Assembly: GCF_964213995.1 (NCBI RefSeq) | Contig: NC_135804.1 | Coordinates: forward strand, 67,828,001-67,892,000 | DNA from: Mustelus asterias | Taxonomy: Eukaryota | Reading direction: 5' to 3' | DNA: 64,000 nucleotides | In this document: positions 1-64,000 of the stretch, in pieces | How the letters are laid out: each line of letters opens with the position of its first letter | Numbering within the stretch: the stretch's first letter is position 1 | Made by a program: the position numbers and the translations under genes | The notes under the pieces: model-generated | What the model was told of the DNA's origin: nothing | Databases searched by the model: none | What the model saw: only the letters and a program-made list of their open reading frames with translations

Positions 1-1230
1 CATCGAGTCATAGGGTCATAGAGGTTTACAGCATGGAAGGAGGCCCTTCTGCCCAACGTGTACATGCTGCCCTTTTTTAAAAATCCCTGAACTAATCCCA
101 ATTGCCTGCATTTGGCCCGTATCCCTCTATACCCATCTTACCCATGTAACTGTCTAAATGCTTTTCTAAAGTCAAAATTGTAACCCGCCTCTACAACTAA
201 CTCTGGCAGCTTGTTCCAGACATTCACCACCCTCTTTGTGAAAACATTGCCCCTCTTGACACTTTTGTATCTCTCCCCTCTCACCTTAAACCTATGCCCT
301 CTAGTTTTAGACTCCCCTATCTCTGGGAAAAGATATTGACTATCTAGCTGATGTGTGCCCCTCAATATTTTATAGACCTTCATAATATCACCCCTCAGCC
401 TTCTATGCTTCACGGAAAAAAGACTCAGTCTGTCCAGCCTCTCCTTATAACTCAAACCATCAAGTCCCGGTAGCATCCTAGTAAATCTATTCTGCACTCT
501 TTCGAGTTTAATAATATCCTTTCTGTAATAGGTGACCAGAACTGTACACAGTATTCCAAGTGTGGCCTTACCAATGTCTTGTACAACTTCAACAAGACGT
601 CCCAACTCCTGTATTCAATGTCCTGACCAATGAAACCAAGCATGCTGAATGCTTTCTTCACCACTCTGTCCACCTGTGACTTCACTTTCAAGGAGCTATG
701 AACATGTACCCCTATATCTCTTTGTTCTGTCACTCTCCCGAGCGCTGAGTAAGTCCTGCGCTGGTTCAATCTACCAAAATACATCACCTCGCTTTATCTA
801 AATTAAATTCCATCTGCCATTCGTCAGCACACAAGCCCAATTGTTCAAGATCCCGTTGCAATCGGAGATAACTTTCTTCACTGTCCACTATGCCACCAAT
901 CGTGGTGTCATCTGCAAAGTTACTAACCTCCTATATTCTGATCCAAATCACTAATATAAATGACAAATAACAGCGGACCCAGCACTGATCCCTGAGGCAC
1001 ACCGCTGGTCACAGGCCTCCAGTTTGAAAACCAAACCTCTACAACTACCTGTCAAAAATACCAATTTTGTATCCATTTGGATACCCCTCGCTGGATCACG
1101 TGAGAGTTAACCTTATGCAACAACCGACCATGCGGTACCTTGTCAAAGGCCTTGCGAAAGTCCATGTAGACAACATCAATTGCATTGCCCACATCTACCT
1201 TCTTGGTTCGCCATTCAAAAAACTCAATCA
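1..1230 (-). mobile_element. 5'-truncated CR1 LINE (RT C-terminal half plus 3' microsatellite tail); second copy at 60961-62190
   Basis: ORF fragments DVVYMDFRKAFDKVPH, LVRPHLEYCVQFWSP, LERVQNRFTRMLPG; (catagag)n tail. Confidence 0.92.
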
Positions 1231-1530
1231 TGTCATAGTGGACATGCCACATTTCGTTCACCTTCTGAGAATGGAGGGAGGATGTTGGGCTTTCTTATCT
1301 ATAGCATCGGTGTGGAAGCACCAGGACAGGTTGCTGGTGATCTGGACATATAGAAACTTGAAGCTCTCGATCATTTCCACTTCATCCGTGTTGATGGAGG
1401 CAGAGACATGTCTTCCTGAGGTAAATGATTATTTCCTTCACTTTGAGGAAGATTTTATTGTCATCCCACGAATCTGTCAAATTCTCTATCTCTTTCCTGT
1501 ATTCTGTCTCAGCATCGCTTGAGATCTAAT
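1231..1530 (-). mobile_element. Rex1/Babar-type LINE fragment (remainder of an element split by the CR1 insertion)
   Basis: Same family as 46110-47745; in copy B it continues 60475-60960 across the CR1. Confidence 0.7.
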
Positions 1531-2767
1531 CCATATGTGTGATCGCATTCTTTGTGCTGATGATACAGTTCCTTTCTGATATTTTGATGAAATAAAGGTT
1601 TGAATATGAGATATTTATGAAATTCATAAACCTGTTCCTCTGTGCTCACTCATTTTATGCAATTGCTTAATAAACAAAATTGTTTCGTGGGAGTTAGTCC
1701 GAGGTCACCAAATAAAATGTACCATTTACTGTGAGTACTGTTTTCGCCAGTGGAGATAGTAACGTAGGGACAAATGTTTCCAGCAGACGATTGGTCACGT
1801 TGAGACAACCAAACACACAAAAATTAATGCAGATGAAATCGAGAAGCTTATTGCCAATAATGAGCAATTGAACAAAAATGTGCTCAGTGTCGAGAAGCAA
1901 CTTCCATGCACAAAAGATCAATTTGCCAGTGAAAAGCTGGAATTGATATGAACAATTTCAAATGTGTCGCATCAATGATAATCTGGATGAAATAAATGCA
2001 ACAACAATAAATCTTCCGTTAAAATTAGATTAACTGCAATATCAAAAAATTCCAGAATGTGTTGTGCAACAAAATATTTGAACAGGGAAAATGAATGGCC
2101 AGTGAAGCATAAGAGGTGCTTAAAAATCAAGACTGATGGACGGTTTGAACTTCGTCGTGAGACGGTTAAGAAGATTTTTGAACTTTGATGCAATCCTGAA
2201 ATTATGGAAGATGATCTTATATACTTGAAGGATCGATGATCATGGATACTTATATACAGTTGCATGTTAGGCTGACACAGAGTGTGGAGCAGCCGGAATC
2301 CTACCAATGGTTGAGTTTACAAGAGACAATTTGAAACAAACATATCAGTTTCATTTTCATGGCGGGTGTTTTACATCCTGTTGCACTGGTCAAGTAGCAT
2401 AGCGGGGAGGGAAATTTAGCAGAAGACAAATTACTTGAAATGTGCGTGGTCTTCCACGATACGCCCAGGCCGTTTTGTCGAACGCAATCTGCATCGCACC
2501 CAATGTGCCCGATGTGAATTAAAATGTTTGTGACATCGTTACCATATCATTCGTGAATTCAGCATGGCCGGTTCCTCTTCCTGTACCTCCTGCCACCCAT
2601 CTCCCACCCCCACAGCGTGACGTAATGTCGGCATTATTTACACATGAGACAGAATTTTACGAAAAAAATTCTAAGTGCCAAGCTGGCGTGAAAATGGGAG
2701 AGTTTTATTTCCGTTTATTGGCCGAGGCCAAATCAATACCTTACAGACGTAGAGAAGTGGGCATCGT

Positions 2768-3275
2768 GGGCAACACGGTGGCATAGTGGTATGCACTGCT
2801 GCCTCACAGCGCCAGGGACCCGGGTTCATTTCCGATCTCGGGTTGTGTATGAGTGGAGGGTGCACATTCTCCCCGTGTCTGCGTGGTTTTCCTCCGGGTG
2901 CTCTGGTTTCCTTCCACAGTCCTAAGGTTTTACACCCTGTTGCACTGGTGAAGTAGCATAGTGGGGCGGGAAATGTTAGCAGAAGCCAAATAACGTGAAA
3001 TGTGCCTAGTCTTCCACGATACGCCCAGGCCATTTTGTCGAGCGCAATCTGCATCGCACCCAGAGTGTGCCCGATGTCATTTAAATTTTTGTGACATCGT
3101 TACAATGCCATTCACCGGTTAGGTCGATTGGCCACGCTAAACTGACCCTAGTGTCAGGGCATTCGTAGAGTAAATACGTGGGGTCACGGGAATAGGGCCT
3201 GGATGTGATTGTGGTCAGTGCAGACTCAATGGGCCGAATGGCCTCCTTCTGCCTGGAGGGATTTTATGGATTCTA
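2768..3275 (+). mobile_element. HE1-type tRNA-derived SINE interrupted by a ~185-bp insert (2927-3113)
   Basis: A/B-box head (ggtggcatagtgg ... gggttcatttcc), core gtgtctgcgtggttttcctccgggtgctctggtttcc, CR1-like tail. Confidence 0.85.
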
Positions 3276-3289
3276 AGAAGTTTTTAAAA

Positions 3290-5780
3290 AACTGCTAGGT
3301 CATTTCTCGCCACGATGTGAAGTGGGCGGGACCTCGCCAGGAAGCCTGCAGTTCAGATCGGAGCCACAACATGCACAGGCGTCAAAACTGGACGAAACGG
3401 AGAGCTGGCCAGATTGCTGGGGACGTTGGTCACGGAAAGGGACGGCAGAGCAGCCTGGGAGGCGGTGGCATTGGCTGTCAGTGCGAGGGCACTGACACAG
3501 ACAACCAGAAACTAGTACAGGAAGAAACTTAATTAGCTGCTCCATGCAGCAAGGGTGAGTATGATCATAGAAACCCGACAGTACAGAAAGAGGCCATTCG
3601 GCCCATCGAGTCTGCACCGACCACAATCCCACCCAGGCCCGACCCCCATATCCATACATATTTTACCCACTAATCCCTCTAACCTATGCATCTCAGGACA
3701 CGAAGGGGCAATTTTACCATGGCCAATCAACCTAACCCGCACATCTTTGGATTGTGGGAGGAAACCGGAGCACCCGGAGGAAACCCACGCAAACACGAGG
3801 AGAATGTGCAAACTCCACACTGACAGTGACCCAAGCCGGGAATCGAACCCAGGTCCCTGGAGCTGTGAAGCAGCAGTGCTAACTACTGTGCTACCGTGCC
3901 GCCCAGTGTTAAACCTGATGTAGCTTTTTCCCCTATGTTAACCCCAGATTCCCCAACCCCAAGCACCCGACATATGATTCCAGTCCCTGATGCCCTTGCA
4001 ACTCCCTCCGCCACCGAACACCAAACGGCTCACAGACCTTGCCCTCTGACACCCCTGACACCCTACAGACATCCTGACATCAGACTCAACATGGATCCTC
4101 CTGTCCCCACAGGAGAAGAACGCCAATAACCACCGGGAGAAGACTAAGGCAGGGGTGTCTGCCCAAAATCTGGGTCCTCACCCAATTTGAGGAGTGGCCA
4201 GTGGAGCCGATGGGAGAGGAGTGCAGACCATCGCTGATAGCCAAAATGGGCTGGAGCACCGACATGAGCACTTGCCAATCTTCCACTCTTGGAGATATCT
4301 CAAGCAAGTTGCATGCAGCTCAGAATCCTGTCCCACTCCTGCACTCAACCATGTGTCCTGGGTTGCAGGAAAGTACCCAGCCCGGCACATCTGGCATCAC
4401 CATCCGCCCCCCCCCCCCGCGCCCCCGCCCCCCCCCCCGACGCCCCACGCCCCTCCCCCACCCCCCACGCTTTGCTGCTCCCACCCATCCTCCCCACGAC
4501 AACTCGGAAGACAGCTGGGATGAAGGCGATGATGGGACCTCCTGTGTTGGCACAAGTCTCGTATCAGCTTTCACTTCGTATTCCCATCCCATCGACGATC
4601 ACACTGGTGTTTCAAGTTAATGGTAGGCATCTGGGTCACTCTCTGGGGGACAGCACACACCTGCTGACGTACATCGGATGGAGGAAGGAAATTCGGAGGC
4701 CGCTGGCACGTGGAACCCTGCCAGTGAGTGAGGACTCAGCTGACCCCAGGCAACATGTTGGGCCTCTGCGGACAGTTCTCCCGCAGCTGCTGGAGATGCA
4801 GCAGCAGAGACCAGGAATGTAGGAGGGGCTGACAGCAACACTGGGCCAACGAAGAGGCTGCTGGGAGGAGTCCCAAATCTTTCAGGTCCAGCTGCTATTG
4901 CTGATCTCATGTGGTTCCCAGGTCCAAAATGAAAGTGGGGTGTCAGCGGTGGAAAGCCTGGGGTAGGAAATGATCACTTGAGTGGCAGGGTCCAAGCGAT
5001 GGCTATGTCACAGCTGTCCACAGACGATTCCCAGAGGGCCACAGCTGAGTCACAGCAGGCCACAGCTAAGTCGGAGTGGGCCATACCTGAGGGCCTCAAC
5101 AAGCTTATCGAGATTCTGCAGCTGGTGGCTGAGAGGCTCGAGAGCTTGCAGGAGACCAGTGGGACAGCGCCGAGCCACAGCGGGCTATGGCAGCAGCCCT
5201 TGGGAATGTGGCCCACTCTTAGAAGGTCATGACTGAGGGAGTGCAGAGTATGGTCCAGTTTCAGAGGGCAGGTGCTGCTACCCTTGTCGGGTGCCCTCAG
5301 ACTCAGAGCGCCATCGCTGACCACTGAGCAGGAGGCCGAACGCAGGTGGGCCTCCAGAACTGGCAGGGCCCGGTGATGGTGGAGCTTCTGCAGTTCAGTG
5401 CAGAAGCACCAGCATCCCATTGAGTGACCCAGGGGCCCACAGGAACCCCGAAGGAGGAGGAAGGTCTGGGGCCCGTGTCGGGGCATTGCACCCCAGAGAT
5501 GCAGCTGTGACTATAGCTTCTGACTCCCTCCTTCCTGACACCTTCCTGACTATCTCAGGGGCATTGTGATGAACAAGATGACATGGATACGTTTGTGACA
5601 TCTGAAAGCCAGACGGGGTCCTCAATGTTCAGGCCCTCCAGAGGACGATTGCCAAAGGGCATCACAGAGCAGAGCACAGGGCAAGGTAGGCAGCTGCCCT
5701 CCTCCTCCTCTGGCGTACATCCTGGGGAGACACCGAGACACAGTGCTAGACCATGTAGAGTTAAGAAGCTATAACGTCAC
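3290..5780 (+). mobile_element. Decayed Harbinger/PIF transposon, Myb/SANT-like accessory ORF region
   Basis: Degenerate 'ELARLL...' N-terminus near 3400; GC-rich decayed coding sequence converging on the transposase remnant. Confidence 0.5.
3562..3904 (-). mobile_element. HE1-type SINE, full length
   Basis: Reverse complement of ggcggcacggtagcacagt...gggttcgattcccggcttgggtcactg... Confidence 0.9.
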
Positions 5781-6079
5781 CAAAATGGCATGGGTAAAGG
5801 ACCGCAACTGTGAAATTGAGGAATTAGGCACTGTAAAGTTTCACTTCCACTTATTATATATGAGCACTTAGTTTGAGGGCCCAGTTATTGACAGCAATAA
5901 ATGTTGCTGCCCCCACAGCTGTTTCTAAATTGTCTGTGATTAGCCTCCAATAGGGATGACCATACCCCGATCTTCACCAGAGGGACTATGCATGTTGATG
6001 TTCATGGAGGAGGGCCCTCAGTGCACCACATTTTGAAAATCAACGCATTCCAATCATCCACTGGCGACAGCATGTGGCA

Positions 6080-6333
6080 GAAAGAAGTCTCACAAAACCA
6101 GGTTAAAGTCCAACAGGTTTATTTGGGAGCAAACACCACTAGCTTTCGGAGAGCTGCTCCTTCGTCAGGTGAGAGGGAGTTCTGTTCACAAACAGGGGAA
6201 ATAAAGACACAAACTCAATTTACAGAATAATGATTGTAATGCGAATCTTTACAGCTAATCAAGTCTTAAAGGTACAGACACTGTGAGTGGAGAGAGCATT
6301 AAGCACAGGTTAAAGAGATGTGCATTGTCTCCA
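6080..6333 (-). mobile_element. Penelope-like element terminal fragment flanked by a 14-bp direct repeat
   Basis: gacagcatgtggca at 6066-6079 and 6334-6347; contains a hammerhead core and AATAAA on the minus strand. Confidence 0.75.
6137..6171 (-). ncRNA. Minimal type-I hammerhead ribozyme motif
   Basis: Minus strand reads cac CTGACGA aggagcagctctcc GAAA gc TA gtg: conserved core, ggag/ctcc stem II, cac/gtg stem I, CUA cleavage triplet. Confidence 0.7.
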
Positions 6334-6699
6334 GACAGCATGTGGCAAGCAGGGCACCGACTCACAACATCTCCAATGACGTCCCCAGAATCAAGGAGAC
6401 ATACTCCCATGCCACCCTTGCATGCCACAAGGTCCTGCATTGGTATTTATTCTCCCTTATCCCCACCCTGTTCTGGACCCAGGTGCGAGCGGGCATGCAG
6501 AGCTCAGATAAGAGTCACACCTGTTTGCACAATAGCAGCGTCACATAGTGTCACATAACGAGTCTTGATCACCCTCCTGTCTGCCACAGAAACATGCCAA
6601 CAGAGCTTATAGAGGCCCACCACTCTGGTGTAAATTTGGCGCAGGGTTGACTCGGGGTACACAACGGGGGGCAGGTGGAATGCAGCAGCAGCAACACAG

Positions 6700-7950
6700 G
6701 CCCCCTAGTTGGCGAAGCTCGTGTTGCTGAGGGCCTCCCTAGCTGCCCTTACATGCCAGATTCTTGCTGCTGCCAACCATCCAGCACCTGGGTGGTTGTG
6801 GTTGTGGTGGTGGTGGTCATCGTCACCTTCCACTTCCTCCACATCCTCCTGGGTAGCCTCCTCCCCACCTCCCCAGCATTGTCCATCTGGTTGTGCTTGA
6901 CATCCTCGTCCTCAAGGGAGTTTCCCCGTTCATGTGACAAGTTGTGCAGGGCACAGCAGACCACCAAAATATTGGACACTGTCAGGGATCTATACTTTCA
7001 GGGCATTGCCAGAGTAGATACCTGATCAGCATTTTCAGGAGCCCTATGTGCTGCTCCATGATAGACGACATGGCAGCATGGCCGTTATTGCATTGGGTGT
7101 CCGCCTAGGTCTCAGACCTCCACACAGGCATCACCACCGAAGCCTGAATTGTGTCCCCCATGTCTCCCACCAGCCATCCCTGAACCCTGGGTTCCTCCCC
7201 AAAGCCCCTGGCATATCAGGGCTTCCCAAAGTGAAACTACTGTGCATGCTTTCAGGATGTCTGGCACAAATGTGCATGACGCATAGCTCATGGTCGCACA
7301 CCAACTGCACATTGATGGATTTTCCTGTTAGTGAAGTGGGCTGAGTTCTTCTCAGGGACCTCATGGTGCTATGTAAGCACTCGAAAGCCCCCTGCACGTT
7401 CTATATCCCCACAATGGCAGCAAATCCTACAGCCTGGGATTCTTGCTGATCCTGTCCCACACCAAATTTACTGTACTGGGCTGTCAGAAATACATCGCAT
7501 CTGTGACTTCGTGTACACATTTGTGGACAGAGGACTGGGAGATGCCACAAAATTTCCTGCTGGCTGTCTGGAAGGATGCAGTTGCATAGACATTTCGGTC
7601 TGCCATCACCTTTATAACCACCGGTAGTAGGTGCTCCCCTGTGCTCAGTGGTAACAAATCCTTCAGTAAATGTCACAGGTGGCACACTGTCCCTTCTGTT
7701 GGCAAAGATGTCACAGGATGCGACATCCGAGAGTTGTTAAAAAGGCACTCGCATCCTGAACTGCCAGGGTCTCAGTTCCGTTATTCTGTTGCCCTTCTCC
7801 TCCTGGACTGTCAGCCAACCTCCTGCCTCCGATGGGCATCTCCGTCTCCTGCAGCAGCTAGTGGCATTGGCTGGCCGTGTTATGCCTGCAGTTCATGCTA
7901 TTTTTCCTCCACTGCTCCAGCAACCACTAAAATGCGTGCAGCGTCTGTAA
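6700..7950 (-). mobile_element. Harbinger/PIF (HARBI1-like) DDE transposase remnant
   Basis: SINVQLVCDHELCVMHICARHPESMHSSFTL and SNILVVCCALHNL; frameshifted. Confidence 0.85.
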
Positions 7951-7994
7951 GTTGCATCTCTAATGAAATTAATAATCTGGTGGAGTGGTGCGGT

Positions 7995-8780
7995 GGCTTG
8001 TGGAAGATCTAATACAGATAGGACATATACAGTAAATGGCAGAACCCTTAAGAGTATTGAAAGGCAGAGGGATCTGGGTATACAGGGACACAGGTCACTG
8101 AAAGTGGCAACACAGGTGGAGAAGGTAGTCAAGAAGGCATATGGCATGCTTGCCTTCACCGGCCAGTGCATTGAGACTTAAAATTGGCAAGTCATGTTGC
8201 AGCTTTACAGAACCCTAGTTAGGTTGCACTTGGAATATAGTGTTCAATTCTGGTCAGCACACTACCAGAAAGATGTGGAGACTTTGGAGTGGTACAGAAA
8301 AGATTTACCAGGGTGTATCCTGGTATGGAGGGCATTAGCTATGAGGAGAGATTGAAGAAGCGTGGTTTGTTGTCACTGGAACGACGGACGTTGAAGGGCG
8401 ACCTGATAGAAGTCTACAATTTTATGAGGGTCATGGACAGAGTGGATAGTCAGAAGCCTTTTCCCAGGGTGGAAGAATCAATTACTAGGGGGCATCGGTT
8501 TACGGTGCGAGGGGCAAGGTTTAAAGGAGATGTACCAGGCACGTTATTTCCACAGAGGGTGATGGGTGCCTGGAACTCGTTGCCAGGGGAGGTAGTGGAA
8601 GCAGATACGACAGTGAGTTTTCAAGTGCGGCTGGACAAATACATGAATAGGATGGAAATAAAGGGATATGGTCCATCGAAGGGTAGGAGGTTTTAGTTCA
8701 TTCGGTCAGCATGGTCGGTGCAGGTTTGGAGGGCCAACGGCCCTGTTCCTGTACTGTAATTTTCTTTGTTCTATGTTCCT
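7995..8780 (+). mobile_element. CR1 LINE 3' fragment inserted into Harbinger sequence
   Basis: QVEKVVKKAYGMLAF, VQKRFTRV.PGMEGISYEERL; ttctttgttctatgttc tail. Confidence 0.9.
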
Positions 8781-9299
8781 TCTTTAGGGGAACGGGAGAG
8801 AGCGATGGATATGCAATAGACCTCTGGCCTCCCCAAACAAGTCACACAAACCCTCCACTCACCACCCCAAATCACAGACCAGCCACACACATTCCACACT
8901 GATCTTCAACACCCAAACAAGACGCACACAATCCCCACCGTCAACCCACCTCCGAGGCAAGCCACACGCACACACACACATAGAACCCCTGGAGTAGTGA
9001 CCCGAGTCATGACTGTTTTACAAGACCCGAGGATGCAGCGAAGCCCGTTAGGATGCTTTTCCCCATCTTCACATCAGCTTGCTTGCTGCCTCTAGTGCCA
9101 GGACCAAGTGTCAGCACTGTGATACGAGTTCAGCGCTAACATCTGAGTCAGCTGTGAGATCCTGCGGTCCGATCCCATAGCCAACAATACACATGCAGTA
9201 CCCTCCCCCCGCCACCCGAAAAGCAACGTGGCCGCCACTAATCAACCACCACTCTGCAACACGGAGCCCTGTGGACCTACTGCCTGACCGCACTTCGAT

Positions 9300-10200
9300 A
9301 CTGTTGCAAACTTTGTTCTAACAGGCTAAATGTTTTATTCCCCGATTGCAGTTGCCACGAATGAGGTCGTTAAGGCAAGTAAAACCGGTCAATGACATTG
9401 AGATGAATGCAAAATTTTTAAAAAATGACGTCTCACCCGTTTTGTGCGAGTTCCCGATAATGGTCACTTTTTCGCTGGAATGTTGGGAACGGCGCGAAAA
9501 CGGGCGCCATTCGCATTCGTTGAATCAGTACCGATGTTACGAAATCAACTCGCAGAAATTCGGGCCGGATGAAATCGGTAATGCCGCGGTCTCTATGTCT
9601 GAGACAGGTGCAGCAGTAGCGAACCGTAGCGTGGAGGTAAGACTCATGGGCCACGCCCGCTTTCTCAACTCTCGTGATGTTACCTACAAAAGATTCTCGG
9701 CGTGATCAACCTCCCACCCATTTCCGGCAACTGGCTCAATATTTTTGTTAATTTTATTAAGATGCTTAATTCCATATGATTAGTGAGCCGGGAGAGGTTC
9801 TCTGCGGCATGGAAAACACCTGCTGCCCATGAACGAGGAACACTGATGTTCCCCACGCCGGTATAAGCGGAGGCCACTGAGGTCCACCGGGAAGTCGAGG
9901 GCAAGTTCCAGCCTCTCAGTGTTAGCCTGGCACCTTGGCATTTCCCAGGGGCACGGGGAGGGGGGGGGGGGCTGGAGGGGGGGGGGTGCTGCCACAGACA
10001 GCCAGGTGGCATTGGCTGCCAGGCGTCTGGGCCGTCGCCAGTCTCGGATGCAATAATTGTCTCTCTCTGCTCTACAGCATCCAGCAGACTGGTTAGCTCG
10101 GCATCTGTAAGACATAGAACAGTCTTCCTTGGTGTCATCTTCGGGAAGTGACTGCCTGTCTGTCCATCCTTGGCGCTCATATAGAGCTGTCCCTACTTAA
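9300..10200 (-). mobile_element. Harbinger-type remnant with Myb/SANT-like ORF start
   Basis: MTPRKTVLCLTDAELTSLLDAVEQRETII resembles Harbinger accessory Myb/SANT N-termini; CpG-rich subterminal sequence. Confidence 0.6.
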
Positions 10201-10869
10201 AGTAGTTTTGACGAGCCATGCGCTCGTTCAGTCTATTTCAGCGATAATCATGTCAAGGCTGTTTGTTTTCAACAGGGGGGTGAGGCAAGAGCTACTCTGC
10301 AACGGAGCTGATGATGTTTACTCTGCAGAGGGGACGATCAGGTTGGGGGGCGGGGGGGGGAATTATGGGATGAACTCTACATGGGACGATATCCGGCGAG
10401 TAGGTTGATTCTGATGGGGTGTACTCTGCAAGCAGGGCTGACCAGTGAGGGGGTGTAATACTGATGTGGTGAACTCTGCAATGGCCTATGTCCGGGGTGG
10501 CTGAGGCTGTCGATGTGGGACGCAGAAGTTGGGGGGTCGTCCCGCCATTCCCATGGTGGGGAGGCCATGTCCGTGGGGCATAGGGCGTGCTGGATACATA
10601 AACAGGAGATCTCCTGGTATGTTGGGAGATCATACACATTCGCACTGATGTCCTGTGCGGTATTTCGCCGGCCTCTGTGGTGGGATTAGGCTGCGACCAT
10701 CCACTACTAGCATGAATCTCCTCGCGGCCTTTGTACTGCACGGAGCAGTAAATTATCAAAACTCAGATTGCTCAAAAAACCGATGAGGAAACCTGCCGTT
10801 TTCATTCCATTTCATTTAATAGTCATTGCAAAGTTCTAACTGTATTAGATAATTGATCAGGCATTTTCC

Positions 10870-12670
10870 CAAACAATTTTAAGCGCTAAACGGAAACATA
10901 AAAACTGATTGTAAAGTTTAGATAGGTGTGTGCAGAGAGAAGAATTGTGACACAAACATATGTAGGCCCCTTACACTCAGAAAGGGGAGAATTTATAACG
11001 GAAACAAAGAAATGGCTGATGAACTACATTTCTCGTTTGTTTCTGTCTTCACAAAGGAATACATGAATAATGTACGAGATGTTCCGAGAGAAAAACGTTT
11101 TAGATAGGAGCTGAAGGAAATCAGTATGAATAGAAAAATAATTGTGGGGAAATTGACGGGATTAAACGTGGATACATCTTCAGTTCCTGATAAACGTAAT
11201 CTCAGAGTAGTTAAGGAAGTGGTCCTGGAAATAAAGCATTCGCTGGTGGTTATTTCCCAAGATATTTTGAATTCTGGCCTAGATCGTACAAATTGAAGGG
11301 TAGCTAATGTAAGCCCACTATTCAAAAAGGGAGGTAGGCAGCAAACAGGGAACTAGAGACCAATTAACCTATTGTCAGTTCTGGGGAAGTTGATAGATTC
11401 AATTATGTAAGATTTCACAGCTCAGCATTTAAAAAGCAGTCGCATAATCAAACAAAGCAACACGGAATTATGAAGGGAACCATACTTAATGAACCTATTG
11501 GAATTCTTTGAGGATGTACCGAGTGGATTTGATGATGGAGAAACGGTGCATCTGGATGTTGTCACGTTAAAACGGGTGGCATTGTGCTTGCGTCCTGAGG
11601 TGGATAGAAAGCTGGTTAGCAGGTGTGAAGAATGTACTTGGCATAAATGTATCTTTTTCCGACTGGCAGGAGTGACTATTAGGTATTGAAGATATATGTG
11701 CTGATCATGTTATATATTAATGATTTACAAGAGAATACTAAATGTTTTATCTCCGCGTTATCCAATAATACAATGTTGGGTTGGAGGGTGAGCTGTGAGG
11801 AGGATGCAGAGATGCTTCTGCATGATATGGAAAGGCTCAGTGAGTAGGCATATGCATGGCAGATGCAATATTATAATGTGAATGAAAGTGAGGTCATCCA
11901 CTTCGGCAGCGATAACAGGAAGACACATTATAATTTGAATGGGTGTAAATTGAGAGATGTGGATAATTATTGAGGCCTTGCTGCCCTTGTGCATCAGTCA
12001 CTGAAAGTAAGCATACAGTTACATCCAGCTTGCAGTAAAGAAGGCAGATGTTGTGTAGACTTCCATAGCGAGAGGATTTAAATTTAGGAATAGAGATATA
12101 TTCCTGCAATTTTACAGGGCTCTGGTAAGTCCATGTCTGGAATATCGTGTGCAGTTTTGGTGTCCTTATCTGAGGAAGAAAGCCCTTGCTATAGGGGAGT
12201 GCATCCAAGATTTATCAGGCTGATTCCTGGGATGGTTAAGATTATATTCATTGGAGTATAGAAGAATCAGAGCGAATCTCACAGAAACGTATCAAATTCT
12301 AATGGAATTTCTGAATGGTAGATTCAGAAAGAATGTTTTTGATAGGAAGGAGGTTCAGTACTAGGGGTGAGAGTTTTAAGTTAAGAGCTCAACCTTTTAG
12401 AATTGAGGACATGAGACCGTTTGCCATACAACGAGTAGTGAATCTGTGGAATTCACTGCCAAAGGTAGTAGAGACCAACACATTGAGTGATTTCAAAAAT
12501 AAATTAGAAATAACTCTTGGGTTAAATGGATCAAGGGATTTTGGGGAAGTTGGGATCAGGATATTGAATTCGATGATGATCTATGATCAAAATAATTGGC
12601 AGGGCAGGTTGGAAAGGCCGACTGGCCCACTCTGCTTTCACATTTCTAAACTTCTAGGTTTTTATGTTAA
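10870..12670 (+). mobile_element. Degenerate CR1 LINE (RT region to 3' end)
   Basis: NLLEFFEDV, QRVVNLWNSLP; many stops. Confidence 0.85.
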
Positions 12671-12689
12671 CATGGCAAGATGGCGCACG

Positions 12690-13620
12690 GCACTGGTCAT
12701 GGTGTCGGTTTTCTACCGTCCAGACGCATATGGACCTTTGTTGCTGGGTTTGCCCCTTGCCCTCCCCCATCCAGAGCAAATAGATTTTTTTGCTTGGAGC
12801 CATTAGGCCTGCCATTCATTCTTGCAGTTGCTGCTGTGGAGGAGGAAGAGTAGTAGTGAATCGTCCACGCACTTCAGGGCACGCGGGGGTCAGAGGCTGC
12901 AGCAGGAGGCCAGGGTTCCGTCGGTCTGGGTCAGGAGGCGGCCACTCATCTGTCGATTCGGGCGCCAGAGGATGGATGAGATGGAGACCCTGGCAATTCA
13001 GGACACATATGTCCTTCAACGAGCTGTTGGATGCCATGTGCAGGTTCCGGCTCGGCTCCGTGAGGAGATGGTACGGTCCTGTGTCACGTGCTCGCAGAAT
13101 GGTCACCTTGAAGGATAGGGGGACACATGCTCCCAGTTGCGGCGGAGGTTGCGGTGTGCCTGAGGTGACAAAGGTCTTGTTCGTCTGGGCAGGCCCTTAC
13201 ATCTAATTCGACGGAGCCAGGCCCAGCCAGAAGCCCGGGCCACAGGCTTTGCCGCTATCGCCAGGATACTGAATGTGCACCTGGAGTATTGATTGCACAC
13301 ACAGCAACCTGTGATTCCCCAAAACAACAGACACCGCAGTTCGTGCACAGCAAGGAGTTCCAGATGAAAATCATGCATGTGTGTGCACGCCACCCGGGTA
13401 GCGTACATGATTGCTACATCTTCATGCAATTCTTCTGGCGTTTTATCATAGAATCTCTAACTTGCGGAGCTCCATCATCCCTGGCGAATTTGAGGAGCAG
13501 CCAAGGCTACCGGGATGGCTCGTGGGGGACAAGGTCTACCCGTTAATAACGTGACTGTGGCATGAGTGTGGAGGTCAGAGACCGATACAGAGACCCCTTT
13601 CATTGCACTGAGTGTATACG
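12690..13620 (+). mobile_element. Internally deleted Harbinger transposase remnant
   Basis: KIMHVCARHPGSVHDCYI and FRTHMSFNELLDAMCR. Confidence 0.8.
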
Positions 13621-15399
13621 ATGCATTTTCAAACTCGCCCATAAAACAGATCTGAATCTGTCCCGTTTCCTCAATGGTTCGGCATTTTATTTTCGCTAAG
13701 TCGTGTCCTTAAAAATGTTTCCATCAGATCGCCCCTTTAGGCTGAACGGCCTGCACCTGCCCCAATTACTTTGCTCATGACTTCAACAGTTTGTAACGAG
13801 GAGAAGTCCCAGTTGCAAGTTAATTGAACAAGAATAATAGCCAAGTAATCAACTAATAATTTATGCGGGAGCGTTGTTTGGAGATGGGGAAGGAGGGACG
13901 AACAAACGAGTTATTATGAGGCTAAAATCACGAACGTTTTCATCTGTTGCTGAAGATTAAAGCTTCGATTAAGATTACCTGGAGAAATACTAAACAAGTA
14001 AAGAAGAAATCGAAACATGGATGTTGCTGTGTAGTTGGTTGGTTATCAATTGATCTTGGTCGGGGACGCAAGGGTTACTCATGGTAGCGTGGGAACCAAC
14101 TTTTATTGGTGACTTCTACACTGGCTGTTAGTCGCAGTCACACACAACACAGACAGTAAATAAAAGGGCCATGAAGGAAGTTAGTGCAGTGCAATATTCC
14201 AAAAATCAATCATGAAAAAGATGAAATTAAAGCAGGGTTGTGATGGCGCTGGCAACATGCATTTGACACATCCTCACGAACGCCTTAACTTTCATTTAGT
14301 TCAAAACTATTTCCAAGTTTTTCACGTGCCTTGTGGCACGTGATGTTGATAATAGATTATAATGCCAGAGATGACGTCTAACCATTGAGTTGGAAAATGT
14401 TATCTTACCTTCCTCATTCCGTATGCCATATATCTGTTCATAAAGCAAATAGTTGGCAGATTTATTTATAATGACTCTCAATTTGACCTCCACTTACGAA
14501 TTTCCACCAATACTATCACACGCAGGTTTCCTCACGACATCTACCTGTACGCACGCATCTGTCCTCCTGAAAGTGAAGGTTTTGCTCTCAGTTCTTTATA
14601 TAAATCTAAGGAGAAGGTATCGCAAACTCGCTCTCAACGAAACGGTCCCACTTCTCAAATATGAGACTATGTAAGTTCCAGGTATAGCCCTACCAGCGCT
14701 ACCTGCAGTTATGGAGAATTTGCTGCTTAGCCAAATCTCTGGCTGGCATTCTCTGACCTCGTGTGTGGCTCGGAGTCTCCTTCTGCAAGTGAATGAAGGA
14801 TTGGCTGAGCTCCATTCACAGCATCAGCACCTGAAAGTCCCAACCGCCGATGCCGTTGGGGACTCCCGGCCGAAGTGTCTGTTCTCTCTCCGTAACTTCT
14901 GCTGCACAAATTGATCAGCGAGATCTTCTACTTATTAACGTATTCGAAACCACAATCCGCAGTGTGACCCTTGATATCATTGTACTCCAATTGGTGTTAA
15001 TGAGGCGATGCTAATTCGTAATTGGCTGAGGGATTGTGTGATCGGTATGAGAGTCCAAACCGGTACGATCAATTTCTAATGGACTTCTCGAGTATGATGG
15101 TCATCCGCTGATATTATTTCCAAATTTCCCCTGACGGAACCACTATGTTGTCAATTGCTTGCTGGATCATCCCTCTCAGTATTGAATGTCTTTGTTACTT
15201 CCATCATCTCTGTTAAGATGAAAGAAAGTTTCTTGGCAATTTCCTTGGCAGTTTGTTCAGGATAGAACACATTGCTGGCCATGCCACCATGATAGATATG
15301 TTGAGCTGATAGTTTCAAATCTCATTTGATCGGCATTGATTCAGGCGTTTGGCATTATCACTTTGAATCTTTTGAATCTCTTCAAAGTGTGCACGCCAT

Positions 15400-16330
15400 C
15401 GGGAAAACAGGAATGTTTCCCGGAGGCAAATGCAGCGCTCGTCAGGCCCCATTCAGTCTATGCTAATGGTAGATAACTCCTCTCCTTCCCCACGGGTATG
15501 TCTCTTATGTTCCGGTCCCAGCGGCGCCTAGTTCGCTGTTGTCGGGATTCAGCACTCAGACCAAATAAGAGGGAGCACCATTTTAAGCCCTCCCACCAGC
15601 ACCCAACATATTTTCAGCCAGCACCAGTTTTTTTTTCCGAAGAGTTGCCCCAAGTTTCTTGGACGATGTTCGAAACCGTGGAGGAGAAGAGGGCCATCCT
15701 CTTTCCAAATGTCATGCCATGACCACTTCGTGTTCTAGCAGAAGCCTGTGATGACATGGCAGAGGAAGTAAGCTCTAACATCATTAACAGGCGGACCTTA
15801 CAAATGACACAGGTTGATGAATGCCCTCCTCCGACTGTGGTTAGTACCCACCTGCCTGCTGCTGGCATCACTCCCGTCGGTATCATTTGACATTTCACCT
15901 TATATCCCTAAAAACATCAAACGCACGAACTCCACTCCTCTCCCTCAGACTCCTGCCAAAAAATCAAAGGTTCGGCGCAGTGCTCACACGTGTATGCCAT
16001 CGGCTGCCTACCTTAGTATCCTCGTCATACCGCAATCTGATAATGCCGTTCGTGTGTCTCCATCAGCTAAGATATCCCGCAGCTGCAAGGAACACAGGAG
16101 GCGGGTGTTGGTATAGCTGTGCTTCGGGCCCTTACTCCCTTTGAGGAGAGGAGCCTGGAAATAGTGGGCCCCAAAGCGAGATGTGGTAAGATGTTAGTTC
16201 GAAATGCCCCGCGGAATTTGAGACTTCCATCCACCTTTATCCACTATCTCAAGTGAATCTATCATTTCCCACAAACCTGATATACGCCAACGGTAACACC
16301 ATGTATTTACTCTTCCAGGATCTCCATCAG
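15400..16330 (+). mobile_element. Old Harbinger Myb/SANT-like ORF remnant
   Basis: PAPVFFSEE...ETVEEKRAILFP resembles the ORF at 9680-10180. Confidence 0.5.
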
Positions 16331-16982
16331 TGACACAGAACCATCTGATGTATTTGTCCCGTTAAAGCCGTGCTCCGGCTATCTGGCGATCGAACTCTCG
16401 ACTCCAGAATTTGAAGAATTTGAAGTTAATGGACATTTAAACCAGGCGTGACAATGGTCATGCTTAACAATATAAAGCTGTGATATCAGATTGTCATCCA
16501 TTAAAATAGAGGCAGAATATCCGGGAGGGAGTTGGAGGTGAACGGTGGTAGTAGAAGGACAGTGTGAACAGTGGAGATATAAGATGCTGAGATAGGCAGA
16601 TAAATGATTCAGTCAGCCCAAAAAAATGAGATTTGGCATTTAGCTTGGCTGGGAGTCAATTTAAAAGCTTGATATTTCAATATGATTACTTATACGAGCA
16701 TAAATCTGGAACAATATCTGGACGCAGGAAAGGCAAGAGGAAATAATGTTTTCTGACGAATTAGCAGACTGCTGACTCGCCATTTCGGAATATCCAGAAT
16801 GAGTGAACCGCTTTGGAGGAAATCAATGGGCTTTGGAGGAAATCAATGGGCTCAGTCGTGAAATGATGTGGCACCTGCCCCAGACGTGCTAAATCGTTTC
16901 GCAACGATATCACAAGCTGAGCACGAGAAGGATCAAGGATGGAAAACCAATTTTAAAAACCTGTGAGGTCAGAAGGCGACTA

Positions 16983-16988
16983 TTTATT
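16983..16988 (-). terminator. Candidate polyadenylation signal AATAAA for the receptor gene
   Basis: TTTATT on the plus strand about 550 nt downstream of the stop codon. Confidence 0.4.
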
Positions 16989-17540
16989 GAAAATGTTGCA
17001 ATTTGAAAAATGAAAGATACATGGATATTTTCACGTCACACATCAAAGGAGGAGTTGGGAGAGGCGGGTGGTGGTGACAATGATAGCACACATAGAGATT
17101 TAAACGATTCCTGGAATGATAATCAAATGAAATCCAAATTCATGTGAGAAAATAAGATGAACATTAGCAAATTAAGGAGCGAATCAAGCGTATCACGTCT
17201 GGATATTGGGTAGAGCAAAGATTAGCCAATCTATTAAAATTAAAAGTAAATTAGAGTAGAAAATGACGCAGTCTTTCTTTCATGTTATCCATATATGTGG
17301 AATGGCTAGAATTCGGAAATCCGACGACGGATGAGCATGGTCAACAACGATGGAGTGCCTTGCGTGGAGTGAGTTTCAAGGCAAACAGGAAATCCACAAG
17401 ATATATTTGGAGAAAAAATCCACCTGCGATTTTCGAAAATGTCAAAGGCCTGATGTAAAGGCAGTTACCGAGGAAAAGATACACGAAGGTGAATACATCG
17501 ATTATGCAGTCATCGCGCAACACTTCCTTGTTTGCTTAAT

Positions 17541-17669
17541 TTAGCTTTTCGTTTTCACGGCTGCGTATGTTAACCTTGTTTCTCCGAATGTCGTTTTTGA
17601 CGATGACCTGGAACCTGCCAGATTCAGAGCAACGTAAGTCAATTTGCTCTCAGCGGTGCTCTGTCTGGT
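17541..17669 (-). CDS. Exon 7 (last coding exon): ITIMs LTYVAL and LTYAAV, stop TAA
   Basis: Acceptor ttgatttacag; TRQSTAESKLTYVALNLAGSRSSSKTTFGETRLTYAAVKTKS*. Confidence 0.87.
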   Translation of the reverse strand, partial: TRQSTAESKLTYVALNLAGSRSSSKTTFGETRLTYAAVKTKS

Positions 17670-20600
17670 CTGTAAATCAACGACAGGGAGTATTTTACTA
17701 TTTATTAACTTAAATGTATCGAAATTGCATCAAGTTGATTTTCAATACAATCTCAAAAGCAAATTATAGCAGACAAGATTAAAGTTTCCACGTGGGAATT
17801 GAGATTTACCTCTGTATATACCGTGTGTTCTCTGTGTTGTTTCGGCATTTCGCCACGCTTGGAACCGGTCAGATAAAGAGCAGCGTACAGCAGTTTGCCT
17901 TCGGCTGAATTTCGTTCCTTCTAGGAATTCAATGTTTAGTATTCAGTAAGTTTCATCTTTCGGACACAAAATCTTGCATACATACATACAAATTAGAAAC
18001 CGAAGCAGGCCGCTCAACCTCTAAAACCATTTTGCTATTCCTTAAGACATGTTTGATCCCCGTGTGGCCTCAATTTCACTGTCCTTTCTGCGCCCTGAAT
18101 CTCCAAGCCTTACAAACTGCCCTAATTCAGTAAGCTCCACAAATATCTACGAATTTCCGTATCGCTCTAACCTCCTAGAGTTCCTTGGCATTTCCCAGCC
18201 ATTATTCACAGTAGTTCTTTACTTTGTAAAAATAACAAATCAAATTAGTGTTTTTTCAGTTTTCTCTCCTGTCAATCAAAAAGTGATCGAAGTCAACCTT
18301 GAAGTAATTGAATGAATTTGCCTTCACCGCTCTCTGATTAAATCAGTTCTACAGATGCGTGGCCCACTGAGAGGGAAATAAATCAAATCTCCTCATCCTT
18401 GTCTTAAATGGTAAATCATGCTTTTTCAAACGGCATCACGTATTTTTACCCTTTGCTACAAAGTATCACATTTTTGCAACGTCCATTCTGTCAAGACGAC
18501 TCAGCATTTTCTACTTTTCAAAAGATCACTTAGTCTTCTAAAGTGAGGAGGGTACAGGCCCAATCTGTTAAAAATGTCCTCATTAAATAACACGCTCATC
18601 CCAGCAATCAATCTGGTGAAACTTCTCTTAATTATTTGAACTGAAGTTATTTTATTTCTTCATGAAGGACCAAAGCTGCGTACAATACGTTTGGGCGGGA
18701 ATTTTACCGGCACGCCCACGCCGATTCCGGGGGCGGTCGCGACTCGGAGGACGGCTTCCTCCGAAGGCCTCGGGCGGGATAGTACAGACCTCGGGCGGAG
18801 GTGCCGGTCAGATTCTTCCTTCGGCACCAATTCTCAGCTGCAGCACTACACTTCATAATCCACTCCTCTTGCAATGAACGGTAACATTCCATTGGGCATC
18901 CCAGCCACTTATGCGCCTTCTCAACCATATATTTCGGTTCATATTATTGTGTTCTGATTCATGTACCGGGACATCCGTATGTCTCTGTACATCAGAGTCT
19001 AAAATATCTTCGCATAAAAAAAATACGTGTTTTATTCTGACTGCTAAAATGGACAAATTCGCGATCTCTCACGTCATCTGTCATTTTTTGCACACTCTTT
19101 ACCTATCCGTGACCCTCTGCAGACTCCATATTTCCCCCTTGCCACTTACTCACCCATCTACTTTCTTTCATCAACATCTTTAGCAGCCATGCGTATAGTG
19201 TTATCATCCAAGTCGTTGATATCAATTGTAAATAATTGAGGACCCAAGACTGATACACATGACACTACAATTGATACATATTTTTCCAACCAGATAAAAG
19301 GCCAAAATGTGCCTACTCTATGTTTCCTGACAGCTAGATAGTCCTTGATAGATGCTATCACCTGTGTCATGTGATCTTGCTATGTGTGGAACCTTTGATG
19401 TCGAACATGATGGAATGTCTTTTCGAAATCCACAGGATCCACAGTAACTCCACAGGTTCGGTTTTATTCACTTTGCTTGTTACTTTCTCAAATAACTCAT
19501 ACATTATGTAATAATAATTTCCAGGTTACAACGCCATGTTTACTCTGCTAACCTCCATCAGATTTCCCAAGTGCCCTGTTACAACTCCTTTATTAATGGA
19601 TTCCAGCATTTTCCCAATGGCAGAAGTTAAGATAATTGGCCTGTAGTTTCTGGAATACTGTTTCCCTCCTTTCTTGAGCAAAGGAGCTACATTCGCTGTT
19701 TAATTCAAATCTAATTTGTCGCTGCCAGAATCTAGGACGTTTTGAAAATTTAAATCCAAGTCATCCATTCTCTCAGCAGTTACTTATTGTAAGACCCTCG
19801 TAACAGTTGCATCATGCTTGGGACTTTTCAGATTTTTCGTTATATTATTTTTTCAGCAGCATCATCCTGCTGAAAGTAATCGTTTTATGCTCTTGCTTCC
19901 GTTTCGCATCGCGATATCCAATTATTTCTGGTATATGCTTTGTATCCTCTACAGCGATATATGTTCCGTTGATTCTGCTTTCGCTTGATTGGCAATCCTA
20001 ATTCGTCAGACCCGCTCTTTGGCGGAGCAGCACATTATAAGTAGTTGCTTTTACAACACCTGTGAAAACTCTTCCGATTTGTGCTGCATATTAATAGCTA
20101 ACGATCGGTCCTGCTCTGATGTTTCACTTCATTTTTAGCCATTATTCGCTGTAATTTATGCAACTTGTTCGTCTAACCTGCCAGTAAACTTCAGGGAATT
20201 GATTTTGTTTATTTCAATTTGATCCTGTTGATAACTTCCTTAGTAAGCCGCGGATAATATGTCCGTCCCCTCGAGATGTTTTGTTCTTTCTGACTCAAAT
20301 GGCTGAGAATTAGAAAACATCTCCTTAAGTTTCTGATAAAAGCACGACAGCTGTGGATGCTGGAATAACAACAGAAAATGCTTGAAAATCTTAGCAGGTT
20401 GACAGCATCTGTAGAGAGAAAATAGAACGAAGTCCAGACCACCCTTCGTCAGAGCTTCGTCAGATCCCTTGTCAGCATTTTGCAATGACAAAGGATCGAG
20501 TATGGAAGTAGCAAAGATCAAAGACCATTACAGCACAGAAACAGGTCGTTTGGCCCTCCAAGCTGAAATGTCAGCTTGTGAAAGAGAAAGACGGGCTGCC

Positions 20601-23600
20601 TGAACAGTATAAATAGATTTTTTTTTCCTGAATCGCCTGGTGGATACATTTTTTTATTCTTAAGCAAGGAATAACGGGTGATCTCATTTTAAACCGCGTA
20701 AGAAGGATAGGCAATAGTGTTGCTCTCTATTTTCGTTACCGATTCTACACTGAGATTAGAAATTTGAATTTTATTTGTAATATAAATGCCGTGGCACGTT
20801 TTCACCATGCTGCAGCTTGGTTTGCACAACAAGAAATGCAAATCTGCGAACCTTATTCTCACTATCTTTAGTAGCCGAAAAAGGTATGTCATTTTAGCTA
20901 ATATAGATGGAAAGTTAAAACTGTATTGAACTATTCAAAAAGCTGGCAGAGTTTGCAAACGCTTCGACCATTTTTCTAATTTTACTTGTTTATACATAAA
21001 GTTGCGCTTTTCCAGAAAAGGGGAAAAGTCAAGTCCAAATCCCCACATGTTTAAAAGAGATTTATTTAATGTGATGTCATTCACGTGAACTTGAGAACAC
21101 AAGTTCAGGATTGAGAACAAAATGTGCTTACCTCATCTGTACGCTGTGTAGTATTTATTGATTTTTTCTTTGCACCTGGTGAAATTCGAAAAGGATAACG
21201 TATAAATAGGGGGCATATTTGCATTTGACCCGATGTCAATTAAGTAAAATGCAATTCATGCCAGCAAGCTATAGTGATACGCTGATTTCGTAATATATCA
21301 CAAAATGTTCAAACCAAACGAATTTGTTTCGCTATCGCTTCTGTATTAAAGCTACGCAGGCACCATTGCACTATTTAAGTTACATTTTTATGGTTAGATA
21401 ATGCAGTTCGGAAAATGAAGCTGTGAGCATTATAATGTCAGATGCTCATGTAATACTTGAGTTGAAGCAACATGTAAGTGTGAAGGTATTTTTCCGTCAG
21501 CTAATTATGCGAATTATACCAAAAAGCAGCTTTGCTCCCGCTTATAGTTACTCGAATCGGATATTTTAAGATTTCGCCTACCAGTAAATTATTTCCTTCA
21601 GTGTGAAAATTCTCATTCATACCTTTGCACTTTATGACTCCAATCACTAGCATTAGGGTCAAAAATAGAATTGCAAGTACACCACCGGACCATCCACCGA
21701 CCATAAGAACATTGATTTTAGAGGGATTAGCTATCAAAATTAGAAAATGTCATGTCAGCCATATGTACACAGCTATCAATATCAAATGCATAATTTTCAA
21801 TTACGCTGTGAATCGAACATCATGATACAAAATATAAAACTTCAGTACATCATTTTCATTATCGATATTTATGCAGCTGTTTTACGAATCGTTCGAAAAA
21901 ACGTGGTTGAAACATATAGATCATAGAATCCTTGAGTCGTAGAATCCCTACAGGGCAGAAGGAGGCCATTCATCCCATCGAGCCTGCACCGACAAAATTC
22001 CCACGCAGGCTCTATCCCCGCAACTCCACGTATTTACGTTTCTAAGGCCCCTGACACCAAAGCACAATTTAGCATTGCCCACCTAACACACACATATTTG
22101 GAGTATGGGAGGGAACCGGAGCAGCCGGAGGAAACCCGCGCTTTCGCAGGCAGAATGTGCAAACTCCACACAGTCATCCGAAGCCCGAATTGAACACGGG
22201 TCCCTCGCACTGTGAGGCAGCTTACCTCTGTGCAAGCCTGTTGGAGAAAGAGCAGCAATGTTGAAGAAGGTGCCCATTGAATGGGCACATTCCCATTCAT
22301 GACTATACAGAATGCAATCGTTTTCAACTGATTGTGCCAATCAAAAAACAATTAAAATGTTGTTCCAAGTTTCATTGCACCACACGCAGAAAAGGTCCAA
22401 ACAAATCGCTTGAGATCATCTTTCAAGGAAAGATGCATTACCGTGTATTTACTCATCTTCTCACAATTACCTGTGACCCTATTTTTAGTCGCATTACGAG
22501 TGAGTAACAACTTTATAAATGAGGAATCAAGTTGGTTTAGTTCGTATCTGCAGCGAGATGAAAAGATTCAATTGTTCGATTCCATAGCTCAGCGATCCAT
22601 TATTTTTCAGTGCCTCGATTGAACATCGATGCTGCATCATTTTCTAAGTTGCAATTTTATGCGGTTAATCTGATTTATGGGAGCAATACTGAAGACTCAA
22701 ACCCATTATTGGTTAGGTTGCATGATGCAGTCTACAATATATCCTATTTTAAAACCAAATGATTGGAAACCTTCGCCCAAAGAATACAATAAGTTTCATC
22801 AATATATGAGCATCAAGCTACTCCAGTAATCACTTCCTATGCACCATCGTTTTTCATGCATTTTTGTGAAGGGCGAAAGACTAAAAACTATCATATTTCA
22901 TATAAGATTACCTTCATCAAAAAACGTATAGCTGGCATTTGCTAACATTGAGCTTGAAACGTGATAAACTTGACAGATATAAACTGTGCCTTGTTCGATC
23001 GCCTGCTGTTTCAGGTTGCTGACAACTTCAAAAAGCCCCTCGGAATTTGCTTGTTGTTCATTTTGGAATCCGCTGAGAATTTGAGCACCGTTTTTATGCC
23101 AGGTGAGGTTAAATCCTTTCGGGTAAAAAGCTGCAGTTTTGCACTGGAGCCTAATAGTAGCAGATGAGATCTCTTCGGATGATATGGACATAATTTTCAG
23201 GGGAGCCGCTGGAGCTAAATTCAAGATAACAAGACAGATAAATTGAAAAAGTGAGCTTCTGCTCTAAAAAATTGTAATTTTATTAATTACGTGCAGCTTG
23301 TTCTTGGCAAGCAAGTTTCTTTAATAATCAGTATTTTTATATTGCTGCGCGGTGTTTTTCATAGATTTTCTAGGTCCCTCCACCCGTACGCTATTAAAGG
23401 ACTACCAGCATGTTTAGCAAAATTGACTTGCATAATTTGTCCCTCTTTATTTAAACCTATGTGTTACAGTCGGTATACTGCATTTAAGGATTTAGCGATT
23501 GGGAGAAGGGGGAGGGCCGGGGGTAGAGGAAAGGTGATAGCGTAGCGATATTATCGCTTGGCTACTAATCCAGAAAATCAACTAACATTCCGGGAACTGG

Positions 23601-26600
23601 CAAGTGGTGGAATTTGAATTCCATTCGCAATATCTGGAACTAAGAACCGACTGACCACCATGAAACCATTGTCGATTGCTTGGGGAAAAACGCGCATCTG
23701 GTTCAGTAATGTATTTTAAGGAACGAAATCTGCCGTCTTCTCGGTCTGGTCTACACGTGACTCCAGATTCACAGCAATGTTTATGGAGTGCTTATACTTC
23801 AATGCAAGGAGCGTAGCAGGTAAGACAGACGAAGTTAGGGCCTTAATGCTCACGAGGAATTTGGATGTGGTTGCGGTGACAGAGACTTGGTTGAAAGAGG
23901 GACAGGACTCGCAGCTGAATATTCCGGGGTACAAGTGTTTTAGGCGAGACAGTGGAGGGGCCCAAAGAGGTGGGGGGGGGGGGTAGCAGTATTAGTTGGA
24001 GAGCATATTACTGCGGTGCAGAGGGAGGACAATTCAGAGGGGTCGTGTAACGAGTCACTCTGGGTGGAGCTTAGAAACAGGAAGGGCGCAGTCACTATGT
24101 TGGGGGTGTATACTACAGGCCCCCCAACAGCCCAAGGGAAGTGGAAGAACGGGTATGTCAGGAGATACTGGATAGGTGCAGGAAAAATAGGGTTGTTGGA
24201 GTGGGAGACTTCAATTTCCCCGGTATAGACTGGAAATCGCTGAGAGCTGGGACTCTGAATGGGGAGGAATTTGTAAAATGCATACAGGAGGGTTCTTTGG
24301 AACAATATGTAGATAGCCCGACTAGAGAGGGGGCTATACTGGACCGAGTACTGGGGAATGGGCCTGGTCAGGTCTTCAAAGTTTCCGTAGGGGAACATGT
24401 GGCAAATAGTGAACAAAATTCTGTTAGCTTTAGGATAGTGATGGAAAAGGATGAGTGGTGTCCCAAGGGTAAGGTGTTGGATTGGGGAAGGTTAACCTTA
24501 GTGGGATTAGGCAGAAATTGGCAGCTCTTGATTGGGAGAGGCTGTTTGAGGGTAAATCCACATCTGGCATGTGGGAGTCTTTTAAGGGACAGTTGTTAGG
24601 GCGACGGGACAGGCATGTGCCTGTAAAAAAGAAGGATAGGAAGGGTAGGATTCGAGAACCGTGGATAACCAGGGAAATTGAGGGACTGATCAAAAAGAAA
24701 AGAGAGGCGTATGTTCGGTCCAGGCAGCGAATAACGGAGGGAGCTCTGGAGGAGTACAAAGGAAGTAGGAAATAACTCAAACGGGGAATTAGAAGGGCAA
24801 AAAGGGGTCACGAAATGTCCTTGGCAGACAGGATTAAGGAGAATCCCAAGGCATTTTATTCATACGTTAGGAACAAAAGGGTTGTCAGGGAAAAAATCGG
24901 ACCTCTCAGGGACAAAAGTGGGGAATTATGCTTGGAGCCCAAAGAAGTAGGGGAGATCCTAAATGAATACTTTGCGTCGGTATTCACAAAGGAGAGGGAT
25001 GTGTTGACTGGGAGTGTCTCGGAGGGGAGTGTTGAACAGTTGGAGAAAATCTCCATTACATGTGAGGAAGTGTTAGGTTTGTTAGAGAATATAAAGACTG
25101 ACAAGTCCCCAGGGCCTGATGGAATCTATCCAAGGCTGGTCAGGGAGATGAGAGATGAAATCGCTGGGTCTCTGGCGCAAATCTTTGTCTCGTCACTGGA
25201 CACAGGTGAGGTCCCAGAGGATTGTAGGATAGCTAATGTGGTCCCGTTATTTAAGAAGGGTAGGAAGGATAACCCGGGTAATTATAGGCTCGTGAGCTTG
25301 ACGTTTGTGGTGGGGAAGTTGTTGGAGAAGATTCTTATGAAAAAGATGTATGCGCATTTAGAAAGGAATAAACTCATTAACGATAGTCAGCATGGTTTTG
25401 TGAGAGGGAGGTCATGCCTCACTAACCTGGTAGAGTTTTTTGAAGAAGTGACTAGAATGGTTGACGAGGGAAGGGCCGTGGATGTCGTCTATATGGACTT
25501 TAGTAAAGCGTTTGACAAAGTCCCTCATGGTAGGTTGGTGAAAAAGGTTGGATCTCATGGGTGGAGAACTGGCTTGGTCACAGAAGACAGAGGGTGGTAG
25601 TGGAAGGGTCTTTTTCCGGCTGGAGGCCTGTGACTCGTGATGTTCCGCAGGGCTCTGTATTGGGACCTCTGCTGTTTTTGATTTATATAAACGATCTGGA
25701 AGAAGGTGTAACTGGGGTGATCAGTAAGTTTGCGGACGACACAAAATTGGCAGGACTTGCAGATAGTGAGGAGCATTGTCAGAGGCTACAGAAGGATATA
25801 GATAGGCTGGAAATTTGGGCAAAGAAATGGCAGATGGAGTTCAATCCTGATGAATGCGAAGTGATGCATTTTGGTAGAAATAATGTAGGTAGGAGCTATA
25901 CGATAAATGGCAGAACAATAAAGGGTGTAGATACGCAGAGGGACCTGGGTCTGCAAGTCCACAGATCCTTGAAGGTGACGTCACAGGTGGAGAAGGTGGT
26001 GAAGAAGGCATATGGCATGCTTGCCTTGATAGGATGGGGCATTGAGCATAAAAGTTGGGGTCTGATGTTGCAGATGTATAGAACGTTGGTTCGGCCGCAT
26101 TTGAAACTGCATCCAGTTCTGGTCGCCACACTACCAGAAGGACGTGGAGGCTTTGGAGAGAGTACAGAGGAGGTTTCCCAGGATTTGCCTGGTATGGAGG
26201 GGCTTAGTTATGAGGAGAGATTGGGTACACTGGGGTTATTCTCCCTGGAAAGAAGGAGGATGAGGGGAGACTTAATAGAGGTGTATAAAATTATGAAAGG
26301 CATAGATAGGGTGAACGGTGGGAAGCTTTTCCCCAGGTCGGTGATGACGTTCACGAGGGGTCATAGGTTCAAGGTGAAGCGGGGGAGGTTTAACACAGAT
26401 ATCAGAAGGAGATATTTTACACAGAGAGTGGATGGGTCCTGGAATGCGCTGCCAGGCAAGGTGGTGGAGGCAGACACACTGGGAACGTTTAAGACTTATC
26501 TAGATGGCCATATGAACGGAGTGGGAATGGAGGGATACAAAAGAATGGTCTCGTTTGGACCAGGGAGCGGCACGGGCTTGGAGGGCCGAAGGGCCTGTTC

Positions 26601-27855
26601 CTGTGCTGTATTGTTCTTCGTTCTTTGTTCTAATGTTGTTTACTCTGAGCAAGGACAACTAAGGATGGACATTAAATGCTCGCCAGCCAGCGAAGCCCAA
26701 GTCCCACGAATAACTAAAAAAAGAAACAATTGTTGACACCAGCCATTCAGGAATAAACGTGGATGATTGAAGCATGAAAGGCGCCTCCAAACGTTTGGAT
26801 TGTGAGCCCCACTCGCTTGTAATTCGCGAAAGGGCATTGAAAATGCAAATATTGCGAGCGACTATAAAATTATTCATCCCGTTACAACGTTCCCACATTG
26901 AAAACGAATTTTACTTGTTAGTTTTGCTTGCGTTTTGCTTGGCAAACTTCAAGTCAAGGAGCATTTCTTTAAGATAGGGATTTGATAAACTTTGCAGTGT
27001 CGTTGCAACTGCAAGTTTTCCACTTTGTTGAACATCTGTTCTTCTAATCAAGTGAATGTGCTTTCAGCGCTCTGCATTTATTTATTTTAATGGTCTATTA
27101 ACCTTCTTTTATTGACTCCATCTACTATGCATGACATATTTTCAACTTACCATATATGAGTACTTGCACCGCAATATCGTTCACAATCGTCCGACGCTGA
27201 ATTTTGACTGCACAGTGATATGTTCCGGCATCCGGTATGTTGACATTCAGGAGTTGAAGGTACGCTCCACCTTTCATTATCTGGAAGCGTTTTCCGCTGT
27301 CCTCCTGCAGCAACCTCTTATTACCATCTTTCCACCAGAAAGCCGTTGCGTTTATAAAGTCGGTATGGAAAGGGAAAGGACATCGCAAGGTTACGTTTGT
27401 GCATCTGAGCGCCTTTATTGGTTCAATATCCGATGTGCCCATAGCAACTATAAACAAAAATGAACACACACATACTAAATCATACATATGCAATAAAAGT
27501 TGATGTATACTACGAAAATAACATCACCCGTTCAGTCCACATATACCGTAACAATTTAATGTGCCTCACTGCTAGAATTATTCTCGAGTTCCAGCATTTG
27601 TATTTCGACTTGAGATTTCTAAATATGTTTTACTCACCCAGACCCTTCCGACCACTAGGAACACGTGGCATGGCAATAAACACAATTTAAAAAAAAATAA
27701 AGACATTCACTTTTCCGCCAACTATGAGATCAACTTACTGTTGCGTCTGGCTCGCGAATCGTCATAGAAAACAAAATGAAAACATAAAATAGAAATCTAC
27801 CTGGAAGGAAAATCGACAAAAAAACTTTGCCCCAAAGCGAACAACCCATGACCAT
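17541..27855 (-). CDS. Spliced 7-exon gene for an inhibitory Ig-superfamily receptor (leader-V-C1-TM-ITIM tail; SIRP-alpha-like / non-rearranging antigen-receptor-like), 348 aa. Exons: 27855-27801, 27447-27151, 23214-22912, 21730-21623, 21175-21132, 17920-17810, 17669-17541
   Basis: All six introns are GT-AG with compatible phases (1,1,1,1,0,0). The joined CDS is 1047 nt with no internal stop: MVMGCSLWGKVFLSIFLPVAMGTSDIEPIKALRCTNVTLRCPFPFHTDFINATAFWWKDGNKRLLQEDSGKRFQIMKGGAYLQLLNVNIPDAGTYHCAVKIQRRTIVNDIAVQVLIYAPAAPLKIMSISSEEISSATIRLQCKTAAFYPKGFNLTWHKNGAQILSGFQNEQQANSEGLFEVVSNLKQQAIEQGTVYICQVYHVSSSMLANASYTFFDEANPSKINVLMVGGWSGGVLAILFLTLMLVIGVIKCKGAKKKSINTTQRTDEKERNSAEGKLLYAALYLTGSKRGEMPKQHREHTVYTETRQSTAESKLTYVALNLAGSRSSSKTTFGETRLTYAAVKTKS*. 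Confidence 0.9.
17810..17920 (-). CDS. Exon 6: cytoplasmic exon with ITIM LLYAAL and TVYTE
   Basis: Acceptor ttcctag, donor GAG|GTAAAT, 111 nt phase 0/0; KERNSAEGKLLYAALYLTGSKRGEMPKQHREHTVYTE. Confidence 0.85.
17985..19990 (-). mobile_element. Old CR1 LINE in intron 5 of the receptor gene
   Basis: SVLGPQLFTIDINDLD fragment; CR1 3' end near 17990. Confidence 0.8.
18693..18820. mobile_element. Short GC-rich MITE-like insertion within the intronic CR1
   Basis: Imperfect inverted ends ggaattttaccggcac / gtgccggtcagattc. Confidence 0.55.
21132..21175 (-). CDS. Exon 5: basic juxtamembrane cytoplasmic exon (GAKKKSINTTQRTDE)
   Basis: Acceptor atccttttcgaatttcaccag, donor GAG|GTAAGC, 44 nt; converts phase 1 to phase 0 as required to join exon 6. 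Confidence 0.82.
21623..21730 (-). CDS. Exon 4: stalk and transmembrane helix
   Basis: Acceptor ttctaattttgatag, donor AAAG|GTATGA, 108 nt; VLMVGGWSGGVLAILFLTLMLVIGVI followed by KCK; no charged TM residue. Confidence 0.88.
21915..22230 (-). mobile_element. HE1-type SINE in intron 3
   Basis: Similar to 3562-3904. Confidence 0.85.
22912..23214 (-). CDS. Exon 3: Ig C1-set domain
   Basis: Acceptor ...gaatttag, donor G|GTAATC, 303 nt phase 1/1; C1 hallmarks LQCKTAAFYP, LTWHKNG, FEVVSNL, YICQVYH. Confidence 0.93.
23530..23781 (+). mobile_element. Older tRNA-derived SINE (resembles SacSINE1/Deu type), split by a CR1; the 3' part resumes at 26632-26725
   Basis: gaccatgaaaccattgtcgattg...catctggttca...ctccagattcacagcaatgt, shared with 47775-47985 and 39175-39660. 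Confidence 0.6.
23782..26631 (+). mobile_element. Young CR1 LINE ORF2 (APE endonuclease + RT, frameshifted) in intron 2, antisense to the gene
   Basis: [39 protein letters not shown]; aatgtt direct repeat at 23776-23781 and 26632-26637. Confidence 0.95.
27151..27447 (-). CDS. Exon 2: Ig V-set domain
   Basis: Acceptor tttttgtttatag, donor G|GTAAGT, 297 nt phase 1/1; motifs NVTLRC, FWWK, LQLLNV..DAGTYHC. Confidence 0.93.
27801..27855 (-). CDS. Exon 1: leader/signal peptide (MVMGCSLWGKVFLSIFLP)
   Basis: ATG at 27855 (alternative at 27849), hydrophobic 18 codons plus 1 nt, phase-1 donor CAG|GTAGAT; joins in frame to exon 2 (...LPVAMG). Confidence 0.8.
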
Positions 27856-27939
27856 ATGGACGCAGAGACAATGATAGATAATACGCTGAGATTATATACC
27901 GAACAGACGGATATCCGTCGGATGGGCGGCTCCGATTTG

Positions 27940-28430
27940 ATTATAAACGACTACTGATCAGTAAGCAAATGACAAGATAATGCTGAGTAAAACAAATGCA
28001 TATCTTTTCGAACAAGATATTCCGGCGTGTGAGTGAGCTGAAGGAGTAATGGGAAACAGAAGGCAACGATATCAAAACAGACTGGTGAGGGAGGGGCGTG
28101 GTGAATGGGACTGGTCCCGGGCGGTATCGATGAACAAATGGTAAATGACACGTCAAGTCCATGAATCGCCATTTTGTCAGCCACCATGGGGGAATAATAT
28201 TGCAAGTCTTCACAAGATAGGTTCCCCAAATATTTGTGTTGGGTTCACTGTGGGCCTACGTTGATCGTTTAAAGTGCCATTGGTCCGAACCGTCTGGTTG
28301 ATTCAGGCAGCAAACAGGTGAGAAGTGAGTAGAGCCTGTCGGATAAATATTAATTATATTGCTTGATGCACAATTAGATTGTGGGAGATGACGCAATTTC
28401 CCGGTAATGGAATATCTGTGGAAATTTCCG
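27940..28430 (-). promoter_or_regulatory. Putative proximal promoter of the receptor gene
   Basis: Repeat-free DNA upstream of the ATG with GC box GGGGCGTGG (28093-28101), ATGACGCAAT (28388-28397) and palindromic GGAAATTTCC (28420-28429); motif matches only. Confidence 0.35.
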
Positions 28431-28789
28431 AATTTGACTTCTAGTGGTTTTTGCTATTTTTCTGCGCGGAGTGTAGACTAGGGTTTTATTGAATTCTGCG
28501 CGCAGTTGGAGGTGGGGCCGAGCTGGTGCTAGACCTCGCCAGTTCGCTTTTCAGCTGTCTTCGTTTCCAACTGCAGGCCTGCAGCGTCAGTTTAAGACAC
28601 TCTTCTCCAAGTATCCTACGAATGAGAATAAACCCGGGACAATATACAAATTGCTGGGTTAAAAATGAGATGTACACTTCTCACAAATCAATCAATTTAA
28701 TACATTTTGCTGATACATTGTATTTTCCTCTGGAGAAATTCGAACACTATCACTAACAAGAAACTGATCTTAACATGGACTATAGATAT

Positions 28790-31700
28790 GAAAATCAGGT
28801 ATCAGGTGAAAGTCACAGCCAACGACACCAAAGTAGCATTTGACCGAGTGTCAAGGAGCTCTAACTTCACTGGCGTCAATGGGAATAAGAGGGAAAACGC
28901 TCCGCTGACTGGAAGCATACCGCATACCTGGCACAACAAAGGAATTTTTTGGTGAATTTAGGTCAATTATCTCAGTTCCACGACAACACTGCAGGAGTTA
29001 CTCGGTGTGATATCCTGGACCCAAACATCTTCAGCTGCTTCTTCGATGACCTTCTTTCCATCATAAGGCCGGAAGTGTGGATTTGTTTTCAGGTGACTGC
29101 TGAATATTGACAAGAATTTGCGACTCATTAGATACTGAAGCAGTCTATAGAAAAAAATACAGCAAGGCCTGTACAATATTCAGGCATTAGCTGAAAACAA
29201 CAGAAAAAGAACATTCACGCCACACAAGTGCTGAGCATCTCCAAAAAGGGACTATCTAGTCTGTCAACGGTGCATGACGTTAACATCGCTGAGTCTTCCA
29301 CTGTCAACATCCTGGAGGTTACTATAGAATAGAATTTGAACTGGTCTAGCCACATACAAGAGTGCTTTGCGTGGCAATTCAAAGGCTAGGTATCCTGCGG
29401 CGAGAAACTCTCTTCCTGGTTCCCCAATGCTTGCCCTTCATTTATAAGGCGCAGGTCTGGAGTGTGATGGAAGACACACCGCTTGTCTGGGTGAGTGCAT
29501 CCGCAACAACATTCAGTAAGTTCCACATATTCAGGACAATGCAGCTCGCTGGATTGCTACACCCTCCGCATCATTTCGTCCTTCTACCAGCGACGAATAC
29601 TTGCAGCCTTGTGCAGCAACTGTAAAATGCACTGCACTACAAAATGAACGAATGTTCCTGAGGTTGTAGTGTCATCGAGAAGGCAAGAGTTGCAGATATA
29701 TGCTGGAGCAGAAAAGTTCCAAGTGACTTTGGCAAAACACAAGAACTAAACAATGATCATCTGCAATGCAAAATAATCCAACCATTGATTCTTGACATTC
29801 AATGTCATTCCCCTCAGTGAAAACCACACGACCAACATCCAAAGGGTTTTCATTTACCAGAAACTTAAGTAAACCATCCATATAAATAGTTGGCATGCAC
29901 ATGAAATCTGTAAAATAAAGGGGTTCATAATTTGAAGTCATATCCAGCACAAAGTAATATGGTTGCGGTTGCAGGAGGTAAATAATCTAATCTCCTGGAT
30001 ATCACTGCAGAAATTCCGCAGGGCAATGTCCTCCGATGAACTGCTTCATCAATAAGCTGTCTTCCATCATCAGGTAAGAAGTGGGATAGTTCTTTGATGT
30101 TTGCAAAAGATTCAAAATTATTCGAGGTGCTTCAGACTCTGAAGCAGCTAATGTCAAAACGGAACAGGTCCTGCACAATATCCGGGCTTGAGCAGACATC
30201 TGCCATTGGCAATACACAAGTACTAACCAATGCCCAGCTACAATAAGCGATAATCTAACCATTGTGTATTGACATTCAATGTCATTTACTTCACCAAATT
30301 ACACAGAATCAACATCCCAGGGGTTACCATTTACGAAAAATTTAAGTAGACTTTCGTTTCAAATATTTTGGCTCCAGAAACATTTAAGAAGCTCGGGATG
30401 CTGCAGCGAGTTACTCACATGCTGACTTCCCAACGCCTGCCCACTATCAACAAGGCATAGCTTAGGAGTGTGATGGAATATCATTTATGAACTGGATGAA
30501 TGAAGCTCAAATATTACTAAAGAAGCTCAGCACATTCAGAAACACATCCTGGAAGTTCCCCTCATCAGTCACTTTGCAGACTTGGAAATCTATTGCCATT
30601 CGGTCAAAATCCTGGATCTTTCGTCTCCCCCAGACCCAACGGCGCTGTTGGTGCACATGTAACTTGGGGACTGCAGCCTTGCAAGAGGCAGTTCACCACC
30701 ACCTTTTGAAAGGCAACTCGGGATGGTCAATAAATTTTGGCCTAACTATCGATGTCCGCAAAGCATAAGTTAAGTTACAAACTGACCTATGGTCTTCAAA
30801 GCCAGCATGAAATGTTGATGGATGCATGCTTCTCGACAACGCACTCCCAACCTCGGTCGTTGTGTACTTGAAACAACATTGATTGGAAATGCCCCAAATT
30901 GCATTGCTTATTGTTTTACCAGTTCCATCAGCTCACCGTAATTTTGACACCAGTTAGTTCAGACACTCTTTGTACAAGGCTCAATTATGTGTTATAACGT
31001 AGGCAGTTGCATGAAATCTGGAAACTAAAAGTGTTCATTATTTGTAGTAATACCCAACACAAAGTAATATGGTTGCGGTTGCAAGAGGTCAGTCATCTAA
31101 TTTCCAGAACATCACTGCAGGAATTCCGCAGGGCCGCGTTCACAGGTGAACTGCTTCATCAATGCCCTGTCTTCCGTCATAGGATAAGAAATGAGGAAGC
31201 TTTTTGATGTTTGCAAAAGGTTCAAAATTATTCGTACTTGACTTTGAAGCACCTAATATCTACACAGAACAGGCCCTGGACAATATCCAAGCTTGGGCAG
31301 CGAAGTGCCAGCTGACGTTGGCAATACCCAAGTGCGAAACAATGACTGGCTACACTAAGAAGTAATCTAATAATTGCGACTTCACATTCAGAGTAATTTC
31401 CATCAGTGAATCTCACACTATCAATATCCGAGAGGGTTACGATTTAATGAAAACTTAAGTAGACTATCCATATAAATATTTTGGCTGCAAGAACAGTTCA
31501 GAGGCTAGGGATGCTGCGGCGAGTTACTCGTCCGCTGTGTCCAGAACACCTGTCCGCCACCAAAAAGCCATACGTCATGTGATGGAGTATCTTCTATGGT
31601 CTGGATGAATGGAGGTCAAATATGGCTAAATAAGCTAATCGGATTCAAAAACGAACTGCCGCTTAAATTGCATCGCGTCCACAAATATTCCATCCTTCTA

Positions 31701-32075
31701 ACATGGACGAACAGTGCAGCAATCTGTACCATGCAAAAGATGCACTGCTGTAAATTCCCAGAGTCTCTGAGACAGCACGTTCCAAGCTAATCACTGCTCC
31801 GATCTGGAAGGAACAGGGAAGCAGGAATATGTAAGCATCACCATCTGACAGTTTCCCTTCAAGTCACTCACCATCCTGACGTGCGACTATATCACCGTTC
31901 CTTCACTGTCGCTGGGTCAAAATCCAAAATCTCCCTCCATAACCGTACCGTGCCTGTAAATGCACCACATGGACTACAACAGTTCAATATAGTCATTAAA
32001 TCCCAAATTCTGAAGGACAATAAAGATGGGCAATAAATCCTGGACTTGCCAATTACTCCCACATCGTGTAAACTT
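28790..32075 (+). mobile_element. Cluster of old L2/CR1-clade LINE 3' fragments (3-4 overlapping copies)
   Basis: Decayed RT-like text repeated at ~28970, ~29950 and ~31055; 3' ends gatgggcaataaat. Confidence 0.65.
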
Positions 32076-32439
32076 ATCAAAAAGATTTATGAAGTTCAAA
32101 GAGCTCTTGAATAACTGGTAGATATAGCAAATTTAGACTTCACAATACTTGTCCTGAATTTTGGATTAATGGTCTGGAGGCTAAAATAAAATAGTATTTG
32201 TCTTGATCGTAACTGGTGACGTTGTTTGTTGAAGTAATGTCGGAGAAAATCTGGTTATTGAGCGGTTTTGGTAGTCAATTGCTCAGGTGTTTTGGTAGCG
32301 TTCCTTCCGTCCTTCCGCCTTAATCCTGAATATTTCATGCACACATGAATATATCAATCTGGCAGCATCACGCAGTCATATAAAACGTAAAAAAAAGTTA
32401 TTGTTAATTGGCAATAATCTTCAGTCTGATTCAGCACTT

Positions 32440-33250
32440 TATTTGATTTGGTTTGATTTGATTTGTTATTGGCATATGAACTGGGGTATAGTGAAGAGTT
32501 TTGTTTCTTGTGCCCTGTTCAGGCAGAACATACCGTTCATAAAATACATAGCATAAAAAGGAATAATAGGGTGCAGAATATATTGTGGCAGTTACACGTA
32601 GGGTGAAGAGAAAGATCACCTTAATAAATGATGGGCCATTCAAAAGTCTGATGATTCTGTTACTCTGTGCTTTCAGACAGTTGTATCCATTTTACCGACG
32701 GAGAAAGGTGAAAAAGTGATTATCTTTTGTGTGCGGCTTCTTTCCCGAGGGAGAGCGAAGTATACAGGGAATCAATGGACAGGAAAATTGTTTGCGTTGT
32801 TGGCTCGGCGAGGGTCACAATCCTTTGTAGTTTCTTTCGGTCTTGGGCAGAGCAGAAACCACAACAAGCAATGAAACAACCGGAAAGGATACTTTCTATG
32901 GTGCATCTGTAAAAATTGGGAAACGTCGGAGTGGAGCTACCAAATTTCCTTAAGCATATGAGAAAGTTGCTGAGCTTTCTTAAATATAACGTCGGCTGGA
33001 GGGACCAGGACATATTGTTGATGATCAGACCACCTCGAAACCTGAAGCTCTCGACTATCACCGCTTCATCATCGCTGATGTAGGCATGGTATATCTTCCA
33101 CGACTTTCCAGAAGTCGATGACGGGCTCCTTCGTTTTTCTGACAGTGAGGGAAAGCGGAGAACAGCAAAGAGATATAGAATTTGGTGAAATGGTGCAACG
33201 ACCATAACCTCGCCCTTAATGTCATTAAAACGGTGGTAATCGACTTCAGA
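32440..33250 (-). mobile_element. Rex1/Babar LINE 3' fragment with (atttg)n tail
   Basis: FYRCTIESILSGCF..C..QDRKKLQRIV. Confidence 0.8.
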
Positions 33251-33519
33251 AAAAGATAATAGCTAAGAAACCGACCTAAAGGAGTGACTTGAGGACAGTA
33301 TTCAACTAAAATGTCGAAGCTAAGTGAATGTCAGAGGTATATCGTGTCCGCAAAATAAGTTTACTTGGTTTAAATACTGCGTGTTGTAATTATCTGGACC
33401 ATTTTGTTGTCTTCTTGAAGTTTCATGATTAGCGTGGTAATGCGATTTTTTTTTGCTGTGATGTCTGTCAAATTCACTACTTTCATGCATTTGCTTCATT
33501 ATTTCACGTTATTTGGGGG

Positions 33520-34585
33520 CCACTTGATAGTCTAAGTGAGGTTATCAATCCCTGATTGTCTTTTCAAACGTGGTAGTGACACATTTTCTTATAATGCCGC
33601 AGTACATGTCCTGCAGTTGCACCGACAGCGCTAGCAGGAAGAGAGTTCCAGATTTGTGACGGTACAACAGCTAGGGAATGGCAATGTTCCATGGTAGCAT
33701 GGTGTGTGGTTTAGCGGGAAACGTTCAAGTAGAAGTTGTTGGAACTGAACTCATTCAGGCATGTTAAGGGTATTCCATCGCATCAATCTCCTGCATTGTT
33801 TCGTGCTGGTGTTGGACTACATTTGCAGAATGACAAGGTGAGTTACTGGCGAAGTATCCGCAGCGTCTGACTTGTAACTGTAGCCACAGTAATTATATGG
33901 CTTGTTTCGTCAGTTTTCGGTAAATTGTATCTCTTAGGATGTTGGTAGTGGGGCGCAGTAAGTAAAGGTGAGATTGTTGGGTTATTTTTTGTCGGAGATG
34001 GACATTGCTTGGCACTGCTATGGTGCTCGAGTTCCTTGCAAGTAATCAGACTTAATCTAAAAGTTACCCGATAAATTTTGCACATGGACACGAATAGCTT
34101 CAGTATCCGAATAGTTGATGGTGCGGGAATAGTGCTGAGCTGCCGCAATCAGCGGAGAATATTTGAACAACTGACTTAAGTTGGAGGAAACGTCATTGAT
34201 GAAACGTCTGAAGATGGTTGGGCCCAGAACGGAACACTGTCACCTCCCGCAACTCCAGCCAGCTAACGTTCTGTTGGATGTGAGCGTGACAATCAACCCC
34301 ACCCTCCAATTCCCAACCCCTCCATTCGTCTTAACTCAGTTTAGGTGGGGCTAATGATAATGCACTCGCAGAAATGATGCCCTGATGTCAAAGGCATTCA
34401 CTTTCACCGCGTGTCTCGAATGTATCTATTATATCCATACGCATAGCAAGTCTGTAATGAGGTAAGGACATGAATGTTTCTGGTGGGAAACAAAATGGAC
34501 GCCAGCGATCTGGTTATTGCCATCAAAGTGCTGCTCGGTCGCATTGTCGAGCAAATCTCCCATTTCTTTGTTGATGATCTGGACT
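33520..34585 (-). mobile_element. Old L2/CR1-clade LINE fragment
   Basis: Reverse-complement similarity to 28790-32075. Confidence 0.55.
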
Positions 34586-36339
34586 AGAAAATAGACGAAC
34601 AATTAATTTCTGAGAAACGACGTGAATCGCATGCCTGAGAATAACAAGAATCCGACCTGCTTTGAAAAGAACGCTCGTGATTCTGCAGTGTAACCATAAT
34701 ATATGCAGATAGACCAGAGCGAAATGTTTCCAACACCGGCTTGGAACATGAAAAATATGTGCATAGCAGTAAAAGTTTACATAGCAGTAAAAGTATAAAA
34801 GTTACAAACAAAAATGAACGTCCTAACCATATGTCAGCTCGAGACTCTGTCCATTTTCCATTGTGCGGCTGAAAGGACATGTTTCGCAATAAACTGACAT
34901 TCTGATGTTCCTGTGGTTACCTTATGTCAGTAGAACCAAAAGCTCATCCGGTGGATAGCTTTTTTTGCGAGAAAAATGCAAAGGGGCAGTTACATTTGAA
35001 AAAAAAAATCATAAATTTATTGAATTTAATCATGTTACTGATGTAAGAATTTAATGATTGTTTTTGTTTCAGCTTGCTTACAGTTTATCTCTCAAAATCA
35101 ACTTTGAATACAGAGATGCATTCATGGTTACGAGGTGGCGCTTCTTGATCCGGAGCATATTTCTTCGATATCGGGTGAGTACACAACTTGAAAGCCAAGA
35201 AATAAATTATGCCGTTCAAGTAAACAGACGGGAATTGTGTGTTATTCATTGACAAACTAAATATGCACATTCGTCCGGTGAAAATCCTGGAATTTCCTCC
35301 CCTACGGCATTGTGGGTCAACCCACATCACATGGAATGCAGCGATTCAAGTAGGCAGCTTTCCACCACCTTCTCAAGGGCAATTCGAGATGGGCAATTAA
35401 TACTGGCCAGTCAGCGACGTCCATGTCCCACGAATAAATAACAATTAACGACTGTGTTGAATTTGTAGGAGATGTGAATTGAGTCATATTTGGTGCTTTG
35501 CAGGCTACTCCGGCTAACCAATTACGCACCATATGTTCATCCCATGACGGAATGCATTGGAGTAATGTGAGGAATAAAAATGGTGATCCATTCAGCTGGA
35601 CTGTTCCTCTTGTGAAACATAAAATATTTGTGAGGAACCAGTGAAGTCTTTAAGCTTCCAAAACCTCTTTGGCAATGACATTAATAGGGTCTTTCATTTG
35701 ATACGGCGGAGAAATGTTTTGTAATTGTCATTAAAAGAGCACGGATACTGGATTCGGACGGCTGTTTTAAGGCCTGATGCGTACCGACTGTCTAATACTT
35801 TACGGAAAGCGATTAATAATTTGAGCCGACTCCTAAAATGGAGACGCCTGCGGGGAAATACATATTTTGAAAATAAAAGATTCGCAATTGATAAATCGGA
35901 AACTGAATTTGCATTAATCCCCAGGGTGCACACGAGCGTGGTGACGACAGATTCTCTGCGCCGAACTGAACACGTTATATAAATATGGGCATGATAAGTG
36001 GCGAGTTTTAAAACAGATGACCCAAGCACGGAACCGGAGTTTTATCAGTGCTCAAATTCTTTGTTGCATCTCGTGTGTTCTCTCGTTAGTTGATATCTCA
36101 TTGATTCAATCGAACTGCACGAATATTGACATCTACCATGCCGTGATGGGCGGACGTCCATCTCTTGTCATTTCCAGATGAACGTTGTTGCCAACTTTTA
36201 AACCTTGTCATTTGCACTCAGCTTTGCCGAATCCGTTGATAAAGGTACTCTCTCTTCACTCTGTTCGTTGTGTAATCGTCCACAGCAAAGCAGGACTGAA
36301 AAGAAATGGCACTCCCAGCGTGCGGCATATAGTTGCATA

Positions 36340-38122
36340 AACATAGAGCATAGAACAGTCCAGCACAGAACAGGCCCTTCGGCCCACGATGCTGTGCCGA
36401 GCTTTATCTGAAACCAAGATCAAGCTATCCCACTCCCTACCATCCTGGTGTGCTCCATGTGCCTACCCAATAACCGCTTAAATCTTCCTGAAGTGTCTGA
36501 CTCCACTATCACTGCACGCAGTCCATTCCACACCCCAACCACTCTCTGAGTAAATAACCTAGCTCGGACATCCTTCCTATATCTCCCACCATGAACCCTA
36601 TAGTTATGACCCCACGTAATAGGTCCAACCACCCGAGGAAATAGTCTTTGAACGTTCACTCTATCTATCCCCTTCATCATTTTATAAACCTCTGTTAAGT
36701 CTCCCCTCAACCTCCTCAGCTCCAGAGAGAACAGTCCTAGCTCCCTCAACCTTTCCTCATAAGACCGACCCTCCAAACCAGGCAGCATCCTGGTAAATCT
36801 CCTTTGCACTCTTTCCAGTGCTTCCACATCCTTCTTATAGTGAGGTGACCAGAACTGCACACAATATTCCAAATGTGGTCTCGCCAAGGTCCTGTACAGT
36901 TGCAGCATAACCCCACGGCTCTTAAACTCTAACCCCCTGTTAATAAAAGCTAACACACTATAGGCCTTCTTCACAGCTCGATCTGCTTGAGTGGCAACCT
37001 TCAGAGATCTGTGGATATGGACCCCAAAATCTCTCTGTTCCTCCACAGTCTTCAGAACCCTATCTTTGACCCTGTAATCCACATTTAAATTAGTCCTACC
37101 AAAATGAATCACCTCAAATTTATCAGGGTTAAACTCCATCTGTCATTTTTCAGCCCAGCTTTGCATCCTATCTATGCCTCTTTGCAGTCTACCACAGCCC
37201 TCCACCTCATCCACTACTCCACCAAGCTTGGTGTCATTAGCAAATTTACTGATCCACCCTTCAGCCCCCTCCTCTAAGTCATTAATAAAAATCACAAATA
37301 GCAGAGGACCACGCAATGATCCTTGTGGCACTCTGCTAGCAACCTGCCTCCAATCCGAAAAATGTCCATCTGTCTGTGATCAGATAGCCAGTTACCTATC
37401 CAATCGGCCAACTTTCCCTCTATCCCACACCTCCTTACTTTTATCATAAGCTGACCATGGGGGACCTTATCAAACACCTTACTAAAATCCATGTATATGA
37501 CATCAACTGCCCTAACTTCATCAACACACTTAGTTACCTCCTCAAAAAATTCAATCAAATTTGTGAGGCACGACTTGCCCTTCACGAATCCGTGCTGACT
37601 ATCCCGGATTAATCTGTATCTTTCTAATTGGTCATAAATCCCATCTCTAAGGACCGTTTCCATCAACTTGCCAACCACCGAAGTAAGACGAACCGGCCTA
37701 TAATTACCAGGGTCATTTCTATTCCCTTTCTTAAACAGAGGGACAACATTCACCACTCTCCAGTCCTCTGGCACCATCCCCGTGGACAGTGAGGACCCAA
37801 AGACCAAAGCCAAAGGCTCTGCAATCTCATCCCTTGCCTCCTAAAGTATCCTAGGATATATTTCATCAGGCCCAGGGGAGTTACCGACCTTCAGTTTATT
37901 CAAAACTGCTCGTACATCCTCCATTGGAACATCTACTTCCTCCAACCTATTAGCCTGTAACACCTTCTCACCCTCAAAAACATGGCCCCTCTCCTTGGTG
38001 AACACTGAAGAAAAGTATTCATTCATCACCTCCTATCTCTACTGACTCCATAAACAAGTTCCCACTACTGTCCTTGACCGGCCCTAACCTCACCCTGGTC
38101 ATTCTTTTATTTCTCACATAAG
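36340..38122 (-). mobile_element. CR1 LINE (RT domain to 3' end)
   Basis: ORFs 37292..37813 and 36420..37139 carry CR1 RT motifs. Confidence 0.93.
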
Positions 38123-40436
38123 AATAATGTAAAATACACCGCCAAAATGTCTGTATGGTGGTAGTAAGTCTCAGATACGCAAACAAACCTCTATAATCGA
38201 TGCGCCTCATGCAGATATTATGGTTCAGGTTAGAAACTCCAAAGTGTTTTATGAGGCCCTCCTGAGCCAGACGTTTTGCATCTTGAACATAGCTAGGATA
38301 AGCACGAGATGTTTCATTCTAGGTATTATTCAAGTGAGCCCACAAGGGAGCTTTTATGAGACAAAATTTAATTAATTATTTAATCAAAATGTATAGCAAG
38401 AAAATTGCCAAGAACGTTTATCAATTAGAAACAAGATCAAAACAGTCACACCAGTATTTAACCCTTAATGCATCTATGTAATGATGTTCCAATCAAAACC
38501 AAAATCCAATAAACAAAATCCCTCAGACAGATTTATCACTGCACAGGCTAAAGCTCACATGATACTAGAATCCAGTGTGTTGAATTCTGCTGTCAAATGA
38601 TCTTGAAAACTCAGAGCACCCTGCAGTCGCATGAGCTCCGCAACGCACCAAACCACAGATTGATTACTGCAGCATGGCTATAAGCCTTTCTTTCATTAAA
38701 CTGGTAAAATTTTCAAAGCAGAACTGGGAGAGAAACTTATTTTCTAGCTTGCTGCTGAGACTGCTTCGAAGACTGCAGCCAGACCTACCCATAGCTTTTT
38801 TCTCCACCCAACAATGACATCACCTAAGGCTGTGAGCATGAAATCATTTTTTAAGAAACATCTCTTAAAGGGACACTACCCTCACACAGTAAAACTATAA
38901 ATGTTCCTGCCATTACAAAAACAAGACAATATTCGCTAAGCAATTCTGCAGTAGCAACTGCTGATCGAATATCCCATCATCAATCTTCTGTTATGGCTGA
39001 TCATCAGCACCTTCGGCAGTAAAGTTACAATGTAATGAAAAAAAAACCGATTGTTCGAGCAGTATAATTGCTGAACACGTTATACACGTTGGCTATGTTT
39101 CACATTACTTTATTTTTTTTCAAAATTTGCTGCATTGTTTCTTCTAAATTGATTACATAGTTCACTTTCCTAGTTGGAGAGCTGATGGCGCAGTGGGAAT
39201 CCAACTTCTACCAATAATTCAGAGACTCAGGATAATGGTTTGGGAACATTTGTTAAATGTCATCGTGGTATCCACTGGAAATTTAATTAACTCAATATAA
39301 TTTGCAATTGAAAGCTAGTCTTATTAAAGTTGATCATAATTTGAAAAAAAATTTGATTGTTTTGCACACAGCCTATGCATCACCAAAGGTTTCCAGGAAG
39401 TAATTCTGCCATCTTTGCATTGTCTAACATACAAGTGATTGCACACCGACAGAAATATTATTAGTTATTAATTGTCTTCTGAAGTTACCGAAGAAAGGCA
39501 CTTGTGGCATGCGGCGTGCAGTTTTATAATGTACAATACACGGCCAAAATATCTGTGTGGTGGTAGTAAGTCTCAGTAATGCGAATTCAGTTCAAGAAGA
39601 ATTACGGAAGGGTATCAGATTCAGACTATGCAAACAGCACCACCAACCCGTGAATTAACTGGGATAAATGAGAAACTGCTGGAGTTCTGATCTTACAAGG
39701 GTAAAACTCCCCGAAATTAAAAATTATTTTTCGATCAGGTCTATCATCTTATCGTTCGGCTACAGGTGTCATCCACATTAAGTGTTGTATTGGTGACTGA
39801 ATACATTCACACTGAAGCGAAGTACATAAAGTATGCGGATTTTAACTTCTGGTTGCAAATGCGAAGGTAAATAAATCGCATTTCAAAACTACATGCAAAT
39901 TAAACAAAAACAAACACGTAATACATTTTATGAACAGGTATTCCTGAGCAGCATCACAGCAAAGCAAAAATCTTTGCAAAACGTTTCTCGTGGAATATGG
40001 GAGAGGCTGCCAAAACGTCACTGTTGCCCATATATATTTCCTTTTGAAAAGTTCGTCGTGGTCGCTTTCTTGAATGCTATTATAATTCTGCTGCGGGAAA
40101 GCCCGTTTTGTTCGTGGGAAAGGAATTTCAAGATGTTCATCATGTTCGGCGGAAACCTTCTTTCGTTTCCTCTGCCAATGTGCCAGCGTCGGTGAACGAT
40201 TCTTTCAAAGTTCATCCAGACTAAGGACTAACAAGCCATTGCAAACCATAAGCCACTGCCGCAAAAGTGGACAGCATTACTGTTTGATGTGTCAAAGATT
40301 AATATTGCCACGAATGGATATCCACTTCTTTTGCAGTTGGTGTGCACCTACAACTTCATTGACGCCAATCTAGTCAACACAGTATCAGGATGTTACATCA
40401 ATCTCCAAGTGTTACGCCAGCAGGATTCGACTCATG

Positions 40437-42678
40437 GAGCCCGATTTTACCATTGCGTCGCGCCCATTTTCGGACGCAAAAACGTGGTAAAGTCGGGTGT
40501 GAGGCCATTGCGTCTGCGCAGATGCCCACTTTACCAAGGCCGGAAAATGGCCGCGATCCAATTCGCGCCCGAAACGGGCGCAACGGCGATTTAAATGAAT
40601 TTGCATTCATTTAAATTGAATTAATGGGCTGCCCGCCCACGTTTATCAGCATTTTCCCCTTTACCATCAAGTTCATAAGTCCAGATATGGCGTGAAATAG
40701 ACATGCTCGGCCAAGGTCTGTTTCGAGAGCTCCAGCTTCTGAAGAGGTGAGTTCAGAGCTTCCAACGGCTGTCTGACTCAGATCGGTGCTGGGAAGGGTG
40801 GGGGGGGGGGGGGGGGGCTTGGCGGGGCGGTGGAGAGAGGCGGGACAGATCATTCTGATCATTCTCTGGTCAGGCGGGGAGGGATGTCAGATCGTTTTCT
40901 GGTGGATGGGGAGAGGGAGGAATGCCCGATGGTGTCTGGTTGGGGGGAGGGCGGGGACGGGGCGGAGGCAGAGAGAGGTCAGATTGTTGTCTGGTGGGGG
41001 GGAGGAGGGAGACCTGATCATTCTCTGGTGGGGGGAGACGGAGAGGTTGGGGGGGGGGCGTTGGCAGGGGGTCACCATTGGGGGGGTGGATTGATAAGGG
41101 GTACAGTTATGTTGTGGGGATGGGGTGATGTCTGTGGGGACCATCGCTCCTGCTTCCCACTCCCGAGCCGCAAAAAGTGGACAAAGTGGCCCGGGAGCGA
41201 TGTGACATGGGCACATGTTTAATATTTTTCTCACTGCGCATGCACAATTCAAAGCTCCGATCCTTGCAACAGCGTTTCCGGCACGCTAAGCCCCGCACAC
41301 ATCGCATTTCAAGCTTTTTTGTCAGGCTAAGTGCGTATGGGGGCGCTTCGGAACAGATTTCCCAAGGGGCCCGACTTTAACATTTTGATTCGACATGCTG
41401 AATTTGGGCGCAATTCAGATCTGTACTGTAAAGGCGTTCTCAGGCGCCCCCATACGCATTTAGCCTGAAAAAAAAGTAATGAGTCTGAATTGTGCTGTGG
41501 GCGGGGCTTATCGCTCCAAAACGCTGCTGCTCCGATCGGAACTTTGAACTGCACATGCACAGTGAGAAAACAATTTGCAAAATGTGCCCCTGTCACATCT
41601 CTCCCAGGCTGCAAAAAGCGGATAAAGCAGCGGGGGAGTGAAAAGCGTGAACGATGGCCCCCACAGAGATCACCCCACCCCCCACAACACGACTGTCGCC
41701 ATTATCCAGCCAATCCCCTCCACTACCCAGATCGATCATGACCCTGTGCCCCCTTCCCCCTACCGATTGCCCGCAGAGTGGCAGCAGACCCCTCCCTTAC
41801 TTGTCACCCCCCAACCCCCCCACCAGAGATCCATCTGGCCTCCCTCCCACCCCACCAGTGAGCGATTGGGCCTCCCTCCCACCAGAGAATGATCGGGCAT
41901 CCCCCCCACCAGAGGATGATCATCCTCCCCCAACCAGATAATTTTCTGGCCTCCCCTCCCGCAACTAATGATTGGGCCTCCCCCCGCCCCCCCCCCCCCC
42001 CCCCCACCAAATAGTGATCGGGCCTGCCCCCGAGAGAATGATCGGGCCTCCCACCTCCCTCCCCCCTCCAGTAAATGATCAGGCCTCCCTCCTTCCACCC
42101 TCCCGGAGAACGATCTGGCCTCTCCCCACCCCACCAGAGAATGATCGGGCCTCCATCCTCCCTCCATTCTCTCCCCAGCAGCCCCCCCCCCCCACCCCCC
42201 CTCCCACCAGAGATGCATTTGACCCTCCTCCCTCACCCTCACCAGAGGACGATTGGGCCTCTCTCCTCCCCTCCTTCGCCCCCGCAACCAGAGAATGATC
42301 TGACCCACCTCCCTTCCCCCCAACCCAACGATCTGAGTCACAGAGTCGCTGGAAGCTCTGAACATACGTCTTCAGAAGCTGAAGCGCCCGAAACACTCCT
42401 TTGCTGAACATGTCTGTTTCACGCTGAATCTGGATGGGCGAACACAATGGTAAACGGAGAAATGCTGGTAAAGGTGGGCGGACAGCTCATTAATTCAATT
42501 TTAATGCATGCGAATGCACTTAAACCCCATTGCGCCTGTTTCGGGCGCGATTTGGATTGTGGCCATTTTCGGGCCTTGGTAAAGTGGGCATCTGCGTGGA
42601 CGCGGGCATGGATCGTGTTAATGGCCTCACGTCAGACTTTACCAAGTGTTCGCGTCCGTACAATGGTAGAATCGGGCC
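40437..42678. mobile_element. ~2.2-kb foldback (long-TIR) non-autonomous DNA element, Harbinger-like ends, with internal G-rich/C-rich minisatellite
   Basis: Ends gagcccgattttaccattg / caatggtagaatcgggcc; arms are reverse-complementary inward to ~41350/41440. Confidence 0.85.
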
Positions 42679-42679
42679 T

Positions 42680-42935
42680 ACAGAATCAAAGAATCCATAC
42701 AGTCCCAAAGGATGCCATTTTGGCCTGTCCAGTCGGCACTGGCAGCAATCCCACCCAGACCCTCCCCCTGTAACCCCACGTCGTCACTCTGCAAGTCCAG
42801 CTGACACGAAGGGACAATTTAGTATGGCCAATCAACGTAACTCACACACGTTCGGAGTGTGGTATGGAATTGGAGCAAGCGGAGGAAACTAACGGAGACA
42901 CGGGGAAAACGTGCAAAATCCACAGAGACACAGAT
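42680..42935 (-). mobile_element. Degenerate, 5'-truncated HE1-type SINE
   Basis: Similar to 3562-3830. Confidence 0.7.
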
Positions 42936-44254
42936 CCGCATTTAACTCTCCACAAAAACATAACTTAGCCTGGTGTGGTGGAGCGAAAGTAGCGGCTCGT
43001 GACCAGAGATGTATCTGTGGTCTTGGCTGAAGACGCGTCGCTTTGCGTTTAATGCATTTCCACTTTCCCAGTAAATTCGCATGAGCTTTTGTAGTGGAAA
43101 TAGGTATTACGAGAAGAGTTAAACATATTTATCTCCATTTGCAAGAGATATAAACAGCAAAATTGAAGAATAATTTCTCAAAGGATCAAACCTCAAAATC
43201 CTTATTGAGACAGCAGCGACCGAATAAAATCTTGTTCGTTTGAAAAGTTATTACAGTGGCCCGGATTTTGTTACCTGAATAGAAGTGTTATTTAACCTTA
43301 TTCATTGTTTTTTGGGGGAGGGAACTGTACAGCAAGATATGCCGAAAGACAGAATTTCCTATGTTTCCTAATGGTCATCGAAACAATCTTCAAGAATTGT
43401 CGCAAGTGGTCGATTTATAAAGCGGCAGTGCCCAGAGCTGCGCCAATTTGTGAAGATTGCTAACAAGCTGCAGAGGTTTTAGCGATCTTTGGTTTGAAGC
43501 TGTTATGAGGAGGTGCAATACACAACGTACAGGGACGTTGGCAGTAATTGCATGAGATGGACACAATCTGTACTTTGTAATCCAAGACAATTTGGAAATG
43601 TGTCCCTTTCCGATTTGGAAATGTGTCCCTTTCTTCCATCTTCTTGCGTAAAATTCTTGGAAAGCACTCTCGCCGAGTGGTCCAGATGCTATATTCAGTG
43701 CCGCAGCTCAAAGACGCTTTTTGCACCGTATTAAGCTCAGTTGAGGATGGTCATCAAAGTTTGCTCTTGTCAGTGACATTCTCATGCCATTAATGTCACG
43801 CACAGGTAACTATGCCCTTGGATACAAACATAAGTAATCACGCAGGACCACACATACAAAGCAACTTCTGAAAGAGAGGGGGACGCAGGTAGCCATATAG
43901 ACTAACAGATATGCTCTTTGAGAGATGCAAAGGCAAATAAAGCAAAATGCTGCAAATGCTGAAAATATGAAGCAAAAATACAAAATTATGTATGTGTTCA
44001 CGCGGAGAATGAAACAGAACTAGCGTTTCGAATCGGACGTTTTCCTGTCCTGAGTTTAAGAACAAAATCCAGGCCTTTGAATTGAAAAATTCTAACGCAC
44101 GACATGTTATTCAGTCTCTGTTGTCTCACGAAGGATTCTAAGGTCTGAACCTTAGATTCTCTCCAAATATTAGTCAAGATCTGCTGATTATTCCGAACAT
44201 TTCATGCATTGATTAAAGGGAGGGGCGAACGTTAAATCAAAACATACAAATACC

Positions 44255-44935
44255 TTTATAGAAAGATAGAAGCAGGAGTTGGCCATTCGGCCTTTCGAGC
44301 ATGTTCAGCTGTTCATTGTGATCAAGGCTGATCATCAATCCAACACCTTAATCTCGCCTTCCCTCATGTCTGCTGATCCGTCTAGCCCTAAGAGCATTAT
44401 CTAATTCCTTCTTGAAATCACACAACGTATTGACCTCAAATACTTTCTGTGGTAGTGATTTCTGAAGATTTACCACTCCCTGCGTGAAGAAATGTTACTT
44501 TACTCACTCTTAACAGGTTTACCCATTATTCTCACACAATGCTCTCTCGTTCTGAGCACCTCCACCATCGAGAACAATATTTATTTTTCAACATCATCTA
44601 ATCCTGCAAGAATTGGATAGGTTTCTACGAGATCCTCTGTCATTCTTCTAAGGTTCAATGGGTGTAATCATATCCGATTGAACCTTTCCATATATGGCAG
44701 TCCCACATTCCAGGAAACAGCTTCGAAGAACGTTTCTGCCCTCTATCACAGCACAAATATCCTTCCTCTGATAAGGAGGCCAGAACTGCACAGAATACTT
44801 CAGATGTGGCCTCAGCAACGTCATATACAATTGCAGCAACACATCCCTCCCGACTTCTACACCAAAATCCTTTTGCTGTGAAGTCCAGCATACATTTTGT
44901 CTTCGGCACTGCCTGCTGTAGCAAAACGTTTACTT
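44255..44935 (-). mobile_element. CR1 3' fragment; continues at ~45905-46110
   Basis: LLQLYMTLLRPHLKYSVQFWPP. Confidence 0.8.
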
Positions 44936-44949
44936 GAATTGATTGATGC

Positions 44950-45840
44950 ACAATTTGATTTGATTTGATTATTATTGTTACATGCATTTGTATTCAGTGA
45001 AAAGTATTGTTTCTTCTGCACTATATAGACAAAGCATACCGTACATAGAGAAGGAAAGGAGAGAGTGCAGAATGTAATGTTACAGTCATAGCCAGGGTGC
45101 AGAGAAAGATTAACTTTATGCGATGTAGGTCCATTCAAAAGTCTGATGGCAGCAGGAAAGAAGCTATTCTTGATTTAGTTGGTATGTGCCAACAGATGTT
45201 TGTATCTTTTTCCCGAAGAGAGCCTGCCCGATGTGCGTGGGGTACTTAATTATGCGGGCTGCTTTTTCGGGAAGGCTGCCCTGACGTCTGCAATGGTGAC
45301 CTCGCATACAAGTTCGTTTCAAGGCTTCTGGGGTGGAGAGCGTGGCATATATTGCATTGAGCTCATCGGGGAGGGTTGCGTTGGTAATGGCAATTTTACA
45401 TGCCTTCATCTTGTACGCCTTGCAGAGCTTGCCATAGTCGTGGGGAGTCCGTGTTGCAAGCCTCGGACTTACGTTCGTCCTGTACTGGCTTTTGGCATCA
45501 TTGTTCGATCTCCTTCGGTCATATTTGACTTTGTTGTATAGGTCAAGGTCGCCTGACTTGAATGCTTCAGACCTGGACTTCAGCAAGCCGTGCATATCGC
45601 TGTTCACCTATAGGTTCCGGTTGGGAAACACGCGATTTGTTTCTTTGGCACACAGTCTTCCAGACATTTAGGAACAAAGTCAGTTACCGTAGTGGCGTAA
45701 TCGTTGAGGCAGGTCGCAGAATTTTTTAAATACTGACCAGTCTTCGACTGTACACTGTCCCGGAGGTGATCATCCAATTCCTCAGGGCAACATTGCACGG
45801 CTTTCATTGACGGATTCTCCCATTTCAGTAAGCCAGGAGC
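44950..45840 (-). mobile_element. Internally deleted Rex1/Babar LINE
   Basis: (atttg)n tail; LNDYATTVTDF..KCLEDCVPKK; LPDELNAIYA. Confidence 0.8.
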
Positions 45841-46109
45841 AGGAGCACAGCCTTGTGGTCTGAAATGGTCTCGGTGATTATCCACCTCTCTCAATTGACC
45901 CCCTGACAAATAATAACATGTCTTCTTCTTATTTCTACTGAAGGGATAAACTCATATTTATCCACATTATATTGCACTTGCCATGCATCTCCTCACTCAC
46001 TCAGTCTGTTAAAGTCACACTGAAGTATCTCTACTTTCCGTCTGATACATCACTCGCCATCCAACATTGCATTACCTACAGATGTTGAGATAATGGATTT
46101 AGAATCGCC

Positions 46110-47745
46110 AATACAAATGCACCCCTCCCCGATTAGCTCAATACATTTTATGCCCGTATTGAGCAAGAGATCAGCGAGAGCATGCCTCCTACTCCAGAAG
46201 TCTCGGCCAAACTGATGTCCGAGTTCACCATCACATACGTCAGATCAACTTTCTCGAAAGTCTACCCTCGGAAAGCAAATCGTCCGGATGGGATACCCGG
46301 ATGAGCACTCAGATCCTGTGCAGACCAGCTGGCGGATTATTCCCAGGCATATTTAACCTCTCTTTCCGCCAATCTGACGTCCAAATCTGCTTCAAGAAGA
46401 CGACCCTCATCGCTCTCCCAAACAAAAGCCAGGCAGCTTGCCTTAATGACTGTCATCCGGTGCCTCTGACATCCATCATTATTAAGAGCTTCGAAAGTTA
46501 GTCATGGCACAAATCAATTCCAGCCTCCCAGATTACCCAGATCCATTACAGTTCACCTATCGCTGGAACAGGTTCACGGCAGAGGCCATCACCTTGGTGC
46601 TGCACTCAACATTGGAACACCTGCATAAGAAATTCACATATGTCAGACTCCTATTTACTGACTACAGCTCAGTCTTCAACGCCATCATTCCTACAATATT
46701 CATCTCCAAACTCCATAGTCTGGGGCTCGTCTCCTCCTTCTGTGACTGGATCCTAGCCTTTCTAACTCACAGATTGCAATCAGTAAGGATAGGCAACAGC
46801 ACCTCCTCCACGATCATCCTCAACATTGGTGTCCTCAGCCGCTTCGCTTACTATGCTTCGTATAAGCTGTGTGACCAAATTCCCCCCCGACTCGACTTTC
46901 AATTTACTGATGATACCACCGTCGTGGGTCGGATACCACCGTAGTGGGTCGGATCTCAAACAATGATGTGATGGATAATAGGAAAGAGATAGAGATACTG
47001 ATGAATTGATGCGAAGGCAATAATCTCTCCCTCAATGTCAAATAATTGAAGGAGATAGTCATCGACTATATCAAGGGGGATTAAGCGGAAATGGTCGCAA
47101 GGTTCAAATTTCTCGGTGTCCAGATAACCAAAAAACCTTTCTAGTCCCTCCACTTTCATGCTGTAGCTAAGAAAGCACAACAACGCCTCTACTCTCTGAG
47201 GAGGCTAAATACATTTGACATATCTGCTCAGACTCTCACCAACTTTCAAAATTCACCATAGGAAACATTTTTTTCTGGTTGTTTCACAGCTTGGTGTGGC
47301 TTCTGCTCTATCCAAGACCACAAGAAACTACAAATGGCCGTCAACGACGCCCAGCCAATGTTGCAAAGTAACCTCCCATCCATTGACTCCGTCTACACTT
47401 CCTGCTGCCTTGGAAAAGCAGCCAGCATAATCAAGGAGCCCACGCACTCCCGACATACACTCTTCCACCTTTTTCCATCAGGAAGAAAGATATAAAAGTC
47501 TGTGGTCATCGACCAACCGACTGAAGAACAGCATCTTTCCCTCTGCCATCAGACTTTTGAATAGACCTACCTCGTATTCAGTTGATCTTTCTCTGCACCT
47601 TACCGACGAGTGTAACATTACATCCTGCGCCACCTCCTTTCCTTCTCTATGTACGGTATGCTTTGTCTGTATAGCGCACAAGAAACAATAGTTTTCACTG
47701 TATAATAATACATGAGACAATAATGTATCAATTCAAATCAAATCA
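46110..47745 (+). mobile_element. Rex1/Babar LINE RT remnant
   Basis: DPLQFTYR, VRLLFTDYSSVFNAIIP, FTDDTTVVG; (aaatc)n tail. Confidence 0.85.
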
Positions 47746-47989
47746 GACCAAATTAGTTCCCACTTCCAAATCATTAACAGTCTAATGATGACCACGAAAC
47801 CATTGTCAATTGTTGTAAGAAATCATCTGGTTCACTAATGTTCATTAGGGAAGAAAATCTGCCATCCGTAACTGGACTGGCCGACATGTGACTCCAAATC
47901 CACAGCAATGTGGATTAAATCGCCTTAAGTTTGTCAATAATCGCTGGCCCAGCAAGCAATGCCCACATCCTGTGAATGAATGAAAGGAA

Positions 47990-49560
47990 TGTATCCACAT
48001 TGAACTGCATGTGTATGTATATGCCAACTCTATCAGTCTGTCCAAACCACACTGAAGCATCATTGTATCCTCCACAATGCTCACCCTCTCACCTGGAAAT
48101 CATCATCTGTAAATTTCGAGATATTGCATTTAGTTCCCAAATCCAGATCATTCATACGCAATGTGTACAGTTGAGGTCCTAGCATTGATCGCTGCACTGC
48201 CCTACCAGTCACTGCCTGCCAACTGATAAGAGACCCATTTATTCCAAACTTTGATTTCTTCCTGCCAAACAGCTTTCCCTCCATGTCAAGACACTACCCG
48301 CAATCCTAAGCATCTCAACTTTATATTGTAGTCTGCTATTTGTGACCTTGTCACAAGATCTGTGAAAATGTAAATAAGCCACTCCCACGTGTTCACCTTC
48401 TTCAATTCTACTCGTGCCATCTTTGAAGAATTCCAGTAGATTTGTCAAGCATGATTTCCTTTCATCGATTCAAGTAAGGTTGATTTATTTGTCAAAAGTA
48501 GGCTTACATTCACACTGCAATAAAGTTACTGTGAAAATCCCCGAGTCGCCGCACGCTGGCTCCTGGACACTGAGGGAGAATTTAGCTTGGCCAATTCACG
48601 TAACCTGCACACCTTTGGACTGTGGCAGAAAAGCAGAACACCCAGAGGAAACACACACAGGGAGAATCCACACAGGCAGTGCCCTAGGCCGGAATCGAAC
48701 TCCGATCCCTGGCGCTGTGAGGCAGCAGTGCTAACCACAGTGCCACCGTGCTTGCTTGACAACATCACTGTTTTCCAAATGCTGTGCTATGAAATCCCTG
48801 ATAATGAATTCTAGTAACTTCCCTACTACCAACGTTATCCTCACTTATCTATAATTCCCTGTTTTTTTCTCTAACTCTCTTCTTGAATAGATTGGTTAAA
48901 CATTCTCTCGCCTCCGACCTGTAGGAACCATGCCAGAGTCCAAAGAATTTTGTAAAACGACTAAAATGGATTTCTATTTAAAGTCCCACTTCCTTAAGTA
49001 TTCTGAGCTGACGAGTATCCAGCGCTGGAGATTTTTCCGCCTTCAGTCCCATAAATTTCCACAAAACCATTTCTCTATTAATACTGATTTTCTCCGGCTT
49101 CTCACTAAAATTTGTGTTGCGAAGAACTTCCGATACATTATTTCTGTCTTCCTTTGTGCAAACAGAAGCAAAGTACATATTTATTTCCTCAGCCAATTTA
49201 TTGTTCCACCTTATGAAATTCCCCCCAGCTGAATGCAAAGGGCCTACATTCGTTTTTGTTCATCTCTTTTTTTTTTGCATACATTAAAAAACGTTTACAG
49301 TCAGGTTATATGTTCCCCATTAGCTTGCTTTCACGTTATAATTTCTTCCTCTTCATCAATTCCTTGGTCCGCCTTTGCTGAAAGTTTAAACTGCTCCCAA
49401 TGCACAAGTCTATTTGTTTCTCTTGCGAATTTTAAAGTTTGTTATTTGAATATAAAACAACCTCTAATTTCCCTTGTTGGACATGGTTGGCCACGTTCCA
49501 TTTGTACTCTCGCGCAAAATGGGAATACACAACTTTTGGAGTTAACCTGTTCATTCCTTG
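47990..49560 (-). mobile_element. Degenerate CR1 fragment with a nested SINE (~48475-48750)
   Basis: TNLLEFFKD, ISKFTDD, LAEEINMYFASV. Confidence 0.8.
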
Positions 49561-49840
49561 CATACCTACGATTCTCGCCAATTTTTACAGATGCACGATA
49601 GAAAATGTGCTTTCCGGATGTATCACAGCTTGCTACGGCTCCTGCTCTGAGCAAGACCGCAAGAAAATATAATGGGTGTGAACGGAACCCAGTCCATCAC
49701 GCAAACCAGTCTCCCATCCATTGACTCTGGCTACACTTTCCGTTGCTACAGAAAATCCGACAGCATAATTAAGGAGCCCACGCACCCCGGACATACTCTC
49801 TTGCAACTTCTTCTGTCGGGAAAATGATGAAAAATTACTG
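49555..49840 (+). mobile_element. Rex1/Babar 3' fragment
   Basis: NFYRCTIENVLSGCITACYGSCSEQDRKK. Confidence 0.75.
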
Positions 49841-49869
49841 TGGACCAGGCACAGATTGCTGAGGCACAA

Positions 49870-51630
49870 CGCTGATCATAGGTTTCCAGTTTGAACAAAC
49901 AAGCGTCTATTAGCAAAGTCTGTGTTCTGTCGTCAACCAATTTAGTATCCATCTGGCAACCTCACCTGGATCCTGTAAGATTTAACCTCATGCAACAACC
50001 TACCACGTGGTACCATATCAAAGGCCTTGCTAAAGTCCAAGTAGACAACATCCACTGCACTGCCCACATCTACCTTCTTGGTTACCCCTTCAGAAACTCA
50101 ATCAAATTCATGAGACATGACCTTCCACTGACAAAGCCAAGCTGGCTGTCCCAAGTCAATCTTTGCCTCTCTAAATACCTGTTGATCATGTCTCTCAAAA
50201 TACCTTCTAACAACTTTACCAATACAGGCATTAGTCTCACCGGTCTGCAGTTCCCAGACTTTTGAATACATCCCTTCGGAAACAAGGGCACTATATTTGC
50301 CATCCTCCAATCTTCAGGCATCTCACCTGGGACTGCTGATAATTCAAATGTGTTTTCTAGGAGACCTGCAAATTAGTCCCTAGCCTCGCACAACTTCCTG
50401 GGGTACACTTCACCAGGTCCTTGGGTTTACCTACCTTGATGCGCTTTAACACTTCCAACACCTCCTTCTCTGTAATATGTTGGCTCCTCGAGGCATCACT
50501 ATTTATTTCCCCAAGTTCTCTAACAGTAAATACTGATGAGAAATAGTTCTTAATGATCTCACCATCTCTTGTGGATCCACACATAGATGGTCTTGAAGAT
50601 CCTTAAGAGGCGCTATTCTTTCCCTAGTTACTCTTTTGCCCTTTATATATTTGTAGAAGCTCTTAGAACCTTAGAACCATAGAAACCCTACAGTGCAGAA
50701 GGAGGCCATTCGGCCCATCGAGTCTGCACCGACCACAATCCCACCCAGGCCCTACCCCCACATATTTACCCGCTAATCCCTCTAACCTACACATCCCAGG
50801 ACTCGAAGGGGCAATTTTTAACCTGGCCAATCAACCTAACCCGCACATCTTTGGACTGTGGGAGGAAACCGGAGCACCCGGAGGAAACCCACGCAGACAC
50901 GAGGAGTATGTTTTGATTCTTCTTTGCCTTATTTGCCAACGCAAGGCCGTGTCCCCTTTTTGTCCTCCTGATTCTCTCTTAACTCTATGTCGACACCCTC
51001 TATACTCTTCCAGGGATCCACCTGACCCAATTACCTATGCATGTTACATGTCTCCTTCTTCTTTTTGACCAGGGCTTCAATATCCAGTGTCATCCAGAGT
51101 TCCCTAATTCTACCAGCCATGCCCGTCACTCGAAAAGGAATGTGCTTACCCTGAAGCCTGGCTAACACAATTTTGAAGGTCTCCCACTTACCGGACGTCC
51201 CTTTGCGTGCCAACAGATCCCCAATCAACTTCTGAAAATTTCTGTCTGATAATATCAAAATTGGACTTGCCGCAATTTAGAATTTTATTTTTTGGACCAG
51301 ACCTACCATTCTTCTTAACTATTTTAAAACTAATGGAATGATGGTCATTGGTCCCAAAGTGATCCCGCACTAACACTTCTGTCACCTGACTTTCTTTATT
51401 CCTCAGGGGAGGTTACGTTTGGCCCCCAATCTCCACCTCTTGTCGGGCCATCCACATACTGAAGGAGAAATTCCTCCTGAATACACACAAAAAATTTCTC
51501 TCCATCGAAGCCGCTAATGATATGGCTGTCCCAATCAATTTTGGGAGGTTAAAGTCCCCTACCACCCTACCTTTCTTGGAGTTTTCTGGAATCTGCTTAC
51601 ATATATGTTCCTCAATTTCCCGCTGTCTTT
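49870..51630 (-). mobile_element. CR1 ORF2 fragment with a nested HE1 SINE (50665-50910)
   Basis: PEDWRMANIVPLF, VVGDFNLP. Confidence 0.85.
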
Positions 51631-52134
51631 TAAAGGATGCAAATTTTGAGCCAACAGCCAATCAGATTCACTGCTCTGCTTGCTCTCTGCTGGATTCTGA
51701 AAGGATGTCTGCGTCGAAGATGCAAATTTCGTGCCGACAGCCAATCAGATTCACCGCTCTGTTGTTCTTTTCTGGATATTTACGCTTTGAAACTCCGAGT
51801 GTGTCTTGTTCAGGTCCTCTATTTGGAAAGGCTGACTGCGAAAAGTATGCCAATTTTCAGCATTATTTTTCTCATAGTTAATTGCGTTCGTGAAGGTGAA
51901 AGTTATTGATCTTTTCTGTCTTGAATAACACCATGTAGAAGGTGGCTTATCTAGTGGGAGATGAAAATCAACCGGACTGCTGTGCTCGACAATCACAGAA
52001 AGGATAAAGTGGGATTAAATAAGATCCCGGTCGCTAAATAAAACCACTTTGTTAATGAAACAACTTGACAGTTTCTTGGTAAATTTAAGTGTTCTTCTGT
52101 ATACCTAATATCATTCCAGGTTTATACAACGAAG

Positions 52135-52400
52135 AGCACGGTGGCACAGTGGTTAGCACTGGGGCTGGGGTTCAATTCGGCCTGGGGTCACTGCCTGTGC
52201 AGAGTCGATTCATTCTCCCTATGGCTGCGTGGGTTTCCTCCGGTGCTCGGGTTTCCTCCCACTCTCCAAAGATATGGGCGGTACGTTGATTGGCCATGCG
52301 AGGTTGCCCCTTACTGTCGGCGGGATGGGGGGAGGGGGAGGGGCTAGCAAGGTAAATAATCGGGTTGCGGGAATGCAATGTAGGATTCTCGGATTCTACG
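52135..52400 (+). mobile_element. HE1-type SINE
   Basis: gcacggtggcacagtggttagcact...gtgggtttcctccggtgctcgggtttcctcccac. Confidence 0.85.
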
Positions 52401-53339
52401 ATTATTTAAATAGTACCCTATTGTGGAATATGTTTCCGCATGAAAGTGCTCAGGCCCTTGGTTTAGAAGGCCGGTAAGAGGAGGAGAGTGCTGTAGTGTT
52501 TATATTTGTACGATGAATTTATCTTTGTATCTCTGTGGGGGCAAGGGTGAATTACCTATCCCGATTGGTGATAGTAAGGAAACGTCTTCAGCGGCTGAAA
52601 TCCATGTGATGCACATTGACCCACAATGATTTTACGGAGGGAGGTATAGAATCTTGACCTGATAACAGTGAAAATAATTTCATTCCAAGTCAAAATAGTG
52701 CGTGACATGGAATAGAACTTGCACGAACATATACCATGCATATGTCTTTCAAGCTGCTAGATTTCATGGGCGTAGATGACACTTTCAGTTGATTCTTATA
52801 AATGTTTCACAATGCTGCTACTTGCGATGTTAATTTTTGTATTGCTTTTAATGGAAACTTGGAGAGCAGTCTTCAGTCGCCTCAATTGCAGCTTATGTTA
52901 GCAGGTTCATGTTATATGCTGAACATTTTCCTGCACTTCCTGCGTATGCAAACGAAGCATTCCCGTATCTAAAAATGGTGGACTGGCACTCGGCATCATG
53001 CAACCATCTGAAATATTAACAATTTTGACCTTAGGGAGGAGGAAATGTCATGGATGGAGCAGCTAAAGGTTTTTGGGCCTACGCCCCTGCACTAAGCAAC
53101 ACCTACAAATTGACTGGAGCTCATTAGCTACAAACAGTAACCTGTGGAATGTTACCCGATTCATATTGCCTTCAAAGATGTTAGGACTCCTTGATGCAAA
53201 ACACTGACAAGTTTAAAATTAATATCCAATGCAGTCACTGTCACGTCATTGCTTGAGTTCAGTTGATCTCTCCATACTTTGGACAAGTAAACTGCTACTG
53301 TGTAGTGAAGAATTGCATTCATCTCATGTTTCTTGTGTC

Positions 53340-56300
53340 GGGTATGTTTAAAAATTTGAGCTGTTTTGCTTGCTATTGGAGGAGATAGTTTCGGATAATG
53401 ATGTGGTTAAACAAGCCATCATAAGCGCCTATGGACTTGTGCCAGAGGCTTACAGATAGAATTTTAGAAATCTGAGCAAGAGACAAGGTCAAACATACGT
53501 AGCAATAGAAAAAAAATCAAACAAAGTAACATTTTCAGGTGGGTAGGAAAACTGAAGGTAACACAGAAGTATGACACTCATAGGGAAACGGATATCTTGG
53601 ATGAGTTCAAAAAATCACTTCCCGACGTAGTGATAACTCATGTGGAAGAACAGAGGGTAAAAACTGCGAGACTGGCACCAGAAATACCAAATGATTATCT
53701 GTTAGATGGTTAAACATGATTTGTGTTTCAAAATCTATTTCAATATGTGAGTGATAGAAACTGGGGAAAGAGAAATCATCAGGTCTCAACGGCAAAGTGT
53801 AATTCTTTGGAGACAGGAATGAGAATTTACCTCAGTTCAAATAGGGAATATGCGAAGGCGGGGTAGAGATAAAAAAGCCTCAGATGTTTTCATTGTGATA
53901 AAGTGGGAAAAACGATGTCACAGTGTTGGTGGCTTATTAAAAGCAGCAGGAAGATAGACTTGGCAAAATAGCCAGTGGTGTTTGGTTCAGAGTCAAAGGA
54001 AATAATGGTTAAGGATAAATTTGTGCACATCATATTTGCTGTCCAGTGATTGTCCGATCTCTTTCAATAGTTTCCTTGTCTGGATCAGGTTTACTCGTGT
54101 ACAAGGAGGACTAGGTGAAGACGTTAAAGTTTTCAGGATACACAAGAAAGTCTATCTTCGATAGTGAGACCTATATAGTTCAGAAGGGGTATTGCCAGAA
54201 AAGGTGGTAAAATGTGAAATTCATGGTGAAGGGTGTTCCATTATATGTCCAAGGTTGGAGAGTGCAGTCAAATAAATAAAGTGGTCGTAGGAGTAATAAA
54301 GAAATTAATCTTTTCTGGAATACAGTTTATCCTGTTTAAAGACATGGCTGGATCACAGGTGGGAGTGATGGATACTGCGTTTGAAACGCCAGTGCAAAAT
54401 GAGCTGTTGCAAGAAGCCATCATGGCATTTTTGCTGTCGGTGCAGTAACAAGATCAAAAAGCCACAGCTTGAGCCAGGAGGAGAAATCAAAGAGTAAAAA
54501 TAAGGAGATTGAGGTTCAGTTATCATAAACCATTGTTGACCAAGTGACTGAGAAGAAACAACAACAATGGGAGAATGAAACAAATATATTTAGGCCAGCA
54601 GAATTGGTCGAATGACAACGGAAGGATGCAGATGTAAAGTAGTTGTAACAGAAAGGATACCCAGAAGGAAAATCTGCGTGTATACCACAGTATTACATTA
54701 AAAATGACATCTTGATGAGGAACGGGAGAACTTTACACGTTCAAGTAGACGAAAAATGTGCAGACGTTCATCAAAATGTATTAGTGGTGGGTTATATAAA
54801 GGAGGTGTTGCAGATGGAGTACGAGGTTCCAGTCGGAGGTCATGTAGGAGTAAGAAAAACTTAAGCAACTGTACAGAAACGTTTTTCTTGGACTGGATTA
54901 CATGATGATGTAATAACATTTTGCCATACCCATGTCAGGTAATAAGAAAACCTCAAGCAGTAATCAAAGACGCACATTCAATAGACATTTCAACATTTGA
55001 GGAACATTTTACGGGTGTCCCAATTGATTGTGTGGGACTCCTTCCGAGACCGTGTATGTTGACTATGATCGGTATGTCTACTAATTTCCAGCGGCCACTC
55101 CATTAAACGATAACACAGCAAATATTGTTGCTGAGGAGAGTTACTGCTTTTGACCAGTTAGGGACTGCAGACAAAAGAAAAACAATCAAATCATTGGTCA
55201 AATTTTATGTCAAAGCTGTTCAGTGAAGTATGAATAGCTTTGGGGTAAAACAATTCCATAATCACGGGGAACGTTAGAAGGGTGGCATTGGACATTAAGG
55301 TCAATGTTGAGGGTGTATCGAAAGGATTACCCAGAAGTTGGGATAAAGAATTCCATTTGTAAATTTTGCAATTAGGGATGTAATTATTACATTTGAATAG
55401 TTTGTTGGTCATGATTTAATGAGAACCACTTAACTTTATCAAGCATACATTGGTGAGTCAGCGTTCTGAGACTGCGTTATTAGACTATGTGTCAAACATT
55501 AGGGAGAGATTAGCTATACTTGTTATGTTGGCCAGGCGCCATTTAAAAGTGGCACAGCAAGCGATCAACTTCTAAGCAGATACGAGATCAAAAAAATCAT
55601 AGCGTTGCTAGTGGAGGGAAAGAATAAGTTTTGTTAGCGCGGATAGGGAAACTCTTAAAAACAATGTTTAGTGGCTCTAATCAAATGAAAAGAAAATTGA
55701 GTGAGAGGAATTATTTGAAAATAATGCCAGAAAAAAGAACCATCACAGAGTATGTCATGTGAATATGATCAAGTGGCATTTTGTAATGAAGGAAAGCAGA
55801 AGCAGCATGTGTTGCTTGTTACAACTGGGATAGAAAAAACAAGTAAATATATTATGAATATGAAATTCCTCCAATTAAATTGGATGAGCAGGTAGATTTG
55901 ATTTGAATTGATGAGATTTATTATTGTCACATGTATTAACATACAGTGAAAAGTATTGTTTCTTGTGCGCTGTACAGACACAGCATACCGTTCATAGAGA
56001 AGGAAACGAGAGAGTGCAGAATATAGGGTTACAGTCATAGCGAGGGTATAGAGAAAGATCAACTGATGTAATAAAATGCAAGGTAAGTTCATTCAAAAGT
56101 CTGATAGCAGCAGGGAAGAAGCTGTTGTTCAGTCGGTTGGTACGTGACCTCAGACTTTTGCATCTTTTTCCTGATGGAAGAAGATGGAAGATAGAATGTC
56201 CTGGGTGCGTGGGGTCCTCAATTATGCTGGCTTTGCCAAGGCAGCGGCAAGTGTAGAGAGAGTCAATAGATGGGAGGCAGGTTTGCGTGATGGATTGGGC

Positions 56301-56775
56301 GACATTCACGACCTTCTGTAGTTCCTTGCAGTCTTGGGCAGAGCAGGAGCCATAGCAAGTTGTGATACAACCAGAAAGAGTGATTTCTATGGTGCATCTG
56401 TAAGAGAGTCGTAGCTGACATGGCTAGATTTCAGTAACTGGAGCAAATTGTTGAGGTACCTTCCGGAGTTATTAAAATCACATGGAGAAAAATGTGGGAA
56501 TAAGCAAGTAAATACTATGAATACTGCTCCAATTCAGCATTATCTGTGTTTATATAATCCTCTCAAATTCGCACAGGTTGAGAAAGATAAGTTGATGTTT
56601 ATTCATCTGAGAAGCAGCAAACAAAGGTCTCCATCAGCCATGTAAAACGAGTGAAGGTGGAGAATGAAACCCCGTGACAGGACAATGATGAGAATAAAGA
56701 AAGTGAACAGGTAGGGAGACAGGAGCAAGACAAGTTGACAGAATTGTAACCTGTTCCTGAATTTTTGAAATTGCA
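53340..56775 (+). mobile_element. Decayed Gypsy LTR-retrotransposon internal region (Gmr1-like gag, zinc knuckle, integrase), interrupted at 55895-56432
   Basis: DVVKQAIISAYGLVPEAYR at ~53400, CFHCDKVG....QCW at ~53885, FEEHFTGVPIDCVGLLP at ~54995. Confidence 0.8.
55895..56432 (-). mobile_element. Rex1/Babar 3' fragment nested in the Gypsy remnant
   Basis: DPTHPGHSIFHLLPSGKR.KSLRSRTNRL.NSFFPAAIRLLN. Confidence 0.85.
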
Positions 56776-59700
56776 AAGAACAAAGAACAATACAGCACAG
56801 GAACAGGCCCTTCGGCCCTCCAAGCCTGTGCCGCTCATGTGCCCACGAGAACATTCTTTTGTATCACTCTATTCCCAGTCTGTTCATGTGGCTATCTAGA
56901 TAAGTCTTAAACGATCCCAGCGTGTCCACCTCAATCACCTTGCTTGGCAGTGCATTCCAGGCCCCCACCACCCTCTCTGTAAAATACGTCCCCTGACCTC
57001 TGTGTTGAATCTTGCCCCCTTCACTTTGAACCCGTGACCCCTTGTGTTCGTCACCTCCGACCTGGGAAAAAGCTTCCCACTGTTCACCCTATCTATGCCC
57101 TTCATAATTTTATACACCTCTATTAGGTCGCCCCTCATCCTCCGTCTTTCCAGGGAGAACAACCCCAGTTTACCCAATCTCTCCTCATAGCTAAGATCCT
57201 CCATACCAGCCAACATCCTGGTAAACCTTTTCTGTACTCTCTTCAAAGCCTCCACGTCCTTCTGGTAGTGTGGCGACCAGAACTGGATGCAGTATTCCAA
57301 ATGTGGCCGAACCATCGTTCCATACCGCTGCAACATCATATGCCAACTTTTATATTCTATGCCCTGTCCAATAAATGCAAGCATGCCATATGCCTTCTTC
57401 ACCGCCCTCTCCACCTGTGCTGCCACCTTTAAGGAGCTGTGGACTTGTACACCCAGGTCCCTCTGTGTGTCTATATTCTTGATGGTTCTGCCATTTATTG
57501 TATAGCCCCTCCTTACATTAAATCTACCGAAATGCATCACTTTGCATTTATTTGGATTAAATTCCATCTGCCATTTCTCCACCCAATGTTCCAGCCTATC
57601 AATAGCCTGCTGTATTCTTTGAGAATGTTCATCACTATCTGCAACTTCAGCAATCTTCGTATTGTCCGCAAACTTACTGATCACACCAGTTACATCTTCC
57701 TCCAAATCATTTATATAGATCACAAAGAGCAGAGGTTCTAGTACAGAGCCCTGCGGAACACGACTAGTCACAGACCTCCAACCGGAAAAAGACCCCTCCA
57801 CTGCTACCCTCTGTCTTCTATGGCTAAGCCAGTTCTCCACCCATCGAGCTAGCTCACCTTTTATCCCCTGAGATTTAACCTTTTGCACCAGCCTGCCATG
57901 CGGGACCTTGTCAAACGCTTTACTGAAATCCACATAGACGACATCCACGGCCCTTCCCTCGTCAATCGTTCTTGTCACCTCCTCAAATAACTCAACCAAA
58001 TTTGTGAGGCATGACCTCCCTCGTACAAAACCATGCTGTCTCTCGCTAATGAGATTGTTCAGTTCTAAATGCTCATATATCCTATTTCTAAGAATCTTCT
58101 CCAACAACTTCCCTATCACAGACGTCAAGCTCACCAGCCTATAATTATCCGGGTTATCCTTCCTACCCTTCTTAAATAACGGGACCACATTTGTTATCCT
58201 CCAATCCTCTGGCACCTCACCTGTGTCCAGTGAAGAGACAAAGATTTCTGTTCGAGGCCCAGCAATTGCATCTCTCGCCTCCCTGAGGAGTCTAGGATAG
58301 AAGCCATCCAGCCCTGGGGATTTGTCTGCCTTAATGTTTCCTAAAAAACAAAACACTTCCTCCCTTGTAAGTGAGATTTTTTCTAACGGGTCAACACATC
58401 TCTCTGAGACAATACCAGTCAACATGCCCCTCTGCTTTGTGAATACTGATGCAAAGTATTCGTTTAGGATCTCACCTACTTCCTTTGGTTCTAAGCACAA
58501 TTCCCCTCCTGTGTCCCTGAGAGGTCCGATTTTTTCCCTAACAACCCTCTTGTTCCTAACGTTTGTATAAAATGCCTTAGGATTCTCCTTAATCCTGTCT
58601 GCCAAGGACATTTCGTGATCCCTTTTTGCCCTTCTAAATCCCTGTTTGAGTTATTTTCGACTTTCTCTGTATTCCTCCTGTGCTCCATCTGTTTTTAGCT
58701 GCCTGGACCTCATGTATGCCTCTTTTTTCTTTTTGATTAGACGCCCAATTTCACTGGTTATCCACGGCTCCCAAATCCTACCTTTGCTATCCTTCCTCTT
58801 TACAGGCACATGCCTGTCCTGCAGTCCTATCAACTGCTCCTTAAAAGACTCCCACATGCCAGATGTGGATTTACCCTCGAACAGCCTCTCCCAATCAACA
58901 GCCACCAAATCCTGCCTAATCCGGCTGTAGTTCGCCTTCCCCAATTCAGTACCTGTAGGACACCACTCATCTTTTCCCATTACTATCCTAAAGTTTACAG
59001 AATTGTGGTCACTATTTGCCACATGTTCCCCTACTGCAACTTTGATGACCTGAGCGGACTCATTCCCCAGTACTAGGTCCAGTATAGCCCCCTCTCTAGT
59101 TGGACTGTCAACATATTGTTCCAAAGAACTGTCCTGTACACAATTTATAAATGCTTCCCCATCCAGGCCCCCAGCCCTAAGCGATTTCCAGTCTATTTGA
59201 GGGAAATTAAAATCTCCCACTACAACAACCCTATTTTTTCTGCACCTGTCCAGAATCTCCTTACATATCCGTTCCTCATCTTCCCGTGGGCTGTTGGGAG
59301 GCCTGTGGTATACCCCCAGCATAGTGACTGCGCCCTTCCTGTTTCTGAGCTCCACCCACAGTGACCCGTTACCTGACCCTTCCATATTGTCCACCCTCTG
59401 TACCGCTGTAATATGATCCCGAACGAGCATTGCTACTCCCCCATCTCTCCTCGCCCCTCCTCCGTCTCATCTAAAACACTTATACCCCGGAATATGCAGC
59501 TGCCAGTCCTGTCCTTTTAACCAAGTCTCCGTCACTGCAACCACATCCAAGTTCTGCGCAAGCATTAAGACTCTAAGCCCTTCTGTCTTGCCCGTGACGC
59601 TCCTTGCATTGAAGCATATGCATTCCAGACTTCCAGGCCCACTCAGGTCATCATCCCCCAGAATGCCCTTCCTCTAAGATAGCCTTGTCTTGGCCCCAAC

Positions 59701-60380
59701 CTCGTCCCCAGCCTCTATGCTTATTGACCTATTGGTCTGATCCCCACCCCCCTGCCACATTAGTTTAATCCCATCCGAACCACACTCGCAAAACTCCCAG
59801 CTAGGATATTCGTACCCCTCCAGTTTACGTGCAACCTGTCCTTCTTGTACGGGTGCCATCCTCTCTTGAAGACTTCCCAGTGGTCCACGAATTCGAAACC
59901 CTCCCTCCTGCACCAGTCCCTTAGCCACGCGTTCAGCTGTGCAATCTCCCTGTTCTTAGCCTCACTGACTTGTGACACTGGGAGTAGTCCAGAGATCGCT
60001 ACCCTAGAGGCCCTGCTTTTTAGCCGAATACCCAACTCCCTGAATTGCTCTCGCAGGACCTCCCTGCTCTTTCTGCCTACGTCATTTGCACCAATGTGGA
60101 CAATGACGTCTGTCTGGTTACCCGCCTTCTTTAGGATGCTTCCTACCCGCTCAGTGACATCCAGGACCCCGGCATCAGGGAGGCAGACTACCATCCTGGA
60201 GTCTCGGTCACGCCCACAGAACCGCCTCTCTGTGCCTCTAACCATTTCATCCCCCACTACTATTGCTCTCCTCGTTCCCCTCTGTCCCTTCTGAGCCACA
60301 GGGCCCGATTCCGTGCCAGTGAACTGGTCACCGTGGCTTACCCCTGGAGGGTCATCCCCCACCCCGCCACAGTATCCAAA
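56775..60380 (-). mobile_element. Near-complete CR1 LINE: ORF1 SGNH-esterase domain (59760-60362) and ORF2 APE+RT (frameshifted; 58651-59430, 56935-58611)
   Basis: ORF1 IVVGDEMVR...HIGAND...DRLH; ORF2 GDFNFP, PQGSVLEPLLF, FADN. Confidence 0.95.
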
Positions 60381-60474
60381 ATGGTATACTTACCTAAATA
60401 TAAATAGCGGGGTTGTCAAAAACAGCTGACCAACTATGCGAAGGAAAATGCAGATCAGTCAACAATCATGTTTT

Positions 60475-60960
60475 TAAAAATTTATTAATGTCACGTGTAT
60501 TAGTATGCAGTGAAAAGTATTGTTTCTTGCATGCTATACAGGCAAAGCATACAGTACATGCAGAATAAAAGGAAGAGTGCAGAATGTCGTGTTTCAGCCA
60601 TAGCTAGATTGTAGAGAAGGATTAACTTACTACGAGGTAGGTCCATTCAAATGGCTGATGGCAAAAGGGAAGTAATTATTATTGATTGGTACATGACCTC
60701 AGACTTCTGTATCTTCTTCCCAACGGAATAAGGTATGTCTGAGTTTCACAGGGTCCTTGATTATGCTGACTGCTTTTCCGAGGAAGTGCTCAGTCTCGAC
60801 AGAGTCAATGGTTGGGAGGCTTGTTTGCTTGATGGATGGGGTGTCGTTCATGATACTTCGTACTTTCTTGCGGTCTTTGACAGAGAAGTAGCCATGCCAA
60901 GCTGTGGTACAGCCAGAAAAAAATGCTTTCTGTGGTGCACCTCTAAAGCTTGGTGAGTGT
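60475..60960 (-). mobile_element. Rex1/Babar 3' fragment, continued at 62191-62490 after the CR1 insertion
   Basis: Similar to 55895-56432; tgtcat occurs at both CR1 junctions. Confidence 0.8.
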
Positions 60961-63900
60961 CATCGAGTCATAGAGTCATAGAGGTTGACAGCATGGAAGG
61001 AGGCCCTTCTGCCCAACGTGTACATGCTGCCCTTTTTTAAAAATCCCTCAACTCATCCCAATTGCCTGCATTTGGCCCGTATCCCTCTATACCCATCTTA
61101 CCCATGTAACTGTCTAAATGCTTTTCTAAAGTCAAAATTGTAACCCGCCTCTACAACTAACTCTGGCAGCTTGTTCCAGACATTCACCACCCTCTTTGTG
61201 AAAACATTGCCCCTCTTGATACTTTTGTATCTCTCCCCTCTCGCCTTAAACCTATGCCCGCTAGTTTTAGACTCCCCTATCTCTGGGAAAAGATATTGAC
61301 TATCTAGCTGATGTGTGCCCCTCAATATTTTATAGACCTTCATAATATCACCCCTCAGCCTTCTGTGCTTCACGGAAAAAAGACTCAGTCTGTCCAGCCT
61401 CTCCTTATAACTCAAACCATCAAGTCCCGGTAGCATCCTAGTAAATCTATTCTGCACTCTTTCGAGTTTAATAATATCCTTTCTGTAAGAGGTGACCAGA
61501 ACTGTACACAGTATTCCAAGTGTGGCCTTACCAATGTCTTGTACAACTTCAACAAGACGTCCCAACTCCTGTATTCAATGTCCTGACCAATGAAACAAAG
61601 CATGCTGAATGCTTTCTTCACCACTCTGTCCACCTGTGACTTCACTTTCAAGGAGCTATGAACATGTACCCCTATATCTCTTTGTTCTGTCACTCTCCCT
61701 AGCACTGAGTAAGTCCTGCGCTGGTTCAATCTACCAAAATACATCACCTCGCTTTATCTAAATTAAATTCCATCTGCCATTCGTCAGCACACAAGCCCAA
61801 TTGTTCAAGATCCCGTTGCAATCGGAGATAACTTTCTTCACTGTCCACTATGCCACCAATCTTGGTGTCATCTGCAAATTTACTAATCTCCTATATTCTG
61901 ATCCAAATCACTAATATAAATGACAAATAACAGCGGACCCAGCACTGATCCCTGAGGCACACCGCTGGTCACAGGCCTCCAGTTTGAAAACCAAACCTCT
62001 ACAACCACCTGTCAAAAATACCAATTTTGTATCCATTTGGATACCCCTCGTTGGATCACGTGAGAGTTAACCTTATGCAACAACCGACCATGCGGTACCT
62101 TGTCAAAGGCCTTGCGAAAGTCCATGTAGACAACATCAATTGCATTGCCCACATCTACCTTCTTGGTTCGCCATTCAAAAAACTCAATCATGTCATAGTG
62201 GACATGCCACATTTCGTTCACCTTCTGAGAATGTAGGGAGGATGTTGGGCTTTCTTATCTATAGCATCGGCGTGGAAGCACCAGGACAGGTTGCTGGTGA
62301 TCTGGACATATAGAAACTTGAAGCTCTCGATCATTTCCACTTCATCCGTGTTGATGGAGGCAGAGACATGTCTTCCTGAGGTAAATGATTATTTCCTTCA
62401 CTTTGAGGAAGATTTTATTGTCATCCCACGAATCTGTCAAATTCTCTCTCTCTTTCCTGTATTCTGTCTCAGCATCGCTTGAGATCTAATCCATATGTGT
62501 GATCGCATTCTTTGTGCTGATGATACAATTCCTTTCTGATATTTTGATGAAATAAAGGTTTGAATATGAGATATTTATGAAATCCATAAACCTGTTCCTC
62601 TGTGCTCACTCATTTTATGCAATTGCTTAACAAACAAAATTGTTTCGTGGGAGTTAGTCCGAGGTCACCAAATGAAATGTACCATTTACTGTGAGTACTG
62701 TTTTCGCCAGTGGAGATAGTAACGTAGGGACAAATGTTTCCAGCAGACGATTGGTCACGTTGAGACAACCAAACACACAAAAATTAATGCAGATGAAATC
62801 GAGAAGCTTATTGCCAATAATGAGCAATTGAACAAAAATGTGCTCAGTGTCGAGAAGCAACTTCCATGCACAAAAGATCAATTTGCCAGTGAAAAGCTGG
62901 AATTGATATGAACAATTTCAAATGTGTCGCATCAATGATAATCTGGATGAAATAAATGCAACAACAATAAATCTTCCGTTAAAATTAGATTAACTGCAAT
63001 ATCAAAAAATTCCAGAATGTGTTGTGCAACAAAATATTTGAACAGGGAAAATGAATGGCCAGTGAAGCATAAGAGGTGCTTAAAAATCAAGACTGATGGA
63101 CGGTTTGAACTTCGTCGTGAGACGGTTAAGAAGATTTTTGAACTTTGATGCAATCCTGAAATTATGGAAGATGATCTTATATACTTGAAGGATCGATGAT
63201 CATGGATACTTATATACAGTTGCATGTTAGGCTGACACAGAGTGTGGAGCAGCCGGAATCCTACCAATGGTTGAGTTTACAAGAGACCATTTGAAACAAA
63301 CATATCAGTTTCATTTTCATGGCGGGTGTTTTACATCCTGTTGCACTGGTCAAGTAGCATAGCGGGGAGGGAAATTTAGCAGAAGACAAATTACTTGAAA
63401 TGTGCGTGGTCTTCCACGATACGCCCAGGCCGTTTTGTCGAACGCAATCTGCATCGCACCCAATGTGCCCGATGTGAATTAAAATGTTTGTGACATCGTT
63501 ACCATATCATTCGTGAATTCAGCATGGCCGGTTCCTCTTCCTGTACCTCCTGCCACCCATCTCCCACCCCCACAGCGTGACGTAATGTCGGCATTATTTA
63601 CACATGAGACAGAATTTTACGAAAGAAATTCTAAGTGCCAAGCTGGCGTGAAAATGGGAGAGTTTTATTTCCGTTTATTGGCCGAGGCCAAATCAATACC
63701 TTATAGACGTAGAGAAGTGGGCATCGTGGGCAACACGGTGGCAAAGTGGTATGCACTGCTGCCTCACAGCGCCAGGGACCCGGGTTCATTTCCGATCTCG
63801 GGTTGTGTATGAGTGGAGGGTGCACATTCTCCCCGTGTCTGCGTGGTTTTCCTCCGGGTGCTCTGGTTTCCTTCCACAGTCCTAAGGTTTTACACCCTGT

Positions 63901-64000
63901 TGCACTGGTGAAGTAGCATAGTGGGGCGGGAAATGTTAGCAGAAGCCAAATAACGTGAAATGTGCCTAGTCTTCCACGATACGCCCAGGCCATTTTGTCG
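60961..64000 (+). repeat. Copy B of the segmental/tandem duplication (matches 1-3040)
   Basis: As for copy A; ORF track pairs 138..605/61098..61565 and 1972..2307/62932..63267. Confidence 0.97.

What the first reader, a model, noticed from the sequence alone, without database searches (positions are those of the whole stretch)
1..64000. The window is one unit of a recent ~61-kb tandem duplication, implying an array of near-identical receptor genes
Seen: 1-3040 equals 60961-64000 at a constant 60,960-bp offset with no indels and ~28 substitutions. The match crosses CR1/Rex1/unique/SINE junctions, so it is not two independent TE insertions, and it runs to both window edges. The Rex1 element split by the CR1 is complete on both sides in copy B (60475-60960 plus 62191-62490), whereas only the right part is visible in copy A (1231-1530), which predicts the repeat extends left of base 1. 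Inference: a tandem array with one ITIM receptor per ~61-kb unit, i.e. a birth-and-death immune receptor cluster that may be copy-number variable and may include activating paralogs.
Basis: partly seen in the sequence, partly recalled or inferred. Interest (0 to 1): 0.85.

Follow-up and report, generated by a model that had tools for sequence, protein, structure and literature searches.

The report
Large direct duplication around shark receptor gene
The two ends of this shark-like genome window are 99% identical copies about 61 kb apart, most likely successive units of a tandem duplication that each carry one inhibitory immune receptor gene, which is an ordinary way for such gene families to grow.

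Summary
Bases 1-3040 equal 60961-64000 at a constant offset of 60,960, with 28 of 3,040 positions different and no indel. No other self-match in the window exceeds 92.2% identity. The match runs colinearly through a 1,230-bp CR1-like piece nested in another LINE, through sequence unique in the window, and through SINE-like copies. It is therefore a segmental duplication, not parallel transposon insertions.

The window shows only 3,040 bases of the diagonal, cut by both edges. The copy length, and whether the gene is included, cannot be read from it.

The unit holds one intact seven-exon V / C1 / TM / ITIM receptor gene on the minus strand at 17541-27855. It belongs to an elasmobranch family that NCBI names "SIRP-alpha-like".

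The scan found this before on other DNA: two unchecked notes on the overlapping upstream window report a ~61-kb tandem unit and a like receptor about 61.0-61.1 kb upstream.

Array size, copy-number variation and activating paralogs stay untested.

Verdict: a real duplication, probably tandem, and ordinary in kind.

The parts
1..3040 (.). Copy A of the duplicated stretch (visible part; cut by the window start)
   Evidence: equals 60961-64000 with 28 of 3,040 differences and no indel.
60961..64000 (.). Copy B of the duplicated stretch (visible part; cut by the window end)
1..60960 (.). One period of the repeat (putative tandem unit, 60,960 bases)
   Evidence: The offset of the match is. That the whole period is repeated is inferred, with leads from scan notes.
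1..1230 (-). 5'-truncated CR1-like LINE piece nested in another LINE (same piece at 60961-62190)
   Evidence: Minus-strand reverse-transcriptase-like ORFs. Weak RVT_1 hit on 1055-1294. 1060-1230 is 84% identical to 49936-50104. One search shows that it interrupts the other LINE.
1231..1530 (-).
   Evidence: 1283-1526 aligns to 47182-46952 at 68%, and tblastx carries the match to 1232 against 47233.
60484..60960 (-). Left part of the split LINE, visible only beside copy B
   Evidence: aligns to 47724-47232 (73%), next to the partner of the right part.
17541..27855 (-). Receptor gene with seven coding exons: 27855-27801 leader, 27447-27151 V, 23214-22912 C1, 21730-21623 TM, 21175-21132 juxtamembrane, 17920-17810 and 17669-17541 tail. 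Together 1,047 nt, or 348 codons plus stop.
   Evidence: Exons and AG/GT sites were read, and the phases fit. C1-set scores 44.7 bits against a cut-off of 21. V is 45-57% and C1 52-67% identical to the 17 nearer family proteins. The juxtamembrane exon was found by local tblastn. The exons were never joined in a tool.
23784..26733 (+). CR1-like LINE inside the V-C1 intron
   Evidence: 84% inverted match to 59627-56774. ORFs of 274 and 400 aa that read as reverse transcriptase.
56774..60400 (-). Nearly whole CR1-like LINE just left of copy B
   Evidence: ORFs of 209 aa (GDSL esterase-like), 271 aa (Exo_endo_phos) and 571 aa (RVT_1, 120 bits).

Best explanation
The window holds a little more than one period of a large direct duplication with a period of 60,960 bases. 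It is most likely a tandem array in which each unit carries one gene for an inhibitory V / C1 / TM / ITIM receptor. The ancestral segment already held its transposons, including a CR1-like piece nested in another LINE. It was then copied head to tail, most likely by unequal crossing-over between misaligned interspersed repeats or by a replication error. The copies have since drifted to 0.92% difference. The differences are uneven: 1.40% in 1-1714 against 0.30% in 1715-3040. This suggests later exchange between units, by unequal crossover or gene conversion. Shown: the 3,040-base identity, its colinear passage across transposon junctions, and one intact gene in this unit. Inferred: that the copy runs through the whole unit and the gene, the mechanism, and the exchange between units.
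For:: 3,040 bases at 99.08% with no indel, and the next best self-match is 84%; the match carries a nested insertion and its host element, so the copying came after both insertions. The match fills the whole visible diagonal. For a copy of length D laid at random against the window grid, the chance of that, given any overlap, is (D-3040)/(D+3040). That is 0.24 for 5 kb and 0.90 for 61 kb (my inference), which favours a long copy. No N lies between the copies; 24 of the 28 differences lie in 1-1714 (best split p=0.0018, permutation p about 0.012); one intact gene per unit. Leads only: note s1-893290 on the overlapping upstream window gives the same reading. Note s1-893194 places a like receptor of 10,219 letters ending 33,244 letters before this window. 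If that distance is measured to its end, the receptor lies 61,002-61,098 bases upstream of the gene here; relatives sit several to a chromosome in other sharks (4 of the 17 hits on one Heterodontus contig, 3 of 17 on one Stegostoma contig).
Against: Neither end of the copy is visible, so a copy that stops short of the gene at 17.5 kb is not excluded by anything I could run. The scan notes are unchecked AI readings, and how their distance is measured is my guess. The upstream note spans 61,959 letters, which may mean a period about 1 kb different there. No note lies after the window's end. Zero indels beside 28 substitutions, and a transition:transversion ratio of 15:13, are somewhat unusual for old paralogs.
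Confidence: 0.7

Rival explanations
1. It is a shorter direct segmental duplication (low-copy repeats of a few kb to some tens of kb) that flanks a single receptor gene. The gene itself is not duplicated. The repeats would only predispose the locus to deletion or duplication by recombination between them.
For: Only 3,040 bases of the diagonal are visible. Nothing run here shows the gene in a second copy. No note lies after the window's end.
Against: A short copy rarely fills the whole visible diagonal by chance (0.24 for 5 kb; my inference). Scan notes place a like receptor at the matching place one period upstream, and an upstream reader saw ~61-kb periodicity as well (both unchecked).
Confidence: 0.13
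2. It is an assembly artefact. Two haplotypes of one locus, or misplaced reads, were laid down one after the other, so the animal has one unit per chromosome.
For: No read depth or spanning read could be examined. There are no indels among the 28 differences. Immune loci are often highly heterozygous (general knowledge).
Against: No N or gap lies anywhere between the copies. False haplotype duplications usually sit at gaps or contig ends (general knowledge). The 0.92% difference is about 4.6 times the nucleotide diversity of 0.002 reported for one shark, Hemiscyllium ocellatum, which is another species (PMC10587355, passages seen). If the upstream notes hold, the start of the unit occurs three times, which two haplotypes cannot give (unchecked).
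Confidence: 0.12
3. The match is two independent insertions of the same transposon or composite element, or the two terminal repeats of one giant element.
For: Much of 1-3040 is transposon-derived.
Against: The match crosses a nested insertion, its host element, stretches unique in the window and SINE-like copies, all colinearly at 99.1%. Other copies of those families in the window are 68-90% alike. The 58 kb between the copies holds a host receptor gene and many unrelated LINEs.
Confidence: 0.03

Closest known systems
Tandemly duplicated Ig-like immune receptor clusters (primate KIR and LILR, chicken CHIR, teleost NITR)
   Same: An Ig-superfamily receptor with ITIM tail sits in a region that grows by copying whole gene-bearing units. 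In this family other species have short-tailed forms with a charged membrane residue. Comparator papers were seen only as search listings and abstracts (PMC7516082, PMC1458963, PMC2442602).
   Different: The unit here is long (61 kb, mostly LINEs) for one 10-kb gene. The ectodomain is V plus C1-set, not KIR/LILR-type domains. Array size, haplotype variation and paired activating members are not shown for this locus.
SIRP-alpha (PTPNS1) family
   Same: It has an N-terminal V-type domain, a C1-set domain, one membrane pass and a tail with several tyrosine motifs. Three fit the ITIM pattern as I recall it: LLYAAL, LTYVAL and LTYAAV. NCBI's automatic names for relatives are 'tyrosine-protein phosphatase non-receptor type substrate 1-like' and 'signal-regulatory protein beta-1-like'.
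   Different: There is one C1 exon, not two. SIRP chains are not among the best 60 solved-structure matches of either the V or the C1 exon; the V exon lies nearest I-set and B7-type domains. CD47 binding is untested.
Elasmobranch 'uncharacterized protein' P0012 (Heterodontus francisci, 357 aa) and its relatives
   Same: It has the same order of parts and nearly the same length (357 aa against 348 codons here). V is 54.7% identical, C1 59.0%, and both tail modules and the juxtamembrane exon are alignable.
   Different: No protein of the window's own species was found (best V identity 57%). The V domain here lacks the G-x-G J-like motif that the relatives show before the last strand (read).

Membership tests
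Tandem segmental duplication (array) | Direct repeat at a constant offset, far more alike than the repeat background | tested here: met
   3,040 bases, offset 60,960, 99.08%, no indel; the next best self-match is 84%.
Tandem segmental duplication (array) | Copy length equals the period (units abut without a spacer) | not testable with these tools
   The diagonal is cut by both window edges and the flanks could not be fetched. The only lead is note s1-893290.
Tandem segmental duplication (array) | Both copies exist in the animal (depth, spanning reads) | not tested
The runs are kept as contigs only.
Tandem segmental duplication (array) | The gene is present in each unit | tested here: inconclusive
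   There is one gene in this unit. The neighbouring unit is known only from the unchecked note s1-893194.
SIRP family | N-terminal V-set domain | tested here: inconclusive
   V-set scores 20.6 bits, below the cut-off of 26. Relatives carry PF07686 in the precomputed list.
SIRP family | Two membrane-proximal C1-set domains | tested here: not met
   There is one C1-set exon (44.7 bits). tblastn finds no second one in the window.
SIRP family | Cytoplasmic ITIM-type tyrosines | tested here: met
   Read: LLYAAL, LTYVAL and LTYAAV, plus TVYTE followed by T. The ITIM pattern itself is recalled.
SIRP family | Sequence nearest to SIRP among solved structures; binds CD47 | tested here: not met
   no SIRP chain among the best 60 for V or for C1. 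Binding is not testable here.
Paired activating/inhibitory receptor cluster (birth-and-death) | Both ITIM-tailed and charged-TM short-tailed members in the cluster | tested here: not met
   This window has one ITIM gene whose membrane stretch has no charged residue. Short-tailed Arg-TM forms are seen only in other species (P0155, P0157, P0018).
Paired activating/inhibitory receptor cluster (birth-and-death) | Copy number differs between individuals | not tested

The most novel reading that the evidence does not exclude
The locus is a multi-unit array (three or more 61-kb units) of almost identical inhibitory V-C1 receptor genes, kept alike by ongoing exchange between units. The uneven 1.4% against 0.3% divergence would be its trace. 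Such an array would probably vary in copy number between individuals. That would be a shark counterpart of KIR/LILR-type haplotype variation, built on a SIRP-like, antigen-receptor-like ectodomain.
Probability: 0.3. Interest if true: 0.5.

Novelty: new member of a known kind. Interest (0 to 1): 0.3.

Why it matters
If the tandem reading holds, this cartilaginous fish has a young, possibly still exchanging array of inhibitory V-C1 receptor genes. Such arrays are where immune receptor families gain and lose members. A shark example would help date that mode of evolution to the base of jawed vertebrates, and it would give near-identical paralogs for comparing change in the V, C1 and tail parts. 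In practice it warns annotators that reads and gene models in this region will map to more than one place. In kind it is what is expected of such loci.

Tried and rejected
Chance or transposon-only origin is rejected.

A giant element with terminal repeats is rejected, because a host gene and unrelated LINEs lie between the copies.

LINE-mediated transduction is rejected by reasoning. The CR1-like piece is 5'-truncated, and the shared flank 1231-3040 lies on its 5' side.

A second receptor gene or an activating partner in the window was sought by tblastn with the six exon ORFs. Only self hits came back, and the best non-self E-value was 0.27.

Rfam gave 0 matches at gathering score.

The search for homologous proteins with the 132-aa V ORF gave 11 candidates and none at E<=0.001. 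This says little, because full-length kin fall outside that search's length band.

The representative search with the 98-aa V exon gave 309 proteins at E<=0.001, of which the best 150 were listed. The top rows are giant multi-Ig proteins with many matched stretches. The useful rows were the single-stretch ones of about 300-400 aa.

A frame problem between the TM exon and the first tail exon was solved by finding a 44-nt juxtamembrane exon. I dropped my alternative, a longer TM exon ending at a weaker donor.

Literature searches found no paper describing this V-C1 ITIM family or its tandem units in cartilaginous fish. These were four keyword searches of an open-access library, not proof of absence. 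Supplements were not consulted.

Dating: 0.0092 differences per site, divided by twice 7e-10 per site per generation (Hemiscyllium ocellatum, 95% CI 1.4-14.1e-10; PMC10587355, abstract and passages), gives about 6.6 million generations. The range over that interval is about 3.3 to 33 million generations. This borrows another species' rate and ignores gene conversion, so 'recent' means younger than the transposon insertions and no more.

The scan-note look-ups by sequence and by five words gave nothing for this locus.
Full report
**The observation.** Window 1-3040 and 60961-64000, compared base by base without gaps, differ at 28 of 3,040 positions (99.08% identity). Of these, 15 are transitions and 13 transversions, and the window contains no N. 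A self-blast gave 57 off-diagonal pairs at E<=1e-10. The end-to-end match is a single ungapped 3,040-base alignment. The next best pair is an inverted 2,876-base LINE pair at 84.0%, and no other pair exceeds 92.2%. The match is real, sits at the stated coordinates, and is far above the window's repeat background. It begins at the first base and ends at the last base of the window. So only 64,000 minus 60,960 = 3,040 bases of this diagonal can be seen at all.

**What the duplicated stretch is made of.**
- Bases 1-1230 carry reverse-transcriptase-like ORFs on the minus strand (weak RVT_1 hit on 1055-1294). Bases 1060-1230 are 84% identical to 49936-50104.
60,484-60,960 aligns to 47,724-47,232, and 1,283-1,526 aligns to 47,182-46,952. 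tblastx carries the latter to 1,232 against 47,233.
- In the copy at 46,952-47,724 the two parts are contiguous. So one LINE is interrupted by exactly the 1,230-base CR1-like piece.
- Bases 1531-2367 and 2553-2766 have no other match in the window. Bases 2368-2552 and 2767-3040 are short interspersed repeats whose other copies are 81-90% alike.

A colinear 99.1% match across a nested insertion, its host element, unique sequence and SINE-like copies can only be a copy of the whole segment, made after those insertions.

**Pattern of the differences.**
- 6 of the 28 differences are at CpG.
- 24 lie in 1-1714 (1.40%) and 4 in 1715-3040 (0.30%). The best-split binomial p is 0.0018, and the permutation p allowing for the choice of split is about 0.012.
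- The change of density falls inside window-unique sequence, not at a transposon border.
- There is one weak tandem-repeat row in 1-3700 and no homopolymer of 8 or more in 1-3040. The lack of indels is therefore less striking than it first looks.

I read the unevenness as a hint of later exchange between copies, by unequal crossover or gene conversion. It is a hint only.

**The gene in the unit.** One receptor gene lies on the minus strand, with seven coding exons that have AG/GT borders and fitting phases:

| Exon | Coordinates |
|---|---|
| leader | 27855-27801 |
| V | 27447-27151 |
| C1 | 23214-22912 |
| TM | 21730-21623 |
| juxtamembrane | 21175-21132 |
| tail 1 | 17920-17810 |
| tail 2 | 17669-17541 |

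- Together these make 1,047 nt, or 348 codons and a stop.
- The C1 exon scores 44.7 bits on Pfam C1-set, against a cut-off of 21.
- The V exon gives only sub-threshold Ig and V-set hits.
- The membrane stretch has no charged residue.
- The tail reads LLYAAL, TVYTE followed by T, LTYVAL and LTYAAV. Three of these fit the ITIM pattern as I recall it.
- tblastn of the six exon ORFs known at that point against the window found only themselves. So there is one receptor gene per 61 kb, and the rest is mostly LINE sequence.

**The family.** The 98-aa V exon found 309 representatives at E<=0.001. The best single-domain ones are about 300-400 aa long, led by P0012 at 54%. P0012 is an 'uncharacterized protein' of Heterodontus francisci with the same order of parts. 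Searching with it gave 17 proteins at E<=1e-20 among 2,590 candidates, from 11 elasmobranch species. NCBI's automatic names include 'tyrosine-protein phosphatase non-receptor type substrate 1-like' and 'signal-regulatory protein beta-1-like'. Four of the 17 lie on one Heterodontus contig and three on one Stegostoma contig.

Our V exon is 45-57% and our C1 exon 52-67% identical to the 17 nearer proteins; four more distant ones give 37-41% and 33-40%. No protein of the window's own species is in the database. Some relatives (P0155, P0157, P0018) have a short tail and an Arg in the membrane stretch, so the family does have activating-type forms elsewhere. Against solved structures, the V exon is nearest I-set and B7-type domains and the C1 exon nearest antibody constant domains. 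SIRP is not among the best 60 in either search. With only one C1 domain, the gene works like a SIRP-alpha-type inhibitory receptor but fails a defining feature of that family.

**Does the copy cover the whole unit?** This is the crux, and the window cannot answer it.
- The run search found four holders (shares 0.74, 0.66, 0.45, 0.43). All are of one coded organism and one study, from three samples, and all are kept as Logan contigs only. The other 18 of the 22 runs hold 0.20 or less.
- My one read-laying run, on 1-6000, was meant to compare the 28 control sites with the stretch beyond 3040.

What remains is indirect.
1. The match fills the entire visible diagonal. For a copy of length D placed at random this has probability (D-3040)/(D+3040) given any overlap: 0.24 for 5 kb, 0.53 for 10 kb, 0.90 for 61 kb (my inference).
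2. The left half of the split LINE must once have adjoined base 1. The copy therefore very probably continues leftwards, unless its breakpoint happens to be the CR1 end.
3. No gap lies between the copies.
4. Two scan notes come from the overlapping upstream window, which shares only our 1-2000. Note s1-893290 reads that window as 'one ~61-kb unit of a recent tandem segmental duplication'. Note s1-893194 reports a V-C1 receptor with four inhibitory tyrosine motifs, 10,219 letters long, 33,244 letters before our start.

That is 61,002-61,098 bases upstream of the gene here (10,315 letters). An agreement to within 42-138 bases of the 60,960 prediction would be a roughly 0.5% coincidence otherwise. 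With copy B this would make three occurrences of the unit start. These notes are unchecked AI readings of DNA I could not see, and the way their distance is counted is my guess. I treat them as leads that raise the odds, not as a test. No note lies after the window's end. That may only mean that window was not read.

**Rivals.**
- A shorter flanking duplication that leaves the gene single remains possible (0.13).
- An assembly artefact with two haplotypes laid in tandem also remains possible (0.12). Against it stand the gap-free sequence, the 0.92% difference set against a nucleotide diversity of 0.002 in the one shark with such data (Hemiscyllium ocellatum, another species; PMC10587355, abstract and passages), and the possible third copy.
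- Independent transposon insertions are excluded for practical purposes.

**Age.** With that species' rate of 7e-10 per site per generation (95% CI 1.4-14.1e-10), 0.0092 differences per site would take about 6.6 million generations without gene conversion. 'Recent' is therefore relative: younger than every transposon in the stretch, but not necessarily young in years.

**Comparison and novelty.** Gene-bearing tandem units are the usual way Ig-like immune receptor families expand. Examples are KIR, LILR, chicken CHIR and teleost NITR, which I saw only as listings and abstracts. Four keyword searches found no paper on this V-C1 ITIM family or its units in cartilaginous fish. That is weak evidence that it is undescribed beyond automatic annotation. 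I file the finding as a new member of a known kind: a real, large, direct duplication, probably tandem, in a shark inhibitory-receptor locus. It is useful for annotation and as a lead for copy-number work, but not surprising. The scan had already reported the same tandem-unit reading on the overlapping upstream window.

Noticed in passing
window 1-3040 vs 60961-64000: The differences between the copies are uneven: 24 of 28 lie in 1-1714 (1.40%) and 4 in 1715-3040 (0.30%), with a permutation p of about 0.012. The switch lies in window-unique sequence. This may be a trace of exchange between units.
   Followed up: partly
window 21132-21175 (minus strand): A 44-nt juxtamembrane exon (reads G-AKKKSINTTQRTDE) is needed to keep the frame between the TM exon (phase 1) and the first ITIM exon (phase 0). 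It aligns to the same segment of P0012, P0151 and P0156.
   Followed up: yes
window 27151-27200 (minus strand): The V domain ends ...TIVNDIAVQVLIY and lacks the G-x-G J-like motif that the relatives show at this place (P0012 has GETTGVQLVVY and P0018 has GKGTGLQLLVY).
   Followed up: no
window 56774-60400 (minus) and 23784-26733 (plus): A nearly whole CR1-like LINE has esterase-like, endonuclease and reverse-transcriptase ORFs of 209, 271 and 571 aa. An 84% identical copy in the opposite orientation lies inside the receptor's V-C1 intron.
   Followed up: partly
window 40510-42603: This is a GC-rich (0.54) stretch of about 2.1 kb built as nested inverted repeats: 40510-40788 against 42603-42326 at 82%, and 41093-41346 against 41706-41444 at 74%. 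It has G-rich, Gly/Pro-rich ORFs on both strands. Its nature is unknown.
   Followed up: no
window 4000-6000: This is the highest G+C in the window (0.567), with proline-rich low-complexity ORFs. It could be a CpG island or a degraded element.
   Followed up: no
proteins P0155, P0157, P0018 (other elasmobranchs): These are short-tailed family members with an Arg inside the membrane stretch (for example VHLIYRSILGILVII). They are activating-type partners of the ITIM forms, but none lies in this window.
   Followed up: partly

What the first reader, a model, noticed from the sequence alone, without database searches (positions are those of the whole stretch)
17541..27855. Intact V-C1-TM-ITIM inhibitory receptor gene in a probable shark genome (SIRP-alpha-like, non-rearranging antigen-receptor-like)
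Seen in sequence: seven GT-AG exons splice in phase into a 348-aa type-I membrane protein with a V domain, a C1-set domain, an uncharged TM and multiple ITIMs. Established: C1-set domains occur in few jawed-vertebrate families (Ig, TCR, MHC, beta-2-microglobulin, tapasin, SIRP, some B7 members); ITIMs recruit SHP-1/2; SIRP-alpha is V-C1-C1 with a four-tyrosine tail. Inference: this is a germline-encoded inhibitory receptor with a light-chain/TCR-like ectodomain and a SIRP-alpha-like tail. It is a candidate self-recognition or checkpoint receptor of cartilaginous fish and is probably uncharacterised. I cannot confirm novelty without a search.
Basis: partly seen in the sequence, partly recalled or inferred. 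Interest (0 to 1): 0.9.

Follow-up and report, generated by a model that had tools for sequence, protein, structure and literature searches.

The report
Shark SIRP-alpha-like inhibitory receptor gene
An apparently intact seven-exon gene in a shark-type genome encodes a membrane receptor with one variable-like and one constant-type antibody-fold domain and an inhibitory tail laid out like that of mammalian SIRP-alpha; similar genes are already predicted in many sharks and rays, so it is a new family member, not a new kind of gene.

Summary
On the minus strand, seven exons (27855-17541) with six GT..AG introns and matching phases add up to 1047 nt, which is 348 codons plus a stop, with no internal stops.

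- **Domains:** Exon 3 is a C1-set Ig domain (Pfam 44.8 bits, cutoff 21). Exon 2 is an Ig V-like domain below all Pfam cutoffs. Exon 4 is an uncharged TM segment. Exons 6 and 7 are two homologous modules with three canonical ITIMs and one non-canonical tyrosine.
- **Family:** The gene belongs to a family predicted in 14 chondrichthyan species. NCBI often auto-names its members [quoted passage not shown], that is SIRP-alpha-like.
- **SIRP-alpha link:** A family profile aligns colinearly with rodent SIRP-alpha, including all four tail tyrosines (152 bits). The tail alone scores 32.8 bits, and 0 of 1000 shuffles reach that.
- **Differences from SIRP-alpha:** It has one C1 domain rather than two, a decayed J-like motif, and tyrosine spacing of 23-14-23 against 24-17-24.
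- **Gaps:** No RNA data exist in the runs served, so expression and function are inferred.
- **Earlier notes:** The scan noted similar genes about 33 kb and about 9 Mb away in this genome.

I rate it a new member of a known kind, of moderate interest.

The parts
27801..27855 (-). Exon 1: start codon (27855) and hydrophobic leader, ends in phase 1
   Evidence: It begins with the same three residues as the horn-shark relative P0012. Donor is GTAGAT.
27151..27447 (-). Exon 2: Ig V-like domain with a fused, decayed J-like G strand (phase 1 to 1)
   Evidence: Pfam Ig_3 23.8, V-set 22.0, ig 20.8 and I-set 20.1 bits, all under their cutoffs. It scores 92.7 bits on family profile positions 31-125 and is 53% identical to P0012's V domain. 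It keeps the family's invariant residues C22, W37, D72 and G74.
23215..27150 (-). Intron 2 (3936 nt), holding a LINE on the + strand (about 23780-26640)
   Evidence: Endonuclease and RVT_1 Pfam hits on + strand ORFs at 24075-24596, 24776-25597 and 25534-26733. Intron ends are GT..AG.
22912..23214 (-). Exon 3: C1-set Ig domain (phase 1 to 1)
   Evidence: Pfam C1-set 44.8 bits against a cutoff of 21. It scores 134.4 bits on profile positions 128-224. It is 65% identical to whale-shark P0003 and 63% to zebra-shark P0156. It sits in a 17-row elasmobranch clade with SH-aLRT 99.
21623..21730 (-). Exon 4: stalk, uncharged transmembrane helix, basic stop-transfer (phase 1 to 1)
   Evidence: (profile positions 232-261, 7.9 bits).
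21132..21175 (-). Exon 5 (candidate): 44-nt basic juxtamembrane exon (phase 1 to 0)
   Evidence: It is the only 44-nt candidate with a good pyrimidine tract (0.75) and a GTAAGC donor. It ranks 1st of 207 candidates against homologues' juxtamembrane segments. The family profile does not confirm it, and no RNA was available.
17810..17920 (-). Exon 6: tail module 1 (ITIM LLYAAL, then TVYTE 23 residues later; phase 0 to 0)
   Evidence: (profile positions 284-318, 21.4 bits). It is homologous to exon 7 (52.6% over 19 aa).
17541..17669 (-). Exon 7: tail module 2 (ITIMs LTYVAL and LTYAAV, 23 residues apart) and TAA stop
   Evidence: (profile positions 319-359, 22.5 bits).
21765..22340 (.). Highly repeated SINE-like element in intron 3
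   Evidence: Summed contig depth runs from about 15,500 to about 268,000 here in X1, against about 40-75 in most other bins, and many repeat joints and loose ends fall at 21934-22190. No Rfam family matches.

Best explanation
This is an intact-looking, germline-joined (non-rearranging) gene for a type I membrane glycoprotein of a SIRP-like family that is widespread in cartilaginous fish. The protein has a leader, one V-like Ig domain, one C1-set Ig domain, an uncharged transmembrane helix and a tail of about 95 residues. The tail is built from two homologous exon modules, each carrying two tyrosines 23 residues apart.

The most likely mechanism is that of SIRP-alpha. The V-like domain binds a cell-surface ligand, Src-type kinases phosphorylate the tail ITIMs, and each tyrosine pair docks the tandem SH2 domains of an SHP-1/SHP-2-type phosphatase. 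The phosphatase then damps activation of the cell that carries the receptor.

Shown here: gene structure, domain types, family membership, and colinear similarity of the family to SIRP-alpha including the tail.

Inferred: splicing in vivo, expression, phosphorylation, phosphatase recruitment, the inhibitory outcome, and the ligand, which is unknown.
For: - Gene structure: 7 exons, 6 GT..AG introns, compatible phases, 348 codons, no internal stops.
- C domain: C1-set at 44.8 bits against a cutoff of 21.
- Exon order: the exons map in order and nearly end to end on a profile of 13 relatives.
- Conserved residues: the window exons keep all invariant columns of the V alignment (C22, W37, D72, G74) and of the C1 alignment (C24, W38, C80).
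- Exhaustive C1 search: 481 hits at E<=1e-3. The best single-domain hits are V-C1-TM proteins of 200-410 aa at 40-67% identity, and all 10 of 10 looked up are chondrichthyan.
- Profile search: 23 of 29 hits are chondrichthyan, and 10 of those 23 are auto-named SIRP-alpha/beta/gamma-like. The best hit from another group is rodent SIRP-alpha (E 4e-39, 152 bits), ahead of a frog Ig-like protein (87 bits) and carp NITR13 (65 bits).
- Colinear alignment with SIRP-alpha: V+D2 scores 67.1 bits and D3+TM+tail scores 84.0 bits, with the four tyrosines in register.
- Tail-only profile: 32.8 bits on the SIRP-alpha tail; 1000 shuffles average 0.78 (sd 2.2, max 15.8) and 0 reach the real score; NITR13 scores 9.5.
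- Tyrosine spacing: 23-14-23 here and in most relatives, 24-17-24 in SIRP-alpha.
- TM segment: no charged residue.
- C1 tree: the window sits in a 17-row elasmobranch clade with support 99.
- Background: SIRP-alpha's V + two C1 layout and its ITIM/SHP-1/2 signalling are stated in passages of PMC12975943.
Against: - No RNA evidence: none of the 4 runs found is recorded as RNA, and their contigs cover introns and exons alike. None of the 9 listed joints lies at an exon boundary.
- The V exon passes no Pfam cutoff.
- The V exon alone finds titin, DCC, NCAM, CD276 and PD-L1 among solved structures, and no SIRP chain among the 60 shown.
- On the ectodomain, the family profile scores an IgA1 chain (117.9 bits) and UrIg2 (108.5) above SIRP-alpha 2wng (100.5, 6th). 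The SIRP assignment therefore leans on the tail and on the overall layout.
- There is one C1 domain, not two, and no second C1 exon in the window.
- The second tyrosine lacks a hydrophobic +3 residue.
- The J-like GxGTxL motif of relatives has decayed here.
- SIRP-alpha's place next to the family in the C1 tree is weakly supported (77) and on long branches.
- The named-protein searches score only candidates that share exact 5-residue words.
- The shuffle control keeps composition only, so other ITIM-rich tails were barely tested.
- Six of the 8 listed exon variants in DNA runs change the protein, one to a stop in a single low-depth contig.
- E5 is unconfirmed by the family profile.
Confidence: 0.72

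Rival explanations
1. The reading frame is intact, but this copy is a young, redundant tandem duplicate that is silent or on its way to becoming a pseudogene. It would look like a gene only because too little time has passed for it to decay.
For: - No RNA run holds it.
- The locus lies in a 60,960-bp tandem duplication that is 99.08% identical over the 3,040 bp visible.
- Six of 8 listed exon variants are non-synonymous, and one is a stop at E6 codon 31 in one X4 contig of depth 4.3.
- This copy has Leu where the family has a conserved Pro after the C1 hallmark, while contigs of all four runs (part of the depth in X4) carry the two changes that together give Pro.
- The J-like motif has decayed.
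Against: - All seven exons are open and all 12 splice dinucleotides are canonical.
- All invariant family residues are kept.
- Three canonical ITIMs and the exact 23-14-23 spacing are kept.
- The stop variant rests on one low-depth contig that is about 2% divergent, and it may come from a paralogue or be an error.
- Only 8 exon variants were listed, and 43 further differences were not shown.
Confidence: 0.15
2. The family is not related to SIRP by descent. It would be another V-C1 lineage (B7/butyrophilin-like, or an independent offshoot of antigen-receptor precursors such as UrIg) that acquired a similar double-ITIM tail by convergence or exon shuffling.
For: - The C exon also just reaches the butyrophilin Ig-C model (27.3 bits against a cutoff of 27).
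- The V exon's best single-domain solved matches are CD276 and PD-L1.
- The ectodomain profile scores Ig chains and UrIg2 as high as SIRP-alpha, and CD276 scores 84.6 bits.
- NCBI's automatic names for relatives also include NCR3-ligand-1-like, tapasin-related-like, TCR-beta-like and MHC class II beta-like.
- ITIM tails are short and evolve fast.
Against: - The tail match to SIRP-alpha is colinear over four tyrosines with near-identical spacing, and no shuffle reaches its score.
- Only 2 of 13 family members match the butyrophilin Ig-C model, while 13 of 13 match C1-set.
- SIRP-alpha is the best named hit outside cartilaginous fish by 65 bits.
- UrIg2 has a VJ domain plus nine C1-type domains, and its paper has 0 occurrences of SIRP or ITIM (PMC12227049, passages).
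Confidence: 0.1

Closest known systems
SIRP-alpha (SHPS-1, PTPNS1, CD172a) of mammals
   Same: - Type I membrane protein with an N-terminal V-type Ig domain followed by C1-set Ig.
- Uncharged TM segment.
- Tail of two modules, each with two tyrosines.
- The family profile aligns colinearly with it at 152 bits, with the four tyrosines in register.
- Tyrosine spacing is 23-14-23 here against 24-17-24 in SIRP-alpha.
   Different: - One C1 domain instead of two (PMC12975943 passages).
- The V domain is shorter: 56 residues between its cysteines, and SIRP-alpha carries an extra 8 residues in the profile alignment.
- Only 21% V identity and 27% C1 identity.
- The J-like motif has decayed.
- The second tyrosine is not a canonical ITIM.
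- Ligand binding (CD47) and SHP recruitment are untested.
Predicted 'tyrosine-protein phosphatase non-receptor type substrate 1-like', 'SIRP beta-1/gamma-like' and uncharacterized proteins of sharks, rays and chimaera (e.g. XP_067905931.1 of Heterodontus francisci, XP_048462082.1 of Rhincodon typus)
   Same: - Same exon-by-exon layout.
- 53% (V) and 59-65% (C1) identity.
- Same tail modules and spacing.
- Same clade in the C1 tree.

This is the family the gene belongs to.
   Different: - No relative above 67% identity in the C1 domain was found, so this is a distinct paralogue or a gene of a species not in those sets.
- The relatives are computational predictions.
- I found no paper describing them.
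UrIg / UrIg2 (non-rearranging VJ-C1 genes of elasmobranchs; PDB 9dmx)
   Same: - Germline-joined V(J) exon followed by C1-set domains in cartilaginous fish.
- UrIg2 is the 2nd-best solved match of the family profile at 108.5 bits.
   Different: - UrIg2 has a VJ domain plus nine C1-type domains, and its N-terminal domains form Fc-like dimers (PMC12227049: abstract and passages).
- That paper has 0 occurrences of ITIM or SIRP.
- The gene here has one C1 domain and a four-tyrosine tail.
NITR (novel immune-type receptors of bony fish)
   Same: - VJ-type V domain, TM segment and ITIM tail.
- Carp NITR13 is hit by the family profile at 65 bits.
   Different: - The precomputed Pfam list for the NITR13 hit has no C1-set.
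- The tail-only profile scores 9.5 bits on it, against 32.8 for SIRP-alpha.
- That NITRs have a second I-type domain or none, and are confined to bony fish, is recalled and not tested here.
[quoted passage not shown] 2019)
   Same: It is a non-rearranging VJ-type IgSF gene, listed beside SIRP, NITR, CD79, CD8 and NKp30 as a joined-VJ family (PMC11599192 passage) and called MHC-linked (PMC10751288 passage). From recall only: it may have an ITIM in its tail.
   Different: From recall only: PRARP orthologues outside birds have V-C2 rather than V-C1. The paper is not held and no PRARP sequence was available, so nothing was tested.
B7 family (CD276/B7-H3, PD-L1) and butyrophilins
   Same: - IgV-IgC ectodomain.
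- The best single-domain solved matches of the V exon are CD276 and PD-L1.
- The C exon touches the butyrophilin Ig-C cutoff.
   Different: - C1-set is the far better model: 44.8 against 27.3 bits, with 13 of 13 family members matching C1-set against 2 of 13 for the butyrophilin model.
- That B7 and butyrophilin tails lack a SIRP-type four-tyrosine layout is recalled and not tested here.
- CD276 scores 84.6 bits against 100.5 for SIRP-alpha with the family profile.

Membership tests
SIRP family (SIRP-alpha type) | Membrane-distal V-set Ig domain of joined VJ type | tested here: inconclusive
   The window exon is Ig-like but under every Pfam cutoff (V-set 22.0 against 26). All 13 of 13 relatives match V-set at E<=0.001, and P0012 matches over the whole model at 30.4 bits. 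Relatives have a GxGTxL J-like motif that has decayed in this gene.
SIRP family (SIRP-alpha type) | [quoted passage not shown] | tested here: not met
   There is one C1 exon. tblastn of the C1 exon against the whole window finds only itself, and the next-best hit has E = 1.1. Most relatives also have one C1 domain, though skate P0023 has two.
SIRP family (SIRP-alpha type) | C domain of the C1 set | tested here: met
   Pfam C1-set scores 44.8 bits against a cutoff of 21 over model positions 3-85 of 86.
SIRP family (SIRP-alpha type) | Uncharged TM and a cytoplasmic tail with four tyrosines in two pairs (ITIMs) | tested here: met
   The TM core has no charge. The tyrosines sit at 12 and 35 of E6 and at 12 and 35 of E7, giving spacing of 23-14-23 against 24-17-24 in rodent SIRP-alpha. 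Three of the four fit the ITIM pattern.
SIRP family (SIRP-alpha type) | Detectable sequence relationship to SIRP-alpha over ectodomain and tail | tested here: met
   The family profile scores 152 bits (E 4e-39) on rodent SIRP-alpha. The tail-only profile scores 32.8 bits, and 0 of 1000 shuffles reach it. The exon-to-protein matches are weak on their own: C1 scores 35.4 bits at 27% identity, and V scores 32.0 bits over 32 aa.
SIRP family (SIRP-alpha type) | Binds CD47; phosphorylated tail recruits SHP-1/SHP-2 | not testable with these tools
   This needs binding and pull-down experiments.
SIRP family (SIRP-alpha type) | Conserved synteny with tetrapod SIRP clusters | not tested
Ten long non-LINE ORFs elsewhere in the window gave no Pfam match, so no neighbouring gene was recognised.
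Chondrichthyan SIRP-like V-C1 family (public predictions only) | Leader / V / C1 / TM / four-tyrosine tail, colinear with the family profile, and placement inside the family clade | tested here: met
   The exons map on profile positions 31-359 in order. C1 identity is 59-65% and V identity 43-53% to the nearest members. The window sits in a 17-row clade with support 99, inside a 40-row family clade with support 93.
UrIg / UrIg2 | VJ domain followed by several C1-type domains (nine in nurse shark UrIg2) | tested here: not met
   This gene has a single C1 exon. The UrIg2 architecture is taken from PMC12227049 passages.
Rearranging Ig/TCR V genes | V exon ending after the F-strand cysteine with a flanking RSS heptamer and nonamer | tested here: not met
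   The exon runs 60 nt past the cysteine codon through a G strand to a GT donor. The only CACAGTG nearby (27211-27217, + strand) lies inside the exon, over the His-Cys-Ala codons on the other strand. The window has 11 matches against 8.9 expected.
B7 / butyrophilin | IgV plus a B7/butyrophilin-type IgC domain | tested here: inconclusive
   C2-set_3 scores 27.3 against a cutoff of 27, but C1-set scores 44.8. Only 2 of 13 relatives match C2-set_3. CD276 scores 84.6 bits against 100.5 for SIRP-alpha.
Tapasin / TAPBPR | Large N-terminal tapasin domain before the Ig domains | tested here: not met
   The leader exon splices straight to the V exon. No Pfam family other than Ig models matches any exon. 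The name 'tapasin-related protein-like' on relative P0075 is NCBI's automatic label.

The most novel reading that the evidence does not exclude
The chondrichthyan V-C1 family to which this gene belongs would be the true counterpart of tetrapod SIRPs. On that reading, the SIRP-alpha type four-tyrosine inhibitory tail and its two-module spacing already existed in the common ancestor of jawed vertebrates. It would have sat on a receptor with the minimal V(J)-C1 layout of an antigen-receptor chain, with the second C1 domain of tetrapod SIRPs added later.

The family may also already contain paired inhibitory and activating forms. Horn-shark P0013 is 87% identical to P0012 but has an arginine in its TM segment and a short tail without tyrosines.
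Probability: 0.5. Interest if true: 0.6.

Novelty: new member of a known kind. Interest (0 to 1): 0.4.

Why it matters
SIRP-alpha is the receptor of the CD47 'don't-eat-me' checkpoint. A 2022 review (PMC9652883, passage read) says its evolutionary origin is unknown, with homologues reported only in amniotes.

A gene family in sharks, rays and a chimaera whose tail matches SIRP-alpha tyrosine for tyrosine would date this inhibitory module to early jawed vertebrates. It would also tie the module to the V(J)-C1 layout discussed as the precursor of antigen receptors.

The present gene adds one intact-looking, tandemly duplicated member. It gives exact exon coordinates for RT-PCR, phosphopeptide and ligand experiments.

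It does not reveal a new kind of molecule, because public annotation already predicts many relatives.

Tried and rejected
**RNA evidence.** The look-up of sequencing runs found 4 runs from 1 study, none recorded as RNA. Read laying on 17541-23300 (5,760 letters) showed contigs over introns and exons alike, and 9 joints, all in repeats. Splicing could therefore not be tested.

**Paralogous exons in the window.** There are none. Only self-hits were significant, apart from the weak E6/E7 cross-match.

**Other genes in the window.** Ten long ORFs gave no Pfam hit. The rest are LINE ORFs. No Rfam family matches in 17000-28500.

**UrIg identity.** Rejected, because UrIg has many C1 domains and the paper mentions no ITIM.

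**Tapasin, MHC class II beta, TCR beta, NCR3-ligand and CDON names on relatives.** These are treated as automatic labels driven by generic Ig similarity.

**Rearranging V gene.** Rejected.

**Ranking SIRP against Ig, TCR and B7 on the ectodomain alone.** Not decisive.

**Rows dropped.** The C1 tree used only domains scoring at least 25 bits and spanning more than 65 profile positions, and at most two domains from each multi-C1 protein. Rows below that were dropped before the tree was built.

The pattern used to cut homologue segments failed for 2 of 7 homologues, so 5 were compared in effect.

**Papers.** The searches are. I read only the abstract, outline and passages of PMC12227049, and passages of PMC10751288, PMC11599192, PMC4451681, PMC12975943, PMC9652883 and PMC8236899. 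Fu et al. 2019 (PRARP), Flajnik et al. 2023 (UrIg) and Dornburg & Yoder 2022 are not held, so what I say of PRARP is recalled. I did not ask for supplements. The supplementary gene lists of PMC12227049 and PMC10751288 could name SIRP-like genes and bear on the novelty claim.

**Unused.** The third homologous-protein search, the third listing of cluster members, the protein-atlas search and fold search.

Full report
**1. The observation.**

The window has no N. Between 17541 and 27855 the minus strand carries open frames with Ig-like translations. I set exon ends by eye on the minus-strand sequence and checked them by script without joining anything.

| Exon | Coordinates | Length (nt) |
|---|---|---|
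| E1 | 27855-27801 | 55 |
| E2 | 27447-27151 | 297 |
| E3 | 23214-22912 | 303 |
| E4 | 21730-21623 | 108 |
| E5 | 21175-21132 | 44 |
| E6 | 17920-17810 | 111 |
| E7 | 17669-17541 | 129 |

- All six introns are GT..AG.
- The phases fit: 0/1, 1/1, 1/1, 1/1, 1/0, 0/0, 0/0.
- No exon has an internal stop.
- The lengths sum to 1047 nt, which is 348 codons plus TAA.
- The introns are 353, 3936, 1181, 447, 3211 and 140 nt long.

E5 is the only exon that could not be read off an open frame. Of 207 GT-AG, phase-compatible, stop-free candidates between E4 and E6, ten are 44 nt long. Only 21175-21132 has both a pyrimidine tract of at least 0.7 and a consensus donor. It also ranks first of the 207 for similarity to the juxtamembrane segments of the nearest homologues (5 of the 7 homologues yielded a segment). 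The family profile does not score it.

**2. What the exons encode.**

- **Pfam.** E3 is C1-set at 44.8 bits (cutoff 21, model positions 3-85 of 86). It also just reaches the butyrophilin Ig-C model at 27.3 bits (cutoff 27). E2 matches Ig_3 (23.8), V-set (22.0), ig (20.8) and I-set (20.1), all under their cutoffs. E4, E6 and E7 match nothing.
- **C1 exon against solved structures.** It finds Ig heavy-chain constant domains and UrIg2.
- **V exon against solved structures.** It finds titin, DCC, NCAM, contactins, CD276 and PD-L1. No SIRP chain is among the 60 shown.
- **TM exon.** E4 has a 28-residue hydrophobic core without a charged residue, followed by basic residues.
- **Tail exons.** E6 and E7 are two homologous modules (52.6% identity over 19 aa). 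Each has tyrosines at positions 12 and 35. The motifs LLYAAL, LTYVAL and LTYAAV fit the ITIM pattern. TVYTE is followed after splicing by a non-hydrophobic residue, so it is not canonical.
- **Rearrangement.** The V exon runs through a G strand to a splice donor, and no RSS flanks it. The gene does not need rearrangement.

**3. Relatives.**

The exhaustive search with the C1 exon alone gave 481 hits at E<=1e-3. The top of the list mixes long multi-C1 proteins with single-domain hits. The multi-C1 proteins have summed scores, are auto-named 'titin-like' or 'uncharacterized', and come from sharks, rays and sea turtles. The single-domain hits are 40-67% identical, sit in proteins of about 200-410 aa, and have the C1 domain at about residues 120-225.

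All 10 of 10 single-domain hits that I looked up are chondrichthyan. Searching with the horn-shark protein P0012, a tool-returned protein, gave 18 hits: 17 chondrichthyan and one rodent SIRP-alpha at E 1.5e-11.

A profile of 13 full-length members (A1) gave 29 hits among the 8000 candidates scored:
- 23 are chondrichthyan, and 10 of those are auto-named SIRP-alpha-like, SIRP-beta-1-like or SIRP-gamma-like.
- Next comes rodent SIRP-alpha (E 4e-39, 152 bits).
- After that come a frog Ig-like protein (87 bits), carp NITR13 (65 bits), one JGI protein and two teleost proteins.

Fourteen species are represented across. They include the chimaera Callorhinchus, skates and rays. No listed hit is the window's own product.

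The window exons map on the profile in order and almost end to end. They keep all invariant columns.

In a C1-domain tree of 48 rows (quick method, SH-aLRT only):
- The window sits in a 17-row elasmobranch clade (support 99).
- Its nearest neighbours are horn-shark, zebra-shark, whale-shark and epaulette-shark members.
- All 40 family domains form a clade (support 93).
- SIRP-alpha D2 and D3 lie just outside on long branches with weak support (77). The tree therefore does not prove the SIRP link.

**4. The SIRP-alpha link.**

The A1 profile aligns with rodent SIRP-alpha in two colinear stretches:
- Leader + V + D2 scores 67.1 bits.
- D3 + TM + the whole tail scores 84.0 bits, with the four tail tyrosines in register.

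A profile of the tail columns alone scores 32.8 bits on the SIRP-alpha tail. One thousand shuffles of that tail average 0.78 (sd 2.2, max 15.8), and none reaches 32.8. NITR13 scores 9.5 and three other non-family proteins score 2.6 or less.

Tyrosine spacing is 23-14-23 in this gene and in most relatives, and 24-17-24 in SIRP-alpha.

Against a SIRP-specific ectodomain, the same profile scores an IgA1 chain at 117.9 bits and UrIg2 at 108.5. That is above SIRP-alpha 2wng (100.5, 6th), SIRP-gamma (85.5) and CD276 (84.6). The tail and the overall layout carry the SIRP assignment.

**5. How it most likely works.**

By analogy with SIRP-alpha (V + two C1 domains, with ITIMs recruiting SHP-1/SHP-2; PMC12975943 passages), the mechanism would run as follows:
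1. The V-like domain binds a ligand.
2. The ITIM tyrosines are phosphorylated.
3. Each pair of tyrosines, 23 residues apart, docks a tandem-SH2 phosphatase.
4. The phosphatase inhibits the cell.

All of this is inference, and the ligand is unknown.

**6. Evidence on expression and integrity.**

The look-up of sequencing runs returned four runs from one study, none recorded as RNA. Laid on 17541-23300, their contigs cover introns and exons alike. None of the nine listed joints is an exon junction. Expression is therefore untested.

Among the listed differences, 8 fall in exons and 6 of them change the protein:
- Five fall in E6, and all five change the protein. One is a stop at codon 31, seen only in one X4 contig of depth 4.3 that differs at 9 of 471 letters.
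- Two adjacent changes in C1 codon 90 lie on the same contigs of X1 and X2. Together they give the family-consensus proline.

These may be alleles or the tandem twin. Forty-three further differences were not shown.

**7. Surroundings.**

Window positions 1-3040 and 60961-64000 are 99.08% identical without gaps (28 mismatches), which indicates a 60,960-bp tandem duplication. An earlier first-reader note describes a like gene ending 33,244 letters before the window. That is within about 140 bp of where one period upstream would put it. Two more notes describe similar genes about 9 Mb away. These are unchecked leads.

The V-C1 intron holds a LINE, and intron 3 holds a very abundant SINE-like repeat.

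**8. Known or new.**

I found no paper describing SIRP-like V-C1 genes of cartilaginous fish. The searches were made, over the open-access and bioRxiv library only.

UrIg and UrIg2 are a different, multi-C1 kind (PMC12227049). The PRARP paper, the first UrIg paper and Dornburg & Yoder 2022 could not be read.

Public annotation already predicts many close relatives and often labels them SIRP-alpha-like. I therefore rate this gene a new member of a known kind and set interest at 0.4.

**9. Limits.**

- Structure prediction and the look-up of encoding contigs were closed, so fold and synteny were not tested.
- The named-protein searches score only candidates that share words with the query.
- The tree used a quick search.

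Noticed in passing
window 1-3040 and 60961-64000: The two ends of the window are 99.08% identical (28 mismatches, no gaps). This indicates a tandem duplication with a 60,960-bp period that carries one copy of the receptor gene per unit. It could be a recent segmental duplication or an assembly artefact.
   Followed up: partly
window 17830 (E6 codon 31) and 17673-18143: One low-depth contig of run X4 (depth 4.3, 9 differences in 471 letters) carries a premature stop before the last three tail tyrosines. All 5 listed E6 variants are non-synonymous. It could be an allele, the twin copy, another paralogue or an error.
   Followed up: partly
window 22944-22945 (C1 codon 90): The assembly has Leu where the family has a conserved Pro after the C1 hallmark. 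Contigs of all four DNA runs (part of the depth in X4) carry both changes, which together give Pro.
   Followed up: partly
proteins P0012 and P0013 (Heterodontus francisci, same 99.65-Mb contig): P0013 is 87% identical to P0012 but has an arginine inside the TM segment and a short tail without tyrosines. This resembles an activating partner in a paired-receptor arrangement like SIRP-alpha/SIRP-beta.
   Followed up: no
window 21765-22340: A SINE-like repeat in intron 3 has summed contig depth of up to about 268,000-334,000 in X1/X2, against about 40-75 in most other bins. Many repeat joints fall here, and no Rfam match was found.
   Followed up: no
window about 23780-26640 (+) and 56938-59466 (-): Two copies of a LINE with endonuclease and reverse-transcriptase ORFs. 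The copy in the V-C1 intron is broken into several frames, and the second copy has longer ORFs of 571 and 271 aa.
   Followed up: partly
window 27211-27217 (+ strand): A perfect CACAGTG heptamer lies inside the V exon, opposite the His-Cys-Ala codons of the F strand. It is at chance level for the window (11 found, 8.9 expected), and no nonamer was looked for.
   Followed up: partly
window 17775-17809 (minus strand, just past the E6 donor): If the E6 donor were skipped, the frame would stay open for 17 more codons. The second tyrosine motif would then gain a hydrophobic +3 residue, giving a possible alternative short tail.
   Followed up: no
window 40743-42400: A GC-rich stretch (GC 0.54 in 40001-42000) has long Gly/Arg-rich open frames on both strands. 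It is probably a simple or satellite-like repeat.
   Followed up: no
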